DNA from: an uncultured Clostridia bacterium
Lineage (GTDB): Bacteria; Bacillota; Clostridia; Christensenellales; UBA1242
Assembly: GCA_944383315.1 (NCBI GenBank)
Contig: CALWPB010000004.1
Coordinates: 10,818 to 74,817 of the forward strand
DNA: 64,000 nucleotides
Direction of reading: 5' to 3'
Part shown: in pieces, positions 1 through 64,000 of the stretch
Layout of the letters: every line of letters starts with the position of its first letter
Position numbering within the stretch: position 1 is the first letter of the stretch
The notes under the pieces: generated by a model
Database searches by the model: none
What the model was told of the DNA's origin: nothing
The model's input: the letters and a program-made list of their open reading frames with translations, nothing else
Position numbers and translations under genes: made by a program

Positions 1-73
1 TATACAATTTCTTTTAAAAAATATTTTAATAATAAAATTTAAAGCATATTTTTAAAAATAATTGTACATTAAT

Positions 74-102
74 ATTATATGCTCCAATTTGGAGCGTGTC
101 AA
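74..102 (-). promoter_or_regulatory. Consensus sigma-A promoter firing leftward out of the window, with a palindromic operator in its spacer
   Basis: Minus strand reads TTGACA-17 nt-TATAAT; the spacer holds GCTCCAA-T-TTGGAGC (81-95); divergent from the XRE gene at 136. Confidence 0.7.
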
Positions 103-135
103 TAAATTAAAGTGTATTTTCGGTAAAATTTTAAT

Positions 136-378
136 ATGTTAGGCGAACAAATAAAAAATTTGAGATTAAGTAATAATTGTCCACAAGCAAAATTGGCAAA
201 AATGTTAAATATTTCTCGACAAGCTATGGGACATTATGAATCGGGATATAATGACGTTCCTACTGACATTTTAAAAAAGATTTGTGTCATTTTTGATGTT
301 ACAGCAGATGAACTACTTGAGATAGAAACCTCAGAACAACGCGAAATAATATTAAAAGAAATAGAGCAAGAGCAATGA
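136..378 (+). CDS. XRE-family helix-turn-helix transcriptional regulator
   Basis: IKNLR...QAKLAKMLNISRQAMGHYESG...FDVTADELL matches the HTH_3 pattern. Confidence 0.85.
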   Translation: MLGEQIKNLRLSNNCPQAKLAKMLNISRQAMGHYESGYNDVPTDILKKICVIFDVTADELLEIETSEQREIILKEIEQEQ

Positions 379-551
379 TATTAAGTTTACTTTATATTTA
401 TTTTTTATGTACTACATAAATATATGCATCAATTTTGCAGTGATAATGTTTGTAAACTCACACTAAAATATGCTTGCTAACTCATTCTTAAATGAAAAAG
501 TTACCCACCCCATTCATTTCAATATTATAAATAATCAAAATAGGTATAAAT

Positions 552-580
552 AAAAAACAACCCTTTTGGGTTGTCTTTTT
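552..580. terminator. Bidirectional intrinsic terminator
   Basis: A-tract, ACAACCC-tttt-GGGTTGT hairpin, T-tract, between convergent genes. Confidence 0.65.
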
Positions 581-582
581 GA

Positions 583-792
583 TTAGTTGCAGCCGTAGTT
601 ACATCCGCAATCTTTCTTCTTAAAGCAGCAGCAGAAGAACAAGAGCAAAATTAGAATTGTACACCAGTCAAGACCGCAGTTGAATATTCCACAATTCATA
701 AGCACGTAAAGGATAACTAACCACGTCAAAACATCGCAACTTGAATTTTTTCCGGAACAGCCACAGCCATTGCCGAATAATTTGCTGAACAT
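583..792 (-). CDS. Small cysteine-rich membrane peptide (clostridial high-cysteine type)
   Basis: GGAGG RBS before ATG at 792; CGC and CCC motifs plus two hydrophobic stretches. Confidence 0.65.
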   Translation of the reverse strand: MFSKLFGNGCGCSGKNSSCDVLTWLVILYVLMNCGIFNCGLDWCTILILLLFFCCCFKKKDCGCNYGCN

Positions 793-924
793 CTTTTGGA
801 CCTCCAAATCTATTGTTTATTAAGGAATTTTGTCATTATGTAAATTCTTTCGTATTTTCTTGCTTTTGTACTTGTACACGATTTATCTCTACATTGTCAG
901 TATATAAAAGAGCGATTAAAAATG

Positions 925-1602
925 TTACAATTTTTTTGCCATTATTTCGCCGCTTGTTGTATCAATTACTATTGCTATGTCATCACCATCCGTATTTATA
1001 AATCTAACATACCAAAAATACACACCTAAATTTCTGTCGGTGCTAATAATTTTGCAATAGCCTTCTATAGACTTGTTACCGTTATCAGCAAGTGTCAAAA
1101 TATTTTCTCCAATATTTTCGGCTGCTATATTAAGTGCTGCTGAATTATTTATAGCGAAGTCGCACGAAATACACTCCATTTTACCGATTTCAGAAACTCC
1201 GTCTACTATTATATACACAAAAATTGAATCAGTATCAGAAATTTGGGTTCCTAAATCAGCGGCAAGACTACGGTCAAAAGGGCTTTGTTCAAATGTGCCG
1301 TTATAAGTTTTATCATTTATTTCTACTGTATATCCTAGTCCAAAAGTACTAACTTCACCAATAGGCACAACATTTAGCACACAAAAATCCACTAAATTTT
1401 CGCGTACACCGTTTGGCTCATAAGGTTCTTCACGGGTACCGCTCCACATAGATATTTTAAAATTTTGTGTTGAGCCAACAAAATAATGGTTGTGTAGTTC
1501 GGCAAGGTGATTTTTGGCTAATTCTTCAACCGATACTCCGCAACCACAAAAAGCGACAATCACAAAAACAGGCAAAATAGCAAAAAGAAAACGGAATTTC
1601 AT
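925..1602 (-). CDS. Hypothetical lipoprotein
   Basis: Signal peptide ending in the lipobox-like AFCGC; AAGGAG RBS. Confidence 0.7.
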   Translation of the reverse strand: MKFRFLFAILPVFVIVAFCGCGVSVEELAKNHLAELHNHYFVGSTQNFKISMWSGTREEPYEPNGVRENLVDFCVLNVVPIGEVSTFGLGYTVEINDKTYNGTFEQSPFDRSLAADLGTQISDTDSIFVYIIVDGVSEIGKMECISCDFAINNSAALNIAAENIGENILTLADNGNKSIEGYCKIISTDRNLGVYFWYVRFINTDGDDIAIVIDTTSGEIMAKKL

Positions 1603-1680
1603 ATTTTACACTCCTTTACACTATTATATTTAGTATAGAATATAAAATATTAAAAAAAGTTTGGCAAAATACCAAACTTT

Positions 1681-2112
1681 TTAGTTTTTTCGGTCGATTT
1701 GAGCCATTCGCTCGGAGTAGACTCCCCCTAGATGTTCTGTAGTTAGAAAAGTATGCAACATCTTTTTAGCAGAGCAACCGCAGGTACTACGACCAGCAAG
1801 CACGAGCACATTTGCGTCATTATGCTGGCGAGCAAGCCTAGCAGTTGAAATGTTTTTACACAATGCTGCACGTATTTTGGGATTACGATTTGCGGCAATG
1901 CTCATACCTATTCCTGTGCCACAAATCAGCACTCCTTTATTTTCAGGGCTTTCCGCTACTTTTTCAGTAAGCAATTTTGCATACTTGGGAAAGTCCACGC
2001 GTTCTGCGGAATATGTACCCAAATCATCATATTCGATATTATGTTTTTTCAAATATTTTGTTAGGGTTTCTTTCAATTTGAACCCTGCGTGGTCATTTGC
2101 GATATAGAGCAT
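1681..2112 (-). CDS. rpiB: Ribose-5-phosphate isomerase B
   Basis: DHAG, GVLICGTGIGMSIAAN and ARQHNDANVL motifs; start trimmed to the ATG after AGGTG. Confidence 0.93.
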   Translation of the reverse strand: MLYIANDHAGFKLKETLTKYLKKHNIEYDDLGTYSAERVDFPKYAKLLTEKVAESPENKGVLICGTGIGMSIAANRNPKIRAALCKNISTARLARQHNDANVLVLAGRSTCGCSAKKMLHTFLTTEHLGGVYSERMAQIDRKN

Positions 2113-2201
2113 ATTCACCTGCCTATAGTTTTTATACAATAATTATATGATAATTTTAAATTTTTATCAAACAAAAAACCGCTTATCTAGCGGCTTTTTG
2201 A

Positions 2202-5200
2202 TTATTTTTTAGGTTTCCCCTTTGCAGACTTTGCTTTACTCTTATTTTTTGAGTTTGAAGATTTTGATTTTGCAGCCGTTTTAGGTTTTGCTTTCGCGGT
2301 GGTTTGCGATTGCTCTATCTTTTCTGGCTTGTTAATCGAAATTTCTTCTGCTTCGTCATCAGTTTTAAGAGTTGGCTGTTGGTCTTCTGCTTTTTTAGGT
2401 CTGCCCATTAATTCACCCTTGTGATTTATAGGTGCTACTGTAATCTTACGAACAGGAATTGGAGAAACATTTGCCTTTGTATTCTTGCGTGTAGGAACTG
2501 GCTCAATAGCATTGCGGTAACGGTCTCGTTTTGCATCTTTCTGCAATGCGTCCTTGTCATCCTTGCTGTTAAGCAGTACGCGTACAGGCATTGGCTCAGA
2601 TTCTTTCATCTTGATGTATGCAGCTGAACCTGCAATTAAAATCACAGCGAACAACACACAACCAGCAAGAATTATCAAGATATTCCAGTCAAAGTTTTTC
2701 TTGAACAATGCACGTACTTCAACATTACCATTTAAATTAAGGCTCAATGTGTCTTCTGTACTAACAACTACGCCATTAATTACCCAGCCTACAAATGAGC
2801 AATTATTTTCGCTCACTGCTTGAAGTACAACATTTTCTTTGTATAATCCGCTTGTATTACCTATAATCTTACCATAGTTATCATTACTTGACACCAAAGT
2901 AATTTCAAAGACAGGTTCGAATACAGCAACAAAAGTGCGATCTTCCTTACCGATTTTGAATGAGTACTCAAGGTCAGAACTAATAACATTGCCATTTTCC
3001 TGCCAATTTACGAATCTATAACCAGCAAGCGCTTTTGCCGAAAGTGTTACTGTAGTGTCAACGACATATTCCCCACCACCAATAACTTCTCCAGCTAGTT
3101 TATCAGACATCTGCACGGTTACATTTGATACACGTTCGTAACTAGCATAAATTAGTACATCATCCTTTACTGTAATAGCGATTTCATTTTCAAGTGATAG
3201 TAATTCACCCTGTGGATTTGTTGATGGATTATTCAAGATATACCATCCCATAAAGCGATACCCTTCATTGCTTTGAGTAGTTAATGTAACAGAATCACCA
3301 AATTTATAGAGGTTAGAATTTAGCCCTTTAATTGTACCTGCACCTTCAATAATATCATAATTATTAGTGCTACTATTCCAACGTGCCACGTAAGCAGAGA
3401 CTCTGTAATCCACCAATTCAAACACGGCTTCAACAATCATAGTTTGGCCTGTTGCATAAATTGTGTAATTTGTGCTACTTGAAACTGGTACATTGTTAAC
3501 TTCCCAATGACTAAACACGAATTTATCTGAATAAATACCATTGCTTAAATATTCACTTGCTACACGTAAATTTATTTCGCTAGTATAATCGAAGTTTACA
3601 CTTTGGTTTTGCTCGGTTACAAAATTACCATTATAACTGAACCAATTACCATCGGTATCAACTCCCGAAGCAACAAACAAAACGTGTGTTTCTATTGGTG
3701 TAAAGTAAGCTATAAGTTGAATGTTTTCAACAATTCCAGTACACGTAAAAGTACCATTTTTGTTGTCGTAAGAACCATTTGTGAATTCCCTACTTAAATC
3801 CCATCTTGAGAACTGGAACACAGCAGGAATGTTGAAACTAATTTCAACTATATCACCGTAAGTGTATTCGCCTATACCTTTTATACAACTTTGTTCAATA
3901 GTATAAATTGAATTCTTGTCGTAATTTATGATTACAGATACTGCATACTTGATTTTTTCAAGTTGTATAGTAACTGTTGTGTCGGCTCTCAAATAAAGCA
4001 TACTACCGTTTGTATAAGTCTGCCCATCAGTTGAAGTAATTTCAGAGATTGTATATCCCGGTGCAAGTGTTATATTTAATGGGATAACCGTATTATAATT
4101 AAACTCATTTGTACCAATTAAGTTTATATCACCGTAGTTAATAGTTGCGCCATCTTCTGGTGTTACATTAATAGTCAAATTGAATGTCTTTATAGTAAAT
4201 ACTGGTACAATAGTAATATTATCAGTTAAACCATTAATTTTTAATGTTGCGCTTGCCAAATCAAAAGTAATTTGGCTATTACCTGTACTCCAATCAATCG
4301 GAGTTTCTGAGTCCCCGATATATACAAGCATATTTGTAAGTTCGTAGCCAGTACTTGGAGTCGCAACAATGGTTAAGTTTTCATCATAATAGAATCTATT
4401 ACCACTCGTTGGTGATGTTGTTGCTTCGGTAATTGAAGCACTACCATTAGTTACATTGTCAATCATAACCAAATAACTTTTTTTGTCAAAGTTTGCGGTT
4501 ATGTTTATATTGCCTTTATCTTGCACTGTAAAGAAATATTCTGGTTGTTCGATAGTACGTGTTTCACCATTGCCGAATTCAATCAACCAAGATACGAATT
4601 CATAATTCTCGTTTGCAACTACGGCATTTAATGAAAGTGTTTCGCCATATTGTGCTGTTTCACCGCTATTAATTGCACTTTCACCCACTGTTACTGTTAT
4701 GTTACCTATACCTGAATCTATACTATTGAAATTAACAGTATATGATTTAGCTTGAATATTTGCTAAAACGTTGATAGTTGTTGGAATTGCGTCTTCATTT
4801 GCTGCCATATATCCGTCAATATATGTCTTAACATTAAGGCTTGCATTTGCGCCATCTCCATTTATTGCACTGTAACTTGCAGACCAACTAGAAATCTCAT
4901 AACCTGTTACAGTAGCACCAGCGATTTCTACTATATCGTCGTATGTAACATTTATTTCGTCTTTGTATGCGAATACACTTTCGCCTACTGTGATAGTAGT
5001 GTTATCTGCGTCGATTCTATCTGAAGGAGTTGCTGCAATATTTAATAAATATGTTTTGTAATCAAATACAGCAATGATTTGTGAGTCGTAATTTGTAAAG
5101 ATTTGAGTACTTGGGTCGATAGCAACTCTTTCATTTACTTTTTCATCAGCGATTGAACTGCTTGGATACTTAATATTCCATTGTTCAAATTCGTATTTTT

Positions 5201-6704
5201 GTTGCATAGCAATATTTGACGAAATAATAACTGTAGAACCTTGTTCAAAGAAATATGAATTGTTGTATGTTACTAAATCAGGTGTACTTTGATATACAGA
5301 AGATGCTTGTTCTTCGGTCAAATCACCACCGTCAATATCTTGAGCGGCAAAATCAAACTTTATCAACTGAGGTACATTATATAATACTGGTAAGCCATTA
5401 TTTGCATTAAGTTGCATAACCCAAACTGTGTTAGTATTGCTGCCCCATTGGTCTGTCGGATATTGTGTTATTGAAAAACCATTAAGTGTACTATAAACTA
5501 ATGTACTACTTGTTAACATATCTTTATTATATCCTGTACCAGCATCTCTACTAAAGCTCAACTCTTGTGTCATAAATACATTTTTACTATAACGTGAAAA
5601 GTATGATTGAATAGCCGTTTTGTTACCTATAATGTAACCGATGTCAAGAGACTGATTAGATACATTTGTTTTACCAACTTTTACGGTACTAATAGTATTA
5701 TTAACTGCTGGTGCATTAACAGCCATTTCAACATAACCTACAATACCACCTACACCGCTTGCGTTTTCATTGCTAGAGTATACATCAAACTCAGTATTAT
5801 ATGAGTTTGTTGTCGAAGGAGCATTATAACAGTTGTAGATTACGGCACCATAATAAACAGCACCAGCAAGTCCACCTACGTAATTACCACCCTCAACATA
5901 CCCTGTATTGTAACAGTCTTGGATAATTACGGCAGCTTGAGCATCTGAGTATGTACGGTTTACCATTTGTCCGCCGCCGATACTTTCTTCTTCTTGTTTA
6001 GTTTGATATGTAGGAGTTACTACAGAGTCAATCGCACCATAAGCAGCACCAACAATAGCACCCGCATATTCTCTATTTGTTTTAATAACTGTATCCTTGA
6101 GTCCTAAACGTTGAATAACGGGCTTATATTCAACCTCCCCCTCTTTAACGTAAGATACATTACCAAATAAACCAGCATACATATCATCTACGTTTGAATC
6201 CTCTTCATCAATAATCGTCAAACCGTAAATTGAATAACCAGCACCGTTTAACGAACCAGAGAAAGGATTTTCAAAAGTTCCAATAGGTTCCCACAACGTC
6301 CATTGTGAAATGTCTATATGATTAGTTAATTGAAAGTATGCTTTTGAATAAGTCTTTTGCAAAGCCAATTCATCAGACTGACTTTCTGCATCAAACACTG
6401 TATTTACAAAATATGCTAAAGTACGCAAATCATCTGCATCACTTATTTTATAAGGGTTTGTAGCGGAATTTAGCGAGCCTGAAGTAACTAACTCAAAGTA
6501 CTCACCTGGACTTACTTCTGTTGGAGTAAATCCTTCAAGCGAACTTGCATAAACGGTTTCGCCATCGACAGCACTTACTTCCCCTTGTCTTGCGCTAATG
6601 CTAGGCATAAGCATTATTACTGCAACGATTATGCCCAAAAGCAGCAATAACGAACATTGCATTACTGGCTTTATATTTAGCTTAAAGAATTTACTTAAAC
6701 TCAT
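2202..6704 (-). CDS. Large surface protein with GLUG-type beta-repeat region, many InlB-B/Flg_new-like repeats, a C-terminal TM anchor and a basic cytoplasmic tail
   Basis: N-terminal hydrophobic segment; WEPIG..FSGSLNGAGYSIYGL and NYVGGLAG motifs; repeated GY.F..W units; ILIILAGCVLFAVILIAG TM. Confidence 0.75.
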   Translation of the reverse strand: MSLSKFFKLNIKPVMQCSLLLLLGIIVAVIMLMPSISARQGEVSAVDGETVYASSLEGFTPTEVSPGEYFELVTSGSLNSATNPYKISDADDLRTLAYFVNTVFDAESQSDELALQKTYSKAYFQLTNHIDISQWTLWEPIGTFENPFSGSLNGAGYSIYGLTIIDEEDSNVDDMYAGLFGNVSYVKEGEVEYKPVIQRLGLKDTVIKTNREYAGAIVGAAYGAIDSVVTPTYQTKQEEESIGGGQMVNRTYSDAQAAVIIQDCYNTGYVEGGNYVGGLAGAVYYGAVIYNCYNAPSTTNSYNTEFDVYSSNENASGVGGIVGYVEMAVNAPAVNNTISTVKVGKTNVSNQSLDIGYIIGNKTAIQSYFSRYSKNVFMTQELSFSRDAGTGYNKDMLTSSTLVYSTLNGFSITQYPTDQWGSNTNTVWVMQLNANNGLPVLYNVPQLIKFDFAAQDIDGGDLTEEQASSVYQSTPDLVTYNNSYFFEQGSTVIISSNIAMQQKYEFEQWNIKYPSSSIADEKVNERVAIDPSTQIFTNYDSQIIAVFDYKTYLLNIAATPSDRIDADNTTITVGESVFAYKDEINVTYDDIVEIAGATVTGYEISSWSASYSAINGDGANASLNVKTYIDGYMAANEDAIPTTINVLANIQAKSYTVNFNSIDSGIGNITVTVGESAINSGETAQYGETLSLNAVVANENYEFVSWLIEFGNGETRTIEQPEYFFTVQDKGNINITANFDKKSYLVMIDNVTNGSASITEATTSPTSGNRFYYDENLTIVATPSTGYELTNMLVYIGDSETPIDWSTGNSQITFDLASATLKINGLTDNITIVPVFTIKTFNLTINVTPEDGATINYGDINLIGTNEFNYNTVIPLNITLAPGYTISEITSTDGQTYTNGSMLYLRADTTVTIQLEKIKYAVSVIINYDKNSIYTIEQSCIKGIGEYTYGDIVEISFNIPAVFQFSRWDLSREFTNGSYDNKNGTFTCTGIVENIQLIAYFTPIETHVLFVASGVDTDGNWFSYNGNFVTEQNQSVNFDYTSEINLRVASEYLSNGIYSDKFVFSHWEVNNVPVSSSTNYTIYATGQTMIVEAVFELVDYRVSAYVARWNSSTNNYDIIEGAGTIKGLNSNLYKFGDSVTLTTQSNEGYRFMGWYILNNPSTNPQGELLSLENEIAITVKDDVLIYASYERVSNVTVQMSDKLAGEVIGGGEYVVDTTVTLSAKALAGYRFVNWQENGNVISSDLEYSFKIGKEDRTFVAVFEPVFEITLVSSNDNYGKIIGNTSGLYKENVVLQAVSENNCSFVGWVINGVVVSTEDTLSLNLNGNVEVRALFKKNFDWNILIILAGCVLFAVILIAGSAAYIKMKESEPMPVRVLLNSKDDKDALQKDAKRDRYRNAIEPVPTRKNTKANVSPIPVRKITVAPINHKGELMGRPKKAEDQQPTLKTDDEAEEISINKPEKIEQSQTTAKAKPKTAAKSKSSNSKNKSKAKSAKGKPKK

Positions 6705-6744
6705 ATTTTCCTCCAAGTGATAAGTTGCCCTAACCTATCACCCT

Positions 6745-7659
6745 TTATTTTTTTATAGGGAATTTTATCTCCAAATCTGAATTCTGTACATAACCTAGGT
6801 ATTCAGGCGCAAAGCGCTTGCCATCAATTTTAAATCCATCACCGTGGAAATCTGAACCACCTGTTTTTATCAAATGTTGTTCATCGCAATAATTAGACAA
6901 CCATTGGCACTCTGCAAGACTAAATTTCTTGTGAATACATTCAAAACCGTCCAAAATATCAAGTGCAGTCAAATCTTTAACTAATTTTTTAGGATTAGGT
7001 TCACCATATACCTTAAACGCGTGTGCAAAAATAGCATATCCCCCAGCCTCGTGGATACGTTCACAAACCTCTTGAATAGTTGGGGTATCCTTGATTAACT
7101 CGTAGCAATGGAATATTGCTCCTGGCTTTGCCACGTGGTCGCGATAGAAATTATCAGTCTTACCAATACCATATTTTAAATATAGTTTTTGGTTCTCTGG
7201 ATAATTTGCTAAATCGTGAAAGAATGTCTTGTGTGCCGTGCGATAAATAGGGTCAAACTGCAAACCCTCTGTAAACTTAAAGCCAAGCCTTGCTCCTATC
7301 TCTTTTAGCGATTCCAATCTTTTTTCTTCAAGCATAAATTGATAGTCATAATTAAGTACTGGAAATTTTGCCAAAGTATCAAGGTCAAAGTCATATGCCA
7401 ATACTTCATACTTTCGCCCATTATATGTAACAGCAATTTCACAGCCGTTAACTATACGGCCACAAAACCCACCGTTACTTTTCATCTCGCGTATTTCAAA
7501 ATTTGCCTCCAAGTTGTCGTGGTCTGTAAATGCCATTACATCAAGCCCACGATTTTCAGCAAAACGCAAAAGTTCAGGTACGGAATACATACCGTCTGAA
7601 TATTGCGTGTGAATGTGCATATCAATCAACTGTCCATTTCTAAATAATTTATTGAACAC
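6745..7659 (-). CDS. PHP-domain phosphoesterase
   Basis: DMHIHTQYSDG, FTDHD, AHAF and TGGSDFHG motifs; probable GTG start after AAGGGAG. Confidence 0.88.
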   Translation of the reverse strand: MFNKLFRNGQLIDMHIHTQYSDGMYSVPELLRFAENRGLDVMAFTDHDNLEANFEIREMKSNGGFCGRIVNGCEIAVTYNGRKYEVLAYDFDLDTLAKFPVLNYDYQFMLEEKRLESLKEIGARLGFKFTEGLQFDPIYRTAHKTFFHDLANYPENQKLYLKYGIGKTDNFYRDHVAKPGAIFHCYELIKDTPTIQEVCERIHEAGGYAIFAHAFKVYGEPNPKKLVKDLTALDILDGFECIHKKFSLAECQWLSNYCDEQHLIKTGGSDFHGDGFKIDGKRFAPEYLGYVQNSDLEIKFPIKK

Positions 7660-7678
7660 GTTTTTTCTCCCTTTTTTA

Positions 7679-10600
7679 TTAGATAGTACCTGAACCGAAT
7701 ACACTGTCTGTACCGTTTAAGATTTTAGTAACTTCGACAACCACTGAAGCTGCCTGACCATCTTGAATAGCTATTTGATAACTATCCTCTCCTGTAACAC
7801 CATCACCACTAACTTCTGTCTGGATGAAGATTGCAACAGATACATAGATATCATAGTTAGCTACTTGACAATCAACCGTTACATTTCCACCAGCAGGAAT
7901 TACCATAACAATTCTGTCATTAGGGTCATCTTTATTTACAAGTACTACCAAAGATGCTGAGTCGCCGCCAGCAATAGAATCAGTAAATGAAACATTCAAT
8001 GCTTGCAATAAGCGATATACAAACACAACTTGTATATTGTCGTATTCATCGTTTAATTCGTACTGGAATTCTGTTGTTGGCTCATAAGTTTTAACAACAC
8101 TACCACCACTCATTACAACAATACTATTTAATACTGCTTTTCTTGCCAAACTGTCAATACTTACATCAAATGTAGTCTGATAACCAGTAATTGTCAATGA
8201 ATTTGAATATTTAGCATTAATTGCACTTACATAAGCCTGCGCAGGAGCATTATTTATACTGTACTGATATGCGTTTTTATAACCAGCCCCAACACTTAAA
8301 TTTGGTATGTCTGCACTAATTTCTGTATTTAAGTTATCACCAATAGTAATCGTGTAAGGACGTTGAGTATAATTAATAGTAATAGTTGCATTTTCAGTCA
8401 ATGTAAATGTAATACTACCGCTATTGTTCCATTGACCTTTTGCAGGTGTATAACTCGGAGTACCTGTAGGTCCACTTATTGTAATACTATCTACTCTGTA
8501 ACCTATGTTACCTGATGTAGCGGTTAATGTAATTTGGTCATTAAGGATATAATCACTATCCGCTTTACCATTTGTTACTCCAGTAGCAGTTATTGAGTAT
8601 TTACCAAGAGGTGTTTGCGCACCATCCAAATTCTCAATTACTGTAATAGAACGAGTAATAGTTATAAAGTTTACAGTTACTGTAATTGCTTGATTATTCT
8701 TTGCTGGTATAACACCTGCTTTTTTATACAAAGAACGCAAAGTTGATACTGTACTATCGAAAATTGTTTGAGGACCTTGTGTACCTTGGTAAATGCCACT
8801 AGGTTGATATGCAACAATGTTATTATAGGTCTGACCACCAATAGTTGCATTTACATTGTTTAAGAAATATTTCATATATTCTGCATCACTAACTGATACT
8901 GTGTAATCAGAAAGAGCAGCATCTAAGGTTAAGCCTGAAACTGACTGATTTGGGAATGTGAATATACTTGAATCAGTTGGAGCAACACCATCAACAGTAA
9001 CATTAAATGCAAGTGAATATGTATTCATAACTGAATATACAACGTCGTAAGCAGCACTAGCCTCAGTAAAGTCAGCAACAAAAGTACCGTGATAAACACC
9101 AGTTGACGGGTCTGCTGGCAGAGCAATACCATCCTCACCCTTAATAGTGTTTAATTCATAATCATAACCGTTTGCATAATCAGGTTTTACATATACGTGT
9201 ACAGTTGATGCATAAGACACTTGTATAGAAAGATTGTCAGCATTGATGGTACTTGTATCAAGTATTTCTGTTGAACTCAAGAATACAATACCTGGTGCAG
9301 AATTTGCTGTAGCATCTAAATATTCAGTAATGCTAATAGTCTTTTGGTCGTATTCAAAGGTTGCAGTAAATCTTAATGTAGTAACATCATCACCCATAAC
9401 TGTTGCGGTATTACCTAAAGAAGCCAATAAACTATAAGTTTCTGATTCAGTCGTTATTGTAGGATTTACTATAGTACCTACCAAACTACCGTCAGCATTT
9501 GAAAGTGTCCAATCTTTAAATTTTAACAAGCCAGTGATTGCAGAAGAGTTGGTTATACTTACATTTACACTTGAGTTGTTGAATAAAATATTTTTACTAT
9601 CACCAGGCTTTGCTGTAGAAACTGTTACACCAGCACCACTTACGTCAGTAAACGCAACTTGACCTACCGGCATAGTGCCTGAGTAACCTGACGGAGGAGT
9701 AACTACTGCTGTAACTTGATATACCCTATCAAATACAGGTCTAAACCAGAAAGTATCACCGCCACTAAACTTGTTGTACTCATCATTTATTGTAATTGTG
9801 TAAGTCCAACCAGTAGTACTGTCACCGGTAAGGCCATAGAATGCATCACCAGCACCAAAATTTGGTACATTAGTATTTACAGCACCATTTTGAGTACCAA
9901 CTAACAAACTGTTATAAGAACGTTGAGCATCCGCACCAATATTTATAGTAAGAACTGTACCTTCGGTATACCATACACCGCTTGCATTTTCTGTTAAATC
10001 TTCATTTAATGGTGTAGTAGATGCTGAGTAACTAAATGTACTACCACCTGCATATGCGCTTGTAAAACCATTAAACATAGGGTCAATATTAAAGTTATAC
10101 AAACGAACAAATTTTGCTTCCAAATTGTAGTAATCGTCTATCCCATTAGGAAAAGCATAAGTAAATGGATAATAACCACCTGCTAATGCGCCTTTTGTAG
10201 TGTCGGCTGCTAATTTAAACTCGCGCTCTGAACCTTCAATTTTATTGCCTGCTGCATCAACATCATAGTGATACCAACCAACAAACTGATAATGCTTTCC
10301 AACAGAAGAAGCGGCACTTGCTGTAATGGTAACAGGAGTATTAATTGTAGCAGTGGTTACCGTGCTTGACACGGTACAATCAGGAGTGTTTGATGTTAAG
10401 TTGATTGTGGCTTCTTTCATAAAGCAGTAAAGCATAGGCAAACGGTCGTTGACCACATTAGACATAAACCAAACACCACTTGCATTTGCTGGTCTAAATG
10501 CCCAATTTGGATATGTAGTAGCAACAGCATTTTTATCTCTTAAAGTTTCGTAAGAGGTAATTGGAGTACCAATATTATTGTTTGTAGAATTGTAGTAAAT

Positions 10601-12262
10601 ACAATTTATTACAGAACCGCCACCATTAGCACCAGCAATACCACCTATAGCAGTTGCCGCAGTGCCTTGTGTAGCACCGATGTTGTAACAATTCCCTACC
10701 AATGAACCACTAACACTACCTACTATACCACCGACATAGTCGTGTCCAGTTATACCATTAAGGTTGTATGAATTTACAATACCTTTTGTAGCCCCTTCAA
10801 CAGCACTACCTGCACTTGCACTAATAGCACCGACCAAGCCACCAACATAATTATATCCTGATATACCACAATCGCTGTAACATTGTGAAATAAAACTATT
10901 TGTAGCATTACCAGCAATAGCACCTACGTATGAGTTTGTTGTATACCAAGAAGAATTAATTACACCAACACGCGTAATAGTTGCGTTATCCACATAACCA
11001 AATAAGCCAACAAGACCTGAACCTGCTGTTGAAAGATTACTAATTGTGTAGCCATTTCCATCAAAGTTACCAGAGAATACAAATCCCTGTCTTCCGATTG
11101 GGTTCCATACTGTTACATCACTCATATCAATGTTGCCACCCATTTGGAAGTAAAGCCCTGACATATTTTGTCCTGCCATAACAGCATCTGAAAGAATTAC
11201 CAAAAACTCTGATGTTGAGAATACAAAAGGAGCGCCTTGAGAACCATCACCACTATCAGCAGCCTCAGCAAGCATTCCTGTATAATCAGGAGTTGCACTT
11301 GCAAGAATTGCATCATTTGCGCTTGTGTTTACATCACCGTTTACACTAACAACCTCATCAGAAACGTCTGAAATACCTGGAAGCGCAATATTAATACAAG
11401 GACGAACACCATATTCATCAGCAGCATTTGCTTGCTTTACGACACCATCTTTAAGTACTGCTTGTGCTCCATTTACACTTGAACGTAACCAAGACGCATC
11501 ATCTCCAAGACGAATATTATTTGAAGTATTCCAAAGACCACTATTTAATGTAAATCCACTGGCTTCAATAGTCTTAAAACTGTTTACACGTGCCTTTGGT
11601 GAAGTAGAAGTATTCGCAAAACCACCAACTTCGTATGCACTAGGTATCCAGATTTTGTCGCCATTAATACCATCATTTCCAGAAATCTCGCCTTTGTTTA
11701 AAGTGCTTAATTCTATTGCCTGAGCTCCTGCTGCTTGATAGTAAATTTCATCTGCGCCATAAGGAATAATGTAACTTTCAATGTTGTCATAACCTATTTT
11801 TTCAATAAATTGTGGATAGAAAACATTATTTAAGTATTCTCTTACATCGCTTCCACTATAATCGTCATCGCCAAAAGGTAATGTTGCTACCGCCTCATTT
11901 GCGTAAAGGGTAACTATACCATCTTGCATATAAACTACAGTCCAAGAAATACCACCGAGTTCAATTACTGATGATACAATGCTACCACCAGCATTACCAA
12001 GTGCTACATTATCACCATATTGAGTTACATTATCTGTAAGTTTAGATAAAATGGAATTATTCCATCCTGTACTAGACAATAACGCACCAGAATCAAGTGA
12101 TTCAGTCTTTGAATTTGTATCGGGAGTAACGACAAAATTATCTTTTTGAGAAAGTACAACTCCCAGAGTAATCGCAGTTGCGCAAACCACCGCTAAAATA
12201 GTAAAAATTATTATTTTCAACCATTTTTTAGATAAGTTTACACCCCTGATATAAGTACTCAT
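7679..12262 (-). CDS. Large surface protein with N-terminal anchor, DUF6273/CLec-like domain, GLUG repeats and a beta-rich stalk
   Basis: N-terminal TM; YSGSDVREYLNN, KIWIPSAYEV and WLRS...YGVRPCINI motifs; FSGNFDGNGYTISNL and YVGGLVG repeats. Confidence 0.72.
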   Translation of the reverse strand: MSTYIRGVNLSKKWLKIIIFTILAVVCATAITLGVVLSQKDNFVVTPDTNSKTESLDSGALLSSTGWNNSILSKLTDNVTQYGDNVALGNAGGSIVSSVIELGGISWTVVYMQDGIVTLYANEAVATLPFGDDDYSGSDVREYLNNVFYPQFIEKIGYDNIESYIIPYGADEIYYQAAGAQAIELSTLNKGEISGNDGINGDKIWIPSAYEVGGFANTSTSPKARVNSFKTIEASGFTLNSGLWNTSNNIRLGDDASWLRSSVNGAQAVLKDGVVKQANAADEYGVRPCINIALPGISDVSDEVVSVNGDVNTSANDAILASATPDYTGMLAEAADSGDGSQGAPFVFSTSEFLVILSDAVMAGQNMSGLYFQMGGNIDMSDVTVWNPIGRQGFVFSGNFDGNGYTISNLSTAGSGLVGLFGYVDNATITRVGVINSSWYTTNSYVGAIAGNATNSFISQCYSDCGISGYNYVGGLVGAISASAGSAVEGATKGIVNSYNLNGITGHDYVGGIVGSVSGSLVGNCYNIGATQGTAATAIGGIAGANGGGSVINCIYYNSTNNNIGTPITSYETLRDKNAVATTYPNWAFRPANASGVWFMSNVVNDRLPMLYCFMKEATINLTSNTPDCTVSSTVTTATINTPVTITASAASSVGKHYQFVGWYHYDVDAAGNKIEGSEREFKLAADTTKGALAGGYYPFTYAFPNGIDDYYNLEAKFVRLYNFNIDPMFNGFTSAYAGGSTFSYSASTTPLNEDLTENASGVWYTEGTVLTINIGADAQRSYNSLLVGTQNGAVNTNVPNFGAGDAFYGLTGDSTTGWTYTITINDEYNKFSGGDTFWFRPVFDRVYQVTAVVTPPSGYSGTMPVGQVAFTDVSGAGVTVSTAKPGDSKNILFNNSSVNVSITNSSAITGLLKFKDWTLSNADGSLVGTIVNPTITTESETYSLLASLGNTATVMGDDVTTLRFTATFEYDQKTISITEYLDATANSAPGIVFLSSTEILDTSTINADNLSIQVSYASTVHVYVKPDYANGYDYELNTIKGEDGIALPADPSTGVYHGTFVADFTEASAAYDVVYSVMNTYSLAFNVTVDGVAPTDSSIFTFPNQSVSGLTLDAALSDYTVSVSDAEYMKYFLNNVNATIGGQTYNNIVAYQPSGIYQGTQGPQTIFDSTVSTLRSLYKKAGVIPAKNNQAITVTVNFITITRSITVIENLDGAQTPLGKYSITATGVTNGKADSDYILNDQITLTATSGNIGYRVDSITISGPTGTPSYTPAKGQWNNSGSITFTLTENATITINYTQRPYTITIGDNLNTEISADIPNLSVGAGYKNAYQYSINNAPAQAYVSAINAKYSNSLTITGYQTTFDVSIDSLARKAVLNSIVVMSGGSVVKTYEPTTEFQYELNDEYDNIQVVFVYRLLQALNVSFTDSIAGGDSASLVVLVNKDDPNDRIVMVIPAGGNVTVDCQVANYDIYVSVAIFIQTEVSGDGVTGEDSYQIAIQDGQAASVVVEVTKILNGTDSVFGSGTI

Positions 12263-12459
12263 ACAATGTCCTCCAATTTTATTTTTTAAACTTTCTTTTT
12301 TCTAAGTTGCAATAAAAATTCTCGTAAATACTTTGAAATTATTTTACCACATAAGGCAAAAAACTTACAAACAAAAAACGACATATTTTAAAAATATTTC
12401 ACTTTTTGCTTTTATTTTCCCTAAACTTTGTCAGAAAATACATAAAAAATACATATTTG

Positions 12460-13044
12460 TTATTTATGTTCATCTAAGTATGTTGCCATTAGGTCTGAAA
12501 CGTGCAAAAATACACATAAGGGGTACTTGTAAAACGCATCAGCGAGCGAATATGAACCACCCCTTACCCTCGCATCAAAGCCACCCATATGCCAATTTAT
12601 CGCCATTGCTTCTTCGCGAGTCAAACGCAAAAAACCATTTATGATGTATACAGATTTTTCGCCGTGTCCATAAGGCAAATTATCTTCTACCGTATAATAA
12701 GGTTGCTGTACCCAATTCCCGTCAACTTTAACATTTTTATAATCGACTTTGTATGTATTCGCTTTACAAATATCGTGTAATAGCGCAAGCAATACAATAG
12801 TTTCGTGAGAAATCTGCTGTTCCCAATCTTCTCCATACTCACTACGTACAAGTGTCATAAATCTATTGTAAACATTCAAACTATGCGCGCAAAGTCCACC
12901 TTCGCAAGCGGAATGGAATTTAGTACTTGCAGGTGCAGTAAAAAAATCAGTTGTTAGTAACCATTCAAGCAATTTGTCTGCCCCTTCCCTTTTCACATTT
13001 TCCGTAAACAAGGTAATAAATTTCTGTTTATTCTCTTCTATCAT
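12460..13044 (-). CDS. HD-domain hydrolase
   Basis: FFTAPASTKFH, HSLNV, LLHDICK, GHGEKSV and WHMG motifs. Confidence 0.85.
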   Translation of the reverse strand: MIEENKQKFITLFTENVKREGADKLLEWLLTTDFFTAPASTKFHSACEGGLCAHSLNVYNRFMTLVRSEYGEDWEQQISHETIVLLALLHDICKANTYKVDYKNVKVDGNWVQQPYYTVEDNLPYGHGEKSVYIINGFLRLTREEAMAINWHMGGFDARVRGGSYSLADAFYKYPLCVFLHVSDLMATYLDEHK

Positions 13045-13146
13045 TTGTAAATTCCTTTATTTTTATAGATTAATTTTATTAAATAACAAAAATTATGTCA
13101 AACAAAAACCCCCTTATCAAAAAGAAAAAGATGTGAATTTCACATC

Positions 13147-13491
13147 TTATCTTGACATCTCTTCTTCATTTACGTATTTGTCTTTTACAGGCTGTGGAAC
13201 TGACCTATTCATAAACTGTAAAGAGTTTTCATATTCTTTTCCATTTTTCTCTACAATAATGTGAGAAGGGGTTGCACTTTTAGCGGCTTCCTCTTTCTTT
13301 TGTTGCTCTAATGCTTCGAAATATGCTTGTGATTTGTACTTTGGTGCAACTTTTTGCATATCCTCACCATTGTAAGGTGGTACATAAGTTTTATCCATTA
13401 CGTGCAAAGTGCTGTAATATTCTTTCCCCTCAATCACAACAACATTTTTTTTGCTTTTTTCTACTAAATTTTTTGCTCCGTGTATACTCAT
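13147..13491 (-). CDS. Hypothetical protein
   Basis: 114-aa ORF with AGGAAG RBS; no recognisable motif. Confidence 0.55.
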   Translation of the reverse strand: MSIHGAKNLVEKSKKNVVVIEGKEYYSTLHVMDKTYVPPYNGEDMQKVAPKYKSQAYFEALEQQKKEEAAKSATPSHIIVEKNGKEYENSLQFMNRSVPQPVKDKYVNEEEMSR

Positions 13492-13760
13492 ATAATCACT
13501 TCCTATATATTATTATATAAATATATATAACATAAACCATTAAAATATTCAAGTGCTAAATCTTAATTTTATTGCAAATTTTGAATTATTATGTTAAAAT
13601 TATATTTTAGAGGTCAAATTTAATAAACTATTAATGAAATTTAAATTTATTCATTAAACACAATTTTTATTACAACCTTAATTTATATTAAGTAAACGAC
13701 CTAAAATTTTATTTAAACTTTAAATTTAATTAAATATCTTACAATTAAAGGAGCAAATTA

Positions 13761-15146
13761 ATGGACATTAAAGAGATTGTAGACAAGCAAAGAGAATTAT
13801 TTTTGACTGGCAAAACTCTTGATTATGAATTTAGGAAACAGCAACTGCATATTTTGGAGCAAACTATCAAAAAACACACAAATGAGTTACTTGAAGCATT
13901 TAAAGCAGATTTAAACAAATGCGAATTTGATGCAGTTACTACAGAAATAAGTCTTGCAATGCAGGAGTTGCGATATCAACGCAAGCATTTACGTAAATTT
14001 ATGCGCCCCCGCTCTGTTCGTACTACTTTGTTGAATTTCCCTGCAAAAGGCAAAATAATTTACGAACCTTATGGAAATGTGTTGATTATGTCGCCTTGGA
14101 ACTACCCATTTCAACTCACTATTAATCCACTTATTGCAGCCATTGCTACGGGAAACACAGCCGTTGTGAAGCCTAGTGCTTACACCCCAAATGTAGCACA
14201 AGTTATCAAAAATATGCTTGACGAATTTGACCCTGCATATATTGCAACAGTTATGGGCGGTCGTGCGCAAAATCAAGAACTTCTTGACCAGAAATTTGAT
14301 TTGATTTTCTTCACTGGTAGTAAAGAAGTTGGTCGCGTTGTAGAAGAAAAGGCTTCACAACACCTATGCCCTGTTATTCTTGAACTCGGTGGTAAATCGC
14401 CCTGCATAGTTGATGAAACCGCAAATATTAAGACCGCAGCACGCAGAATCGCTTGGGGTAAATTTCTAAATGCTGGGCAAACCTGCATTGCACCTGACTA
14501 TATCTTGGTACATTCTTCCGTTTATGATAATTTTATCAATACAGTTGTTGAACAGACAAAACAATTTTTCTACACTGACAAAAAACTTAATGATAATTTT
14601 ATGTATATTGTCAACGAAAAACACGTTGAGCGACTAAAAGGCTTAATTGACAAGAAAAAAGTTGTATTTGGTGGCAAAGTCAACGGTAGACAATTAGAGC
14701 CAACTATTATGAAAAATGTAAGTTTTGACGATGCTGTGATGCAAGAAGAAATATTCGGCCCAATTATGCCAATAATCAAATATGACGACATTAATGAAGT
14801 AATTAATTACATTAACGCACACGATAAACCATTAGCCTTATACTATTTTTCACGTAACAAACAATCTATCAACAAAGTTGTAAACTTGACAAGTTCGGGT
14901 GGTGTCTGCATCAATGAAGTAATTATGCATTTCACTGAGCACAATCTCCCCTTTGGTGGTGTTGGGGCAAGTGGTATGGGCAACTATCACGGTAAGCACT
15001 CATTTGCATCATTCTCCCACGAAAAATGCATACTTAAAAAGAGCCCAAATGTTGAACTTATGATTAAATATCCGCCATATACAGAGAAAAAGTCGCAATT
15101 TGCATACTTTTATCTTGGTCATAAACATCAAAAAGACGATAAATAA
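13761..15146 (+). CDS. NAD(P)-dependent aldehyde dehydrogenase (ALDH3-like)
   Basis: PWNYP, FFTGS, LELGGKSP, NAGQTCIAPD and EEIFGP motifs. Confidence 0.93.
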   Translation: MDIKEIVDKQRELFLTGKTLDYEFRKQQLHILEQTIKKHTNELLEAFKADLNKCEFDAVTTEISLAMQELRYQRKHLRKFMRPRSVRTTLLNFPAKGKIIYEPYGNVLIMSPWNYPFQLTINPLIAAIATGNTAVVKPSAYTPNVAQVIKNMLDEFDPAYIATVMGGRAQNQELLDQKFDLIFFTGSKEVGRVVEEKASQHLCPVILELGGKSPCIVDETANIKTAARRIAWGKFLNAGQTCIAPDYILVHSSVYDNFINTVVEQTKQFFYTDKKLNDNFMYIVNEKHVERLKGLIDKKKVVFGGKVNGRQLEPTIMKNVSFDDAVMQEEIFGPIMPIIKYDDINEVINYINAHDKPLALYYFSRNKQSINKVVNLTSSGGVCINEVIMHFTEHNLPFGGVGASGMGNYHGKHSFASFSHEKCILKKSPNVELMIKYPPYTEKKSQFAYFYLGHKHQKDDK

Positions 15147-15294
15147 GGCAAAACTATTCGTAAAAACCTTAAAAAGTCGTAATTTTTAATAGGGAGTAAT
15201 TCATTTTAAACAAAAATCTCGGCTCTAAAATCATTTTACAAGCACAAAAAAAGACAAAGTCATAATAAACTTTGCCTTTTTTATTATTCTCGCA

Positions 15295-15519
15295 TTATTT
15301 TGCACGAGAATTACGAGTGCTTGCACGAGTTCCACTTGACTTAGTGTTGCTCTTGGCTCTAGTGCTAGTACTGTTAGCACGTGTGCCTGAACACATTTCC
15401 GTACCGCTTTCTACCATTTTGTTTGTACGGTTCTTATTGCCACCGCAACGACCGCCACAACTCTTGGTTGCTGATGCGCGAGTACGAGCATTGGAATTCG
15501 TAGATGACTTGGTAGCCAT
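15295..15519 (-). CDS. Small highly basic Ser/Thr/Arg-rich protein (74 aa)
   Basis: GGAGGTGG RBS before ATG at 15519 (MATKSSTNSNARTRAS...); the longer ORF call upstream runs through a terminator. Confidence 0.6.
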   Translation of the reverse strand: MATKSSTNSNARTRASATKSCGGRCGGNKNRTNKMVESGTEMCSGTRANSTSTRAKSNTKSSGTRASTRNSRAK

Positions 15520-15754
15520 TATTCCACCTCCGTTTTTTGTAATCCGCGGTTTACGATAGTATTTTGTGTTGAAATATAAAAAACATTCGTTATATATTAT
15601 GTAAAAGATTGTAAAGTGCGTAGCCGCACGCGCGATAAGAAAAAATAGACAGTATTTTTTGCTAATGCTTTTTATTGGGTGTGCACCTATGCACAATTTT
15701 AAATTAGGAATTTTGGACACGCAAGTGTGAGTACCAGCACCATAGAACGCACAA

Positions 15755-15786
15755 TAAAAAAAGCACATAAGTTATGTGCTTTTTTT
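15755..15786 (-). terminator. Intrinsic terminator after the DAK2 gene
   Basis: AAAAAAAGCACATAA-g-TTATGTGCTTTTTT inverted repeat. Confidence 0.7.
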
Positions 15787-17425
15787 ATTCGACACTTATT
15801 AGGTAATAGTAAACTGATTGTCCGCCTGGAATTACCGAAACTTCACACTCAGGATACTTCTCTTGTAGTTTTTCACAAAGTGCATTTGCATCTTCCTCAT
15901 TAACTCCCTCACCGTAAAAAAGTGTTATGTTGACTTTATCTTCATTCATCATCTTTTCTACAAGTTTGATAGTTGCTTCACTTACCAAAGTATCTTTTGA
16001 TTGAATCTTTCCGCCTTCAATACCTATGATATCGCCTTCTTTCAAATCAAAACCATCAATGTGAGTCTTACGGACAGCATAAGTAACGGCTCCACTTGAC
16101 ACACTGCTACGAGCAGTATTCATTGCTTCTGTATTTTCTTCTACTGTTCCATCCATATTAAATGCAAGGCACGCTGAAATACCTTCGGGAATTGAAACCG
16201 TAGGTATAACGTGAATAAAGCGCTTTGTTAAATTTTGCGCTTGCTCGGCAGCAAGAATAATATTTTTGTTATTTGGGAACACAAAAACGTGATTACTTGG
16301 AACTTTCTCTACTGCTTTTGCGATATCATCAGCACTTGGGTTCATAGTTTGCCCACCCTGTACAATTTGGTCTACACCCAAATCTTTAAATACTGCGGCA
16401 ATACCATCACCTGACGCAATAGCCACCATACCAAAAGGTTTGGTAAATTGTTCAGCCTTTGCCCTTGCCGCTTTTAATTCTCTATTTTGCTGAACCATAT
16501 TTTCAATCTTGATGTTGTGTATCTCGCCCAATTCAAGTGCATAGCCTAATGCTCTATTTGGTTCGTTAGTGTGAACGTGAACTTTTACTAAACTCAAATC
16601 CCCTATACAAATTACTGAATCACCGATTGCCATTAATTTCTCACGGAGTTTATCAATATCGGACTCCGTTGTCTTTTTATTCATCTCTATAACCATAAAC
16701 TCAGTACAATAAGCAAATTCGATATCAGCAAGATTTTCATAATTAATTATCGCGCTATTATCTTCAATAGGTTTGGCTTCTTCCGCTTCTTTAATAATGA
16801 ATTCTTCGTCTTCGGTAAGTAGTCCTTTGTAAAAACCTGTAAAGATTACAAGCAACCCTTTACCACCTGCGTCAACTACACCTGCTTGTTTAAGTACAGG
16901 AAGCAATTCTGGAGTTTGCTCTAATATTTCTTCACCTGTTTTTAATACTTGATCAAAGAACCCTTCAAAGTCTGCGTGTTTCTTCGCTGCTGCTTCTGCA
17001 CTGTCTGCCATAACTCGAATTACTGTAAGCACTGTACCTTCTTTTGGAATTGATACTGCCTTATATGCGTATTCAGCACCACCACGCATTGCTTTTGCAA
17101 ATATTTTGGTGGTTATTTCAGTATGTTTGATAATCTCGTTTGCCATTCCGCGTAAAATCTGTGAAAGAATAACACCTGAGTTACCTCTCGCACCACGCAA
17201 AGCACCTTTCCCTAATGCTTCACCTAGGATATCAAGGTTGTTGGTTGGACATTCATTTACTTCTTTTGTGGCTGACATAAAAGTCATTGCCATATTATTT
17301 CCTGTATCTCCGTCGGGCACTGGATATACATTTAAACTATCAATATATTTTCTATTGTTTCCCAAATATACATTTGCGGCGTTTATCATTCTACGTAATA
17401 TTGCACCGTTTATACTCTTTTCCAT
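15785..17425 (-). CDS. fakA: DAK2-domain fatty acid kinase subunit A (YloV/FakA)
   Basis: LNVYPVPDGDTGNNM, GARGNSGVILSQ and VKVHVHT motifs; follows Asp23. Confidence 0.9.
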   Translation of the reverse strand: MEKSINGAILRRMINAANVYLGNNRKYIDSLNVYPVPDGDTGNNMAMTFMSATKEVNECPTNNLDILGEALGKGALRGARGNSGVILSQILRGMANEIIKHTEITTKIFAKAMRGGAEYAYKAVSIPKEGTVLTVIRVMADSAEAAAKKHADFEGFFDQVLKTGEEILEQTPELLPVLKQAGVVDAGGKGLLVIFTGFYKGLLTEDEEFIIKEAEEAKPIEDNSAIINYENLADIEFAYCTEFMVIEMNKKTTESDIDKLREKLMAIGDSVICIGDLSLVKVHVHTNEPNRALGYALELGEIHNIKIENMVQQNRELKAARAKAEQFTKPFGMVAIASGDGIAAVFKDLGVDQIVQGGQTMNPSADDIAKAVEKVPSNHVFVFPNNKNIILAAEQAQNLTKRFIHVIPTVSIPEGISACLAFNMDGTVEENTEAMNTARSSVSSGAVTYAVRKTHIDGFDLKEGDIIGIEGGKIQSKDTLVSEATIKLVEKMMNEDKVNITLFYGEGVNEEDANALCEKLQEKYPECEVSVIPGGQSVYYYLISVE

Positions 17426-17473
17426 TTACTAAAACCTCTAAAACTCTAAATTGAAATAGGAAAATGATGTAAG

Positions 17474-17824
17474 CTAAACTCTTACACCTATTACATTTAT
17501 ATTTACGGTATCGACTATCATTCCTGAGAATTCTTCGACACGATACTTGACCGCTTTTTTCAAAGACTCAGCGACTGCACTAATCGATACACCATATTTT
17601 AATACTACAAATAAATCTATAAAAATTCTATTTTCGTTTGTGATAACTTTGACTCCTTTACCAAGTTGCTGTTTTTTAAACAAGTCTGCAAAGTTATCAC
17701 TCAATTTTTTTGACACAAGGTCAACGACACCATAGCAATCTAATGCCGCACTTGCCGCAATCGCAGCAATTGCATCATCTGCTATATATATCTTACCATA
17801 ATAGTTAGTTGTGGTAACTGACAT
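17474..17824 (-). CDS. Asp23/Gls24 family protein (YloU)
   Basis: G.I.I.DDAIA..A..AALDCYGVV motif; canonical position between rpmB and yloV. Confidence 0.9.
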   Translation of the reverse strand: MSVTTTNYYGKIYIADDAIAAIAASAALDCYGVVDLVSKKLSDNFADLFKKQQLGKGVKVITNENRIFIDLFVVLKYGVSISAVAESLKKAVKYRVEEFSGMIVDTVNINVIGVRV

Positions 17825-18058
17825 AAAACCTCGCTAGTTGTGTGTACATAGTACAAAGTTTATTGTACTACTAAACCCGTAATTTATCAAGTGTTTTGGT
17901 AAACTTTTTTGTAATTTTAACAAACTTTAAAAAAATATATGCAAATAGGGTTGCAAAAATAATAAAAAAATGATACAATGTTACTACAATTTTTCGGTAT
18001 AGTCTGGATTAGACTATTATCGGGCAAATAAACAATATGACACAGGGGGTGTTTTTAT

Positions 18059-18256
18059 ATGAGTAAAGTATGCGAGAACTGCGGTAAGACACAAATGGCT
18101 GCAAACCAAGTGCACCGTCAAAGTCAATGGGTACAACGTCGTACCTCATCGCCAAAGCAAGTAAACTTGCAAAACGTAACTGTTACTGATGAAAACGGCA
18201 ACAAATGCAAGAAAAAACTTTGCACCCGTTGCATTAAAAAAATGAAGGCTGACTAA
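18059..18256 (+). CDS. rpmB: 50S ribosomal protein L28
   Basis: MSKVCENCGK...NLQ...LCTRCIK; divergent from yloU as in Firmicutes. Confidence 0.85.
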   Translation: MSKVCENCGKTQMAANQVHRQSQWVQRRTSSPKQVNLQNVTVTDENGNKCKKKLCTRCIKKMKAD

Positions 18257-18404
18257 TGCTTTTTGACTACTCTATTAATTGGGGTAGTTTTTTTATTGAT
18301 TTTTCATATACTGCTTAAAAAATAATATTTATTTAGAAAACGTTATAGACAAAAACTATATATAGTGTTATTATTATATAGAATACAAAGGAGAATCAAA
18401 TAAT

Positions 18405-19055
18405 ATGGCATCACTAATCGGTACTGACTCCACTATGAGAACAACTATAAACAAGCAATATTCCAAACAAGAGCAAGCAGAATGGTTGGAAAAACAACTA
18501 AAACACATTCAAGAAAACTATGACACATATAAAAATTTCATAGGTGGAAATTATCAACGTAAATCTTTCCCACAGTTTAAAACTAAAGGTAGGAATAGTC
18601 TTGAAGAATTAAATATTAACTGGGAAATCATTGATAAAAAACTTTACATAGCCCTAATATTTAAAACCAACGATTTAAAGAAATATGAAATTTTGGAAAC
18701 ATTGCGCAGCAATGGTTGTTTTAAACAAACACTAGGAAAAGACTTACCACAGTTAGTGCAAACCCTAGACAACTACATTGCGTTATGTTACAGTGCTAAT
18801 GACGACATAATTCCCTACTGGAATAAAGAAAAATTACGCAATCAGTTTACCCAGCAATACACTCAAACAACGCGAGAAAAAGTCTATTCTGTTGTAAAGA
18901 AAAAAGAATTTGAGAAGAAAATTGATAACCTTTTGCCGAAAACTTTTGATATAAACGAACTAAGAGGAAAAAACTATCTCTATATTCCCTTGCTTGTTAA
19001 AAACAATACCAAAGACATATCCTTTGATACGATAAACCATTCAAGGCTTAAATAA
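18405..19055 (+). CDS. Hypothetical protein
   Basis: 216-aa ORF with AAGGAG RBS, followed by a hairpin terminator at 19035-19064. Confidence 0.6.
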   Translation: MASLIGTDSTMRTTINKQYSKQEQAEWLEKQLKHIQENYDTYKNFIGGNYQRKSFPQFKTKGRNSLEELNINWEIIDKKLYIALIFKTNDLKKYEILETLRSNGCFKQTLGKDLPQLVQTLDNYIALCYSANDDIIPYWNKEKLRNQFTQQYTQTTREKVYSVVKKKEFEKKIDNLLPKTFDINELRGKNYLYIPLLVKNNTKDISFDTINHSRLK

Positions 19056-19407
19056 ATAAAACGCACTTTTTAGTGCGTTTTATTTAACGTCTCAAAATGC
19101 CTATTAATCTTATTTGTTTATTCTAACTCTTTCCACTTTGATGAGTGTTAAACAGCATAATAAAAGGCACTTAGCTAAAACAATTTGATTCAAAAACAAA
19201 AAAGATATACTTTAGTATACCCTAATTTGCAATTTGTTTATGAAAAATCAACTTAAACAATCCCCTTAAAAACCTTGGCGCTTTAATAACTATTATCCGC
19301 ACTGTATTCCCCCTATATTAATTTAATAATACTTATGCGGGAAATAATTTTTTGGTGAAAAAATAATAGTTTATATAACGAAAGTTTTTGATATTGCTTA
19401 TAATCAT

Positions 19408-20079
19408 TTAATTATTTACTGATTTCAAAGTCCTAATAAATTTGGTTTTATCGGGAGCATTAAACATTGCGCTCCCTACTACAAGCACGTCAGCACCTAA
19501 TGAAACAATAGTACCTGCATTTTGCTCATTTATACCGCCGTCTACTTCTATCAAAAAGTTATAGCCGTTTTGCTCGCGAAGGGCTGATAGTTCTGCAATT
19601 TTTGATAAACTCTCATTCATAAATTTCTGCCCACTTTGTCCCGGTTCTACACTCATAACAAGCACAATATCAACAAAAGGCAAAAAGTTTTCAATGGCAG
19701 AAACAGGAGTTTCTGGCTTTATAGACAAGCCAGCCTTACAACCCAAATTTTGTATTTGGCGAATAGCATTTATAATGGCAATAGTACCGTTTAATGCTTC
19801 GTAATGGACTGTAATGTGGCTAGCACCCGCTTTTGCATAAACATTCAATTTATCAAGTGGATTTTCCACCATCAAATGCACGTCCATAATGCCATTTACC
19901 CGTTTAGCAAGAAGGCTAACAACTATCTCATCAATAGTCTTGCGCTCAACAAAGCGACCGTCCATAACATCGCAATGTATCCAGTCAGCCCCTTCACGCA
20001 AACAATCTCTTGAATAATCAATTAATTCCCCAACTGGACAAGGGTCAGTGCTTGGGGCAACAATAATTTTTTTATCCAT
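19408..20079 (-). CDS. rpe: Ribulose-phosphate 3-epimerase
   Basis: IHCDVMDGRFV, DVHLMV, VMSVEPG and IEVDGGIN motifs. Confidence 0.93.
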   Translation of the reverse strand: MDKKIIVAPSTDPCPVGELIDYSRDCLREGADWIHCDVMDGRFVERKTIDEIVVSLLAKRVNGIMDVHLMVENPLDKLNVYAKAGASHITVHYEALNGTIAIINAIRQIQNLGCKAGLSIKPETPVSAIENFLPFVDIVLVMSVEPGQSGQKFMNESLSKIAELSALREQNGYNFLIEVDGGINEQNAGTIVSLGADVLVVGSAMFNAPDKTKFIRTLKSVNN

Positions 20080-20938
20080 AAATCTTTTTCTCCTTTTCTA
20101 CTGCGGTATTAAATAACTGCACAAATCGTTCATATCGGGGCTTACTGATTTTGCCTTCGGCGAGTGCTCGTTTTACCGCACAATCTTCAATTTTTTCACT
20201 AATATGGTTACAATTATTATACTTGCAATTTGGGCTAAAATCCTTAAATTCGGGATAATTATCTATTATATTTTCGGGTGAAAAATCATCGAGTTCAAAA
20301 GCATTAAAGCCTGGTGTATCGGCAAGCATAGCGCCATTTTCAAGCACGAAAATTTCACTATGGCGAGTTGTATTTCTTCCTCTACCGATGCGGCTTAACT
20401 CGCCCGTTTCCATTTGAACATCGGGAAGTAAGCAGTTAAGAATACTTGTTTTACCTACTGCTGATTGTCCTGTAAGTATACTAAATTTACCTGACAAAAC
20501 GGGGTTTAGGACTGTAGAGGTCGTGTTATAATCAAGCGCGGATATTAAACAAATTTGACAAATTTTACCGTATTGTGCTGTGATTTCTTCAATAACAGCA
20601 GTAGAGCAAATATCAATTTTATTTATTACAATCACAGGTGTAATGCCAAGTGAAAAGAACTTGATTAGAAGTTTGTCTACAAGCATCAAATCAGGCTTTG
20701 GGATAGGCGCTAACACAATTAGTGCTTGCTCAACGTTTGCTAGTGGCGGGCGTATTAGGAAATTACGGCGCGGAAGTAAACGCTCTACAACTCCCAAATC
20801 TTCGTCCACTTCGACAAAATCGCCAACATATAATTTGTCTTCTTTTAGTTTTTTTCTACCTTTGAGGGTTAGAACTTTCGTATCACTCTTTACTTGAAAC
20901 TCACCTGCTACGGCTTTTATAATCTGCGCTTTAATCAC
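20072..20938 (-). CDS. rsgA: Ribosome small subunit-dependent GTPase A
   Basis: NKID, GQSAVGKTS, GRNTTRH and DTPGF motifs; C-terminal CKYNNCNH...C zinc site. Confidence 0.93.
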   Translation of the reverse strand: MIKAQIIKAVAGEFQVKSDTKVLTLKGRKKLKEDKLYVGDFVEVDEDLGVVERLLPRRNFLIRPPLANVEQALIVLAPIPKPDLMLVDKLLIKFFSLGITPVIVINKIDICSTAVIEEITAQYGKICQICLISALDYNTTSTVLNPVLSGKFSILTGQSAVGKTSILNCLLPDVQMETGELSRIGRGRNTTRHSEIFVLENGAMLADTPGFNAFELDDFSPENIIDNYPEFKDFSPNCKYNNCNHISEKIEDCAVKRALAEGKISKPRYERFVQLFNTAVEKEKKIYG

Positions 20939-20984
20939 TTTAACCTCGTATTTTTATTAATATTATGAATATTTATGCAATAAA

Positions 20985-23180
20985 TTATGACATATTGCTT
21001 GGATTAATTTCGACAAAAACCAATGATTTTGGATGCTTATCTTGACTTACTGTATCGTAAATAAAGTTGGAAATTTCAGGTTCTGTGTCAAGTAAAAATC
21101 TACACAAAATCTGGTATCTATACTTCTTCTCTATTCGAGACACGGGCGAAGCCATTGCTTCACAAAACAAAAATTTATCCCTATGCTCAATATAATAATC
21201 TTGAATATGTGAATACAGCCTAGCTGTTGTTGAGCGTGCTTCATCCTTGTCTTCGGCAGTTATAAGTACGCGTATAATACGTGAAAACGGTGGGAATTGG
21301 GTAACTTCGCGTAAGTTTATTTCCTTTTCATAGAACCCTAAATAATCGTAATTTGATGCGAATCTATAAACGTAATGTTTCGGTGTATAGGTCTGCAAAA
21401 TTACCTTTCCTTCCTTGTCCGCTCTACCAGCTCTGCCCGCAACCTGAGTTATCAACTGATATGTACGTTCAGCAGAACGAAAATCACTAAAATGCAGGCT
21501 CATATCAGCATTCATAATACCTACAAGCGTAACACTTGGAAAGTCGTGCCCTTTTGCTATCATTTGAGTACCAACAAGGATACAAGGCTTTGTTTTACCA
21601 AATTTTTCGAGTAAATCATTGAGCGAATTTTTGTTCTTTGTAGTGTCGTAGTCCATTCGTAAAATAGTTACGTTTGGGAAGCGCTCGTGCAGTTCTTCAA
21701 CAACCTTTTGCGTCCCCATTGCGCCCATACGTATATAACTGCTGCCACATTTTGGGCAGTTGGTAAGTGCTTTGTAGCGGCGGTTGCAATAGTGGCACTT
21801 TAACTGGTTATCTTCCTTATGATACACGAGCGACACATCACAGTCTTCACATTTTGCCACATAACCACACTCACGGCAAATCATATAACTACTAAAACCT
21901 CTCCTATTTATAAATAGCATTGCTTGATTGCCTGCGCTCACTGTGTTTTCAAGTTCGGTCATTAATTTTTCGCTGAAAATACCTGTATTGCCGTTTGCCA
22001 TTTCGGCGCACATATTTACAATATCAATAACAGGCATTGGCTTTGCATTTGCTCTATTTGGGAGTAAATGAAGCATTACTTCGCCACGTTTTGCGCGGTA
22101 AAAAGTATCCAGACTAGGTGTTGCGCTACCGTAGATTACGGGGCAGTGATTGTATTCACTACGCATACGGGCTACGGTATGAGTAGTATAACGCGGGTTT
22201 GACTCTGCCTTGTAACTTGGGTCGTGCTCTTCGTCTAGTATGATTGCGCCTACATTTTCGATAGGGGCAAAGATTGCGCTTCGCGCCCCTATGACAATTC
22301 GCGCTTGTCCTGTACGGATACGTTGCCATTCGTCAAAACGTTCTCCATCGCTAAGCCCACTATGAAGAATGGCTACACTGTCTCCAAAGCGTGCGGTAAA
22401 AGTCGATAATACTTGCGGAGTAAGAGAGATTTCGGGAACGAGCAAAATCGCGTTTTTCCCTTCCGCTAGCACTTGTGAAATAATATGCATATATACTTCG
22501 GTTTTGCCGCTACCTGTAACACCAAAAATCAAGTGTTCGTGCTCGCGGTTATTTAGAATCGAGTCGACAACTCGCTGCTGGTCAGCGGTAAGAGTAACTA
22601 TTTTATCCTGTCGTTCGCTTACTTTTGGGGCGCGTTTCTTTAATGTCGTAACGCGTTCGACAACCCCCAAATCAAGCAATTTATTTACATTCGCCGAGCC
22701 AAAACGTTTGTTAAGTTCGGTTTGGGCATACATTGTATCAGGTCGCAAAGACTTAATTAACTCAATTTGTTTTGTTGCATTTTTTCGGGTATTTTCGAGC
22801 AGTTCTCTGTCGTCAAATTTTTCGGTCAAACGAATAAAATTGATATACAAAGGTTTTGCTTTATCATTACGCAACTGTGTAGGAATAAAGAGCCGCATAC
22901 AGTCGACATTTCTCAAATGAAAGGCTGCGCGCATCTGGTCATTTAAAGCCAAAAACTCGGGCAACAGCACTGGATAATCGTCCTTTGGCTGCCCGAGTGG
23001 TTTTAGTAAATTTGCAGGATATTCGCTAGTTTCTTTTAGTCGCAAAACATAGCCTGTAATATAACGCGGACCAAAAGGAACGGTAACGCGTTCACCCGCA
23101 ACAGTGTCAGGTCGTGCAATGTAGTCAAACACTTTGTCGACCTGTTCATTTGTAATATCGACTATTACCTCGGCAATCAT
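20985..23180 (-). CDS. priA: Primosomal protein N'
   Basis: GVTGSGKTEVY, LVPEISLT and DEEH motifs; Cys-rich zinc region; GTQMIAKGHDF. Confidence 0.96.
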   Translation of the reverse strand: MIAEVIVDITNEQVDKVFDYIARPDTVAGERVTVPFGPRYITGYVLRLKETSEYPANLLKPLGQPKDDYPVLLPEFLALNDQMRAAFHLRNVDCMRLFIPTQLRNDKAKPLYINFIRLTEKFDDRELLENTRKNATKQIELIKSLRPDTMYAQTELNKRFGSANVNKLLDLGVVERVTTLKKRAPKVSERQDKIVTLTADQQRVVDSILNNREHEHLIFGVTGSGKTEVYMHIISQVLAEGKNAILLVPEISLTPQVLSTFTARFGDSVAILHSGLSDGERFDEWQRIRTGQARIVIGARSAIFAPIENVGAIILDEEHDPSYKAESNPRYTTHTVARMRSEYNHCPVIYGSATPSLDTFYRAKRGEVMLHLLPNRANAKPMPVIDIVNMCAEMANGNTGIFSEKLMTELENTVSAGNQAMLFINRRGFSSYMICRECGYVAKCEDCDVSLVYHKEDNQLKCHYCNRRYKALTNCPKCGSSYIRMGAMGTQKVVEELHERFPNVTILRMDYDTTKNKNSLNDLLEKFGKTKPCILVGTQMIAKGHDFPSVTLVGIMNADMSLHFSDFRSAERTYQLITQVAGRAGRADKEGKVILQTYTPKHYVYRFASNYDYLGFYEKEINLREVTQFPPFSRIIRVLITAEDKDEARSTTARLYSHIQDYYIEHRDKFLFCEAMASPVSRIEKKYRYQILCRFLLDTEPEISNFIYDTVSQDKHPKSLVFVEINPSNMS

Positions 23181-23190
23181 TCCTTTCTCC

Positions 23191-23412
23191 TTAGTTTGTC
23201 TTGCCTGCTGTTACCTTTCCTTCGTAAACTTCTTCGGCTGCGATGGCAATAACTTTGGGGTCTTTGTCCATCGGTTCGCCGAGTAGATACTCACTATTCA
23301 ACTCCTTCGCCCTTTTGGCTACTAAACAAGTAAGTAAAAACTTGTTACCAACCTTTGCAGTTAAGTCATCAATCGGTGGCTCTGCCATTACGTATTCTCT
23401 TTCTTGTTCCAT
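23191..23412 (-). CDS. rpoZ: RNA polymerase omega subunit
   Basis: PPIDDL..KVGNKFLL..LVAKRAKEL. Confidence 0.88.
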   Translation of the reverse strand: MEQEREYVMAEPPIDDLTAKVGNKFLLTCLVAKRAKELNSEYLLGEPMDKDPKVIAIAAEEVYEGKVTAGKTN

Positions 23413-23424
23413 AATTTAACTCTC

Positions 23425-24843
23425 CTATTTAATCAACTCTTTTACTATTTCGCCAACTAATTTTGGATTAGCCTTACCTTGTGTTGCGCGCATTGCCTGT
23501 CCTACAAAGAATGCCATTGTTTTCTCATTTCCAGCCTTTAATTCGGCAACGGCTTTTGGGTTGTCTGCTACAATTTTTTGCAATACTTCGGTTAAAGCCC
23601 CTGTATCATTCATTTGTTTTAGCCCTAATGACTCAACAAGTTTGCTTGGCTCCGTTCCGCCATCCCACAAAACATCAAATATTTTGCGTGCGCCTGCTTG
23701 GTTAATCTCACCGTCTTTGTAAAGGCGGAGCATTTCGGCTAAATCTTTCGGTTGTACTGTTATTTTACGGTCATCGACTTCAAGTGCGTTCAATTTCTTG
23801 AATACCTCGGCTGTTATCCAGTTACATACAAATTTAGGCTCATTGAAGTATGAGAGCACATTTTCGAAAAAGTCCGCATAGGCACGTTCCTGTGTAATTA
23901 ACAATGCGTCTTGCTCTGTAAGCCCCATTGCAATATATTCGGTTACTCTTTGTGGAGCGAGTTTTGGTAACTTTGCGCGAATACTTTCGATATACTCATT
24001 CGTAACTTCAAGCGGTATTAAATCTGGGTCTGGGAAGTACCTATAATCTTGGCTGTCTTCCTTGGTACGCATTGAATATGTTTTGCCTTTCTCATCGTCC
24101 CAACGGCGTGTTTCTTGAATAATCGGGTGTCCTGCTTCCAATTCTTCAATTTGTCTATTTGATTCGTACTTAATAGCACGAAGAACCGCGCGGAAAGAGT
24201 TTAGGTTCTTTAATTCGGTACGTGTACCCAATGGCTCGCCATCGCGATTTACTGAAATATTGACATCAAAGCGTATACTACCTTCTTGCATTTTACAGTC
24301 GCTCACACCTACATAAAGTAGCGTGCTGCGCAATTTCTCTAAGTACGCAACTGCTTCTTCGGCACTACTCATATCTGGCTCAGACACAATCTCAATTAGT
24401 GGAACACCACCGCGGTTGTAGTCTATCATTGTGCCACGTGCGGAATGAATTAATTTCCCTGCATCTTCTTCCAAATGGATACGGTTTAATCTAATAAATT
24501 TCTTTGTACCGTCTTCAAGTTCAATTTCTAGTCCACCACCCACACAAAGTGGATACTCCAACTGTGAAATTTGGTATGCTTTACACAAGTCAGGATAAAA
24601 ATAATTTTTACGTTCGAATACTGAATAGTTGTTAATGCGACAACCAACTGCGAGCCCCATAAGAATAGCGCGCTCAACAGCATCGCGATTTAGTACGGGT
24701 AATGCCCCTGGCATTGCGGTACATACGGGACAGCAATTTGTGTTTGGTTTGTTGCCGAACTCATTTTTACAGCCACAAAAACATTTGGTGCGCGTATTTA
24801 ATTCGCTGTGGACTTCAAGCCCTATTACTGTGTTCCAACTCAT
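23425..24843 (-). CDS. gatB: Asp/Glu-tRNA amidotransferase subunit B
   Basis: VIGLEVH, RKNYFYPDL, HLEEDAGK and DYRYFPDPDL motifs. Confidence 0.97.
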   Translation of the reverse strand: MSWNTVIGLEVHSELNTRTKCFCGCKNEFGNKPNTNCCPVCTAMPGALPVLNRDAVERAILMGLAVGCRINNYSVFERKNYFYPDLCKAYQISQLEYPLCVGGGLEIELEDGTKKFIRLNRIHLEEDAGKLIHSARGTMIDYNRGGVPLIEIVSEPDMSSAEEAVAYLEKLRSTLLYVGVSDCKMQEGSIRFDVNISVNRDGEPLGTRTELKNLNSFRAVLRAIKYESNRQIEELEAGHPIIQETRRWDDEKGKTYSMRTKEDSQDYRYFPDPDLIPLEVTNEYIESIRAKLPKLAPQRVTEYIAMGLTEQDALLITQERAYADFFENVLSYFNEPKFVCNWITAEVFKKLNALEVDDRKITVQPKDLAEMLRLYKDGEINQAGARKIFDVLWDGGTEPSKLVESLGLKQMNDTGALTEVLQKIVADNPKAVAELKAGNEKTMAFFVGQAMRATQGKANPKLVGEIVKELIK

Positions 24844-26285
24844 TATTTGTCCTCCTTGTGTGCTGTTTCAAATGCATTTGCTACTCTATACAATGTGGCT
24901 TCGTCAAAGTGCTTACCTATAAGTTGCATACCTATTGGCAAGCCTTGTCCGTCTTTGCCACAAGGCAAACTAATAGCAGGTACGCTTGCAATATTTACAG
25001 GTACTGTAAAGATATCTGTTAAATACATTGCTACATGGTCGCCTGATTTCTCACCTAGTTTGAATGCGGTTGTTGCGGTTGTTGGACTAATCAAGCAATC
25101 GCACATTTTTAGTGCTTCGCTAAACTCGTTGCGAATTACCTTTTGCACTCTTTTTGCCTTGCGATAAAACGCATCATAATAACCACTACTCAACACATAG
25201 TTACCAAGCATTATGCGGCGTTTTACTTCTTTCCCAAAACCTTGTGTACGTGATTTGAAATAAAGGTCGACAACGTCCGCATAATTTTCGGCTCTAACTC
25301 CATATTTTACACCGTCAAAACGTGCAAGGTTGCTCGCTGCTTCGGCTGATGATATTACGTAATATACGGCAAGTGCGGTATCAAGGCTTGGCAAGTCTAC
25401 TGTTACAATCTCAGCGCCTGCTTCCTTGTACCACTCAATTGCTTGCTCTAATGCAGTGCGAACATCGCCGCTTAACTTATCGCTAAAAAACTGCTTTGCA
25501 ACACCAATTTTTAAACCCTTAACACCTTTGTCAATGTCCGCTAAATAGTCGGGCACTGCCACTTTTGATGCGGTCATATCCATATCATCAGCGCCAGCAA
25601 TAACATTAAGCATAAGTGCGTTGTCTTTGACTGTACGTGTAAGTGGTCCCACTTGGTCGAGCGAACTCGCAAAAGCAACGACACCGTAACGTGATACCCT
25701 GCCATAAGTGGGTTTTATACCCACCACACCACAAAAACTTGCGGGCTCACGAATTGAACCGCCTGTATCTGTACCAAGACTTGCAAAGCACTGACGCGCT
25801 GCAACAGTACAAGCACTACCACCACTACTTCCCCCCGGTACGCGTGATGTGTCAACAGGGTTACGAACAGCACCAAAAGCAGAATTTTCGTTACTACTAC
25901 CCATCGCAAACTCGTCCATATTCGCCTTTGCGATAATCACCGCCCCCGCGTCGTGAAGTTTGCTAGCACAAGTTGCGGTATATGGCGAAACAAAGTTTTC
26001 CAAAAACTTACTTGCACACGTTGTGCGAGTACCCAAGTAGTTTATATTGTCCTTTAACACAACAGGCACGCCACCTAGCGCCCCGACATTTTCGCCACGA
26101 GCGCGTGCTGCGTCTATCTCGCCTGCGCGCTTCATTGCTTCATCAAAATAAGTTGAATTAAGCGCATTTAAATCTTGTGTTTCTTTTATGCGGTCAAAAC
26201 ATTCACGCACTAACTCTTGCGAAGTAACTTGTCCGCTATTTAATAAATCTATAATTTCGGTTAAACTGTAATCAAGATATTTCAT
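24843..26285 (-). CDS. gatA: Asp/Glu-tRNA amidotransferase subunit A
   Basis: NMDEFAMGSS, PGGSSGGS and GTDTGGSIR amidase signature. Confidence 0.97.
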   Translation of the reverse strand: MKYLDYSLTEIIDLLNSGQVTSQELVRECFDRIKETQDLNALNSTYFDEAMKRAGEIDAARARGENVGALGGVPVVLKDNINYLGTRTTCASKFLENFVSPYTATCASKLHDAGAVIIAKANMDEFAMGSSNENSAFGAVRNPVDTSRVPGGSSGGSACTVAARQCFASLGTDTGGSIREPASFCGVVGIKPTYGRVSRYGVVAFASSLDQVGPLTRTVKDNALMLNVIAGADDMDMTASKVAVPDYLADIDKGVKGLKIGVAKQFFSDKLSGDVRTALEQAIEWYKEAGAEIVTVDLPSLDTALAVYYVISSAEAASNLARFDGVKYGVRAENYADVVDLYFKSRTQGFGKEVKRRIMLGNYVLSSGYYDAFYRKAKRVQKVIRNEFSEALKMCDCLISPTTATTAFKLGEKSGDHVAMYLTDIFTVPVNIASVPAISLPCGKDGQGLPIGMQLIGKHFDEATLYRVANAFETAHKEDK

Positions 26286-26288
26286 ATT

Positions 26289-26582
26289 CTACTCCTCCGC
26301 CACTGTAACAGGTACTAAAAATGCGCCGTCCTGTGCATCGGGAGCATTTGCGACAATTTCCGCTGCTGTAAGGCTTTGCTTTATCTCATCGGCTCTTAAT
26401 TCTGTATCTGCATTGATTGTTTTTTCTAGCAAGTCAACATTACTTACGTCTACTTTGTTAATAGCATCAACTTGTGCAAGTGTTGCTTCTAATTCGGCTA
26501 CAAACTCGGCTGTCTCTGCTTCGGTAAATTCAAGCCTAGATAACTTTGCGAGTTTCTTTACATCTTCAATAGTTATACTCAT
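26289..26582 (-). CDS. gatC: Asp/Glu-tRNA amidotransferase subunit C
   Basis: ITIEDVKKLAKLSRL...LRAD...NAP....FLVP; first gene of gatCAB. Confidence 0.9.
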   Translation of the reverse strand: MSITIEDVKKLAKLSRLEFTEAETAEFVAELEATLAQVDAINKVDVSNVDLLEKTINADTELRADEIKQSLTAAEIVANAPDAQDGAFLVPVTVAEE

Positions 26583-26638
26583 TTTCACGTCCTTAAATTT
26601 AATAAAAAAATGATACCACTAATATATAATTCTGTCAA

Positions 26639-30777
<4,139 letters not shown>

Positions 30778-30854
30778 AAATTCTTCCCTTGTTAAATGTA
30801 GATATAATTGTAACAAAAAAAGCCGTCTTTGGCAATCAAAAACGGCTCATAATC

Positions 30855-31256
30855 TTATAGCGAATGATATTGTTTTTCGCGTTCATAACGTTCGCGCATT
30901 TCGTTATATTTATCTGTAAGTTTAATAATATAGTTTTGTTTCTCTGCTGAATTAAGTCTATCATATTCATTGTGGTCAATAAGTTGCCCGATTGGATTAA
31001 GGGTAAAGTCATTATTGCGTAATAATTTGCAGACCTTGTGATACATTTCATTATCTTTGGCATCGTTGTCGCTGCTGTATATTTCGCGCATAAGCCTACG
31101 TGAATACAACTCAATAATTTTTTGTGCGCTTTCGCTTGAATTGTTGCGTATGTATTCATCACGTTCACTACGGACTTTGTCCCAATAGCCACTTATCATT
31201 CTGTGTTTTGCGCGTTTTGCGAAAGTTTTGATACTTACAGCATTTTGATTTAACAT
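30855..31256 (-). CDS. Conserved-looking hypothetical protein
   Basis: AGGAGG RBS; 133-aa ORF. Confidence 0.65.
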   Translation of the reverse strand: MLNQNAVSIKTFAKRAKHRMISGYWDKVRSERDEYIRNNSSESAQKIIELYSRRLMREIYSSDNDAKDNEMYHKVCKLLRNNDFTLNPIGQLIDHNEYDRLNSAEKQNYIIKLTDKYNEMRERYEREKQYHSL

Positions 31257-31523
31257 AACCTACCTCCTAGTATGTATGAAAATTTTATAACTTGTTTTCT
31301 AATTTTTCAAATAAATTTAGCGATTTTTGGCTATTCGACAAAAGCTTCTTTTATTTAACAAATTTTGAAAAAACTTTCGAATAATAGTGAGAGAAAACAA
31401 CAAATTTTCACAAATTTTTTGATACATTTTTTGCTATAAATCTACAAAATAAACAAAAAAGCCCGAAAAATAACTTCGGAACTTTTTTAGTCTCTTTTTA
31501 TAAATTTTTATATTTTTGTAAAA

Positions 31524-33902
31524 TTATTTTTTTACAATCAAGTTGACAATCTTATTTGGAACATAAATTTCCTTGTCTGCATTAGTTACACCCACTGCTT
31601 GTTTTGCTGCAGCAAGCACCTTATCTTGTGCTTCGTTCGCTGTAATTTTAATGCGCGCTTTTACCTTTCCATTTACCTGAACAGGTATTTCAATCTCGTC
31701 ATCTTTGGTCAATTCTTCATTAAATTGCGGCCAAGTTTGATAATCAATAACATTATTGCTATCAAATACGCGCTCCCAAATTTCTTCGGTAATAAAGGGG
31801 GCTACAGGGTTAAGCAGTTTTATAAAGCCGCAAGCATACTCGCGCGGGAAAACGTTTTCTTTCTGTACCGCATTTACAAAAATCATCATTTGACTGATTG
31901 CCGTATTAAAACTCATATTCTCGTAATCTTCGGTTACTTTCTTAACAGTCTTGTGATACAGTTTTTCAAGATTTTTATTTTCTTCGTCCTTTATCTTGTC
32001 GTCATTGATGTAGAGCGACCAAACTTTGAGAATAAAGCGGCGCGCGCCTTCAATATTTTGTTTATTCCACGGCTTTGCGTCAGTAATCGGTCCCATAAAC
32101 ATTTCATAAACGCGCATTGCATCGGCGCCGTACTCATTGATTACGTCGTCGGGGTTGATTACATTCCCCTTACTCTTACTCATTTTTTCGCCGTTTTCAC
32201 CAAGCAACATACCTGGGTGAACAAGTTTCTTAAACGGCTCTTTTACAGGGCTAAAACCTTTATCAAACAAGAAATTATTCCAAAAACGTGAGTAAAGTAG
32301 GTGCCCTACTGTGTGCTCCGCTCCGCCTACATACAAGTCTACTGGCATCCAATGAGCAAGTAATTCTTTGTCTGCGATTTCCTTATCATTGTGCGGGTCG
32401 ATAAAACGCAAGAAATACCAACTCGTAGCGGCTGTACCCGGCATTGTACACGTTTCGCGCTCGCCCTTTACTCCGTCAATTTCAGTACTCTTCCATTCGG
32501 TTGCGTTGTCAAGTGGAGGTCTACCGTTCTTTGCTTTGTAATCTGTCATTTCAGGCAAAATAAGTGGCAGATTTTCATCAAGTACAGTATTGCCATTTTC
32601 AAGGAATACGACAGGAATAGGCTCGCCCCAATAACGTTGACGAGAGAATATCCACTCGCGGAGTCTATAATTTACCTTGCGAGTGCCGAGTCCTTTTTCT
32701 TCCAGCCATTCAATCATTTTGTTGATTGCTTGCTCGTTGTTTAACCCGTCTAAAATACCTGAATTGATATGATTACCATCGCCAACAAAGGCTTCAACAT
32801 CTAAATCTCCGCCTTCAATTACGCGCTTAATAGGCAAATCGTGTGCTTTGCTAAACAAATAGTCGCGCTGGTCGTGAGCAGGAACAGCCATTACCGCCCC
32901 CGTGCCGTATGTTAGTACATAGTCGCCTATCCAAACAGGCACGCGCTCGCCATTTACGGGATTAATTGCGTATGCTCCCGTAAACACACCCGTTTTCTCT
33001 GCGTTCGTATTAGTGCGCTCAATGTCGGTTTTCGAAGCACATTCCTTGATATATTTATCTACCGCATCGCGCTGTTCGGTTGTGGTTATGCGGCTAATTA
33101 ATTCATGTTCGGGACAAAGCACACAGTAAGTAACCCCAAAAAGAGTGTCTGCGCGAGTCGTAAACACGCGGAAACTAAGGCCGCTATTTTCTATTTTAAA
33201 TTCAACTTCTGCGCCAATACTCTTGCCTATCCAGTTGCGTTGCCCTTCCTTTGTAGATTCTGGCCATTCGGGCAATTCATCAAGCCCCGCAAGTAATCTT
33301 TCAGCATAGGCTGGAATATTTAATATCCACTGTTTCATAAGGCGCTTTTCTACTGGGAAGCCGCCTCTTTCACTCTTGCCGTCAACTATTTCATCATCGG
33401 CAAGCACGGTGTCAAGCCCCTCACACCAATTTACGTAAGTGGGCTTATGGCTAGTGTAACCGTCCTTGTATAATTGCTCAAATACCCATTGTGTCCATTT
33501 GTAGTACTCGGGCTTGTGAGTGCTAATTTGCTTTGTCCAGTCGTAACTAAACCCCATTGCTTTGAGTTGACGAGTGAAATTTTGTATATTTTTGTCCGTA
33601 AACACACCTGGGTGATTACCAGTCTTTATAGCAAACTGCTCGGCTGGCAGTCCAAAACTATCAAAGCCTATTGGGTGAAGCACATTAAACCCTTGCATAC
33701 GTTTCATACGGGATACAATATCGGTTGAAGTGTATCCCATTGGGTGTCCTACGTGCAGCCCTTCGCCAGACGGATACGGAATCATATCAAGTGCGTAAAA
33801 CTTTGGTTTACTAAAATCGCGAATATCGGTAACAAAAGTCCCGTCTTTTTCCCAACGTTCACGCCATTTTGCTTCTATTGCCTTAAAATCAAAAGGTATC
33901 AT
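31524..33902 (-). CDS. leuS: Leucine--tRNA ligase
   Basis: PYPSG.GLHVGH (HIGH-type) and KMSKS motifs; editing domain GTGAVMAVPAHDQRD. Confidence 0.97.
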   Translation of the reverse strand: MIPFDFKAIEAKWRERWEKDGTFVTDIRDFSKPKFYALDMIPYPSGEGLHVGHPMGYTSTDIVSRMKRMQGFNVLHPIGFDSFGLPAEQFAIKTGNHPGVFTDKNIQNFTRQLKAMGFSYDWTKQISTHKPEYYKWTQWVFEQLYKDGYTSHKPTYVNWCEGLDTVLADDEIVDGKSERGGFPVEKRLMKQWILNIPAYAERLLAGLDELPEWPESTKEGQRNWIGKSIGAEVEFKIENSGLSFRVFTTRADTLFGVTYCVLCPEHELISRITTTEQRDAVDKYIKECASKTDIERTNTNAEKTGVFTGAYAINPVNGERVPVWIGDYVLTYGTGAVMAVPAHDQRDYLFSKAHDLPIKRVIEGGDLDVEAFVGDGNHINSGILDGLNNEQAINKMIEWLEEKGLGTRKVNYRLREWIFSRQRYWGEPIPVVFLENGNTVLDENLPLILPEMTDYKAKNGRPPLDNATEWKSTEIDGVKGERETCTMPGTAATSWYFLRFIDPHNDKEIADKELLAHWMPVDLYVGGAEHTVGHLLYSRFWNNFLFDKGFSPVKEPFKKLVHPGMLLGENGEKMSKSKGNVINPDDVINEYGADAMRVYEMFMGPITDAKPWNKQNIEGARRFILKVWSLYINDDKIKDEENKNLEKLYHKTVKKVTEDYENMSFNTAISQMMIFVNAVQKENVFPREYACGFIKLLNPVAPFITEEIWERVFDSNNVIDYQTWPQFNEELTKDDEIEIPVQVNGKVKARIKITANEAQDKVLAAAKQAVGVTNADKEIYVPNKIVNLIVKK

Positions 33903-34007
33903 TTTCTTGCTCCTTAATTTATAGAAGTGATTATATAAAATAAAGTAAATTTTGTCAAATATAACAACAAAAAAAGAAGCCCTAAATATACGGCTTCTTT
34001 AATATAA

Positions 34008-34349
34008 TTAGATGCTAGCCTTAATCTTAGCACGTTTACCACTGAGTTTGCGAACGTAGTAAAGTTTTGCTCTGCGAACCTTACCCTTGCGCACAACTTC
34101 TATACGGTCAATACGTGGTGAGTGTACTGGGAAAGTACGTTCTACACCTACGCCAAAACTGATACGACGTACGGTGAATGTCTCACGAATACTACCGTTC
34201 TTACGTGCAATTACTACACCTTCATAAGCCTGAATACGCTCTTTGTCGCCTTCAACAACTTTAACGTATACTCTAACAGTATCACCAATGTTGAAGTCAT
34301 TTACGTTTTCTTTCAAGCCTTCTTTTTCAAGAGTTGCAATAATGTTCAT
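34008..34349 (-). CDS. rplS: 50S ribosomal protein L19
   Basis: GDTVRV..KVVEG.KERIQ...[12 protein letters not shown]. Confidence 0.98.
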
Positions 34350-34377
34350 AATGACTTAATACCTCCTTGCAAGATTA

Positions 34378-34432
34378 ATCGAGTGTTCTTGTGCTAATCA
34401 ATATGTTTACCCACAGCGGACCATTCGAAGTC
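34378..34432 (-). ncRNA. L19 ribosomal protein leader (autoregulatory RNA)
   Basis: 5' UTR of rplS containing GGUCCGCUG...AAGAACAC, resembling the Firmicute L19 leader. Confidence 0.55.
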
Positions 34433-34497
34433 ATATTGATATGATATCATAATTTTTTATGTTTGGCAATATAAAATTGACAAAAATTTGAGAAATT

Positions 34498-35181
34498 TTA
34501 GCGTACTTGATATTCTTCATCTTCTTGAATAGTATATTCATCTGATTTTTTTACTATTTTATCTATTCCACCCAAAGTAACGTCCCTGCGTTCATCTCGT
34601 AAATTTCGATTGCGCTGGTGTACTGGGGTGTCCCTGTGATAGTCTTCAAAAATGTTTTTAAACTCAACAAGCAAATCAGCAATCATTTTTGTTTTTATCA
34701 GTTTTTTATAGTTCGATGACAATTTTTCGCTGTATAATTTGGTTAAATAAGGTATCTTCTCTTCCTTTACCAAATCATAACCGTACCCATTCTCATCAAG
34801 CGCTCTATGGCAATGATTTAGTTTAAATTTCTCAACATAGGCACTACTTAAATCGGTGCGATTATCAAAATACAAGTCAAGTACTTCATCATAACTTAAA
34901 ATATATTGCTCACTTGGAGTACCATTTTGCTCGACTACTTTGTTATATATCGCGTCTTGGATAGCCGTATCCAAATCGGATACATCGCTTTGTTCTGGAA
35001 CATCAGCATTTAGGCTTGCACTCATATTTATGCCTTGATATTCCCCAAGCAAAGACACATTTATTGCATATTCTCTTGAATTATCTTTTCTTATTGAAAA
35101 AGGAACTAAGGTAACTTTGCGCGCTTTAAAATTATAATAACAAGCAAAATAGATATTTTTCGTTTCTAATAATCTTGACAT
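34498..35181 (-). CDS. Hypothetical protein
   Basis: 227-aa ORF with GGAG RBS inserted between yraN and rplS. Confidence 0.6.
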   Translation of the reverse strand: MSRLLETKNIYFACYYNFKARKVTLVPFSIRKDNSREYAINVSLLGEYQGINMSASLNADVPEQSDVSDLDTAIQDAIYNKVVEQNGTPSEQYILSYDEVLDLYFDNRTDLSSAYVEKFKLNHCHRALDENGYGYDLVKEEKIPYLTKLYSEKLSSNYKKLIKTKMIADLLVEFKNIFEDYHRDTPVHQRNRNLRDERRDVTLGGIDKIVKKSDEYTIQEDEEYQVR

Positions 35182-35242
35182 AAGTTTTCTCCATTTGTTA
35201 AAACAATTTTAAATGGTTTTACTTACTTTGTCAATACCCAAA

Positions 35243-35584
35243 TTAGAAAGCATTGATTATATGATTGATATCATCGCCAATAACTTCAATTACATCAAAA
35301 CGGATAGGCGTATCAAACTTGTGTTTTGCACGCAAATAATACAAGGCAAGTTGTTGTAATTTACGTTGTTTATAATAATTTACCGCTTCGGCGGGTGTGC
35401 CATATAGATTACTTGTACGCGTCTTGACTTCGACAATAACAATAGTCCCATTTTCTTCGGCGATTATGTCTATCTCGCCTAATGGACAAGTATAGTTTTG
35501 TTCCAAAATTTTATAATTATTCTTAATCAAGTATTTAACGGCAAGTTTTTCGCCGTAATTCCCCAAAACTTTATTATTGCGCAT
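35243..35584 (-). CDS. yraN: YraN family endonuclease (UPF0102)
   Basis: GNYGEKLA..YL, GEIDII, VEVKTR and RFDVI motifs. Confidence 0.9.
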   Translation of the reverse strand: MRNNKVLGNYGEKLAVKYLIKNNYKILEQNYTCPLGEIDIIAEENGTIVIVEVKTRTSNLYGTPAEAVNYYKQRKLQQLALYYLRAKHKFDTPIRFDVIEVIGDDINHIINAF

Positions 35585-36429
35585 TATTTACACCTGTCAA
35601 GTGTGATTTTGCCTATTCTTCCTTTGCGGAAGTCGTCTAATACTGCGCGCGCTCCGCGCTCGTAATCGAGTTCGCCACCGCGTATAATAAACTTACGGTT
35701 TTCACAGATTTGTGTCAAATAGTCGACAGGCTGTGCGTTTTCGTCATAGGTTAAATTATAGCGCGCGAGAAAAGGCTCACGATAATCGTTAAGCATTTTT
35801 GCGATAAAATCAAGCACTAATTCTGCCGTATCAAGCACTTCGTCCTTTATAGAATTGATATAGGCTAGGTTGTGCGAAACTTCGTTATCTTCAAAACTTG
35901 GCCACAATGTACCTGGGGTATCAAGTATTTCCATAGTACCAGCGATGCGCACCCACTGTGTTGAACGGGTTACACTTGGCCTATCCCCTGTGATTGCCTT
36001 ATATTTGCCACATAGATTGTTAATAAGGGTACTTTTGCCACAATTTGGCACTCCTATTACCATAGCACGCAATGGCATTGTGATGCCTTTTTGTCTATTA
36101 CGTTCAAGTTTACTTGCAAGTAAACGTTCCATACCACTGACTACGGTTTTACTCGCATTGGTCATAGTCGAATTAAGCGGAATTGCCAAAGTATTTTCAC
36201 GGCTAAAATACTGTAACCATTTTTCTGTTTCCCTATTGTCTGCCAAATCAATTTTATTTAGCACATATATAATTGGCTTGTTGCCCATAATCTCGACAAA
36301 TTGCGGGTTTTGGCAACTATATGGTGCGCGCGCGTCAAGTACGTAAATTATCAGGTCTACGAGTTTGACATTTTTTTCCATTTCGCGCAGCGCTTTTGTC
36401 ATATGCCCTGGAAACCATTGTATTTGCAT
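35584..36429 (-). CDS. rbgA: Ribosome biogenesis GTPase RbgA/YlqF
   Basis: IQWFPGHM, DARAP, GVPNCGKSTLIN and LDTPG motifs. Confidence 0.95.
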   Translation of the reverse strand: MQIQWFPGHMTKALREMEKNVKLVDLIIYVLDARAPYSCQNPQFVEIMGNKPIIYVLNKIDLADNRETEKWLQYFSRENTLAIPLNSTMTNASKTVVSGMERLLASKLERNRQKGITMPLRAMVIGVPNCGKSTLINNLCGKYKAITGDRPSVTRSTQWVRIAGTMEILDTPGTLWPSFEDNEVSHNLAYINSIKDEVLDTAELVLDFIAKMLNDYREPFLARYNLTYDENAQPVDYLTQICENRKFIIRGGELDYERGARAVLDDFRKGRIGKITLDRCK

Positions 36430-36432
36430 AAC

Positions 36433-37110
36433 TTACTCCTTTTTCTCTTTTAACAAATCGGGACGGCGGGCGGCGGTAATTTGTTTGCTTTGTTCGGCGC
36501 GCCATTTTGCAATTTCGCCGTGATTGCCGCTAAGTAGTATTTCGGGTACTTTCAAGCCCCGAAAATCTGCTGGACGTGTATATTGCGGGTATTCAAGCAA
36601 ATTGTTTTCAAAACTATCTTCCTTTGCTGAATTTTCGCCGTGTAACACGTTTGGAATTAGTCTAGCGACCGTATCAACAACCACCATTGCAGGCAACTCG
36701 CCACCCGTAAGCACATAATCGCCAATGCTGATTTCTTCGTCAACAAAAGTATCAATGACACGTTGGTCAATGCCTTCGTAATGTCCGCAAATAATTATCA
36801 AATGCTCGTGTGTTACGAGTTCTTTTGCTTTATTTTGCGTAAATGTCGTACCTTTTGGGGACATATAGATAATGTGGGAATTATCCGTCTTTACACTTTC
36901 GATACAGTCAAACAAAGGTTGTGGCATCATAAGTAGTCCATCTCCGCCCCCGAAGATTGTGTCATCACATTTTTTGTGCTTGTCTGTTGAAAAATCGCGG
37001 ATATTAATAATATTTAATTCAAAATACCCTGCATCTACTGCCCTGCCTATTATACTTTCGCGAAGTGGTACAAAACTATCAGGAAAAAGTGTCAAAATAT
37101 CAATCTTCAT
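36433..37110 (-). CDS. trmD: tRNA (guanine-N1)-methyltransferase
   Basis: ICGHYEGIDQR, SIGDYVLTGGE and EYPQYTRP motifs. Confidence 0.97.
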   Translation of the reverse strand: MKIDILTLFPDSFVPLRESIIGRAVDAGYFELNIINIRDFSTDKHKKCDDTIFGGGDGLLMMPQPLFDCIESVKTDNSHIIYMSPKGTTFTQNKAKELVTHEHLIIICGHYEGIDQRVIDTFVDEEISIGDYVLTGGELPAMVVVDTVARLIPNVLHGENSAKEDSFENNLLEYPQYTRPADFRGLKVPEILLSGNHGEIAKWRAEQSKQITAARRPDLLKEKKE

Positions 37111-37600
37111 AATCGGTTACTTCCTTGTAACGTTTCTCATTGGCAATTATCTTTTTTGCCTTGATATCAATAGACACAAAGACACCATCGACATATGGAC
37201 ATAATATGCTGCCATAATCTTTGTGAATTTCAAACAAATCAGCATTACCATAATTTTGGATGTCTACAATTTCGCCAACAAACTCGCCTGTCTCAAAAAA
37301 CACGCGGCAGCCTATAAGGTCATCATAGTAAAATTGCCCTTCGTCTAGGTCGGGTAATGCTTCTTTTTCTGCTGTAATAATTGCCCCGCGATAATTTTCG
37401 GCTGCGTTTCTGTCGCCTATTATATCAAGTTTGAGAAAAACCGCACCGTCTCTTACACTTGCACTTTCAATGTTTGCTTCCTTACCGTTTATTTCAACTA
37501 ACTCAATCGCCTTGAAAAATTCGGGATTTGATAAAGGTTCAACCTTAATTTCACCCTTAATGCCCTGTGGGCGCAATACTCTGCCTAATTCTATTTTCAT
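37100..37600 (-). CDS. rimM: Ribosome maturation factor RimM
   Basis: LGRVLRPQGIKGEIKV and FYYDDLIGC motifs; start trimmed to the ATG after AAGGAG. Confidence 0.9.
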   Translation of the reverse strand: MKIELGRVLRPQGIKGEIKVEPLSNPEFFKAIELVEINGKEANIESASVRDGAVFLKLDIIGDRNAAENYRGAIITAEKEALPDLDEGQFYYDDLIGCRVFFETGEFVGEIVDIQNYGNADLFEIHKDYGSILCPYVDGVFVSIDIKAKKIIANEKRYKEVTDYED

Positions 37601-37705
37601 AATTGCTCCTTTAATAATAAAAGTGAGAGAATACTCTCCCACTTTGGAAAAGCCTAATATATTGTACCCGAAAAAACGAATTTTCGCAAACATATTGGCT
37701 ATAAA

Positions 37706-38050
37706 TTATTCACTTGCTGGTGTTTCAGGTGCTTCAGCACTTTCATCAGCCTTTGCCTTTGGTGCTGGTGGCATTTGTTTAGGACGTGGAGCCACATAAG
37801 GCTTTGCCGCAATAATGCCTTCCTTTACAAACATTTCACGTACGGTGTCAGTAGGTGTTGCGCCTACACTCAACCAATACTGTACGCGCTCCTTATTGAG
37901 TTTGAGTTCGAAAGGCTTTTTCAATGGGTCATAAGTCCCAAGGTTTTCGATGCACTTTCCATCTCTTGCATTACGTGAATCCGCAACTACCACGCGGTAG
38001 AAGGGTGATTTCTTGTCGCCCAAACGAGCGAGTCTAATTTTAACTGCCAT
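37706..38050 (-). CDS. rpsP: 30S ribosomal protein S16
   Basis: [28 protein letters not shown]. Confidence 0.97.
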
Positions 38051-38089
38051 TTTGTTTTCTCCTTAAATAAATTTAATATAATTTTCGTT

Positions 38090-39403
38090 TTAGAAAAACG
38101 GAAATTTACCTTTTTTCTTTTTGCCCGCATACTGCTTCATCAACTCTTTGCTTTGAGCAAATTGTTTGAGCAAGGTGTTGACTTCCTGAATCGTTGTACC
38201 GCTACCGAATGCAATACGCTTTTTCTGGCTTGCCTTTATGATTTCGGGGTCAAAACGTTCGGCTGGGGTCATTGACTGAATAATTGCCTTGTTGCGTGCA
38301 ATCTCGCCTTCGTCAATAGTAACACCCTTCATTTTGCCGCGCAACCCTGGAATCATATCCATTAGTGCGTTAATGTCGCCCATTTTGTTAAGGCTCTCGA
38401 TTTGTTGTAAATAGTCTTGCAAAGTAAAACTATTTTCGCGGAAAGACTTCTGCAATCTTTCCATTTCTTTCTCGTCAACTGCGGTTTGCGCCTTTTCAAT
38501 AAGAGTTAGCACGTCGCCCATACCAAGTATTCGGCTTGCCATACGGTCGGGGTGGAAGGGCTCCAAATCACCTTGTTTCTCACCCACACCACAGAACTTG
38601 ATAGGCTTACCTGTAACTGCCTTGACAGACAATGCGACACCGCCACGGGTATCGCCATCGAGTTTTGTAACAACTATACCAGTTATATCTAGTTGGTCAT
38701 TAAACTCTTTTGCAACATTAACTGAATCTTGCCCCGTCATTGCGTCAATGGTGAACAAAATTTCGTTTGGATGAATTTCGGCTTTCATTCGTCTAAGTTC
38801 GTCCATCATTTGCTCATCAATGTGCAGCCTACCAGCGGTATCCACAATGACAACATCAAGCCCTTGTTGTTTTGCGTGTTCGATTGCTTGACGCGCAGTT
38901 TTAACAGGGTCTTGCGTGCCGCGCTCGAATACTTCGACATTGGCTTGTTTACCGACAATCTTCAACTGGTCTATTGCTGCATTACGATAGATATCGCACG
39001 CAACAAGCAAGACCTTTTTGCCTTGACTTTTGAGTAAACTCGCAAGTTTGCCACAAAGTGTGGTCTTACCTGCACCTTGCAAACCGCACATCATAATGAC
39101 TGCGGGTGGAGTGCCAGATAAGTCTAGTTTACTTTGGGTACTCCCCATAAGTTCAATTAACTCATCTCGAACAATTTTAATAACCTGTTGACCTGGTGTA
39201 AGGCTCTGCATTACTTCTTCGCCTTTTGCCTTTTCGGTTACGTCTGCAATAAATTTCTTTGCAACCGAATAGTTTACATCGGCTTCGAGCAGAGCAATAC
39301 GAATTTCGCGCATTGCTTGGTTAATCTCGAGTTCGGTAAGTTTCCCTCGCTGTGTAATTTTGCTAAAAATGTGATTGAGTCTTTGTGATAAACCGTCAAA
39401 CAT
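38090..39403 (-). CDS. ffh: Signal recognition particle protein
   Basis: GLQGAGKTT, DTAGR, TKLDGDTRGG and FHPDRMASRILGMGD motifs. Confidence 0.97.
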   Translation of the reverse strand: MFDGLSQRLNHIFSKITQRGKLTELEINQAMREIRIALLEADVNYSVAKKFIADVTEKAKGEEVMQSLTPGQQVIKIVRDELIELMGSTQSKLDLSGTPPAVIMMCGLQGAGKTTLCGKLASLLKSQGKKVLLVACDIYRNAAIDQLKIVGKQANVEVFERGTQDPVKTARQAIEHAKQQGLDVVIVDTAGRLHIDEQMMDELRRMKAEIHPNEILFTIDAMTGQDSVNVAKEFNDQLDITGIVVTKLDGDTRGGVALSVKAVTGKPIKFCGVGEKQGDLEPFHPDRMASRILGMGDVLTLIEKAQTAVDEKEMERLQKSFRENSFTLQDYLQQIESLNKMGDINALMDMIPGLRGKMKGVTIDEGEIARNKAIIQSMTPAERFDPEIIKASQKKRIAFGSGTTIQEVNTLLKQFAQSKELMKQYAGKKKKGKFPFF

Positions 39404-39409
39404 AGTCCC

Positions 39410-39754
39410 TTACTCCTTTAACTCTTTGATTAACTGTGTAAGCCTTGCGCTAAGCATTTCGCACTGCTCGGGTGTTAAATTTGCCTTACCCAAAACCTCG
39501 GGAAGTTGCTCTGTGATATGCTGATATTTGGTATAAAAACCTAGTTTACTTTCAATTTCGTTTAACTTCTTGAAAGTTCGATGCAGCACATCGCCTACTG
39601 CCTGCCTTGTTGTGTCCGTCTGCTCAGCAATTTCAGCAAGGCTCGAATTGAAGTCTACATAACTACGTGCAATCTCGTACTGATTTGGTGTAAGCATTTT
39701 CCCATAAAAATCAAGCAAAACGCTAAATCTCACCAATTCGTCTACATTCAACAT
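39410..39754 (-). CDS. ylxM: YlxM family DNA-binding protein
   Basis: LLDFYGKMLT..Q...SLAEIAE...TRQAV.D; directly upstream of ffh. Confidence 0.88.
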   Translation of the reverse strand: MLNVDELVRFSVLLDFYGKMLTPNQYEIARSYVDFNSSLAEIAEQTDTTRQAVGDVLHRTFKKLNEIESKLGFYTKYQHITEQLPEVLGKANLTPEQCEMLSARLTQLIKELKE

Positions 39755-39892
39755 AGGCACCTCGCCTGTAAAGTATTTCTACTTTACACGTATTATATCG
39801 TTTTTAAGTTGTCTTGTCAATATTTTTTATACAAATATATAAAAATTTTATACATTTGTATTGAAAAAGCAAAATTTCCATAATATATAAGT

Positions 39893-40429
39893 ATGACTAA
39901 AACCACTTTTTATCTTTCCTTATATATAATAGGAATTATTATAGCGAGTGCTGGCATTATTTGTTTGTTTTCGATTTTATACCCAATTAAATATAAAGAA
40001 ACAATCACAGAAATTGCCAATCAATATAATATTGAACCTGTGATGATTGCAAGCATAATTAATGCTGAAAGCGGCTTTGATACAGGTGCAATATCGAATG
40101 TTGGGGCTGTTGGATTAATGCAATTAATGCCCGCTACCGCTGAATACATTGCTCAAAAAAATGGACTTAAATATGACAGTGCGTGTCTAACCGAACCTGA
40201 ATACAATATAACCTTAGGTACGGCTTATTTTTCGTATTTGCTTGAAATTTTTGGCGATACGGACACTGCAATTTGTGCATACAATGCAGGGCCTAACAAG
40301 GTGAAAGAGTGGCTTCAAAATGACGAATATTCAAAAAATGGAGTTCTTTTATCTACCCCCTATCCCGCAACTAACTATTATCTAGCAAAAATTAGACAGA
40401 ATGTTCAAATTTACACTAAATTTTTTTAA
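39893..40429 (+). CDS. Lytic transglycosylase (SLT domain)
   Basis: IINAESGF, GAVGLMQLMP.TA and AYNAGP motifs; N-terminal TM. Confidence 0.9.
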   Translation: MTKTTFYLSLYIIGIIIASAGIICLFSILYPIKYKETITEIANQYNIEPVMIASIINAESGFDTGAISNVGAVGLMQLMPATAEYIAQKNGLKYDSACLTEPEYNITLGTAYFSYLLEIFGDTDTAICAYNAGPNKVKEWLQNDEYSKNGVLLSTPYPATNYYLAKIRQNVQIYTKFF

Positions 40430-40498
40430 ATTCATTTTTTCGTTGACTTAATCATTTTTCAAATGATATAATAATGTAAGATAAAAAGGGGGGCTACA

Positions 40499-41365
40499 AT
40501 GGTTAAATTTTTTATTGATGCGTATGCTGATATGTTTGGCAAGGAACTAAAAACCACAGATTTGCATTTAGTACCCAGCAAAATCAAACACGGTTCGCGC
40601 ACAACTTATTTTAAAGGATATACGGCTAATACTGATTTTGAAAAAATCGCCACAGAAATCAAAGCAAACAAGTACTCAATTATTCCACTCACCTATGATG
40701 AATGGTACGAATTTTTTGAGCAAGAAATCAAAGACGGCAATGACGTAGTATATTTTTCTGTATCTACCAAACTTCTTCTAGATGGTGGCGAAGCAGTACG
40801 CAAAGCATTTAAAAGCTTAAATAAAAAATATCCACAACGCACCGCTATTCTTGTAGACACAAAAACTGTTTCTCGTGGTACTAGCGAGATTGCGGCACTT
40901 GTAAATCTTGTGTACAAACGTGAAAACAATCTTGATGCTGCGCTTGATTTTGCGGATACCCTTATTGGGAAATTTGTAAGTTTATTTGTAGTAGACAGTG
41001 CAGAAGGTTTGAAAGTTAGTCAAGTATTCAACAAAACAATGACGAGTTTTACGGGCGCAAGTCTAAATCTCAAACCTATTATGAGTATTGATACCGAGGG
41101 GAATTTCAAGATTTTAGACAAGGCTAAATCGTTTAAGTCTGCTGCCTCAAAACTATACAGCAATGTTAAAGAAAACGGACAAAACATTGCGGACTATACT
41201 TTTAGCATTGTTAGTTTTAACGCGGATGCAGAAGCACAAGCCTTGTACAAAAAATTCCGCGAAGTTGTTAATGAGAATGAAATAAGATTAGTTCCGCTAT
41301 CGCTCAACAATGCAATACTTGTCGGCGGCAAGTGTATTGCTCTCACCTTCCACAGTAAATATTAA
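40499..41365 (+). CDS. Divergent DegV family (fatty-acid-binding) protein
   Basis: VDTKTVS.G and LNLKPIMSID..G motifs with DegV-like overall layout. Confidence 0.7.
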   Translation: MVKFFIDAYADMFGKELKTTDLHLVPSKIKHGSRTTYFKGYTANTDFEKIATEIKANKYSIIPLTYDEWYEFFEQEIKDGNDVVYFSVSTKLLLDGGEAVRKAFKSLNKKYPQRTAILVDTKTVSRGTSEIAALVNLVYKRENNLDAALDFADTLIGKFVSLFVVDSAEGLKVSQVFNKTMTSFTGASLNLKPIMSIDTEGNFKILDKAKSFKSAASKLYSNVKENGQNIADYTFSIVSFNADAEAQALYKKFREVVNENEIRLVPLSLNNAILVGGKCIALTFHSKY

Positions 41366-41437
41366 TAATGATAAAAACAACTAAAAAAGAATAATGCTTT
41401 CTGCATTATCCTTTCTTTTATACTGTTTAAAATATTT

Positions 41438-42613
41438 TTACAAAATATCGCTAAAGTCAACAATAAAACTACCATCGGTATAATTTGATATATCTTTTGG
41501 AACAGTTATTTGACTTGCTGAGTATTTAATGATGTATTCAAAGTACAAACTTGTTTTCTCAAGACCTTTTTCCTCAGTAGTTTCCGTTATATACTTTGTA
41601 AGACTACCGTCCCTAATCTCATAATAATAACGTTGTGTTGAATATGTGGTTTCGTTATTTTCTGTCACACTTTCTTGAATTACAAAATTTAAGTTGTATG
41701 AATTGTCCCCTACTTTCTTTAAATCAGTAGTAACGGTTGTGTTTGTTCGATTACCCATTATTTGCAAAGCATAATATTCCGCCTCTGCCAAACTATTCAT
41801 ACTACCACTAATAAATATACTTCCATTAGAAATTGGAGAATTTACGGTAGGAGCAGAAAAAAGTTCATCATTTATAAAAATGTAAATAGAATTACCTTGT
41901 TGGGCATTAGTAAGTTCGTAAAGTTTCTGCGTTCCTTCGGCATCAAAGTCAATAACGACGCCGTATTCATAATTGCCGTTTGAAGTCGCTTGATATAAAG
42001 CATAGGCATCAGTAATATTTTCTCCCGTTAATTCTGCTGTTGCTTCCGTACTGTTAGTGCTTTTAAATTCAACTTTGGCTGGTTCTTGAATATAAATGTC
42101 ATTCTTTGTAATTACTTTAACACTTTCCATTGTCAAAGCAAAACTTGTCAGTGTCAAATAATCTGTCGGTAAAATTGATTGTTTTTGATGTAAATCAGTA
42201 TTAAAATAATAATACGCTCCACCAATCTGGGCAATATCAAATTGAGAATTTATTTGAGTAGTATTGTTTGTTGTCAATCCGCCGCTGTTTGCTTTTACAC
42301 GCAAATCACCATTTAAATCAGCGCTTCCTACCTTCTGCCCTTCTTTATCATTTACCATAAGAGTCATTTTTGCATTAAGCGTTAAATTGCTTGATTCGGT
42401 TTTACGTATTGTACGAATAGTTTGCTCCATAGTATAATCGCCAACTGCTGCATATTTTTCCGCAGTTGTTGCGCTAGAAAGTGCAGTGAATGCTTCATCT
42501 TGCTCAATAGGTGTACCACCACAGGCAGTGAAAACGAACAAGCACGAAACGATTGTTACAAGCGCAATAGAAATTTTCCACCAAGCACTTGCATTAATAG
42601 ATTTTGTTTTCAT
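41438..42613 (-). CDS. Lipoprotein containing a SecDF P1-head-like subdomain
   Basis: Lipobox FTAC; internal LTGENITDA...IDFDAEG..KLYELT....IYIFINDELFSAPTVNSPISNGSIFISG. Confidence 0.65.
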   Translation of the reverse strand: MKTKSINASAWWKISIALVTIVSCLFVFTACGGTPIEQDEAFTALSSATTAEKYAAVGDYTMEQTIRTIRKTESSNLTLNAKMTLMVNDKEGQKVGSADLNGDLRVKANSGGLTTNNTTQINSQFDIAQIGGAYYYFNTDLHQKQSILPTDYLTLTSFALTMESVKVITKNDIYIQEPAKVEFKSTNSTEATAELTGENITDAYALYQATSNGNYEYGVVIDFDAEGTQKLYELTNAQQGNSIYIFINDELFSAPTVNSPISNGSIFISGSMNSLAEAEYYALQIMGNRTNTTVTTDLKKVGDNSYNLNFVIQESVTENNETTYSTQRYYYEIRDGSLTKYITETTEEKGLEKTSLYFEYIIKYSASQITVPKDISNYTDGSFIVDFSDIL

Positions 42614-42843
42614 AAACCAAACTCCTTTTATGTTATATTTACATTATACAAAATTCGCTAATTTCTGTCAATTAAAATCTAAAATATAGCCATCTGTACT
42701 TTTGTAAATAAACAATATAAAAATTATATAATACAACACAAAACAAAATTGTGCGAATTTTTTTGATTTTTTTCAATTTTTTTGTTGACAATAACTAAAA
42801 TAAATGATATTATAAAAAAGTCTTAACAGTAAAAAAGACCTTT

Positions 42844-42920
42844 GGGGGTATAGCTCAGCTGGCTAGAGCACCTGCCTTGCAAGCAGGGGGTCAAGAGTTC
42901 GAATCTCTTTATCTCCACCA
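42844..42920 (+). tRNA. tRNA-Ala (TGC)
   Basis: GGGGGTA acceptor stem, TAGCTCAGCTGG D-arm, CTTGCAA anticodon loop, GTTCGAATC, encoded CCA; TTGACA promoter upstream. Confidence 0.96.
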
Positions 42921-42981
42921 TTATGGGATTATAAGCTAGCCTTGTAGTCCCATATTAATATCAACTCCTTTTATTATTTTT

Positions 42982-43058
42982 GGGAAGCTAGCTCAGCTGG
43001 TTAGAGCACACGCCTGATAAGCGTGAGGTCGATGGTTCGAGTCCATTGCTTCCCACCA
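42982..43058 (+). tRNA. tRNA-Ile (GAT)
   Basis: GGGAAGC/GCTTCCC acceptor stem, CTGATAA anticodon loop, GGTTCGAGTCC T-arm, encoded CCA. Confidence 0.96.
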
Positions 43059-43210
43059 GATGAGAGTGTCGCTTGACGCTCTCGTTTTGTTTTTTTACAA
43101 GTGATAGACCGTACGCGTGAGCGAGCAGATAAAGCGATATTTTGAGTAATATGATAAAGTATACATTTGTTTAGACAAGTGAAAAGCATTACTGCGAGCC
43201 TCGCACACTT

Positions 43211-43368
43211 GGTCGATGGTTCGAGTCCATCTTGTCATAGAGCAATGGACTCGAACCTAGAACGAGCAATGATAATTTATAGATATGTTTATAGTTAAAT
43301 AAAAGTAACGAATTTGTAAGTTAAACGAAAAATTGCGAGTTTCTAACACAGTCCATTGCTTCCCACCA
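43211..43368 (+). repeat. Fragmented copies of the tRNA-Ile 3' half (direct and inverted)
   Basis: GGTCGATGGTTCGAGTCCAT at 43211-43230; inverted AGCAATGGACTCGAACC at 43241-43257; AGTCCATTGCTTCCCACCA at 43350-43368. Confidence 0.8.
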
Positions 43369-43607
43369 CAAGCAAGGAGAACGAGAAAACTTTTGCGAGA
43401 TTATATCTCGCAAAAAGTAGACTTGTTCTTTTTTTATTGTGTCGCACTTGTGCGGAAGCAATAAAAAGGACAAGGATACTTGCGCTAATAGCGCAAAAGT
43501 TTTTGAGTGGCTTGCGCCGTGGTCTACCGCAAGGGCTGAAAGCCCGCGGCTAGACAACAAACTGGCTGGAACCCTATTATTTTACTGTTTAAATTAAAAA
43601 TAAAACT

Positions 43608-43640
43608 AAAAGAACGTAACTTTAAGTTGCGTTCTTTCTT
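43608..43640 (-). terminator. Terminator after DGR target gene 1
   Basis: AAAGAACGTAAC-tttaa-GTTGCGTTCTTT hairpin. Confidence 0.65.
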
Positions 43641-45943
43641 TATAAAAACACAAAATCGCCTGTTTGTCCGTTGTCGGTATCATCATTAGTTGTTGAGTTG
43701 TCTATTGGGGCAAAGCGGGCTTGGACTATTTTTCCTAATACTGTTGCGCGGGATAATATGGTGGTTTCGTCCGTGCTAACTTGTATCCCGTCTATGTACC
43801 AACCTACAAAGCGGTAGCCTTGCATTTGCACTGCGGCTATTAGGGTAACTGTGTCCGTTGTGGAGTATGTGTCCCCTATTATTCGGGCTTCCCCGCCTAT
43901 ACTTGCGGTTATTGCCGTGTTGTTGTCTAGGTCAAAAGACAGGCTTGGAGTGGCTGATGCGTCCACACTAAATACTGGCACTACCTCCACTCCTTCGGCT
44001 TGTTCGCGTGGGAGTGTTAGGGTTGTACCCGTGTATGTGGTGCCGTTTTCAGTGTATAGCATATCCCCTACATACCAGCCGATTAGGTAGTATCCTGTAT
44101 ACGGTATCGCTTCGTATGATACTGTAGCACTGGTTGTGCCTGTGCCTAGGTCATTGCCACTTATACGAACTTCCCCGCCTAGTGTTGCGCTAGCAAATGC
44201 ATTTGAGCGTTTAAAGTATGCTACCGCTGTGGTATCTTGAGTTATAGTAAAGGTATAAACTGTACCCGCTGTATCATTTCGTACTCCATTGATTAACCAG
44301 TAATCAAGCCGGTATCCGTCATTTGCGGTAGCGGTCAGGGTTACTTGGTCGCTATATATTCCGCCACTTTGGGAACGAGAATATGTGGCTGTACCCCACG
44401 TATTGTTATTTGAAGACACAGACACAGTACACGGGGTAAATACTGCGGTGTATGTGGCATTACCTGTTACGGTGGGGCGATATGTGGTGCTTGTGGATAC
44501 CTGCGAGCCATTACGTTCCCATTGGACAAATTTATATCCAGTAATAGGTGTAGCGGTGAGTGTGGCGGTGGTGTTGATTGTGTATGTTCCGCCGCCTGTT
44601 GCTGTCCCTGTACCTGTTGGAGATACTGCTGTACTAATGGTAGCGGTGGCGGGCTCGAATATAGCGGTATAAGTATAACTGCCTGATACAGTGAAAGTAT
44701 AACTTGCACTTGTAGATACTTGGGTGCCGTTACGTTCCCAGCGAACAAAACGGTAGCCACTGTTAGCAGTGGCACGCAAAGTTATCGAAGTACCCTGCTT
44801 ATATGTGCCACCACCTGATACTGTGCCAGAGTTTGCGGGAGTATAGTTTGTTGTGATTGTATAACTTGGTAGTAAATCTTCTAGTGCTGAAAGGGAGAGA
44901 TGAGCGGCAGGACGGACGCCGTAGCTATAGTACACATAGTCGAAGCGAGCGGAGCCCGTGGAGCCCACTCGCACCGCATAGTAGTTAAAGTCAGAGAGGC
45001 CGGAGCGCAGCCAGCAATAGTTGCTGTAACCGCTACTACTACTTGAAGTAGACGTATTTGTATCTAATCGTACCGTGCTAAACGCACGGTCAGTGGCAGT
45101 TAAGCCCCATAAGCCATTGTTTACCTGTACACCATTCGTTGCTGATTGATTGAATACTTCTACACTACTTGGTATCCAGAATTTATCATTGTATGGTGGA
45201 TTTGTACTATCCCATAAGTTTTGTGCCCAACCTGTATATTTACCGCTATAACTTTTTAATCCATTGTGGTGGTCATAGTATGAACTACCCCAAGTGTATA
45301 CATCTTCCGTTTGTGTGGCTTGCCAAGTTGCATTCGCTTCATTTGGTGAGCGAACTATTGTGCTGAAATTGTTTAATTTAGCGGCTATTAAATCATAAAT
45401 ATTATTGGTTACGTCCCTTAGTACTGATTTGGAATAGTTACTATGTTCTGAATAAGGAGCATTACCTGAATAATCTGAAAATGGACTTGATGTTGATACA
45501 TTAGCATTATAATCATTATAATCGCTTACTGTATAATTTTTTGTCATCCAAATAGTTAAGTAGCCATTACGAGCGTATACTGCTTGCCAAGTGATTGGCT
45601 TACTTGTATCCATTACGCCACTTGGTGATACATAATACCCCATATTAAAGATAAAACTGTTTGTTGCGGTTATGCCTGCTTGGTCTGCTATTTGTGGGCT
45701 TGTATATGTACCGCCACTTGTTACAAAGTCTAGTTTGTCTACAAATTGAGATACTGCGTTTGCATTGAGTGAGCCATCTGTGTTGTATAAGTTGCCGCTA
45801 ATACTTAGAGTTGTTTCCCTTGTGGCGTTTGCTTTATTTATATGATTAACAATCAAGTATACACCGCTACCGATTAAAGCACCTGCCATAAAAACGACAG
45901 CAACTATAACACTTATTAACCTTGCTTTTGCGCTTAACTGCAT
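43640..45943 (-). CDS. Membrane-anchored surface protein with a DUF6273/CLec-like domain carrying a DGR variable region, followed by InlB-B-like repeats (putative DGR target 1)
   Basis: N-terminal TM; KFWIPSSVEV...CWLRSG...YGVRPAAHL; repeated T.TL.AT...GY.F..W units. Confidence 0.8.
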   Translation of the reverse strand: MQLSAKARLISVIVAVVFMAGALIGSGVYLIVNHINKANATRETTLSISGNLYNTDGSLNANAVSQFVDKLDFVTSGGTYTSPQIADQAGITATNSFIFNMGYYVSPSGVMDTSKPITWQAVYARNGYLTIWMTKNYTVSDYNDYNANVSTSSPFSDYSGNAPYSEHSNYSKSVLRDVTNNIYDLIAAKLNNFSTIVRSPNEANATWQATQTEDVYTWGSSYYDHHNGLKSYSGKYTGWAQNLWDSTNPPYNDKFWIPSSVEVFNQSATNGVQVNNGLWGLTATDRAFSTVRLDTNTSTSSSSSGYSNYCWLRSGLSDFNYYAVRVGSTGSARFDYVYYSYGVRPAAHLSLSALEDLLPSYTITTNYTPANSGTVSGGGTYKQGTSITLRATANSGYRFVRWERNGTQVSTSASYTFTVSGSYTYTAIFEPATATISTAVSPTGTGTATGGGTYTINTTATLTATPITGYKFVQWERNGSQVSTSTTYRPTVTGNATYTAVFTPCTVSVSSNNNTWGTATYSRSQSGGIYSDQVTLTATANDGYRLDYWLINGVRNDTAGTVYTFTITQDTTAVAYFKRSNAFASATLGGEVRISGNDLGTGTTSATVSYEAIPYTGYYLIGWYVGDMLYTENGTTYTGTTLTLPREQAEGVEVVPVFSVDASATPSLSFDLDNNTAITASIGGEARIIGDTYSTTDTVTLIAAVQMQGYRFVGWYIDGIQVSTDETTILSRATVLGKIVQARFAPIDNSTTNDDTDNGQTGDFVFL
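44901..45019 (-). repeat. DGR variable region VR1
   Basis: 99/119 nt identical to 61775-61893; all mismatches at codon positions 1-2. Confidence 0.85.
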
Positions 45944-46369
45944 AACACCACCCCCTTAGCTTGTGCGGGTGAGATCCTTCGTCTTAGGCTACGCGGGGAG
46001 CGCTCAGGATGACTATTTGCACTAGCAAATAGTCTGGCGGTAGTTTGTGCTATATTGGAATGCGGATATTCCCGCCAGCCGTGCAAAATATTAGTAAATA
46101 GGCTAGCAGAAGTAAATGTACTAGTAAGAAACAGATATTCCCGCCAGCCCAGTACTTTAATATCATATAGTTGTTGCAGACAACGCTTAGGCTGGCTTTC
46201 CGTGTGTGTAGTGAATGGATAAAATACACCCCATTGACTTACAAAGGGTTGTTCGTTATTTATTCGTTTTTGTGGAGAGAGAAAACTTGAAACAAGTTTT
46301 TTATAGGCTAAAAAGTACCCCCCCCCCCATACTATTTGGAAGGTTTGGGGCTAGTGTGTAACTATACAT
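45934..46369 (-). other. Leader ORF frameshifted at a G11 tract (putative phase-variable uORF overlapping the target start codon)
   Basis: AAGGGGT RBS and ATG at 46369; stops at 46301 with G11; with G10 or G13 it joins a 127-codon stop-free frame (46317-45937) ending TAA at 45936-45934. Confidence 0.55.
45971..46013 (-). repeat. REP-like hairpin GTCATCCTGAGCG...CGAAGGATCTC (copy 1)
   Basis: Matches the copies at 63671-63711 and 55659-55703. Confidence 0.65.
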
Positions 46370-46400
46370 AGCATTACCCCTTTTTTGTTATCTTACTTAA

Positions 46401-46429
46401 ATTTTAACAAAATATACTGCTTTTTGCAA
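46401..46429 (-). promoter_or_regulatory. Sigma-A promoter for the leader ORF and DGR target 1
   Basis: Minus strand TTGCAA-17 nt-TAAAAT with extended TG, about 30 nt upstream of the leader ATG. Confidence 0.6.
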
Positions 46430-46735
46430 ATGCACGCTTTAAGTTTGGCTCATTTTGAAATTACAATAAAAATATTGTTAAAAAGCGGGCAAAAACAGTT
46501 AAACTTGGAGATTAAATATACAATTTTTGTATTACAATATTGTATTAATAACTCAAAAAAACAAATTTTTTACAAAATTTAGCCATTATCATAATAATAA
46601 TCGAGAATATAAAATCATTTTTCCTTTCAAATTTTAAAGGGCAACTACAAAAAATATTTTTATAGTTTTATAAAAAATACGGAGATATTCTCCGTAAGTC
46701 AAACAAAACAAATTTAAAATGATAAAATTTAATTT

Positions 46736-46993
46736 ATGGATAAAATAAATAATTTCGCAAAAAATCTAGTAGAAGAACGGCGGGCGCGAAACATTTCACA
46801 ACGGAAATTAGCCGAATATCTTAATGTTGATGCCTCGCTTGTATATCAATGGGAGCACGAAAAGTGCGAACCCGGTCTTGATACTCTTTGTAAAATCAGT
46901 GCATATTTCGACATACCTATTGACGAATTGTTAGGGGCAAAATACCCCACCGCTTTATTAAACGAACAAGAAAGAAAAATTGCTCAAAATTAA
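46736..46993 (+). CDS. XRE-family HTH regulator
   Basis: ISQRKLAEYLNVDASLVYQWEHEKCEP...FDIPIDELLG. Confidence 0.87.
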   Translation: MDKINNFAKNLVEERRARNISQRKLAEYLNVDASLVYQWEHEKCEPGLDTLCKISAYFDIPIDELLGAKYPTALLNEQERKIAQN

Positions 46994-47298
46994 TACTTTT
47001 CCGCTTTTTGAAAGCGGATTTTTTATTAAATATTTATTTAGGTATACAGTTTTGTAATCCCAATCCATTTTCAGTAAAAAATATGATAAAAACAACATAA
47101 TTTTTGCAAATTTATGGTATTTCACCTACTCATAAAAATTAATTTTTATATTAACTTTTTATTAATAACAAAAAATTTACAACATTTCACCTGCCTTTTT
47201 GTATTTTTTTATCATTATATCACAAAATATGGTTACACGCAACCATATTTTATTGTTTTTTAAGAGTAAACTTGAAGAAAAGTTCAGGAAGTGTAAGA

Positions 47299-47541
47299 AT
47301 GAATAGTGTAAATCGCGCAGTAGCATTGAGAATTAAAGAATTGTTGAAACAAAAAGGCATCACTCAGTATAGGCTGGCTATGAACAGCGGAGTTACTCAT
47401 TCCACACTTAAAAACATTATACACGAAACAATTAAAGACAATTTGCTATCTACTGTCATTCTTATTGCTGGCGGTTTTGATATGACGGTAAGCGAATTTC
47501 TCGACTCCCCCCTTTTCTTAGAAGAAAATCTCAACATTTAG
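47299..47541 (+). CDS. Cro/C1-type HTH regulator (HTH_26-like)
   Basis: AVALRIKELLKQKGITQYRLA..SGV.HSTL..I...FDMTVSEF.DSPLF. Confidence 0.85.
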   Translation: MNSVNRAVALRIKELLKQKGITQYRLAMNSGVTHSTLKNIIHETIKDNLLSTVILIAGGFDMTVSEFLDSPLFLEENLNI

Positions 47542-47733
47542 GGTTTTAATTTCCTATATAATATATAGACATTTTTTTATGTAAAAATTTCTAATATATC
47601 AAAAAAATTGATAACTAAAACAAATTGAATAAAAATATATATTTTGTTTAAAAATGCAAATAATAGAAATATGTTTGACATTTGTTTTATTTTTAATTAA
47701 GATTAGAGTGTAATTTATAAGGAGGGAGATTTT

Positions 47734-48234
47734 ATGGCTAAAAAATCCAAGAGTTCATTTATGAACATAATTTGGGGAATTTTGGTGCTCGCGGGACTTG
47801 TGTTGCTCGTACTACCGATGTTTTTAAATATCTTTGAAAGAATCGGTACTCTTGGCGAACACTCCGAAGTACTTGGTTCGTATAAGATATTTGCTGACCT
47901 AAGTATTTACGAATCTGGTGGACTTGCTACTGCTGTAAGTGTAATGCTGGTTATCGGGCTTTGCCTTGCTGCTATTTACCTAATACTTTACTGCATTGAC
48001 TCATTTACAAAAGTTAAATTTAATTGCTCAAAAATTAGAATGTTCATCGCTTTCTTGTTGCTTGCATTGTTTGTAGCGACACTCATTTGCGGACTTGTAT
48101 TTGCTAGTGAAGCAATTAGCGCAAGCATTAGCGATGTTGTTGGTACAAGTATGATTTGCGGCGCTGGCTTCTGGCTCGGTGTTGTGGGTATGCTAGTTGC
48201 GTCAATTTTTGGGTTCCTTGCAGCAAAAAAGTAA
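47734..48234 (+). CDS. Four-TM membrane protein
   Basis: Four hydrophobic segments; AAGGAGG RBS. Confidence 0.7.
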   Translation: MAKKSKSSFMNIIWGILVLAGLVLLVLPMFLNIFERIGTLGEHSEVLGSYKIFADLSIYESGGLATAVSVMLVIGLCLAAIYLILYCIDSFTKVKFNCSKIRMFIAFLLLALFVATLICGLVFASEAISASISDVVGTSMICGAGFWLGVVGMLVASIFGFLAAKK

Positions 48235-48427
48235 ACTTATAATTATGCAAAAACTTGAAAAAGTTTATCAAAAAGGTGGTTTATCCGCCTTTTATTTTAT
48301 ACCCTAATTTAATTGACAATACGCTAGTTTGCTGTTATACTCGCAAACGGTATAAGGGCTATTTGGATATTCTAATTTGAACACTCCACACTTCCCAATG
48401 CGCCAATAATTTAAAAGGAATATACTT

Positions 48428-49609
48428 ATGAAAATCAAAATAATCGGTGTAACAGAAAGCAAACTTGAAAACGTAGACGGCAGAAGCGATACTCCCTATC
48501 AATTTTGCGCAAAGGCAATGGGGGCTTGTGTTTCTTCTAATCCGCTTGAACTAATGGCTACGGAAAATTTGGACACAACTTTAAAAAGGCTCGACCGTAC
48601 TCTAAAAGAACGCCATCACAGCGGTTTTGATATGTATAATATCGTACTGGAAATGGACGATGTTTCAAAAATTTTCTGTATGTTTCTCAACAATTTACAC
48701 ACATTCACGACCGAAGAAACAAGCGGCAGGCACAAAGAATTGGTGCTTCCCCCCAAAGAAAAGGCGGTTTTTGATTATTTTTACGGCAAATTTTACAACT
48801 ATGCTTGCGAAAAATCGCCTGATGCTCCCGAACGTGTTAAAAAACAAATCGCACTTGAAAATGCTCGTTACACAACGGGACTTAATGCAAAAACGAATAT
48901 TGTGCATGCTGTAACGTTGCGCCACCTGAATTACGTATACAATATGGCAAAAAATCTACTTAACAAAGAAAATCTCAACATCTATGAGCAACTTGTATTG
49001 CCTGATATGCAAAATTTTTGCGACATTCTGGACGAAATGACCATTGAGAACGAACCTATTATTAACCCTATTTTGCAAAAGGACCCATACGGGCGCGAGT
49101 TTAATCTATTTGGCGATGGAAAAAAGCACGCGGAGCATTTTGGCAAAACGTACGAGATTTACTATCAAGCTTCAGCGACCGCTGCGGCACAGTTGCAACG
49201 CCACCGCTCTATTTATATGGAAATGAGCGTCCCTAAAAAAACTACTTATTACGTCCCTCCAATTGTTAAAGAACTTGATTTGCAAGATGATTGGGTTGAG
49301 AAAATTGCCCAATTAAATAACGTTCCGCAAGCACGTTTACTTGATGTTTGCGAAACGGGACAACTAGCAAATTACATAATGAAAATGAAAGAACGTTGCT
49401 GTGAGTATGCTCAAGAAGAAGCAAAATTTATAACCAAAGAACAAGCAAACAAAATATTTAAAGGGCTTGAACAATATGACAGAGAACTTGCTGCACAAAT
49501 GCAACTCGCTTACGGTAACGGAAAAAATAGACGCGACTTTCCCGACTACAAATGTGTATGTTCCCACCCGTGCAAACCTGTGAAATTAGAACAAGAACGA
49601 CAAATTTAA
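48428..49609 (+). CDS. thyX: FAD-dependent thymidylate synthase-like protein (tandem-domain ThyX)
   Basis: HHSGFD, EETSGRH, ENARY and QLQRHRS motifs; TTGACA-17-TATACT promoter upstream. Confidence 0.7.
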   Translation: MKIKIIGVTESKLENVDGRSDTPYQFCAKAMGACVSSNPLELMATENLDTTLKRLDRTLKERHHSGFDMYNIVLEMDDVSKIFCMFLNNLHTFTTEETSGRHKELVLPPKEKAVFDYFYGKFYNYACEKSPDAPERVKKQIALENARYTTGLNAKTNIVHAVTLRHLNYVYNMAKNLLNKENLNIYEQLVLPDMQNFCDILDEMTIENEPIINPILQKDPYGREFNLFGDGKKHAEHFGKTYEIYYQASATAAAQLQRHRSIYMEMSVPKKTTYYVPPIVKELDLQDDWVEKIAQLNNVPQARLLDVCETGQLANYIMKMKERCCEYAQEEAKFITKEQANKIFKGLEQYDRELAAQMQLAYGNGKNRRDFPDYKCVCSHPCKPVKLEQERQI

Positions 49610-49727
49610 GTAAAACTGCAATTATTTTAGTCGAAAAAACGCAAAAAACATTTTACAAAGGCATTTAATTGCCTTTTTTTGTTTGAAATGCTATAATTTC
49701 CAATAAAAAATTAATGGAGATGATACT

Positions 49728-50756
49728 ATGAAATGCTTTGTTACTGGCGGTACTGGACACATTGGTAATGTCCTTATAAAAAAATTATTAAAACTTGGAC
49801 ATACCGTACGTGCTCTTGTCTTACCTAACGAAGACTTGACACCAATAAAAGACCTTGATATTGAATTAGTTACAGGCGATATTACTGATAGAGATTTTAT
49901 CTTTAATGCTATACAGGCAGATGAAATAGTCTTTCATCTGGCTGGTGTAATTGAAATTGCAGGCGGACGAGATGAATTAGTTGAAAAAGTAAACGTGCAA
50001 GGCACTATTAATGTTGCTGATGCCTGCATTGCAAAAAATGTAAAATTGATTTACACAAGTTCGGTACACGCTATTGAACCTATTTCTAATGTAGTACTTT
50101 CTGAGCCTACCGAATTTGACGAAAACAAAGTTGTTGGAGTATATGCAAAAACAAAAGCAAAAGCAACTAAATATATTTTTGATGCCGTTAAAGATAAGGG
50201 ATTGCAAGCGGTTGTGGTCTACCCTTCTGGTGTAATTGGCCCGTGCGATTATAAAGTTTCCGAACTAGGTCAAGTACTACTCGACTATATAAACGGAAAA
50301 ATGGCGGGATACATTCAAGGCGGCTACAATTTTGTTGATGTACGAGATGTGGCTGATGGAATAATAAATGCAGCAACAAACGGTCGCATTGGCGAAGGCT
50401 ACAACTTAACAGGAGAAGTTGTATCAATCAAGCAAATGTTTCAATCAATAAATCTTTGTCTGCACAAAAACTACCTTCCTCCAAAAGTACCATTATGGAT
50501 AGTAAAAATATTTACAAAAGTAAGCACATTCCACTATCGCCGACTTGGTAAAAAACCGATACTTAGTGATTACTCAATTTACACTCTTAACGTAAATTCA
50601 AATTTCAGTAATGAGAAAGCCAAGACTGAACTTAACTTTAAAAATCGTGATTACAAACAAAGCCTTTGCGATGCTTTAAAATGGTTTGTAAAAAATAAAC
50701 CAGAATTAGTTTCAAGTAAAATAATTAAAAAACTACAAAAACACCAAGTAGCATAA
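49728..50756 (+). CDS. NAD-dependent epimerase/dehydratase (dihydroflavonol-reductase-like extended SDR)
   Basis: VTGGTGHIG, FHLAG, YTSS, YAKTK and VDVRDVA motifs. Confidence 0.9.
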   Translation: MKCFVTGGTGHIGNVLIKKLLKLGHTVRALVLPNEDLTPIKDLDIELVTGDITDRDFIFNAIQADEIVFHLAGVIEIAGGRDELVEKVNVQGTINVADACIAKNVKLIYTSSVHAIEPISNVVLSEPTEFDENKVVGVYAKTKAKATKYIFDAVKDKGLQAVVVYPSGVIGPCDYKVSELGQVLLDYINGKMAGYIQGGYNFVDVRDVADGIINAATNGRIGEGYNLTGEVVSIKQMFQSINLCLHKNYLPPKVPLWIVKIFTKVSTFHYRRLGKKPILSDYSIYTLNVNSNFSNEKAKTELNFKNRDYKQSLCDALKWFVKNKPELVSSKIIKKLQKHQVA

Positions 50757-51061
50757 TATTATAAAATAAAACATATTTTTGCTTTTAAAAATCATTTTTG
50801 GCATAAAATTGTTATGTATATTTATACAATATATTTATAATTTAAATAGCATAATATATCGCATAATATATATAATTTAATTTTTTTAACTAAATATATA
50901 TTAAATTTAAAATTATTATAAATATAAACAAGTATAAATATTCATAAATAATATTATAGTATAATATAAATGATAAACAAAAAGTATATCAAATTATTTG
51001 ACATAATTTTCAAAATCGTTTAAAATTTTACTATATTATTTATTTTAGGAGAGTGTAAATT

Positions 51062-51910
51062 ATGATTAGAATTGTTGCTGACTCATCGTGCGATATTTCA
51101 CAAGAGGAAGCTAAAGAATTAAATGTTGAAATTGCCCCTATCCCTGTATCATTTGGTAATGATACCTATATGGATGGGATTGATATAAATGCTGATAAAT
51201 TTTACGAAATGTTGATAAATTCCAAAGAACTACCTACTACCGCTCAAGTGAACCCTTTGGAATATATAGAAAGATTTGAAGAAGTAGCAAAAACTGGAGA
51301 TAGTTTACTTATCATTACTTTATCTTCCAAACTTTCAGGGTCATACGGAAATGCTTGTATGTTTAGAAAAGAAGTTGATTATCCAGAAATTGAAATCGTA
51401 GATTCGTTAAACACAATTAATATGATGAAAATATTGGTCCGCGAGGCTGTAAAAAAACGTGCAGAAGGTTTAAACGTTCACGAAATTGCAGAATATCTAA
51501 ACAAATTTAAGAAGCGAATAAAACTTGTTGCAGTAATCGACACACTTGAATATTTACATAAAGGTGGCAGGCTCTCTGGTACAGCAAAAGTAGTTGGTAC
51601 ACTATTAAATATTAAACCACTTATTTCAGTCATTGACGGTGAAGTTAGAATGATTGGCAAAAAACCTGGCATTAATAAAGCGCTTGAACAACTCGTTGTT
51701 GAATTTGATAAATTTGACCGCGACACAAACTACCCTATCATTTTTGGTTATGCAATGAGTCCTGATAAAATGAATGCATTTATTGAAAGATTGAAAGTTG
51801 ACCACGAACTTGGAAATTATGAAACCTGTGGAATTGGGCCAGTAGTAGGAGTACACATAGGTCCTGGCGCTTGTGCCGTAACTTGCGTAGTAAAAGAAGG
51901 TACTGAATAA
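51062..51910 (+). CDS. DegV family protein (FakB-like)
   Basis: IVADSSCD, PTTAQ, LSSKLSGSY, LEYLHKGGR and GVHIGPG motifs. Confidence 0.93.
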   Translation: MIRIVADSSCDISQEEAKELNVEIAPIPVSFGNDTYMDGIDINADKFYEMLINSKELPTTAQVNPLEYIERFEEVAKTGDSLLIITLSSKLSGSYGNACMFRKEVDYPEIEIVDSLNTINMMKILVREAVKKRAEGLNVHEIAEYLNKFKKRIKLVAVIDTLEYLHKGGRLSGTAKVVGTLLNIKPLISVIDGEVRMIGKKPGINKALEQLVVEFDKFDRDTNYPIIFGYAMSPDKMNAFIERLKVDHELGNYETCGIGPVVGVHIGPGACAVTCVVKEGTE

Positions 51911-52161
51911 ATTATTTTAATAGTATAAATTAAAAAATCACGTAACAATTTACGTGATTTTTTTATAAAAGCAAGTATTCTTAATCAATCTTTAACTATA
52001 AAAAATTTTCTATTTCAGTTATATTATTTATTAAATTTTGCTTGTATTTTTATTTTATAGTAAAATATTTTATATTTATAACAATATTTTAATATACTAT
52101 GCAATGTATTATGCAATAAAAAACAAATAAAAACCATAGTACAGTGATGGTTTTTATAAAT

Positions 52162-52488
52162 TTATTCTTTATCTTTTATAAATGTTGAACAAAGTGTTTG
52201 TCCGTGTCCTTGGTCAATAACAGTAATACCATTAGCAGAACATTTCTTTTCATCATTAAAAAGACATTCGCATTTATCGCACGAAAGTTTCACTTCCCTA
52301 ATATGTCTAGAATTTGCATAATTTTCAGTTCCGGCTTCAAACATATTACGGCTGAAATCTTCCGCAGATTTGGTAGTATCCGCATCAAAAGAATCACATT
52401 CTGCACAATTTCCTATATTGACTTCCCTTGCTCTACAAGTATAGCCGTGGTTATATTTGCAACTAGTTTTTCTACATTTAATATCCAT
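52162..52488 (-). CDS. DUF1540-like cysteine-rich protein (two repeats)
   Basis: Two copies of C...C.YN....C.A..I......C.SF. Confidence 0.75.
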   Translation of the reverse strand: MDIKCRKTSCKYNHGYTCRAREVNIGNCAECDSFDADTTKSAEDFSRNMFEAGTENYANSRHIREVKLSCDKCECLFNDEKKCSANGITVIDQGHGQTLCSTFIKDKE

Positions 52489-52721
52489 ATTCCTTAACTC
52501 CTTTTATTATTTATTATCACCCTTTTATATATCTTTATTCAAAATAGCATTTTTATTTTTTGTCAATTAATAGAGTACAAGTTTTTACTCTTTTGAATTA
52601 TTCTATATTCAAGTATGAAGTATACAATACATAGCTTTGTATTGTATTTAAAATAAATTATAATTCACTACCTTTACATACTTTAAAATTTGTTTTATAA
52701 TAACATTTAAAGGAGAGTTTT

Positions 52722-53480
52722 ATGAAATCATTAACCGCTGTAAGTAAACTAACAATTTATGCTCAAACCCACCCGCAAGATGCAAATGATTGCTTTACGT
52801 TAATAGATATTATTACCGAAAATATTACTATAAGAAATGAGAAATATGATTTTAATGAGTTTAATGTAGATTTTGAAGACGTTATAAAAACTATATTTTC
52901 CAAAATATTTTTAGCCAATCAAGAATTACTTGATTCTGTTCATAAAATTTATACAGCAAAAAAATCAAATTATGATATTACTTTATTAAATACAATTTCT
53001 AAAACAAGTAAGTTAATAAAAGAGAACACTCACAACATTGAAATGCTAAAAACTCTTTTTGACTTGCAAATAGAACAAAAATTAGATTATGATTTAAGTA
53101 AATTTTATGAAATAAAAGATAATCACATAGAAAGAGCAACTAATCTAGGAAATTTTGCACAAGAATTATTGCAGTCATTCCCTTTTATGAAAATTGCGCA
53201 GCACTATATAAAATACGCTCTGGAATTGCAAGAAGAACAAGATGCTAAAAAAATTGAAAACAAATTACCAGATGTTAGAGAAAAACTTGCAATATATAAA
53301 AAATTTAAAGAAATTAATGATGACATAGGATATTTTAGCGATGAACAAACTATTTCGCTTAATAAAGCAGTGTCATATACAAAGAAAATAGTTGATAAAC
53401 GTAACTTATATGTACAAATGGAATTATATGATTATGACCCTTGGGAATCTATGCATTTTAGTAAGTGTAATGGGAACTAA
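52722..53480 (+). CDS. Hypothetical protein (very AT-rich)
   Basis: 252-aa ORF with AAGGAG RBS. Confidence 0.6.
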   Translation: MKSLTAVSKLTIYAQTHPQDANDCFTLIDIITENITIRNEKYDFNEFNVDFEDVIKTIFSKIFLANQELLDSVHKIYTAKKSNYDITLLNTISKTSKLIKENTHNIEMLKTLFDLQIEQKLDYDLSKFYEIKDNHIERATNLGNFAQELLQSFPFMKIAQHYIKYALELQEEQDAKKIENKLPDVREKLAIYKKFKEINDDIGYFSDEQTISLNKAVSYTKKIVDKRNLYVQMELYDYDPWESMHFSKCNGN

Positions 53481-53611
53481 TCAACAATGTTTTTATCATA
53501 TTAACAGAACATTATAATTTAAACTTTATAATTGACAGTCTATTTATATTCTGTTATAATGCAGTCGTAAACAAGCCTTAATTATCAATATTACCCACTA
53601 GGAGAAATTTT

Positions 53612-54346
53612 ATGTACATTAATAATTTAATTTATTTGTTAGCAGCAAATTATCACGAAAATCCTATATCAAACGATGAAAGTTACCAAATTATTTCTAT
53701 CATATCTAAATATCAGCAACCTATTCACAACTATAAGTTTGATAATGTTACCAATCCACAACTTTACACTACTGTTGAAGAAGTATTTTACAATTTAATA
53801 AATGCTGCACAAAGAGACATAACAGTTTTATCATATAAACATCCTGAATTTTCTAATTATGAAAACTTCCCTATCATAAATAGACTAGTTCAATATATTG
53901 CCGACCTTTATTTGTTAGAAAATACTTCGTCTTTGATTGGCTATCGTTACATTGAAAACTATGAGAATATACATAAAAATATAAAATCCACTATTCAAAA
54001 TGGTTTGAAAGAAATTAAACATTCTTATGAAATAATGGATAAGTCAATTAATAATTTTATTTTGCCCAAATTAAATAAGTTTAACGCAGAAAAAAATCTC
54101 ACTATACTTAACAAAAATGAAGTTTATAACCTAGCGGTATTTACTGATAAATTAAACAATTCATTAATGCTTAAAGAAAATCAACAGCAAAACGATGCAC
54201 ATAATTTAATTTGCAATTATCAAGTATTAAATAATGAAACATTGGAAAATTTAAAAAACTCAATATTGTGCGCATATAATCTAGTAAAAGAAGAAAATCA
54301 ACAGCAGCATACTAAAATTGTTAAAGAGATGGAACAAGTACGATAA
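53612..54346 (+). CDS. Hypothetical protein (very AT-rich)
   Basis: 244-aa ORF with AGGAG RBS and TTGACA-17-TATAAT promoter at about 53532-53560. Confidence 0.6.
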   Translation: MYINNLIYLLAANYHENPISNDESYQIISIISKYQQPIHNYKFDNVTNPQLYTTVEEVFYNLINAAQRDITVLSYKHPEFSNYENFPIINRLVQYIADLYLLENTSSLIGYRYIENYENIHKNIKSTIQNGLKEIKHSYEIMDKSINNFILPKLNKFNAEKNLTILNKNEVYNLAVFTDKLNNSLMLKENQQQNDAHNLICNYQVLNNETLENLKNSILCAYNLVKEENQQQHTKIVKEMEQVR

Positions 54347-54476
54347 TTTTATCAATTTTTATTGGAAAAGTTATTCTTGAATGCAAACAACTTTTTGATA
54401 TGTTCACAAGATAAATTGGTTTACAAAATACTATAAATTTTATATAATAATACAAAAATGACAAGGAGTAAAAAAT

Positions 54477-54917
54477 ATGCAAGTAATACTTAATGAAGAT
54501 ATCAAAGGCACTGGGAAAAAAGGAGATATTGTAAATGTTAGCGATGGTTATGCACGCAACTTTCTATTTAAAAAAGGACTTGCTAAGCCTGTAAATAGTA
54601 CAAACCTAAATGAAAACAAGCAAGCAAAAGAGGCTAAGGCTTATCACAAGCAAGTAGAGCGCGATGGATACAGTGCCGAGGCAAAGAAGTTGAACGGGCT
54701 CAACGTTGAAATTGGTGTAAAAATTGGTGAAAATGGCAAATTGTTTGGAGCAGTTACCAATAAAGAAGTTGCTGAAAAATTGGATACACTTGGAATCAAA
54801 GTTGAAAAAAAGATGATTACCCTACCCGCTATTAAACTTGTAGGCAAGTACAATGCAAAAGCACGTTTTGCAGAAGGTATTGAGGCAAAATTTTATGTAA
54901 CCGTAAAGGGTGAATAA
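54477..54917 (+). CDS. rplI: 50S ribosomal protein L9
   Basis: [29 protein letters not shown] and GKLFGAVT motifs. Confidence 0.96.
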
Positions 54918-55023
54918 ATTACTGTAATTTGTGTTGTAAAAAATTAAACAATTATTGCTTTATTACTAAATATTGGCATATACGAAATAAACGCATATAA
55001 TATTTTATTTAAAAGGAGTAATT

Positions 55024-55194
55024 ATGGAAAACGCGAAAACACACAAAGAAGGTAAGCCAACTAATGCAGTTATAAAGTTTAATATACAAAAGAATATTAA
55101 GTCGAAATATTTTGAGCACAAATACAACAGTCTTGATAAAAAAGCACAGAGAAGCACACCTCTACATAAAAATAACGAGCAAATGGATAGATAA
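55024..55194 (+). CDS. Small hypothetical protein (56 aa, below the ORF-track cutoff)
   Basis: AAAGGAG RBS; MENAKTHKEGKPTNAVIKFNIQKN...NEQMDR*. Confidence 0.45.
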   Translation: MENAKTHKEGKPTNAVIKFNIQKNIKSKYFEHKYNSLDKKAQRSTPLHKNNEQMDR

Positions 55195-55252
55195 ATTTTG
55201 TCATTTTGTTGACAACTATCCTTTTTTTTATTAACTGTTAAATTTAAGAACG

Positions 55253-55591
55253 TTAAATTAGCAGTACTGTTATACCCGAGTTTGAGAAAAAGAGTTCGGG
55301 GTCGCCTATTACCTCTGGGCAAAGTCTTTTTATCTTTTCCGCTGTTTCGCTTGCGAGCCATTGTTCGCCCTTGACAAAATCGCTAATAAAGCCCTTATGC
55401 TTTGCACGTGGTAGCCAAATTTTGAGCGCGCGCTTAATTTCTCCACCAACACCGTGAGAGCCGTAGCCGTGAATAATTTTCATAGCAACTATTCCCTCTC
55501 GTCTAGCAATTTCAATCTCAATCTCAAGAATAGCAAGGGCTTGGTCAACTGTGGGCTGATTTTCTTTTAAATTTATAGTTTTGTATTTCAT
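55253..55591 (-). CDS. Smr/MutS2 domain protein
   Basis: KIIHGYGSHGVGG and NSGITV motifs. Confidence 0.85.
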   Translation of the reverse strand: MKYKTINLKENQPTVDQALAILEIEIEIARREGIVAMKIIHGYGSHGVGGEIKRALKIWLPRAKHKGFISDFVKGEQWLASETAEKIKRLCPEVIGDPELFFSNSGITVLLI

Positions 55592-55710
55592 AATTTTATT
55601 ATAGCACTTTTATTTTAGTTTAGCAAATACTAGTATATTAAAATCATTTAAAGAAAATGAGATTCTCCGTAATACGTCAAGGAAAGAGTACTCAAAAAAT
55701 GTCTTGATAT

Positions 55711-55739
55711 AAAAAAATCACGGTAATACCGTGATTTTT
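55711..55739 (-). terminator. Terminator of the rplJL operon
   Basis: AAAAATCACGGT-aat-ACCGTGATTTTT. Confidence 0.75.
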
Positions 55740-55753
55740 AATTAAAGGCAAAA

Positions 55754-56146
55754 CTATGCCAATTCAACTTCAGCACCAGCTTCTTTGAGCTTGCTTTCAA
55801 TTTCTTTAGCTTCGTCTGGGCTAACGTTTTCTTTAACAGCCTTAGGAGCAGCCTCAACAAGTTCCTTAGCTTCTGTAAGTCCAAGACCTGTAATTTCTTT
55901 AACAACTTTGATAACTGCTACTTTGCTTGCGCTTGCGCCAAGACCTTTAAGAACTACATTGTAAGTTGATTTCTCTTCTGCTGCAGCAGCTGCAGGAGCA
56001 GCGCCAGCGGCAACAGGAGCAGCAGCAACTGCTACAGGAGCAGCAGCGCTTACGCCAAATTCTTCTTCAAGCAATTTAACCAATTCGCTTACTTCAACAA
56101 CGGTTAATGCTTTGATTTCTTCCAAAATGTCATTAATTTTTGCCAT
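55754..56146 (-). CDS. rplL: 50S ribosomal protein L7/L12
   Basis: [10 protein letters not shown] and [24 protein letters not shown] motifs. Confidence 0.98.
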
Positions 56147-56176
56147 AATGATTTTTCTCCTTAATTTGATTTTAAA

Positions 56177-56692
56177 TTAGTTTTTAGTTGCAATCCCATT
56201 TAAGCAACGTACCAATCCTTGAACGGTACCGTTCAAAGCATAGCAAAGATTTCTTGCTGGACCTTGGAGTACACCAAGAAGTTGAGCAATAAGTACTTCT
56301 TTGCTAGGAAGATTAGCAAGGGCCTTGAGAGCAGCATCATCGATGTAGTTTTGTTCGAGCAAACCGAATTTCATAGAAATGCCGGCTTTTTCAGACATCT
56401 TGTCGATAACGTTTGCTGCTTCGGTTTCGCCATTGTAACTGAATGCGATTGCGAGTGTGCCTTCGAGTTTGCCATCAAGACAAGTAATGTTTAATTCGTC
56501 AAGTGCAAGTTTCACCAAACGGTTTTTATAAACGTGGTATTCACAACCTGCTTCGCGCATTTTGTTACGCAACTCAGTGTCGTTTGCAACGTTTATACCC
56601 TTGTAGTCAACGAACACAACACACTTTGCACGAGAAATTTTGTCTTTGATGTCTTCAACAATTTTCTTCTTGTTTTCAAAATTTGCTGACAT
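56177..56692 (-). CDS. rplJ: 50S ribosomal protein L10
   Basis: VDYKGINV...LR...VYKNRL and LANLPSKEVLIAQLLG motifs. Confidence 0.96.
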   Translation of the reverse strand: MSANFENKKKIVEDIKDKISRAKCVVFVDYKGINVANDTELRNKMREAGCEYHVYKNRLVKLALDELNITCLDGKLEGTLAIAFSYNGETEAANVIDKMSEKAGISMKFGLLEQNYIDDAALKALANLPSKEVLIAQLLGVLQGPARNLCYALNGTVQGLVRCLNGIATKN

Positions 56693-56724
56693 TAACTCTG
56701 TAACCCTCCCTTGTCTAGTATTCT

Positions 56725-56840
56725 AACAAAACAAAAATCCCTGTGCCAAATGAAGCACAGAGATTTACACCCTGCTAAAACTTCACCTCGGCAAGCCCTT
56801 TCGGTTTACGTAGCGGACTACACTTGCGGTCTTTGGCAAA
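56725..56840 (-). ncRNA. L10 ribosomal protein leader with attenuator hairpin
   Basis: AAGACCGCAAGU...GCUUGCCGAGGU kink-turn-like core, then CUGUGC/GCACAG hairpin and U-tract, upstream of rplJ. Confidence 0.75.
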
Positions 56841-56930
56841 AGAAATCTTTATTAAATTAGTGTCAATATGATATCACAGTTTGAGAATAAATGCAAGACT
56901 TTATACTAAAATTTTTTAAATATTTTATCT

Positions 56931-58430
56931 TTACCCTCTTAATTCTTCAAAGACTACACTACCATCAAGCCAAGACATTATATACCCTGCTAGTTTTTTG
57001 TGTGTTGCGGACTCAAATGATTCGATTAAATCTGCGGGTTTTGCGTTTTTAAACATATTATTCTCATAGAAATGTTGAAGGCTATCTACCATTTTGTTTT
57101 CCCCAATCATTTCGCTAATGCTATCAAACATTAACACGCCTTTTACATAAGTAAGGTACACATATTCAGTTTCTGTGTTAAACTTGTGAATATTCCTATT
57201 CATACTGGTATCAAATTCGTCATAGACATCGCGGTAGACATCGCAAAATAGCAAGTATGAACTCAAAGCAGATGCAAAAACTTGTTCGCTTGTGCGGTTG
57301 TAACTAGGATTTCTATCGTAAAACAATGCAGTTGAATAATCAGCAAGGCCTTCATCTATCCAAGCATATTCACATTCATTATTTCCAACAACACCATACC
57401 ACCACTGGTGCGCTATTTCGTGAATAATTACGTTGTTATACTCGCTATCTACATCGACTTCATCGCTAATATACACAAGGTTTGGATATTCCATACCGCC
57501 TTGCAAGAAGTTTGTTTTTGCTACATTTAGTATAGTATAAGGATACTCGCCTATCATTTCATTAAATGTGGTGAGTGCGTCAACAGCGGTTTGCAAATGA
57601 GCGGCTGCATTCGTGTCATCATAGTAATAATAATTTATTGTAGTGTTGCCTACTGTTGCGGTTGAGACTTCATACTTTTCGCTAAACACTAGAGCAAAAT
57701 CACGTACAGCGCGGGCATTTATTGTAGATGTAGTAGTTGCCGTGCTGGTAGTGCTTTCTAATACTGTCCCTGTGCTTGCCATTTTTAAGGTGCTAGGATA
57801 AGTAATTTTTACATTATAATTTGATATATCACTATAAAAAGGGTCACCATTTGGTGAATAGCCATCTGTGGCAAATTCCCCATCTTCAAACACGCACGCA
57901 ATCGGGTACCAGTTCCCAAGATTTAGAGTATTTTCACCATAGCCAAACCTATGATTGCAGTTTGGAATAAGCAAATCAAACTCGATTATCACATCTACAT
58001 AACTATTTGGGCGCAGCACAGAATCAAGCGGGACAGTTAAGATATTTTCGTCTTCGCCAGTTATGGCAAAATCAATTTCCTTGCCTGTAATTGTTACTTT
58101 ATTAATAATTATATGACCTTCCGAAAACCCATTTGGGTATGCTCGTGGTTTTTGAGTTTCATTTACTGCTTTGTAGGTATCTGCATCGGCGCGAAATGCA
58201 TTTGGATACAAATGGAACTTTAACTCGTTTAACTCGTTTTTGCTAGTATTGATATAGCGTACATTTTCTGTTGCGTCAAGGGTTTTATTCTCATAGTCAA
58301 GAGTCGCTGTTATATCATAATTTGTTGCCAATTTTGCGGCATTTTCAAGCGCGTTGACCTGTCCACATCCTGCAAACAAAAACAACACAGCGCAAACACT
58401 AACCAAAACTGAACCAAATTTTTTATTCAT
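56931..58430 (-). CDS. M1-family (gluzincin) aminopeptidase, lipoprotein
   Basis: Lipobox FAGC; GGMEYP, HEIAHQWW and WIDEGLA motifs. Confidence 0.9.
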   Translation of the reverse strand: MNKKFGSVLVSVCAVLFLFAGCGQVNALENAAKLATNYDITATLDYENKTLDATENVRYINTSKNELNELKFHLYPNAFRADADTYKAVNETQKPRAYPNGFSEGHIIINKVTITGKEIDFAITGEDENILTVPLDSVLRPNSYVDVIIEFDLLIPNCNHRFGYGENTLNLGNWYPIACVFEDGEFATDGYSPNGDPFYSDISNYNVKITYPSTLKMASTGTVLESTTSTATTTSTINARAVRDFALVFSEKYEVSTATVGNTTINYYYYDDTNAAAHLQTAVDALTTFNEMIGEYPYTILNVAKTNFLQGGMEYPNLVYISDEVDVDSEYNNVIIHEIAHQWWYGVVGNNECEYAWIDEGLADYSTALFYDRNPSYNRTSEQVFASALSSYLLFCDVYRDVYDEFDTSMNRNIHKFNTETEYVYLTYVKGVLMFDSISEMIGENKMVDSLQHFYENNMFKNAKPADLIESFESATHKKLAGYIMSWLDGSVVFEELRG

Positions 58431-58513
58431 AATCGCTCCAAGTTTTTTTTTGATAATATATGCGGTTGTGCTGATGCTTTATGATAAATATTTTGTTTTA
58501 GCGGGAAATCAAA

Positions 58514-58601
58514 GCGGGGCGCTTCGCGCGTATACGCGCGGGCGAACTATGTTCGCCAATCAATTCCCCCGCTTTTGCGGAGAATTGATAAAGCGCCCCG
58601 C
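58514..58601. repeat. GC-rich four-way-junction palindromic element
   Basis: 11-bp outer inverted repeat enclosing three hairpins. Confidence 0.6.
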
Positions 58602-58702
58602 ACACGCACTGCAATATTTTAAAATGCAACTATAAATTTTTAAATACATTGGACTTGCGTTTTGCGACAAATTTTGCTACAATAACCATACGAGGTTTTA
58701 TT

Positions 58703-60163
58703 ATGGCTTTTTGTAAATTTTCAACTGAATATCTAGCAAAATCGTACACGGTAATAGACAACCTATTTTTTACCCGTTTTCTTACCAACACTCCGCCAAA
58801 ACACGCGACCATATACCTATACGGGCTGTACATTTGCTCGCAAAATGACGATATAACTCTTACCCGCTTTGCTGAAAATATGGGATATACGGAAGACGAA
58901 ATAATCGAAAGTTTTGAGTACTGGCAAGAGCAAGGCATTGTACGAATTGTAAGTGCTGAGCCTTTTCAAGTGCAGTACTTACCTATCCGCAACATTGGCA
59001 GCAGTAACCGAAAATACGACAAAGATAAATTTGTAAAATTTAATGTTGAAGCGCAAAATATCCTTTCCGAGCGAATGATTACACCAAATGAATTTGAAGA
59101 ATATTACACACTTATGGAAGGATACACACTACCAGACGGGCGCAAAATCAGTAGCGAAGCATTGCTTATGATTATTCGTTTTTGCGTACAAAATAAAGGG
59201 GCTAATGTTGGATACCGATACATTATTGCTGTAGCGCGTGATTGGGCGGCTGCTGGATATGTTACCCCCGAACAAATTGAGCGCAGGCTCGAAGAATACA
59301 GCGCATCAAGTGTTGCTGTTAGCAGTATCCTAAAAGCACTTGGTTCTACCAGAAAGACAAGCCTTGATGAGCATCAATTCTATCTCAAATGGAAAGAATG
59401 GGGTTTTAGTGATGACTGCATTTTATCCGTTGCAAAAGCCATCAAAAAGAGCGGCAAAGCGAACTTTGAAAAATTAGACAAGAAATTACAGAAATATTAT
59501 GAGTTGCATCTACTTTCTGCAAAAGAGATAGAAGACTACGAAAAGAATTTAGATAAAATTTACACCCTTGCGCGTGATATAAACAGGACTTTGGGGCTAT
59601 ATTACGAAGATGTGAGCAACCAAATAGAAACATACATAAACCCGTGGTTAAGTTTTGGATATGAGCCTAAAACGCTTCTTAACATAGCGCAAAGTTGTTA
59701 TCTCAAAGGCAAGCGCACACTGAATGCCCTTAATGATGAGATTCAAACACTTTTTAACAACGGTATTGTTTCGGCAAAATCTTATGAGCAATACAGCAAC
59801 AACCAGAAAAACATACAGACAGACATTGAAAAAATGCTCAAAATACTTGGAATTGTGCGCAATGCAACAAGTTTTGATATGGAATTTTGGAACCGCTGGA
59901 CTGTATCTTGGGCATTTAATAATGACATAATTGATTATGCGGTATCGCTTGCCAAAGAGCGCGGCGGAAACCTAACCTATGTAAACACCATACTTGCAGA
60001 CTGGCACTCGCAAAATATCTATACTTTGGAGCAAGCAAAACTTGCAAGTGATAATTACAAAGTGGCAAAGACTAAAAGCACTTCTTCAAAAATTACCTCA
60101 CGCAAGTATACGAAAGAAGAAAACGAATCTATATTTGATAAATTTAACGAAATGGAAATTTGA
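58703..60163 (+). CDS. DnaD/DnaB-domain replication protein
   Basis: IDNLFFT.FL..., repeated YI..V..DW and YVNTILADW DnaD motifs; start trimmed to the ATG after GAGG. Confidence 0.8.
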   Translation: MAFCKFSTEYLAKSYTVIDNLFFTRFLTNTPPKHATIYLYGLYICSQNDDITLTRFAENMGYTEDEIIESFEYWQEQGIVRIVSAEPFQVQYLPIRNIGSSNRKYDKDKFVKFNVEAQNILSERMITPNEFEEYYTLMEGYTLPDGRKISSEALLMIIRFCVQNKGANVGYRYIIAVARDWAAAGYVTPEQIERRLEEYSASSVAVSSILKALGSTRKTSLDEHQFYLKWKEWGFSDDCILSVAKAIKKSGKANFEKLDKKLQKYYELHLLSAKEIEDYEKNLDKIYTLARDINRTLGLYYEDVSNQIETYINPWLSFGYEPKTLLNIAQSCYLKGKRTLNALNDEIQTLFNNGIVSAKSYEQYSNNQKNIQTDIEKMLKILGIVRNATSFDMEFWNRWTVSWAFNNDIIDYAVSLAKERGGNLTYVNTILADWHSQNIYTLEQAKLASDNYKVAKTKSTSSKITSRKYTKEENESIFDKFNEMEI

Positions 60164-61110
60164 GTATGAACAAAAAACAAATTATTCAAGATGAATTATA
60201 TAAATTAGACTTGAAGCGCAGTCAAGCGGAGATAGCGGCTGTGGCTGCTCTAAGGTGTGCAAGAGAAATTGCCGAATTTCGCGAAATAGACGATAAAGTG
60301 CGCGCCTTAAAGTTGCAACTTGCAAAATTTGAGCCAAACAGTACCAAAGCAGCAGATATTAAGAAACAACTTGCGCAACTAGACAAGCAAGGTAAACAAA
60401 TTTTGAAAAAGCACAAATTTGATATTTCTACCCTAGCAGTTAAACACGATTGCCCCAAATGCAATGATACAGGCTTTGTGGATGGGGTTATTTGCGATTG
60501 TTTAAAGCACAATGTACAACAGGCTTTAATTAAACAATGCGGGCTTAACAACAAGTTGAACTTTGATTTTTCTAAAAGTGATGAGAAAGTGCTTGCCGAT
60601 AACCCACAATTAAGCAAAGCATACCGTTTTGCACACAAGTACTGCGAAAATTTCCCGAACAACAAAGAGTCGAATTTAGTATTTTACGGTGAAGTTGGTA
60701 CTGGTAAAACCTTTCTGCTTGAATGTATCGCAAATGAGTTGATGAAAAGATTAAATTATGTTGTTTTCTCGACCGCTTATGATATAAACAAAACAATGAT
60801 TAAGGCATTCAACTCACCTTTTAGCGAACGCGATACGATACTTGCGCCGCTATTTGAAAGTGATTTACTGATTATAGACGACCTTGGCACTGAACCACTT
60901 TATCACGAATCTACACTTACCAACCTATTTACACTTATAAACGAGCGCCAACGCAATAATCTTGCTATGATTGTCAGCACCAACCTTACACCAGACCAAA
61001 TTAACGAACGCTACGGCAATCGCATAAAATCGCGCCTATTTAATCAAAATATTACTATAACTATCCCCTTTTTAGGCAGCGATTTGAGATTGAAGAAAAA
61101 AATGTCCTAA
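60160..61110 (+). CDS. DnaC/DnaI-like helicase-loader ATPase
   Basis: CPKCNDTG...CDC zinc site, GEVGTGKT, LLIIDDLGTE and STNL...RI.SR motifs. Confidence 0.85.
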   Translation: MSMNKKQIIQDELYKLDLKRSQAEIAAVAALRCAREIAEFREIDDKVRALKLQLAKFEPNSTKAADIKKQLAQLDKQGKQILKKHKFDISTLAVKHDCPKCNDTGFVDGVICDCLKHNVQQALIKQCGLNNKLNFDFSKSDEKVLADNPQLSKAYRFAHKYCENFPNNKESNLVFYGEVGTGKTFLLECIANELMKRLNYVVFSTAYDINKTMIKAFNSPFSERDTILAPLFESDLLIIDDLGTEPLYHESTLTNLFTLINERQRNNLAMIVSTNLTPDQINERYGNRIKSRLFNQNITITIPFLGSDLRLKKKMS

Positions 61111-61131
61111 CACTAGGACATTTTTTCAGTT

Positions 61132-63633
61132 TTAGGCAAAATCGGCCGTTTGGTTGTTGTCTGTTTCGGTGTTCATATCGTTTTGATTGGGAATTAATGC
61201 AAAGACAGCAAAGACTTGTTTATCTTGAATTAAGTTATATGGGATGTTTGCGCTGGCTAGGTAATTTTGGTTAGTTGTACTGTCTATAAGTATTTCTCCG
61301 TCCACTTGCCAACCAACAAAGTAATATCCCGTATATGCTACCGCACTAAAATGAACGTAATCTATTCCGTTTAAAGTGGTGTAACCTGTTATTCGGGCTT
61401 CACCTGTTGCAGCGAGTGGTATATTATCTTGGTTGGTGGTGATTGTACCGTCTGTATTTTGGTATGCAATAGACACTGCTACCCCTTCTACACTCTTGCC
61501 AAATACAGCAGTGAGAGTGATATCGCCTGTTACTGTAAACGACAATGGGTTAAGTTCGCTAAATATTTCGTGAGTACTTGCATTTTCCCAGTATAGAAAA
61601 GCATAACCCGCGTTTGGTACTGCGATTAAATTAGATACTTGCTCACCTGTTGCTGCATTAACCGTTATGCTCTCGCCTATTTGTCCGTCTGCAAATACTT
61701 GTCCGTATTCGGAGTTGTTGGTGGTGATGGTGATATTTTTAGGTAATAAATTAGCTAAAGCATCTAAATCTAAGTGAGCGGCAGGACGGACGCCGTAGCT
61801 AGAGTCCACATCGCCGTAGTAAGCGGAGCCCGAGGAGTTCACTCGCATCGCACGGTTGACATTGCCAGAGTGGCCGGAGCGCAGCCAGCAATAATAACTT
61901 GTACTTGTACCGTCATAATTACTTGTATTAAATGAGCGGTCAGTGCTATTTAATCCCCATTGCCCCGTATAACTTGTAGTATTGTTTGTCCAACTTGCGT
62001 TCTGGTTATTCATTGTTTCACCCGCCGATGGCAACCATAAATAACTACTATTCGCTACCGCTGACGCTAAATTGTTGTATGTACTTGTAATAATACTATT
62101 TGTAGTATACCAATATGTTGTATTTGCTGTACTTGTATCTTGATAACCTACCGTCGCTGGTAGTTCAAATATTGATTGTAATGTACCACTACCCATAGTA
62201 AGCGCAGACCATAATGTGTTGTCTAAATAATTTTGTATTGTACTATTTGCATAAGCGGTATAATTTACTGTTACACCACTCTCATTCCAAGTACTATTTG
62301 TATAATTTTTTACCATCCATATTGTAAGGTAGTTATTATGTAGGTATGTTGCTCGCCAATAAATTGATTCGCCACTTGTTCCGTTTACATACCCCATTGG
62401 GAATACTATGGTGCGGTCGGAGTTGTAGCCTGCGGTATTGTTGCGAGATGCGATTTGGTGGGCGGTGTATGTTGCTGTGTCGTTTTCGTGTCCAAAGTAT
62501 TGGACGGTTTCAAGTAATGTGGTTACAGCATCGGGGTTGATTTCGCCATCAGTGGTGTAAATGTTTTCGGTTAGAGTGATTGGGGTTGATTGCACTATTT
62601 CTGCTAAGGCATCCAAAGAGAGATGAGCGGCAGGACGAACGCCAGTGCTATTATACAATCCAGTGCTATAAGCGTCGCCCGAGAAGTAAACTACTGTTGC
62701 ATAGCTGTTATTATCAAAATTGCTGGAACGCAGACTGCAACAACTATGACTGTCACTTCCATCGTAATTTGTTTGATCAAATGCACGATCATTACTATTT
62801 AATCCCCATTGCCCTGTATATGTTGTAGTATTACTTTCATATTCACTAGGTGTGTTATTGAAAACTTCTCCAAAAGAAGGAAGCCATAAATAACTGCCAC
62901 TATATACCGACGATGCTAAATTATCAAACGTACTTGTAGTTATATTAAACATAGCACTATCATAAAACCAATAACTACTTATATCACTTTCATCCCAATT
63001 TAAAGATTCATCTCCTTCGTCTTGATAACCTACTGTTGACGGTAAGACAAATATTGATTGTAATATACTGCTATCTTGTGTGAGTGTTCCCCATAGTGTG
63101 TAGTCTAAATAGTTTTGTATTGTACTGTTAGCATAACTATTGTAAGACACTTCATACCCTCTACTATCCCAAGCACTATTGGTATATCCTTTTACCATCC
63201 AAATGGTTATATAATTATCGTGCAAATAGGTTGCTTGCCAGTATATACTCTCGCCACTTTTTCCGTCAGTACCAGCATACCCCATTGGGAAGATTATTGC
63301 ATCATCTGGGTTGTATGTGGCTGATGTGTTTGTATTACTTGCGTTATATGTACGTGTACGTATTTGGTGCGCTTTGTATGTGCCTGTATCGTTCATATGT
63401 TTGTAATACCCTACCGCTTCAAGTAATGCTTGTGTGGCTGTTGCATTTATTGTGCCATCTGTATTAAATATGTTTGTCTTTAATTCGGTACTGCTTACTT
63501 CGCTATCAAGCATTGCTTTACTTTTATTTAAGTGATTAACAATCAAGTATACACCACTACCGATTAAAGCACCTGCCATAAAGACCAATGCGACTATTAG
63601 GCTCACGAGCCTTGCTTTTGCGCTGATTTGCAT
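61132..63633 (-). CDS. Membrane-anchored surface protein with two tandem DUF6273/CLec-like domains, the second carrying a DGR variable region (putative DGR target 2)
   Basis: N-terminus almost identical to 43640-45943; two WLPS..E...LRS...GVRPAAHL units; C-terminal InlB-B-like repeats. Confidence 0.8.
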   Translation of the reverse strand: MQISAKARLVSLIVALVFMAGALIGSGVYLIVNHLNKSKAMLDSEVSSTELKTNIFNTDGTINATATQALLEAVGYYKHMNDTGTYKAHQIRTRTYNASNTNTSATYNPDDAIIFPMGYAGTDGKSGESIYWQATYLHDNYITIWMVKGYTNSAWDSRGYEVSYNSYANSTIQNYLDYTLWGTLTQDSSILQSIFVLPSTVGYQDEGDESLNWDESDISSYWFYDSAMFNITTSTFDNLASSVYSGSYLWLPSFGEVFNNTPSEYESNTTTYTGQWGLNSNDRAFDQTNYDGSDSHSCCSLRSSNFDNNSYATVVYFSGDAYSTGLYNSTGVRPAAHLSLDALAEIVQSTPITLTENIYTTDGEINPDAVTTLLETVQYFGHENDTATYTAHQIASRNNTAGYNSDRTIVFPMGYVNGTSGESIYWRATYLHNNYLTIWMVKNYTNSTWNESGVTVNYTAYANSTIQNYLDNTLWSALTMGSGTLQSIFELPATVGYQDTSTANTTYWYTTNSIITSTYNNLASAVANSSYLWLPSAGETMNNQNASWTNNTTSYTGQWGLNSTDRSFNTSNYDGTSTSYYCWLRSGHSGNVNRAMRVNSSGSAYYGDVDSSYGVRPAAHLDLDALANLLPKNITITTNNSEYGQVFADGQIGESITVNAATGEQVSNLIAVPNAGYAFLYWENASTHEIFSELNPLSFTVTGDITLTAVFGKSVEGVAVSIAYQNTDGTITTNQDNIPLAATGEARITGYTTLNGIDYVHFSAVAYTGYYFVGWQVDGEILIDSTTNQNYLASANIPYNLIQDKQVFAVFALIPNQNDMNTETDNNQTADFA
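61775..61893 (-). repeat. DGR variable region VR2
   Basis: 99/119 nt identical to 44901-45019 with the adenine-site mismatch pattern. Confidence 0.85.
62624..62742 (-). repeat. Degenerate VR-like copy (VR3) in the first CLec-like domain
   Basis: Gap-free and colinear with VR1/VR2, same CGTCCTGCCGCTCA end, but many synonymous changes. Confidence 0.65.
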
Positions 63634-63645
63634 ATTATTACTCTC

Positions 63646-63726
63646 CTATTGTTTTATTTTTAAATGGAATAGATTCTTCGTCTCCATCAAGGAAGGAGCG
63701 CTCAGAATGCCTATTTTTATTGTCAT
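63646..63726 (-). other. 26-aa leader ORF spanning the REP-like hairpin and ending in the RBS of DGR target 2
   Basis: GGGGG RBS 7 nt before ATG at 63726; MTIKIGILSAPSLMETKNLFHLKIKQ*; the TAG stop overlaps AGGAGAG. Confidence 0.45.
63671..63711 (-). repeat. REP-like hairpin GGCATTCTGAGCG...CGAAGAATCT (copy 2)
   Basis: Same arms as 45971-46013 and a similar distance from the paralog's start codon. Confidence 0.65.
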
Positions 63727-64000
63727 AAAATTTCCCCCGTTTTTATTTTAAATTTAAACGCAAATTAATATAAAAGTTTTAGTTGTGATTTTAGAGTAAA
63801 TACCCTATATTTGTTATTATATACTATTTTTCGACAAAAAACTTATGAAATGCAAACTTGTATCAACTTTTTTTTTAAATTTAAAATTTAATAAAATAAT
63901 TTTGATTTTTTAATAAATAACAAAGTGATATATCCCCTTAACACATTTATATTTTACCAAATTAAAAATAATTTTGTCAAACATTTTAACAGATAATCTA

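Follow-up and report, generated by a model that had tools for sequence, protein, structure and literature searches.

Surface-protein genes of a small-genome gut Clostridia genus as probable targets of a dispersed DGR, with a candidate adenine-poor second template

Two surface-protein genes with variable regions

The window, a 64,000-nucleotide stretch of DNA from an uncultured Clostridia bacterium, holds two genes that each carry a DGR variable region (VR) (Table 1). Gene A encodes P0001, in which an N-terminal membrane anchor is followed by a DUF6273-like domain ending in the VR and then by four InlB B-repeat (Flg_new_2) domains. In both genes the VR lies mid-protein (residues ~309–348 of 767 in P0001) and not at the C-terminus, a point absent from the earlier note on this DNA. 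Gene B encodes P0002, which consists of two tandem DUF6273-like modules, an InlB B-repeat domain, and the C-terminal domain of the family. Flg_new_2 is matched in P0001 with an E value of 9.7e-43 (four stretches) and in P0002 with 4.1e-9, and DUF6273 is matched in P0002 with 42.2 bits (E 1e-10; cut-off 23.5) and in P0001 with 20.3 bits, under the cut-off. P0001 has 61 homologues in the public protein collection, of which the named ones are InlB B-repeat proteins of Clostridia MAGs, and the hydrophobic anchor or signal at the N-terminus is, from translations only, common to the paralog family. DUF6273 has been described as CLec-like in the part of PMC10743442 considered here. For the VR-bearing domain itself, a phmmer search against PDB sequences gave 0 matches to a solved relative, and a profile search gave chance-level matches only (E at least 0.37). 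The neighbors of both genes in the window are housekeeping genes, with no phage genes among them.

Table 1. Positions of the target genes, their variable regions, and the cassette sites of the same genome (window positions unless a contig is given).
Feature	Position	Strand	Remarks
Target gene A, P0001, 767 aa	43640..45943	-	ORF
VR_A, DGR variable region	44901..45019	-	member of the set of nine VRs
Hydrophobic N-terminal anchor or signal of P0001, residues 1-33, MQLSAKARLISVIVAVVFMAGALIGSGVYLIVN	45845..45943	-	read from translations
Target gene B, P0002, 833 aa	61132..63633	-	ORF
VR_B, DGR variable region in P0002 (second module)	61775..61893	-	invariant ends same as VR_A
Decayed VR-like unit in P0002, where the first module ends (CCSLRSS...STGVRPAAHLSL)	62617..62745	-	
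Cassette site, 76-77 nt block, 1 adenine	C1:81107	-	
Cassette site, 76-77 nt block, 1 adenine	C3:12442	+	
Cassette site, 76-77 nt block, 1 adenine	end of C17		

VR_A and VR_B align without gaps on the minus strand, which is the coding strand, with 99 of 119 bases equal. The 20 mismatches are spread over 15 codons and divide evenly between codon positions 1 and 2 (ten each); position 3 is free of them. At 16 of these sites, one copy has A. An earlier note on this DNA had described this alignment and codon pattern, which are exact as given there, and the motifs WLRSG and YGVRPAAH also read as it reported. The two regions have a GC content of 0.60 and 0.62, compared with 0.37–0.45 in their 120-nt flanks and 0.366 in the window, and the flanks share an ungapped identity of 0.28 upstream and 0.42 downstream. 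Within VR_A, a 107-nt unit, TGGCTGCGCTCCGGC...GGCGTCCGTCCTGC, spans positions 45013 to 44907, and its 3′ end, GCCGCTCATCTCTC, is of the VR type (IMH-like). The similarity is far above chance; the unit with invariant ends is found in nine intact copies on six contigs of the genome (denoted G000). In P0002, the first module closes with a VR-like unit of high AT content whose 5′ end has diverged and whose 3′ motif, GGCGTTCGTCCTGCCGCTCATCTCTC, is retained with one mismatch. Rewriting of this unit has probably ended.

An adenine-specific VR family with TR1, RT, and Avd in sister species

G000 is represented by a 903 kb assembly that is 76% complete. It contains 15 matches to VR_A, among them the nine intact units, whose invariant ends are spaced 93 nt. 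Across the genus, 7 of 17 genomes have matches to VR_A, with 24 in G001, 18 in G002, and 15 in G012. The earlier note had expected a whole-genome search to return further VR paralogs together with a template and an RT; the paralogs are present, and the template and RT are not in the G000 contigs. The first template (TR1) of G001, from the same genus, served as a proxy reference for the adenine test. Of 164 mismatches between the nine G000 VRs and this template, 155 are at template adenines, which bears out the proposed adenine-specific pattern. Put differently, 155 of 288 adenine positions (53.8%) are changed versus 9 of 675 others (per-base 1.0–1.7%). With their own TR1 as reference, 192 of 209 mismatches in G001 and 139 of 146 in G002 are at adenines, and the share of TR1 adenines changed is 51–54% across the compared genomes. 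Adenines with G as the next base are changed in just 3 of 56 cases.

TR1 with a TR-type end is found in G001, in G002, and as two copies in G012. The adenine-rich template predicted from the window pair thus exists in same-genus genomes, with TR1 of G001 (L063/L084) as an example. Compared by eye, the two differ at two bases (CAA not CGA; TCG not ACG), and two bases left blank in the prediction are GC in G001. Templates and targets have different 3′ ends: GCCGCTCAyaTCTC in the VRs and GCCGCTTCACTCC in all six TR modules. Among species-representative genomes, only six sites have the exact 25-nt TR end. About 85–95 nt downstream of all six TR ends, and of the RT-adjacent TR of G014, lies the sequence GAG[A/G]TGAAGGG. 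It is claimed here as a conserved sequence element and not as a structure because RNAalifold gave only a 5-pair hairpin for this region. A search of six loci (five TR modules and one cassette locus) against Rfam gave nothing credible (best E 0.34).

The RTs of G001, G002, and G012 are 389–390 aa long, carry the DGR motif IGNQTSQ and YMDD, and score 52–61 bits with RVT_1; their best solved relative is 8ub7_A (E 2.9e-29). The adjoining gene in these three genomes encodes bAvd; in G012 and G002 (51–52 bits; cut-off 40) it immediately precedes the RT gene. A further bAvd match in G006 scores 45.7 bits, and the NCBIfam model DivGenRetAVD gives 38 bits, under its cut-off of 80. No TR was found in the 9–14 kb examined around the RT of G001, G002, and G012. 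Action in trans is supported because the avd-RT genes and the templates are on separate contigs in all three. Together with the housekeeping neighbors in the window, this agrees with the earlier reading of the DGR as trans-acting, chromosomal, and non-phage.

The G000 contigs lack RT, Avd, and TR as well as the TR-downstream element. This would fit a lineage that has lost its RT and templates, so that its VRs are frozen relics and the window genes keep only the scars of past diversification. On the other hand, the assembly is just 75.8% complete. In G001 and G002, the avd-RT genes neighbor tmk, holB, PSP1, a TP_methylase gene, and a PpiC-type rotamase gene, and G000 has no ortholog of any of these at E 1e-10. 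Contig C22 of G000 ends at base 42, at the edge of this synteny. Because the neighboring housekeeping genes are missing too and C22 stops there, the missing avd-RT is likely due to an assembly gap. Judging from the relatives, the RT and TR of G000 itself would sit in the unassembled quarter of the genome. In G001 and G012, TR1 adjoins the ortholog of a K-rich gene that G000 has on contig C17; in G000 this region is mid-contig, and neither side of the gene holds TR1. This absence is what relics would show; it decides nothing, since the TR position also varies between G001 and G012.

Sequence variation at the window loci bears on the same alternative. VR_A is identical in the strain variants P0001, P0003, and P0064, which differ at 25 of 767 residues elsewhere, so turnover at the VR_A locus appears slow. 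Within-sample variation was checked in Logan contigs of four runs, in which paralogs cross-map at 85% likeness. One contig of run X1 spans VR_A with 0 differences, and among the matches listed for runs X2–X4, none bridges VR_A or VR_B. These contigs show no clean variation within samples and as a set weigh neither for nor against activity. Both the unchanged strain variants and the X1 contig accord with relics. A comparison of P0002 with the C18 gene as recent duplicates is uninformative because their flanks are just 87% identical. Runs containing the window carry the labels synthetic, chicken gut, manure, and plain metagenome, and no habitat is claimed beyond these labels.

Recent overwriting of the VRs is argued from their skeleton: non-adenine VR positions are 98.7% identical to the TR1 of another species, G001, whereas ordinary DNA of G000 and G001 is ~70–74% identical. 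The near-identity of the three G000 cassettes described below also speaks against relics. Loss of the system from this lineage is considered unlikely, and the DGR may still be active in it. The window genes are very probably genuine targets of a chromosomal, trans-acting DGR that serves a large family of membrane-anchored surface-protein paralogs. The proteins of this family would combine a DUF6273 domain, putatively C-type-lectin-like, with InlB B-repeats that come after it, and the host is a member of a small-genome gut Clostridia genus.

An adenine-poor cassette and its candidate template TR2

In three G000 paralogs, and in paralogs in G001, G002, and G012, the VR core is swapped for a cassette of 73–77 nt with only one to three adenines. 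The three G000 cassettes are identical except for T8 versus T9. G001, G002, and G012 have species-specific versions with two or three adenines. The cassette contains an in-frame TAG (in all four species), two hairpins, and a T-run, and none of its end spacings (92, 91, 88, 91, and 89) is divisible by 3. One hairpin, GCTCGGGG-loop-CCTCGGGC followed by CG and T8–9, is terminator-like and predicted in all four species. It is the top terminator consensus match in L026 (10 pairs, 6 GC), which is a consensus match only, and in G002 a G-to-A change makes a G-U pair A-U.

A second template, TR2, is represented in G002 (intergenic) and G001 by copies that have both the downstream element and a 3′ end of the TR type, and the cassette copies within each genome equal its own TR2. 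Assemblers can collapse repeats, so the identity of the copies may be overstated. In seven VR copies of G001 and G002, all 15 observable adenines are the same as in TR2. At the mean change rate of 0.54 this would be unexpected; it is less so because adenines followed by G are rarely changed (the 3 of 56 above) and 9 of the 15 are in such a context. The cassette had 0 matches in JGI metagenome contigs, and no other source of it was found in the examined DNA. An origin of TR2 by an “adenine ratchet”, in which mutated cDNA made from TR1 replaces TR1 itself over and over, was rejected because the non-adenine skeleton of TR1 is, by eye, not retained in TR2.

The cassette could instead be a small insertion or gene-conversion tract spread between paralogs by ordinary recombination through the conserved VR ends, in which case the TR2 modules would have arisen as by-products of recombining with a TR1 module. 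Faithful recombination would likewise leave 0 of 15 observable adenines different. That recombination occurs here is seen from P0009 and P0066, in which unrelated N-terminal halves are joined at the VR to near-identical C-terminal halves. Such an origin is nonetheless quite unlikely, as the tract edges coincide exactly with the edges of TR/VR homology in every copy, the homology arms are short (~18 and 20 nt), and TR2 has its TR-type end and downstream element in two species, in orthologous-looking modules. It would also leave without explanation how a tract of 73–77 nt came to have so few adenines in a 36% GC genome. We infer that such depletion would be expected if selection favored accurate copying by an RT that mutates adenines.

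The genes interrupted by the cassette keep both halves open, with 301–315 aa upstream and 393–429 aa (complete ORFs) downstream, and dN/dS values of 0.12–0.56 indicate purifying selection on both. All nine of the cassette-bearing genes with visible downstream sequence belong to one subfamily. Its relatives P0009 and P0066, each a single ORF with a TR1-type VR, are 84% identical to the downstream half of the G000 C3 gene. These two differ from each other at 13 of 26 VR residues and at ~11 of 395 residues downstream. The normal and interrupted states have so far been observed at different loci or in different strains, never at one locus of one strain.

The cassette might also not be an off switch: every sampled copy keeps both halves open and under purifying selection, as would be the case if the genes were expressed through it (by translational bypass, by a frameshift, or from an internal start) or yielded two separate proteins. 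The stop lies in the hairpin beside a codon for glycine, and in three of four species GGC stands at the far end as well, an arrangement similar to that of phage T4 gene 60. Against expression of this kind, matching take-off and landing codons are, by eye, present in only two of four species, and the downstream frame has no consistent start codon or ribosome-binding site. No fixed frameshift fits since the spacing is 1 or 2 modulo 3 among copies, even inside G000 (T8 versus T9). Purifying selection needs no recoding because alleles with a normal VR exist. Bypass, a fixed frameshift, and an internal start find no support in the spacing and the downstream frame, and expression across the cassette is altogether very unlikely.

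In the reading preferred here, TR1 RNA, rich in AAC/AAT codons, would be reverse-transcribed with errors at adenines by an RT that works with Avd, and the cDNA would replace the VR between the invariant ends TGGCTGCGCTCCGGC ... GGCGTCCGTCCTGCCGCT. The parts would be scattered over a genome of ~1.1 Mb as one avd-RT operon, at least two stand-alone modules of TR and downstream element, and ~10–20 VRs. TR2 is proposed to be copied faithfully by the adenine-mutagenic RT because it is purged of adenines. Its copies, found at the VR site of one target subfamily, bring in the TAG stop together with a shift of frame and a terminator-like hairpin that a U-run follows. To go by sequence comparison, TR2 retrohoming would most likely write a faithful “off” allele, which TR1 homing could overwrite with an in-frame, diversified “on” allele. 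The presence of the cassette, and of normal diversified VRs in public proteins of the same subfamily, suggests such a DGR-written on/off allele. Retrohoming would then be a diversifier and also a reversible switch for a surface-protein subfamily with a post-IMH stem-loop; such a stem-loop is present in the cassette subfamily and is not clear in the two window genes. The internal terminator of TR2 would also shorten its own template RNA, which counts against this role of TR2. It is proposed tentatively that the genus has a distributed DGR, in which TR1 diversifies ligand-binding loops, the adenine-purged TR2 is copied faithfully, and the templates compete for sites.

Comparison with known systems and implications

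DGRs are usually seen as diversifiers, with one template beside one RT and with adenine-rich codons that avoid stops. The DGR of Treponema denticola (TvpA and remote paralogs; PMC5758913) is also chromosomal and non-phage, with one RT, several non-adjacent surface targets, and adenine-specific differences between TR and VR. The largest number of non-adjacent targets given in the part of that survey considered here is seven, compared with nine intact VRs and three cassettes in G000 and 15–24 matches in its sister genomes. Unlike the T. denticola DGR, the templates of this genus stand alone, off the avd-RT contigs, and include a second, adenine-poor one.

In the DGR of Bordetella phage BPP-1 (Mtd, avd, TR, brt), which has been reconstituted in E. 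coli (PMC12875486), the cassette is phage-borne, the single VR is C-terminal, and the TR lies beside brt. The system described here differs in being cellular and dispersed, with VRs in mid-protein and several templates. The two share the RT motif [I/V/L]GxxxSQ (PMC7826257), a bAvd partner, distinct 3′ ends in VR and TR (IMH versus IMH*), and, in the cassette subfamily, a stem-loop after the IMH. The excerpted part of PMC7826257 gives 51.6% of template adenines changed in vitro for BPP-1, versus the 51–54% found in this genus. Tentaclins, phage receptor-binding DGR targets, also contain DUF6273 (PMC10743442, in part); unlike them, the G000 targets are cellular proteins that are anchored in the membrane at the N-terminus and contain InlB B-repeats. 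Thiohalocapsa PB-PSB1 has nine DGR loci, several RT classes, and targets linked to conflict systems (PMC10907252), and the portion of that paper drawn on here describes no adenine-poor template. The present genus differs in its one RT type, scattered templates, ~1.1 Mb genome, and surface-protein targets. No adenine-free template or DGR-written null allele was found in full texts; supplementary survey tables could contain cases.

Phase-variable (contingency) surface loci are switched on and off reversibly, are polymorphic in populations, and work through slipped-strand repeats, invertases, or cassette recombination. Unlike in these switches, the off allele considered here would be produced by reverse-transcribing a dedicated template.

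A survey designed to find a TR close to an RT would overlook such DGRs because the avd-RT genes, templates, and VRs are at separate places, here dispersed in a very small genome. The low change rate of adenines followed by G provides a natural test of contexts that escape mutagenesis. If TR2 is used by the RT, a defined, unmutated sequence could be installed at a chosen site in nature, and a DGR could silence its targets besides varying them. The dispersed DGR and TR2 therefore bear on the surface-protein repertoires of gut bacteria and on DGRs as programmable editors.

Variable regions and target genes

On the minus strand, the two variable regions (VRs) of the window, VR_A and VR_B, form an ungapped alignment in which 99 of 119 bases are identical. 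The 20 mismatches are spread over 15 codons, with ten each at codon positions 1 and 2, and 16 of the 20 sites have an A in one copy. This recount agrees with the earlier note, which had described the same ungapped match. GC content is 0.60 and 0.62 in the two stretches against 0.366 in the whole window, and the ungapped identity of their flanks is merely 0.28 and 0.42. The target gene products, P0001 and P0002, each open with a hydrophobic anchor and contain divergent InlB B-repeats (Pfam); Pfam DUF6273 scores 42.2 bits in P0002 and 20.3 bits, below the cut-off, in P0001. In each protein the DUF6273-like domain closes with the VR, after which ~420 (P0001) or ~220 (P0002) more residues follow, so the VRs are not C-terminal. 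Housekeeping genes (ThyX, DegV, M1 peptidase, DnaB_2, and a DnaA/IstB-type ATPase) separate the targets; the region is not prophage, and the chromosomal, non-phage setting proposed earlier holds.

The window spans C4:10818-74817 of G000, the genome of the organism (903 kb, 26 contigs, 75.8% complete). This genome contains 15 matches to VR_A. Nine units are intact, with a spacing of exactly 93 nt from TGGCTGCGCTCCGGC to GGCGTCCGTCCTGC, and three further units are degenerate. None of the G000 family copies is template-like, with adenine at every variable site; the contigs hold no RVT_1 or bAvd match, and tblastn of G000 with the reverse transcriptase (RT) and accessory protein (Avd) of same-genus relatives found none. 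The VR search suggested earlier thus turned up the expected paralogs in G000, while the adenine-rich copy and the RT are absent from its contigs.

Coordinates of targets, variable regions, cassettes, and templates (G, genome; C, contig; L, fetched locus)
Feature	Location	Strand	Remarks
P0001 ORF, target A	window 43640-45943	-	767 aa, paralog of P0002
VR_A	window 44901-45019	-	in target A
P0002 ORF, target B	window 61132-63633	-	833 aa, paralog of P0001
VR_B	window 61775-61893	-	in target B
Decayed VR-like unit	window 62617-62745		in second, upstream module of P0002
Third intact family VR on the window's contig	G000 C4:9565-9703	-	1.1 kb ahead of the window's first base
Intact VRs of G000	C1:4155, C3:30421, C4:9697, VR_A, VR_B, C6:19731, C8:33258, C18		two in one C18 gene
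Adenine-poor cassettes of G000	C1:81107(-), C3:12442(+), end of C17
tRNA-like sequence	G000 C17 ~9715-10020		by eye
Adenine-rich template copies (TR1)	G001 L063/L084; G002 L085; G012 L052 and L098
GAG[A/G]TGAAGGG sites	L099:5000, L101:7920, L100:533(-), L103:5457(-), L102:670, L104:3992(-), L025:7963
Compact G006 system	L023 (G006:C2:6000-22000)		RT, Avd, TR 5741-5869, 341-aa target with C-terminal VR 2952-3079

Templates and machinery of the genus

The VR is matched in 7 of 17 genomes of the genus, with 24 matches in G001, 18 in G002, and 15 in G012, many at contig ends. All adenine-rich copies of the template repeat (TR) have the 3' end GCCGCTTCACTCC, where VRs read GCCGCTCAyaTCTC. The template inferred from the VRs of G000 equals the TR1 of G001. 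The earlier note had predicted an adenine-rich template, which exists in G001, G002, and G012; its proposed string was off at two bases of the G001 TR1. Mutagenesis of template adenines, also claimed there, is supported by nine G000 VRs, in which 155 of 164 mismatches fall at adenines of the G001 TR1, used as a proxy (155/288 adenine positions and 9/675 other positions changed). Against their own TR1, the counts are 192 of 209 for 11 VRs of G001 and 139 of 146 for eight VRs of G002.

Across the VRs of G000, G001, and G002, a TR1 adenine before G is changed in 3 of 56 cases and adenines in other contexts in 45-64%; the wobble A of CAA is changed in 0 of 28. In some G000 VRs this codon has, by eye, become CGA or CTA with the wobble A retained, so protein-level selection is no explanation. 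A mechanistic context effect that spares A-before-G sites is possible, and PMC12875486 reports that the BPP-1 RT depends on sequence context.

The exact 25-nt TR end occurs in only six places in species-representative genomes, all of them uncultured Clostridia MAGs. The element GAG[A/G]TGAAGGG lies ~85-95 nt 3' of all six TRs, including an adenine-poor template (TR2), and of the RT-adjacent TR of G014, and may be a priming or spacer part of the RNA of the diversity-generating retroelement (DGR). A short hairpin follows the element. The TR-downstream element has no match in Rfam, and GAG[A/G]TGAAGGG has no copy in G000.

In G001, G002, and G012 the RT is 389-390 aa long, carries the motifs IGNQTSQ and YMDD, and comes after a bAvd gene; pairwise identity among the three is 79-85%. 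The best solved relative of the G012 RT, the one searched, is 8ub7_A (E 2.9e-29). The stretches of 9-14 kb read around these RTs contain no TR; TR modules sit on contigs other than the RT's, and the TR2 of G002 is mid-contig between ordinary genes. This separation in the relatives supports the claim, made from the window, of a remote template acting in trans. G006 has a classical RT-Avd-TR-target arrangement that adjoins EF-Tu and has a different VR family; its RT shares only 46-49% identity with those of G001, G002, and G012, and its DGR is of another lineage.

The RT and TR of G000 most probably fall in an assembly gap. The alternative, that G000 has lost the machinery, could appeal to the TR1-neighbour gene (on the 5' side of TR1 in G001, the 3' side in G012), which in G000 lies inside a contig and has no TR beside it in either direction, and to P0003 and P0064, strain variants of P0001 that differ at 25 of 767 residues and have identical VRs. 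Turnover of VR_A is slow or stopped, since the VR is unchanged despite 25 other differences. However, loss is improbable given that the avd-RT of G001 and G002 adjoins tmk, holB, PSP1, a TP_methylase gene, and a PpiC-type rotamase gene, neighbours that have no G000 ortholog at E 1e-10 (Thymidylate_kin has a weak 31.5-bit match elsewhere), and that G000 contig C22 stops at base 42, the very point at which synteny with G001 and G002 meets the avd-RT block. The VR scaffolds of G000 are 98.7% identical to the TR1 of another species at non-adenine sites, compared with 70-74% for ordinary DNA, which favours overwriting that was recent in evolutionary terms.

Every genome here is a metagenome bin, and repeats can be collapsed during assembly. 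The VR family is a main source of contig breaks across the genus, and bins readily lose DGR parts. Contigs starting or ending in or beside a VR or cassette are C17 (end) and C18 (start) of G000; C22, C24, C26, C76, and C37 of G001; and C4, C15, C17, C31, C32, C38, and C40 of G002.

The adenine-poor cassette

Three G000 paralogs keep the invariant VR ends and have the core swapped for a block of 76-77 nt that contains only one adenine. These cassettes are identical save for a T-run (T9 at C1, T8 at C3 and C17), a length polymorphism by RT or replication slippage. P0072, the C1 gene in another assembly, reads T8. Versions specific to each of G001, G002, and G012 are 73-76 nt long with 2-3 adenines; the first ~50 nt are 93-95% conserved among G000, G001, and G002, and 84-89% versus G012. 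One copy in G002 (C9, intergenic) and one in G001 (end of C11) combine a TR-type 3' end with the conserved element downstream, and therefore constitute the template module TR2. Each VR-type cassette copy in G001 and G002 equals its own genome's TR2, and the two TR2s differ mutually.

In all versions a TAG stands in frame three codons into the block; a first hairpin takes in this TAG, and a second, GCTCGGGG/CCTCGGGC, leads into T7-9 and ranks first among the terminator-like sites of the locus. With the cassette, the spacings of the invariant ends are 92, 91, 88, 91, and 89, none a multiple of three. Separately, C17 of G000 carries a tRNA-like sequence whose anticodon position reads CAT, and the 3' end of this sequence is repeated ~230 nt further on (TTCAAATCCTACCCCCG, by eye); the repeat could be the scar of an integration or part of another RNA gene.

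The interrupted genes show no decay. The frame is open for 301-315 aa upstream of the cassette and, from GVRPAAH, for 393, 426, and 429 aa downstream where complete; dN/dS is 0.12-0.56 (sole unsaturated pair: dN 0.033, dS 0.237). Downstream sequence is visible for nine cassette genes; all are members of a single subfamily, in which ISAS[LV]AS... comes after the VR, and all nine have an 8-10 bp hairpin ~20 nt past the VR end, of varying sequence and preserved pairing. Unlike this subfamily, the window genes show no clear hairpin there. A stem-loop after the VR-type 3' end (IMH) is described as a DGR target feature in PMC12875486. Public proteins include interrupted forms (P0065, P0067-P0070, P0072) and two uninterrupted members, P0009 (728 aa) and P0066 (580 aa), which are 84% identical to the downstream half of the G000 C3 gene and are each one ORF with a normal TR1-type VR. 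As both forms occur, the insert in one target subfamily derives from TR1 in some members and from TR2 in others. Between P0009 and P0066, 13 of 26 VR residues differ; downstream, the figure is about 11 of 395. The two proteins share 97% identity in their C-terminal halves and have unrelated N-terminal halves, with the junction at the VR; the conserved VR ends may be recombination joints that shuffle domains among paralogs.

Two template classes and known systems

TR1 and TR2 share the same homology ends, and copies of both occupy VR sites; TR1 copies are changed specifically at adenines, and TR2 copies are unchanged. The same RT would make TR2 cDNA, which would home as TR1 cDNA does, with the scarcity of adenines presumably yielding a faithful copy. 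The observable TR2 adenines are in tension with copying of TR2 by the RT: 15 of 15 are unchanged in seven copies, with a probability of ~1e-5 at the mean rate of 0.54. Nine of the 15 stand before G, and site-class rates give a chance of roughly 0.007-0.06. Spread of the cassette by plain recombination, the stronger of two rivals to RT copying and translational arrest, is nevertheless unlikely. The insert, with its TAG and terminator-like site, is predicted to end translation and probably transcription; expression through the cassette is the weaker rival and quite improbable. Homing of TR1 could bring back an in-frame VR.

The window system resembles the chromosomal trans-acting multi-target DGRs of Treponema (PMC5758913) and Thiohalocapsa (PMC10907252); the former paper gives seven as the maximum of non-adjacent targets. 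In their architecture, the DUF6273 targets of the window system resemble the tentaclins of phages (PMC10743442). Neither scattered stand-alone templates nor an adenine-poor template with a cassette is described in the article full texts searched. The window finding itself is of a DGR type already known, chromosomal, in trans, and with several targets, and the interest of the finding rests mostly on TR2.

Follow-up and report, generated by a model that had tools for sequence, protein, structure and literature searches.

Neisseria pilC, lgt and hmbR are classical contingency loci with intragenic poly-G/C tracts. In Haemophilus influenzae, the glycosyltransferase lex2B is controlled by tetranucleotide repeats (GCAA) that lie in lex2A, a small ORF upstream of it. 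Published work gives lex2A as a phase-variable gene (PMC6479036), and the Campylobacter phasome (PMC6321876) also belongs with the classical poly-G/C loci. Variable repeats in leaders have been described for H. pylori tlpB, where the small RNA RepG pairs with a G-repeat (PMC8295292), and for H. influenzae hmw1A, where a repeat hairpin in the 5' UTR goes with RNase III processing (PMC12721329). For the pil1 locus of S. gallolyticus there is experimental proof of a switch based on a repeat in a leader peptide (Danne et al. 2014, PMC3894217), and we regard it as the closest proven relative of the switch that we propose here.

Our locus lies in the window, by which we mean the whole stretch of 64,000 nucleotides that was analysed. 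We think it probable, with real room for doubt, that the G11 run ahead of the main gene is a slipped-strand contingency tract in a translated leader ORF, and that the frame of this ORF gates the downstream gene for a hypervariable surface protein. The original prediction named a promoter, a ribosome-binding site, a start codon and the G11 run, and all of them are present on the minus strand (Table 1). The predicted promoter has 9 of 12 matches, with the TG, and it is kept in an alignment of the three poly-G paralogs of this genome, which are the window copy (C4) and the copies C1 and C3. From its position we would expect transcription to start near 46394. The palindrome-containing block further upstream is a possible operator. 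The G tract begins 41 nt after the leader ATG with its Shine-Dalgarno (SD) sequence, and the stop-trap motif TACTTTTTAGCCTATAA is kept beside G tracts throughout the genus. The AU-rich hairpin behind it is kept in the paralog alignment and folds with -4.8 to -6.4 kcal/mol across the three copies. At the gathering threshold, Rfam matched only two tRNAs and an L10 leader in the whole window and nothing in the poly-G leader, and an E-value scan of 45800-46700 gave only a chance match to SNORA2 (E = 0.59).

Table 1. Features of the leader and the main gene, in window coordinates.
Feature	Position	Strand	Basis
Palindrome-containing block ATACAATATTGTAATAC..AAATTGTATATTT, ~90 nt upstream of promoter	46514..46545	minus	kept in 3/3 poly-G paralogs (alignment)
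Sigma-70-type promoter TTGCAA (46429-46424), 17-nt spacer, TAAAAT (46406-46401), TG-extended -10	46401..46429	minus	promoter scan
Shine-Dalgarno AAGGGGT of leader ORF	46376..46382	minus	sequence reading, paralog alignment
Leader ORF as assembled (G11), MYSYTLAPNLPNSMGGGVLFSL then stop, OFF frame, ATG at 46369	46301..46369	minus	frame analysis
G11 homopolymer (C11 on plus), slippage-prone tract	46318..46328	minus	sequence reading, shuffles, genome-wide run count
Stop trap TACTTTTTAGCCTATAA: TAG 46310-46308 closes one OFF frame, TAA 46303-46301 the other	46301..46317	minus	frame analysis
ON-frame extension of leader ORF (G10 or G13), 127 sense codons, TAA 45936-45934	45934..46317	minus	frame analysis, shuffles
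AU-rich hairpin AAAAACTTG-TTT-CAAGTTTT, pyrimidine run after	46281..46301	minus	folding, paralog alignment
Second GGCTGGCGGGAATATC box in leader	46149-46134	minus	repeat analysis
REP/MITE-like repeat element within leader, including hairpin 46034-46011 and stem CATCCTGAGC..GACGAAGGATCTC	45965..46080	minus	genome-wide BLAST, fold
Main-gene Shine-Dalgarno AAGGGGGTGG, predicted partly base-paired	45947..45957	minus	folding
Main gene, 767-aa surface protein, N-terminally membrane-anchored	43640..45943	minus	domain and sequence analysis
DGR-type variable region in main gene	44901..45019	minus	paralog comparison

A G9 pattern matched the window at this tract only, and none of 100 shuffles gave any match. 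The whole 903-kb assembly has four G/C runs of at least 7, namely one C8 and three G11. The G11 runs are the window tract, C1:21198-21208 and C3:29317-29327, and each of them sits in a paralogous leader module upstream of a paralogous surface-protein gene. As these are the only three G/C runs of 9 or longer in the genome, and all lie within the poly-G leader module, we consider the tract improbable by chance and specific to the module. Two marks of a contingency locus are found here: the repeat is longer than composition predicts, and a change of one nucleotide shifts a reading frame (144-145 versus 22 or 20 codons). The equal length of G11 in the window and C1 copies may not be independent, because about 100 identical flanking bases are common to both in a short-read assembly.

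Frame analysis reproduced the predicted consequences of tract length. With G11 the leader peptide has 22 aa, so the assembled allele is in the OFF phase as proposed, and with G12 it has 20 aa. With G10 or G13 the product is 144 or 145 aa, and the stop of this long frame falls at +8 to +10, counting from the A of the main start codon (45943). The three frames between tract and main ATG contain 0, 5 and 13 stops in the window copy. In each of the three copies exactly one post-tract frame is open, and it stops 2-11 nt past the main ATG (+9 to +11 in C1, +2 to +4 in C3), so that the upstream stop overlaps the downstream start or lies within a few nucleotides of it, as in coupled ORFs. C1 and C3 are thus the paralogs with poly-G leaders ending on start codons that the original prediction called for, and locus L021 of a congener also has a poly-G leader whose open frame ends on a start codon. 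As assembled, the window and C1 copies are OFF and the C3 copy is ON. The C3 leader has 160 nt, compared with 374 nt in the window, and its middle part is unrelated.

An open frame of this length is rare by chance in the long leaders. Dinucleotide shuffles left any frame open in 6 of 5000 trials for the window leader and 8 of 5000 for C1, against 819 of 5000 for the shorter C3 leader, and none of the upstream regions of the 13 other paralogs had an open frame over 160 or 375 nt. The long frame is free of stops in C1, but this copy adds little, since its 37 differences placed at random keep the frame open in 4630 of 20000 trials. We also looked for selection on the leader peptide in the differences between C4 and C1, which fall on the codon positions in the numbers 9, 15 and 13, and found no codon-position bias or purifying selection. 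Upstream ORFs that end on the start codon are not confined to poly-G copies and occur in 7 of the 16 own paralogs. Three 'type C' paralogs have a uORF of 35-36 codons ending at GTGGTNTTATGCAGTTAA, one of which keeps its frame across a 3-nt indel, and the C8 paralog has a uORF of 36 codons that ends in ATGA.

The leader is strongly structured by prediction, with a minimum free energy of -135.1 kcal/mol (z = -3.35) that none of 100 shuffles equalled. Folding confirmed the predicted hairpin GACTATTTGC/GCAAATAGTC at 46034-46011, and the element next to the ribosome-binding site, originally described as REP-like, is a genomic repeat with at least 8 further partial copies by genome-wide BLAST, many of them in 5' UTRs of paralogs. 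In single-sequence folds the mean unpaired probability of the main SD is 0.30 in the window, 0.35 and 0.15 in the other poly-G copies, and 0.34-0.64 in six paralogs that have no uORF. The gap in SD masking between the two paralog types is small. The promoter scan gave no promoter-like site between the tract and the main gene, in line with the original prediction. The terminator scan gave no terminator-like site within the leader (45943-46318), and the window copy does not show a premature intrinsic terminator of the pil1 type.

We propose that tract length determines the frame in which the leader is read. Two of the three phases, the assembled G11 among them, would halt ribosomes 7-14 nt past the tract at the TAG or TAA and leave about 360 nt of structured, untranslated leader ahead of a partly base-paired main SD. 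In the ON phase (G10 or G13) translation would continue for another 127 codons, across the leader hairpins, and end 8-10 nt downstream of the main ATG, and this would raise expression of the surface protein. We infer that the leader is transcribed from the predicted promoter, that it is translated, since an SD and an ATG are present, and that its translation affects the downstream gene. The main route may be translational coupling, by unmasking of the SD and/or by termination and reinitiation; we favour it because the long frame extends all the way to the start of the main gene. The transcript may in addition be protected from premature termination or from mRNA decay, and some attenuation as in pil1 is possible. 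The frame and N-terminus of the surface protein itself would never be altered by the switch. Rho-dependent polarity was rejected as a route, as the only Rho_RNA_bind match falls on an RNase R-like protein, in its cold-shock domain, and Rho was not found in the assembled 76% of the genome.

The module is widespread in the genus. G runs of at least 10 occur in 14 of its 17 genomes, and we sampled 45 distinct tracts from these relatives. An SD and ATG precede the tract in 34 of the 45, and both OFF frames stop within 15 nt past the tract in 38; the full module, with both properties, is present in 34. These full-module tracts are 10 (9 tracts), 11 (11), 12 (11) or 13 (3) nucleotides long, and 23 are OFF and 11 ON. 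The near-complete genome G006 has 4 of 11 tracts ON. The G11 run of the window most likely works as a random on/off switch, and it would be one among many in these uncultured chicken-gut bacteria. MutL is encoded in 17 of the 17 genomes of the genus, so we rejected loss of mismatch repair as the cause of the many tracts.

Most tracts in relatives are placed differently from ours. In 19 of the 34 full modules the tract and the main ORF are one, with the tract in the N-terminal tail of the surface protein (M..(9-12 aa)..Gn..RLNSPKI..TM..LIVNHINK), an arrangement that reads as classical frameshift phase variation. Five leader-type copies stop 17-408 nt short of the next gene, some of them by 209-408 nt, and for this reason overlap of stop and start is not general to the module. 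The predicted gating of the target through its leader is borne out in part: all its predictions that could be checked by computation came out as expected, and the anatomy, the paralogs and the mixed phases agree with it, but the tracts of relatives lie mostly inside the main ORF and the overlap is not universal. The pattern G10-CNYTWWWWTAG occurs in 2 of 81 sampled family genomes, a sample in which the congeners drawn were only our own genome and G016. Outside the genus, the sampled family genomes gave no module except one copy in G076. A metagenome scan with the pre-tract flank plus G8 gave no match, and one with the post-tract motif gave a single contig, L080, in which the uORF ends on the main start as in our own poly-G copies.

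Tract length differs between samples and species. Besides the range of 10-13 in congeners, we read lengths from assembled Logan contigs of four sequencing runs. Contigs of X1 and X2 span the window tract with G11, and a contig of X19, which comes from another study, has G10, although this difference may be an assembly error as it rests on a single contig with a depth of about 9. With the differences listed for the X19 strain, its leader of 144 codons is open, so the long frame is free of stops in this G10 allele as well as in C1. Paired -1/+1 indels in X19 (46135, 46141) look like an alignment effect of a C1-like, substitution-rich segment and were left uncounted. We also left uncounted the contig breaks near the tract, which are explicable by the paralogous repeat.

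The main protein matches DUF6273 weakly and contains four Flg_new_2 repeats as well as a variable region of the form WLRS..GVRP. About 120 nt (TATTGCTGGCTGCGCTCCGGC...GGCGTCCGTCCTGCCGCTCA) are common to at least 10 paralog segments that have diverged elsewhere. The scaffold of the variable region is invariant and common to at least 9 other paralog segments, and differences are confined to discrete sites, which is the pattern of a DGR target; in one pair of paralogs compared over this region, 16 of 20 mismatches have A in one copy. We read this as a clear DGR-type variable-region signature. The DGR target of the original prediction stands to that extent, but its machinery was not found in our own 76%-complete assembly, where the RVT_1 profile had 0 matches and no A-rich template copy (TR) was among the blastn hits of the variable region. 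Of the 17 genomes of the genus, 10 encode an RT, and in L057 an AAC-rich, TR-like stretch lies beside the RT.

A broader reading, which we offer tentatively as somewhat short of an even prospect, is that the genus has two layers of surface variation. The DGR would rewrite the ligand-binding loop of a family of at least 16 members, poly-G tracts would gate the members stochastically, and in our genome the gate would have moved into a coupled uORF. With the gate outside the coding sequence, expression could flip without the protein being touched. Of the three paralogs with such a gate, C3 alone is in the ON phase as assembled, and if this reading is true, we would be looking at a primitive kind of antigenic variation in a commensal of the gut whose genome measures about 1.1 Mb.

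There are other ways to read the locus. The leader could be vestigial, a relic of an ancestral tract inside the ORF, where the gene has gained its own SD and ATG and the tract may slip without controlling anything. We judge this unlikely. It would account for the 19 fused tracts of the relatives, for a main gene that starts just before a TM segment homologous to that of congeners, and for the lack of purifying selection on the leader peptide. Nine of the 16 own paralogs have no uORF ending on the start and have a similar kind of SD and ATG, so the window gene, which likewise has a strong SD and an ATG of its own, might be translated without help from the leader. In L080, a low-coverage contig, the main ORF is open for 382 codons despite a degenerate tract (collapsed to AGGG) in the OFF phase. 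However, a relic should gather stops, and the ON frame has none in 127 (window), 128 (C1), 53 (C3) and 30 (L080) codons where the other frames have 1-13. The tract is also held at 11 in three loci of a genome that has no G/C run of 9 or 10, and in four leaders of different construction the stop of the ON frame is no more than 11 nt from the start. Another reading is that transcription attenuation as in S. gallolyticus pil1 acts alone, in which case the leader frame decides whether a premature terminator is disrupted and there is no translational coupling. This leaves the extension of the ON frame to the main ATG unexplained. The mechanism has been proven for pil1 (PMC3894217), and some copies have elements that suit it. 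C3 has AGCCG..CGGCT followed by T6 inside the ON frame, as well as a C-rich/poly-G hairpin followed by a T run, and the ON frame of G012 terminates within the loop of a hairpin of 10-11 bp, which is conserved and shows a compensatory change. But the terminator scan was negative in the window leader, the C3 candidate hairpin is weak (-6.2 kcal/mol), and the window's post-tract hairpin is AU-rich (-4.8 kcal/mol) and located where ribosomes in the OFF frames would stop too, and we consider attenuation as the sole mechanism decidedly improbable.

The G run might instead work independently of any frame, as an RNA or DNA element whose length tunes expression gradually, either as the 3' arm of a hairpin with the upstream C-rich stretch or as the target of a C/U-rich small RNA. 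Such a stretch does precede the tract in our own copies and in relatives (GCCCCAAACC, GCCCCGCCCCC, CCCGCCCGCT), the predicted fold pairs it with the G run, and RepG with the tlpB leader is a precedent (PMC8295292). This leaves unexplained the near-constant distance to SD and ATG, the stops in exactly two frames, the open third frame and the fused relatives, and we find it very hard to credit. That the tract is a sequencing or assembly artefact of the poly-G read-end type is scarcely conceivable to us. Many G tracts of relatives do lie close to contig ends, but ours lies in the interior of a 76-kb contig, it reads identically in contigs from two further runs, and the module of SD, ATG, tract and stops is conserved in many genomes from different assemblies.

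If the frame-gated switch works as proposed, repeat-driven phase variation is not confined to Neisseria, Haemophilus, Campylobacter, Helicobacter and mycoplasmas, and uncultured gut Clostridia with small genomes would have in it a major device, used family-wide. It would also mean that DGR hypermutation of a binding loop is stacked with a stochastic choice of which paralog is made. Among the papers listed by our literature searches, judged by title and abstract, none reports SSR gating of DGR targets. The uORF-coupled form would be a compact natural design, in which a homopolymer switches a gene and leaves its product unchanged, and it can be tested with reporters.

Our locus resembles lex2A/lex2B in having the repeat in an upstream ORF with an effect, proposed in our case, on the downstream ORF. 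It differs in that the lex2 repeat is GCAA, the lex2 loci belong to a Gram-negative pathogen and a role has been described for the protein that lex2A encodes. With the classical poly-G/C loci it has in common a long G/C run just after a start codon in an AT-rich genome, with one ON and two OFF phases, and many loci per genome in mixed states; congeners show exactly the intragenic form. In the window, unlike in those loci, the ORF of the protein does not contain the tract, which sits in an upstream ORF read in another frame than the gene and ending on the gene's start codon. As in RepG/tlpB and hmw1A, a variable repeat would be transcribed in the 5' leader and act post-transcriptionally. Those two systems are described as working by sRNA pairing or by RNase III processing, with no role for a reading frame, and we favour a frame-based switch here because of the SD, the ATG and the stop trap in two frames. 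The likeness to pil1, and to pil3, goes further (PMC3894217). In both cases a gene for a surface structure is preceded by a short leader-peptide ORF that contains a slippage-prone repeat (translation of our leader being suggested by its SD and ATG), the repeat number sets how far ribosomes reach into a structured leader and longer reading raises downstream expression (both of which we would expect here), and the frame of the structural gene is untouched. Where pil1 has GCAGA units and a terminator in the leader, as described by Danne et al. (PMC3894217), the window has a G homopolymer, no convincing intrinsic terminator and a long frame that reaches the main start, and the gene that would be controlled encodes a DGR-type hypervariable protein of a multigene family.

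The poly-G leader of the main gene, a surface-protein gene, proved to be built as originally predicted. Its promoter, Shine-Dalgarno sequence (SD), ATG and G11 run read on the minus strand as claimed (see table), and a promoter scan returned the same hexamers (9/12 matches, extended -10). The G11 tract was the sole match in the window to a G9 pattern, with no match in any of 100 shuffles. We translated the leader in silico with tract lengths 8 to 15 and reproduced the claimed frames: G11 gives a 22-aa leader peptide (stop at 46303-46301) and G12 one of 20 aa, and G10 and G13 give 144 and 145 aa, with 127 sense codons past the tract. We call a tract length ON if its reading frame runs to the main start and OFF if the frame stops directly after the tract. 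The stop of the long frame, a TAA at 45936-45934, lies 8-10 nt past the A of the main ATG. From the tract to this codon the three frames of the window copy contain 0, 5 and 13 stops, and any frame was open in just 6 of 5000 dinucleotide-preserving shuffles of this stretch. The 470-nt leader has a computed MFE of -135.1 kcal/mol (z = -3.35), more stable than 100/100 shuffles, and its predicted fold contains the 10-bp hairpin at 46034-46011 that had been named beforehand. The REP-like stem beside the RBS is part of a repeat that recurs as at least 8 more partial copies in the genome, many of them in paralog 5' UTRs; REP/MITE-like elements (window 45965-46149, minus strand) are sited in the 5' UTRs of many paralogs.

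Positions of leader, tract and paralog features (G000 is the window's own genome and C-numbers are its contigs; the window copy lies on C4)
Feature	Position	Strand	Detail
Promoter TTGCAA, 17-nt spacer, TAAAAT with TG before it	46429-46424, 46406-46401	minus	sequence reading
SD AAGGGGT of leader ORF	46382-46376	minus	sequence reading
Leader ATG	46369	minus	13 further codons MYSYTLAPNLPNSM before tract
G11 run, window	46328-46318	minus	sequence reading; whole-assembly count
TACTTTTTAGCCTATAA	directly 3' of G11	minus	sequence reading
G11 run, C1 copy	C1:21198-21208		whole-assembly count
G11 run, C3 copy	C3:29317-29327		whole-assembly count
ON-frame end, window	at main start		...TTATGCAGTTAA
ON-frame end, C1 copy	at main start		...ATATGCAAATTAG
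ON-frame end, C3 copy	at main start		...TTATGA
Main gene	45943-43640	minus	767 aa
Type C paralogs	G000 C3:11515, C1:82010, C7:52396		upstream regions
Type B paralogs	G000 C4:10603, C4:74450, C1:3309, C21:182, C13:27655, C13:20082, C2:83480		upstream regions

The whole assembly of this genome (903 kb, 26 contigs, 36% G+C, rated 76% complete) contains four G/C runs of at least 7: three of exactly 11 and one C8. The C8 run, at G000 C14:2886-2893, is the sole other G/C run longer than 6. All three G11 runs share a module consisting of a palindrome-containing block, promoter, SD and ATG, 13 codons, G11, (T)ACTTTTTAGCCTATAA and an AU-rich hairpin, and a paralog of the main gene stands downstream of each. 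A single post-tract frame is open in each copy (3/3) and terminates on the main start, and the C1 and C3 copies bear out the suggestion that other paralogs of the variable-region (VR) family have poly-G leaders ending on their start codons. The C1 leader has 89% identity to that of the window; the C3 leader is 160 nt long, versus 374 in the window, and its middle part is unrelated. In C3 the T found after the tract of the window and C1 copies is missing, so its assembled G11 is in the long frame (71 codons, ON); the other two copies are assembled OFF. When we shuffled the leaders, any frame was open in 8/5000 cases for C1 and in 819/5000 for C3 (289/5000 for the specific open frame). The 37 differences between the C1 and window leaders in 345 nt fall on the three codon positions 9, 15 and 13 times, which is no bias, and the frame stayed open in 4630 of 20000 trials in which they were placed randomly. 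Judging from the sequences, the C1 and window copies do not count as independent, and what appears to be preserved in these two leaders is frame openness and no peptide sequence. The block at 46514-46545 (minus strand) contains the palindrome TACAATATTGTA, precedes the promoter by ~90 nt and is kept in 3/3 poly-G paralogs; it looks like an operator candidate.

The main protein begins with a basic N-terminus and then a hydrophobic anchor; it matches DUF6273 weakly and contains a WLRS...GVRP segment and four Flg_new_2 repeats. Its first 130 residues found 19 matching stretches in the same genome with tblastn, and we took upstream regions for 16 gene starts of the family. None of the 13 tract-free upstream regions has an open frame across the last 160 or 375 nt. 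A uORF stops 4-11 nt past the A of the main ATG in 7 of the 16 paralogs, the three poly-G copies included. Three "type C" paralogs have an SD-preceded uORF of 35-36 codons with the same ...GGTGGTNTTATGCAGTTAA end, one of which holds its frame over a 3-nt indel, and the paralog on contig C8 has a 36-codon uORF with an ATGA end. The type C uORF (MPYIRT...) is constitutive and has the same frame and last codons at the main start as the window's ON frame; an adenine-poor cassette occupies the VR slot in these three genes. In single-sequence fold predictions the mean P(unpaired) of the main SD was 0.30, 0.35 and 0.15 in the poly-G copies, 0.42-0.53 in type C and 0.34-0.64 in six uORF-less copies, a small predicted trend towards lower accessibility in the poly-G copies. 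"Type B" paralogs have in common a promoter block of another kind with an A6-A9 run in front, which might be variable in length too, and a 5' hairpin whose arms vary yet stay complementary (GGAGA/TCTCC, AGAGTA/TACTCT, TATAGA/TCTATA). Divergent from the poly-G promoter is a gene for an 85-aa XRE-family HTH protein (46736-46993, plus strand; HTH_3 E = 4e-11), and from the upstream sequences a small divergent HTH gene seems to lie upstream of several more paralogs; it could provide a second, conventional regulatory layer. The second family member in the window (61132-63633, minus strand, 833 aa) has two DUF6273-like segments and a leader without a G tract.

The claim that the main gene is a target of a diversity-generating retroelement (DGR) stood in part. 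About 120 nt of the gene (44901-45019) form an invariant scaffold common to at least 9 other, otherwise diverged paralog segments, with differences at discrete sites. A second copy of this VR scaffold, with 83% identity, lies at 61775-61893, in one of the two DUF6273-like segments of the second family member, and 16 of the 20 mismatches between the two have an A in one or the other copy. The VR signature is plain, but the window's own assembly (76% complete) had no match to RVT_1, and there was no adenine-rich template-like copy among the blastn copies of the VR. Ten of the 17 genus genomes encode a reverse transcriptase (388-493 aa), which at one locus, L057, adjoins an AAC-rich stretch like a template repeat. 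Because of the plain VR signature here and the reverse transcriptase in the genus, the main gene is likely a DGR-type target; the DGR element of this genome is either unassembled or lost.

A 181-nt query spanning the module hit 7 of the 16 other genus genomes, with the hits centred on the tract and the motif that follows, and none of 24 genomes beyond the genus (8 from the same family and 16 from the rest of the order). G runs of at least 10 occur in 14/17 genus genomes, with many per genome in some. The loci from both searches and 20 regions of the relatives G006 and G001 gave 45 distinct relatives' tracts, omitting identical-flank duplicates and own-genome rows. In 34 of the 45 an SD and ATG lie upstream and each of the other two frames stops within 15 nt, so that a two-frame stop trap follows the tract; the leader looks translated, with SD and ATG kept 29-69 nt before tracts genus-wide. 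Nineteen of the 34 are "fused": the third frame continues for at least 900 nt as M-(9-12 aa)-Gn-RLNSPKI...-TM-...LIVNHINK, which puts the tract within the surface protein's own cytoplasmic N-terminal tail, the classical intragenic arrangement. Repeat-like sequence appears, by eye, to be translated in-frame in such tails at congener loci L067, L068, L076 and L078 (LSLRGSIATAAIS-like peptides). Five leader-type tracts are separated from the next gene by 17-408 nt, three more leader-type tracts have no downstream gene inside the locus, and seven on short loci were left unclassified. The original prediction that tract length differs among species holds, with lengths of 10 (9 tracts), 11 (11), 12 (11) and 13 (3) among the 34. 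Phases are mixed among paralogs and species (23 OFF and 11 ON; ON in 4/11 tracts of the near-complete G006). On the three contigs that make up G006 (C1-C3), 10 of 11 G tracts of at least 10 share the minus strand of their contigs. L021, from G016, fell outside the automatic SD filter and is leader-type by hand, with ATGGTAA on the main start as the end of its open frame. G012 has three leader-type copies whose open frame terminates inside a hairpin loop; this hairpin, of 10-11 bp, is conserved and has a compensatory change. The pattern G10-CNYTWWWWTAG was found in 2/81 sampled family genomes, G016 (13 copies) and G076 (1 copy), G016 being the only congener in this sample besides the window's genome. 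Since fused and leader-type tracts are found across relatives, the window switch is, on comparative grounds, derived: a uORF-type member of a poly-G system that spans the genus.

The public runs containing the stretch are mostly chicken-gut metagenomes, and we read variation at the locus from their assembled contigs. Contigs from runs X1 and X2 cross the tract unchanged (G11), and a G11 contig from X3 corresponds to the C1 paralog. A contig from X19, a run of a different study, covers 46286-46417 without C1-specific differences and has a tract one C shorter (G10) and one substitution directly after it. The listed X19 differences (all but a few), put into the window, give an open 144-codon leader, that is, an ON allele. 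The expected variation between samples would be G10 in X19 versus G11 in X1 and X2; the G10 comes from one contig of depth about 9 and may be a homopolymer-length error. When metagenomes were scanned for the post-tract motif, one contig matched, L080, of low coverage (~3x). Its positions 1-160 show the same leader start, a tract collapsed to AGGG (OFF phase) and a third kind of short leader (89 nt) with an open ON frame and an ATGA end on the main start; the main ORF stops after 382 codons. This could reflect a locked allele or, at ~3x, a contig error. Across four leaders of different build, the third frame stays open as far as the main start.

We believe that slippage of the tract would set whether ribosomes cross the structured leader, and that ribosomes reaching the main start would increase initiation there through SD unmasking or reinitiation. 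The chief competing explanation takes the leader for a leftover of the fused form, now without influence on the main gene, which does possess its own strong SD; however, the ON frames are wholly stop-free, and G11 has been retained in a genome without any G/C run of 9 or 10. We place attenuation of the pil1 type second because a terminator scan found no terminator-like site in the window leader and just a weak one in that of C3 (-6.2 kcal/mol). We found no Rho in the assembled genome. Loss of mismatch repair as the source of the tracts was ruled out because MutL is present in 17/17 genus genomes. The poly-G leader switch is of real interest, and unproven.

Among the papers listed in our literature searches, none came up, judged by title and abstract, as a report of simple-sequence-repeat gating of DGR targets. 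The form of classical intragenic poly-G loci is present in congeners. The closest proven system is the pil1 switch of S. gallolyticus, in which, as outlined in PMC3894217, GCAGA repeats alter leader-peptide length and ribosomes destabilise a premature terminator. The two have the leader-peptide logic in common, whereas the window switch uses poly-G instead of GCAGA, has a leader without a clear terminator, and has a leader ORF that terminates on the main start.
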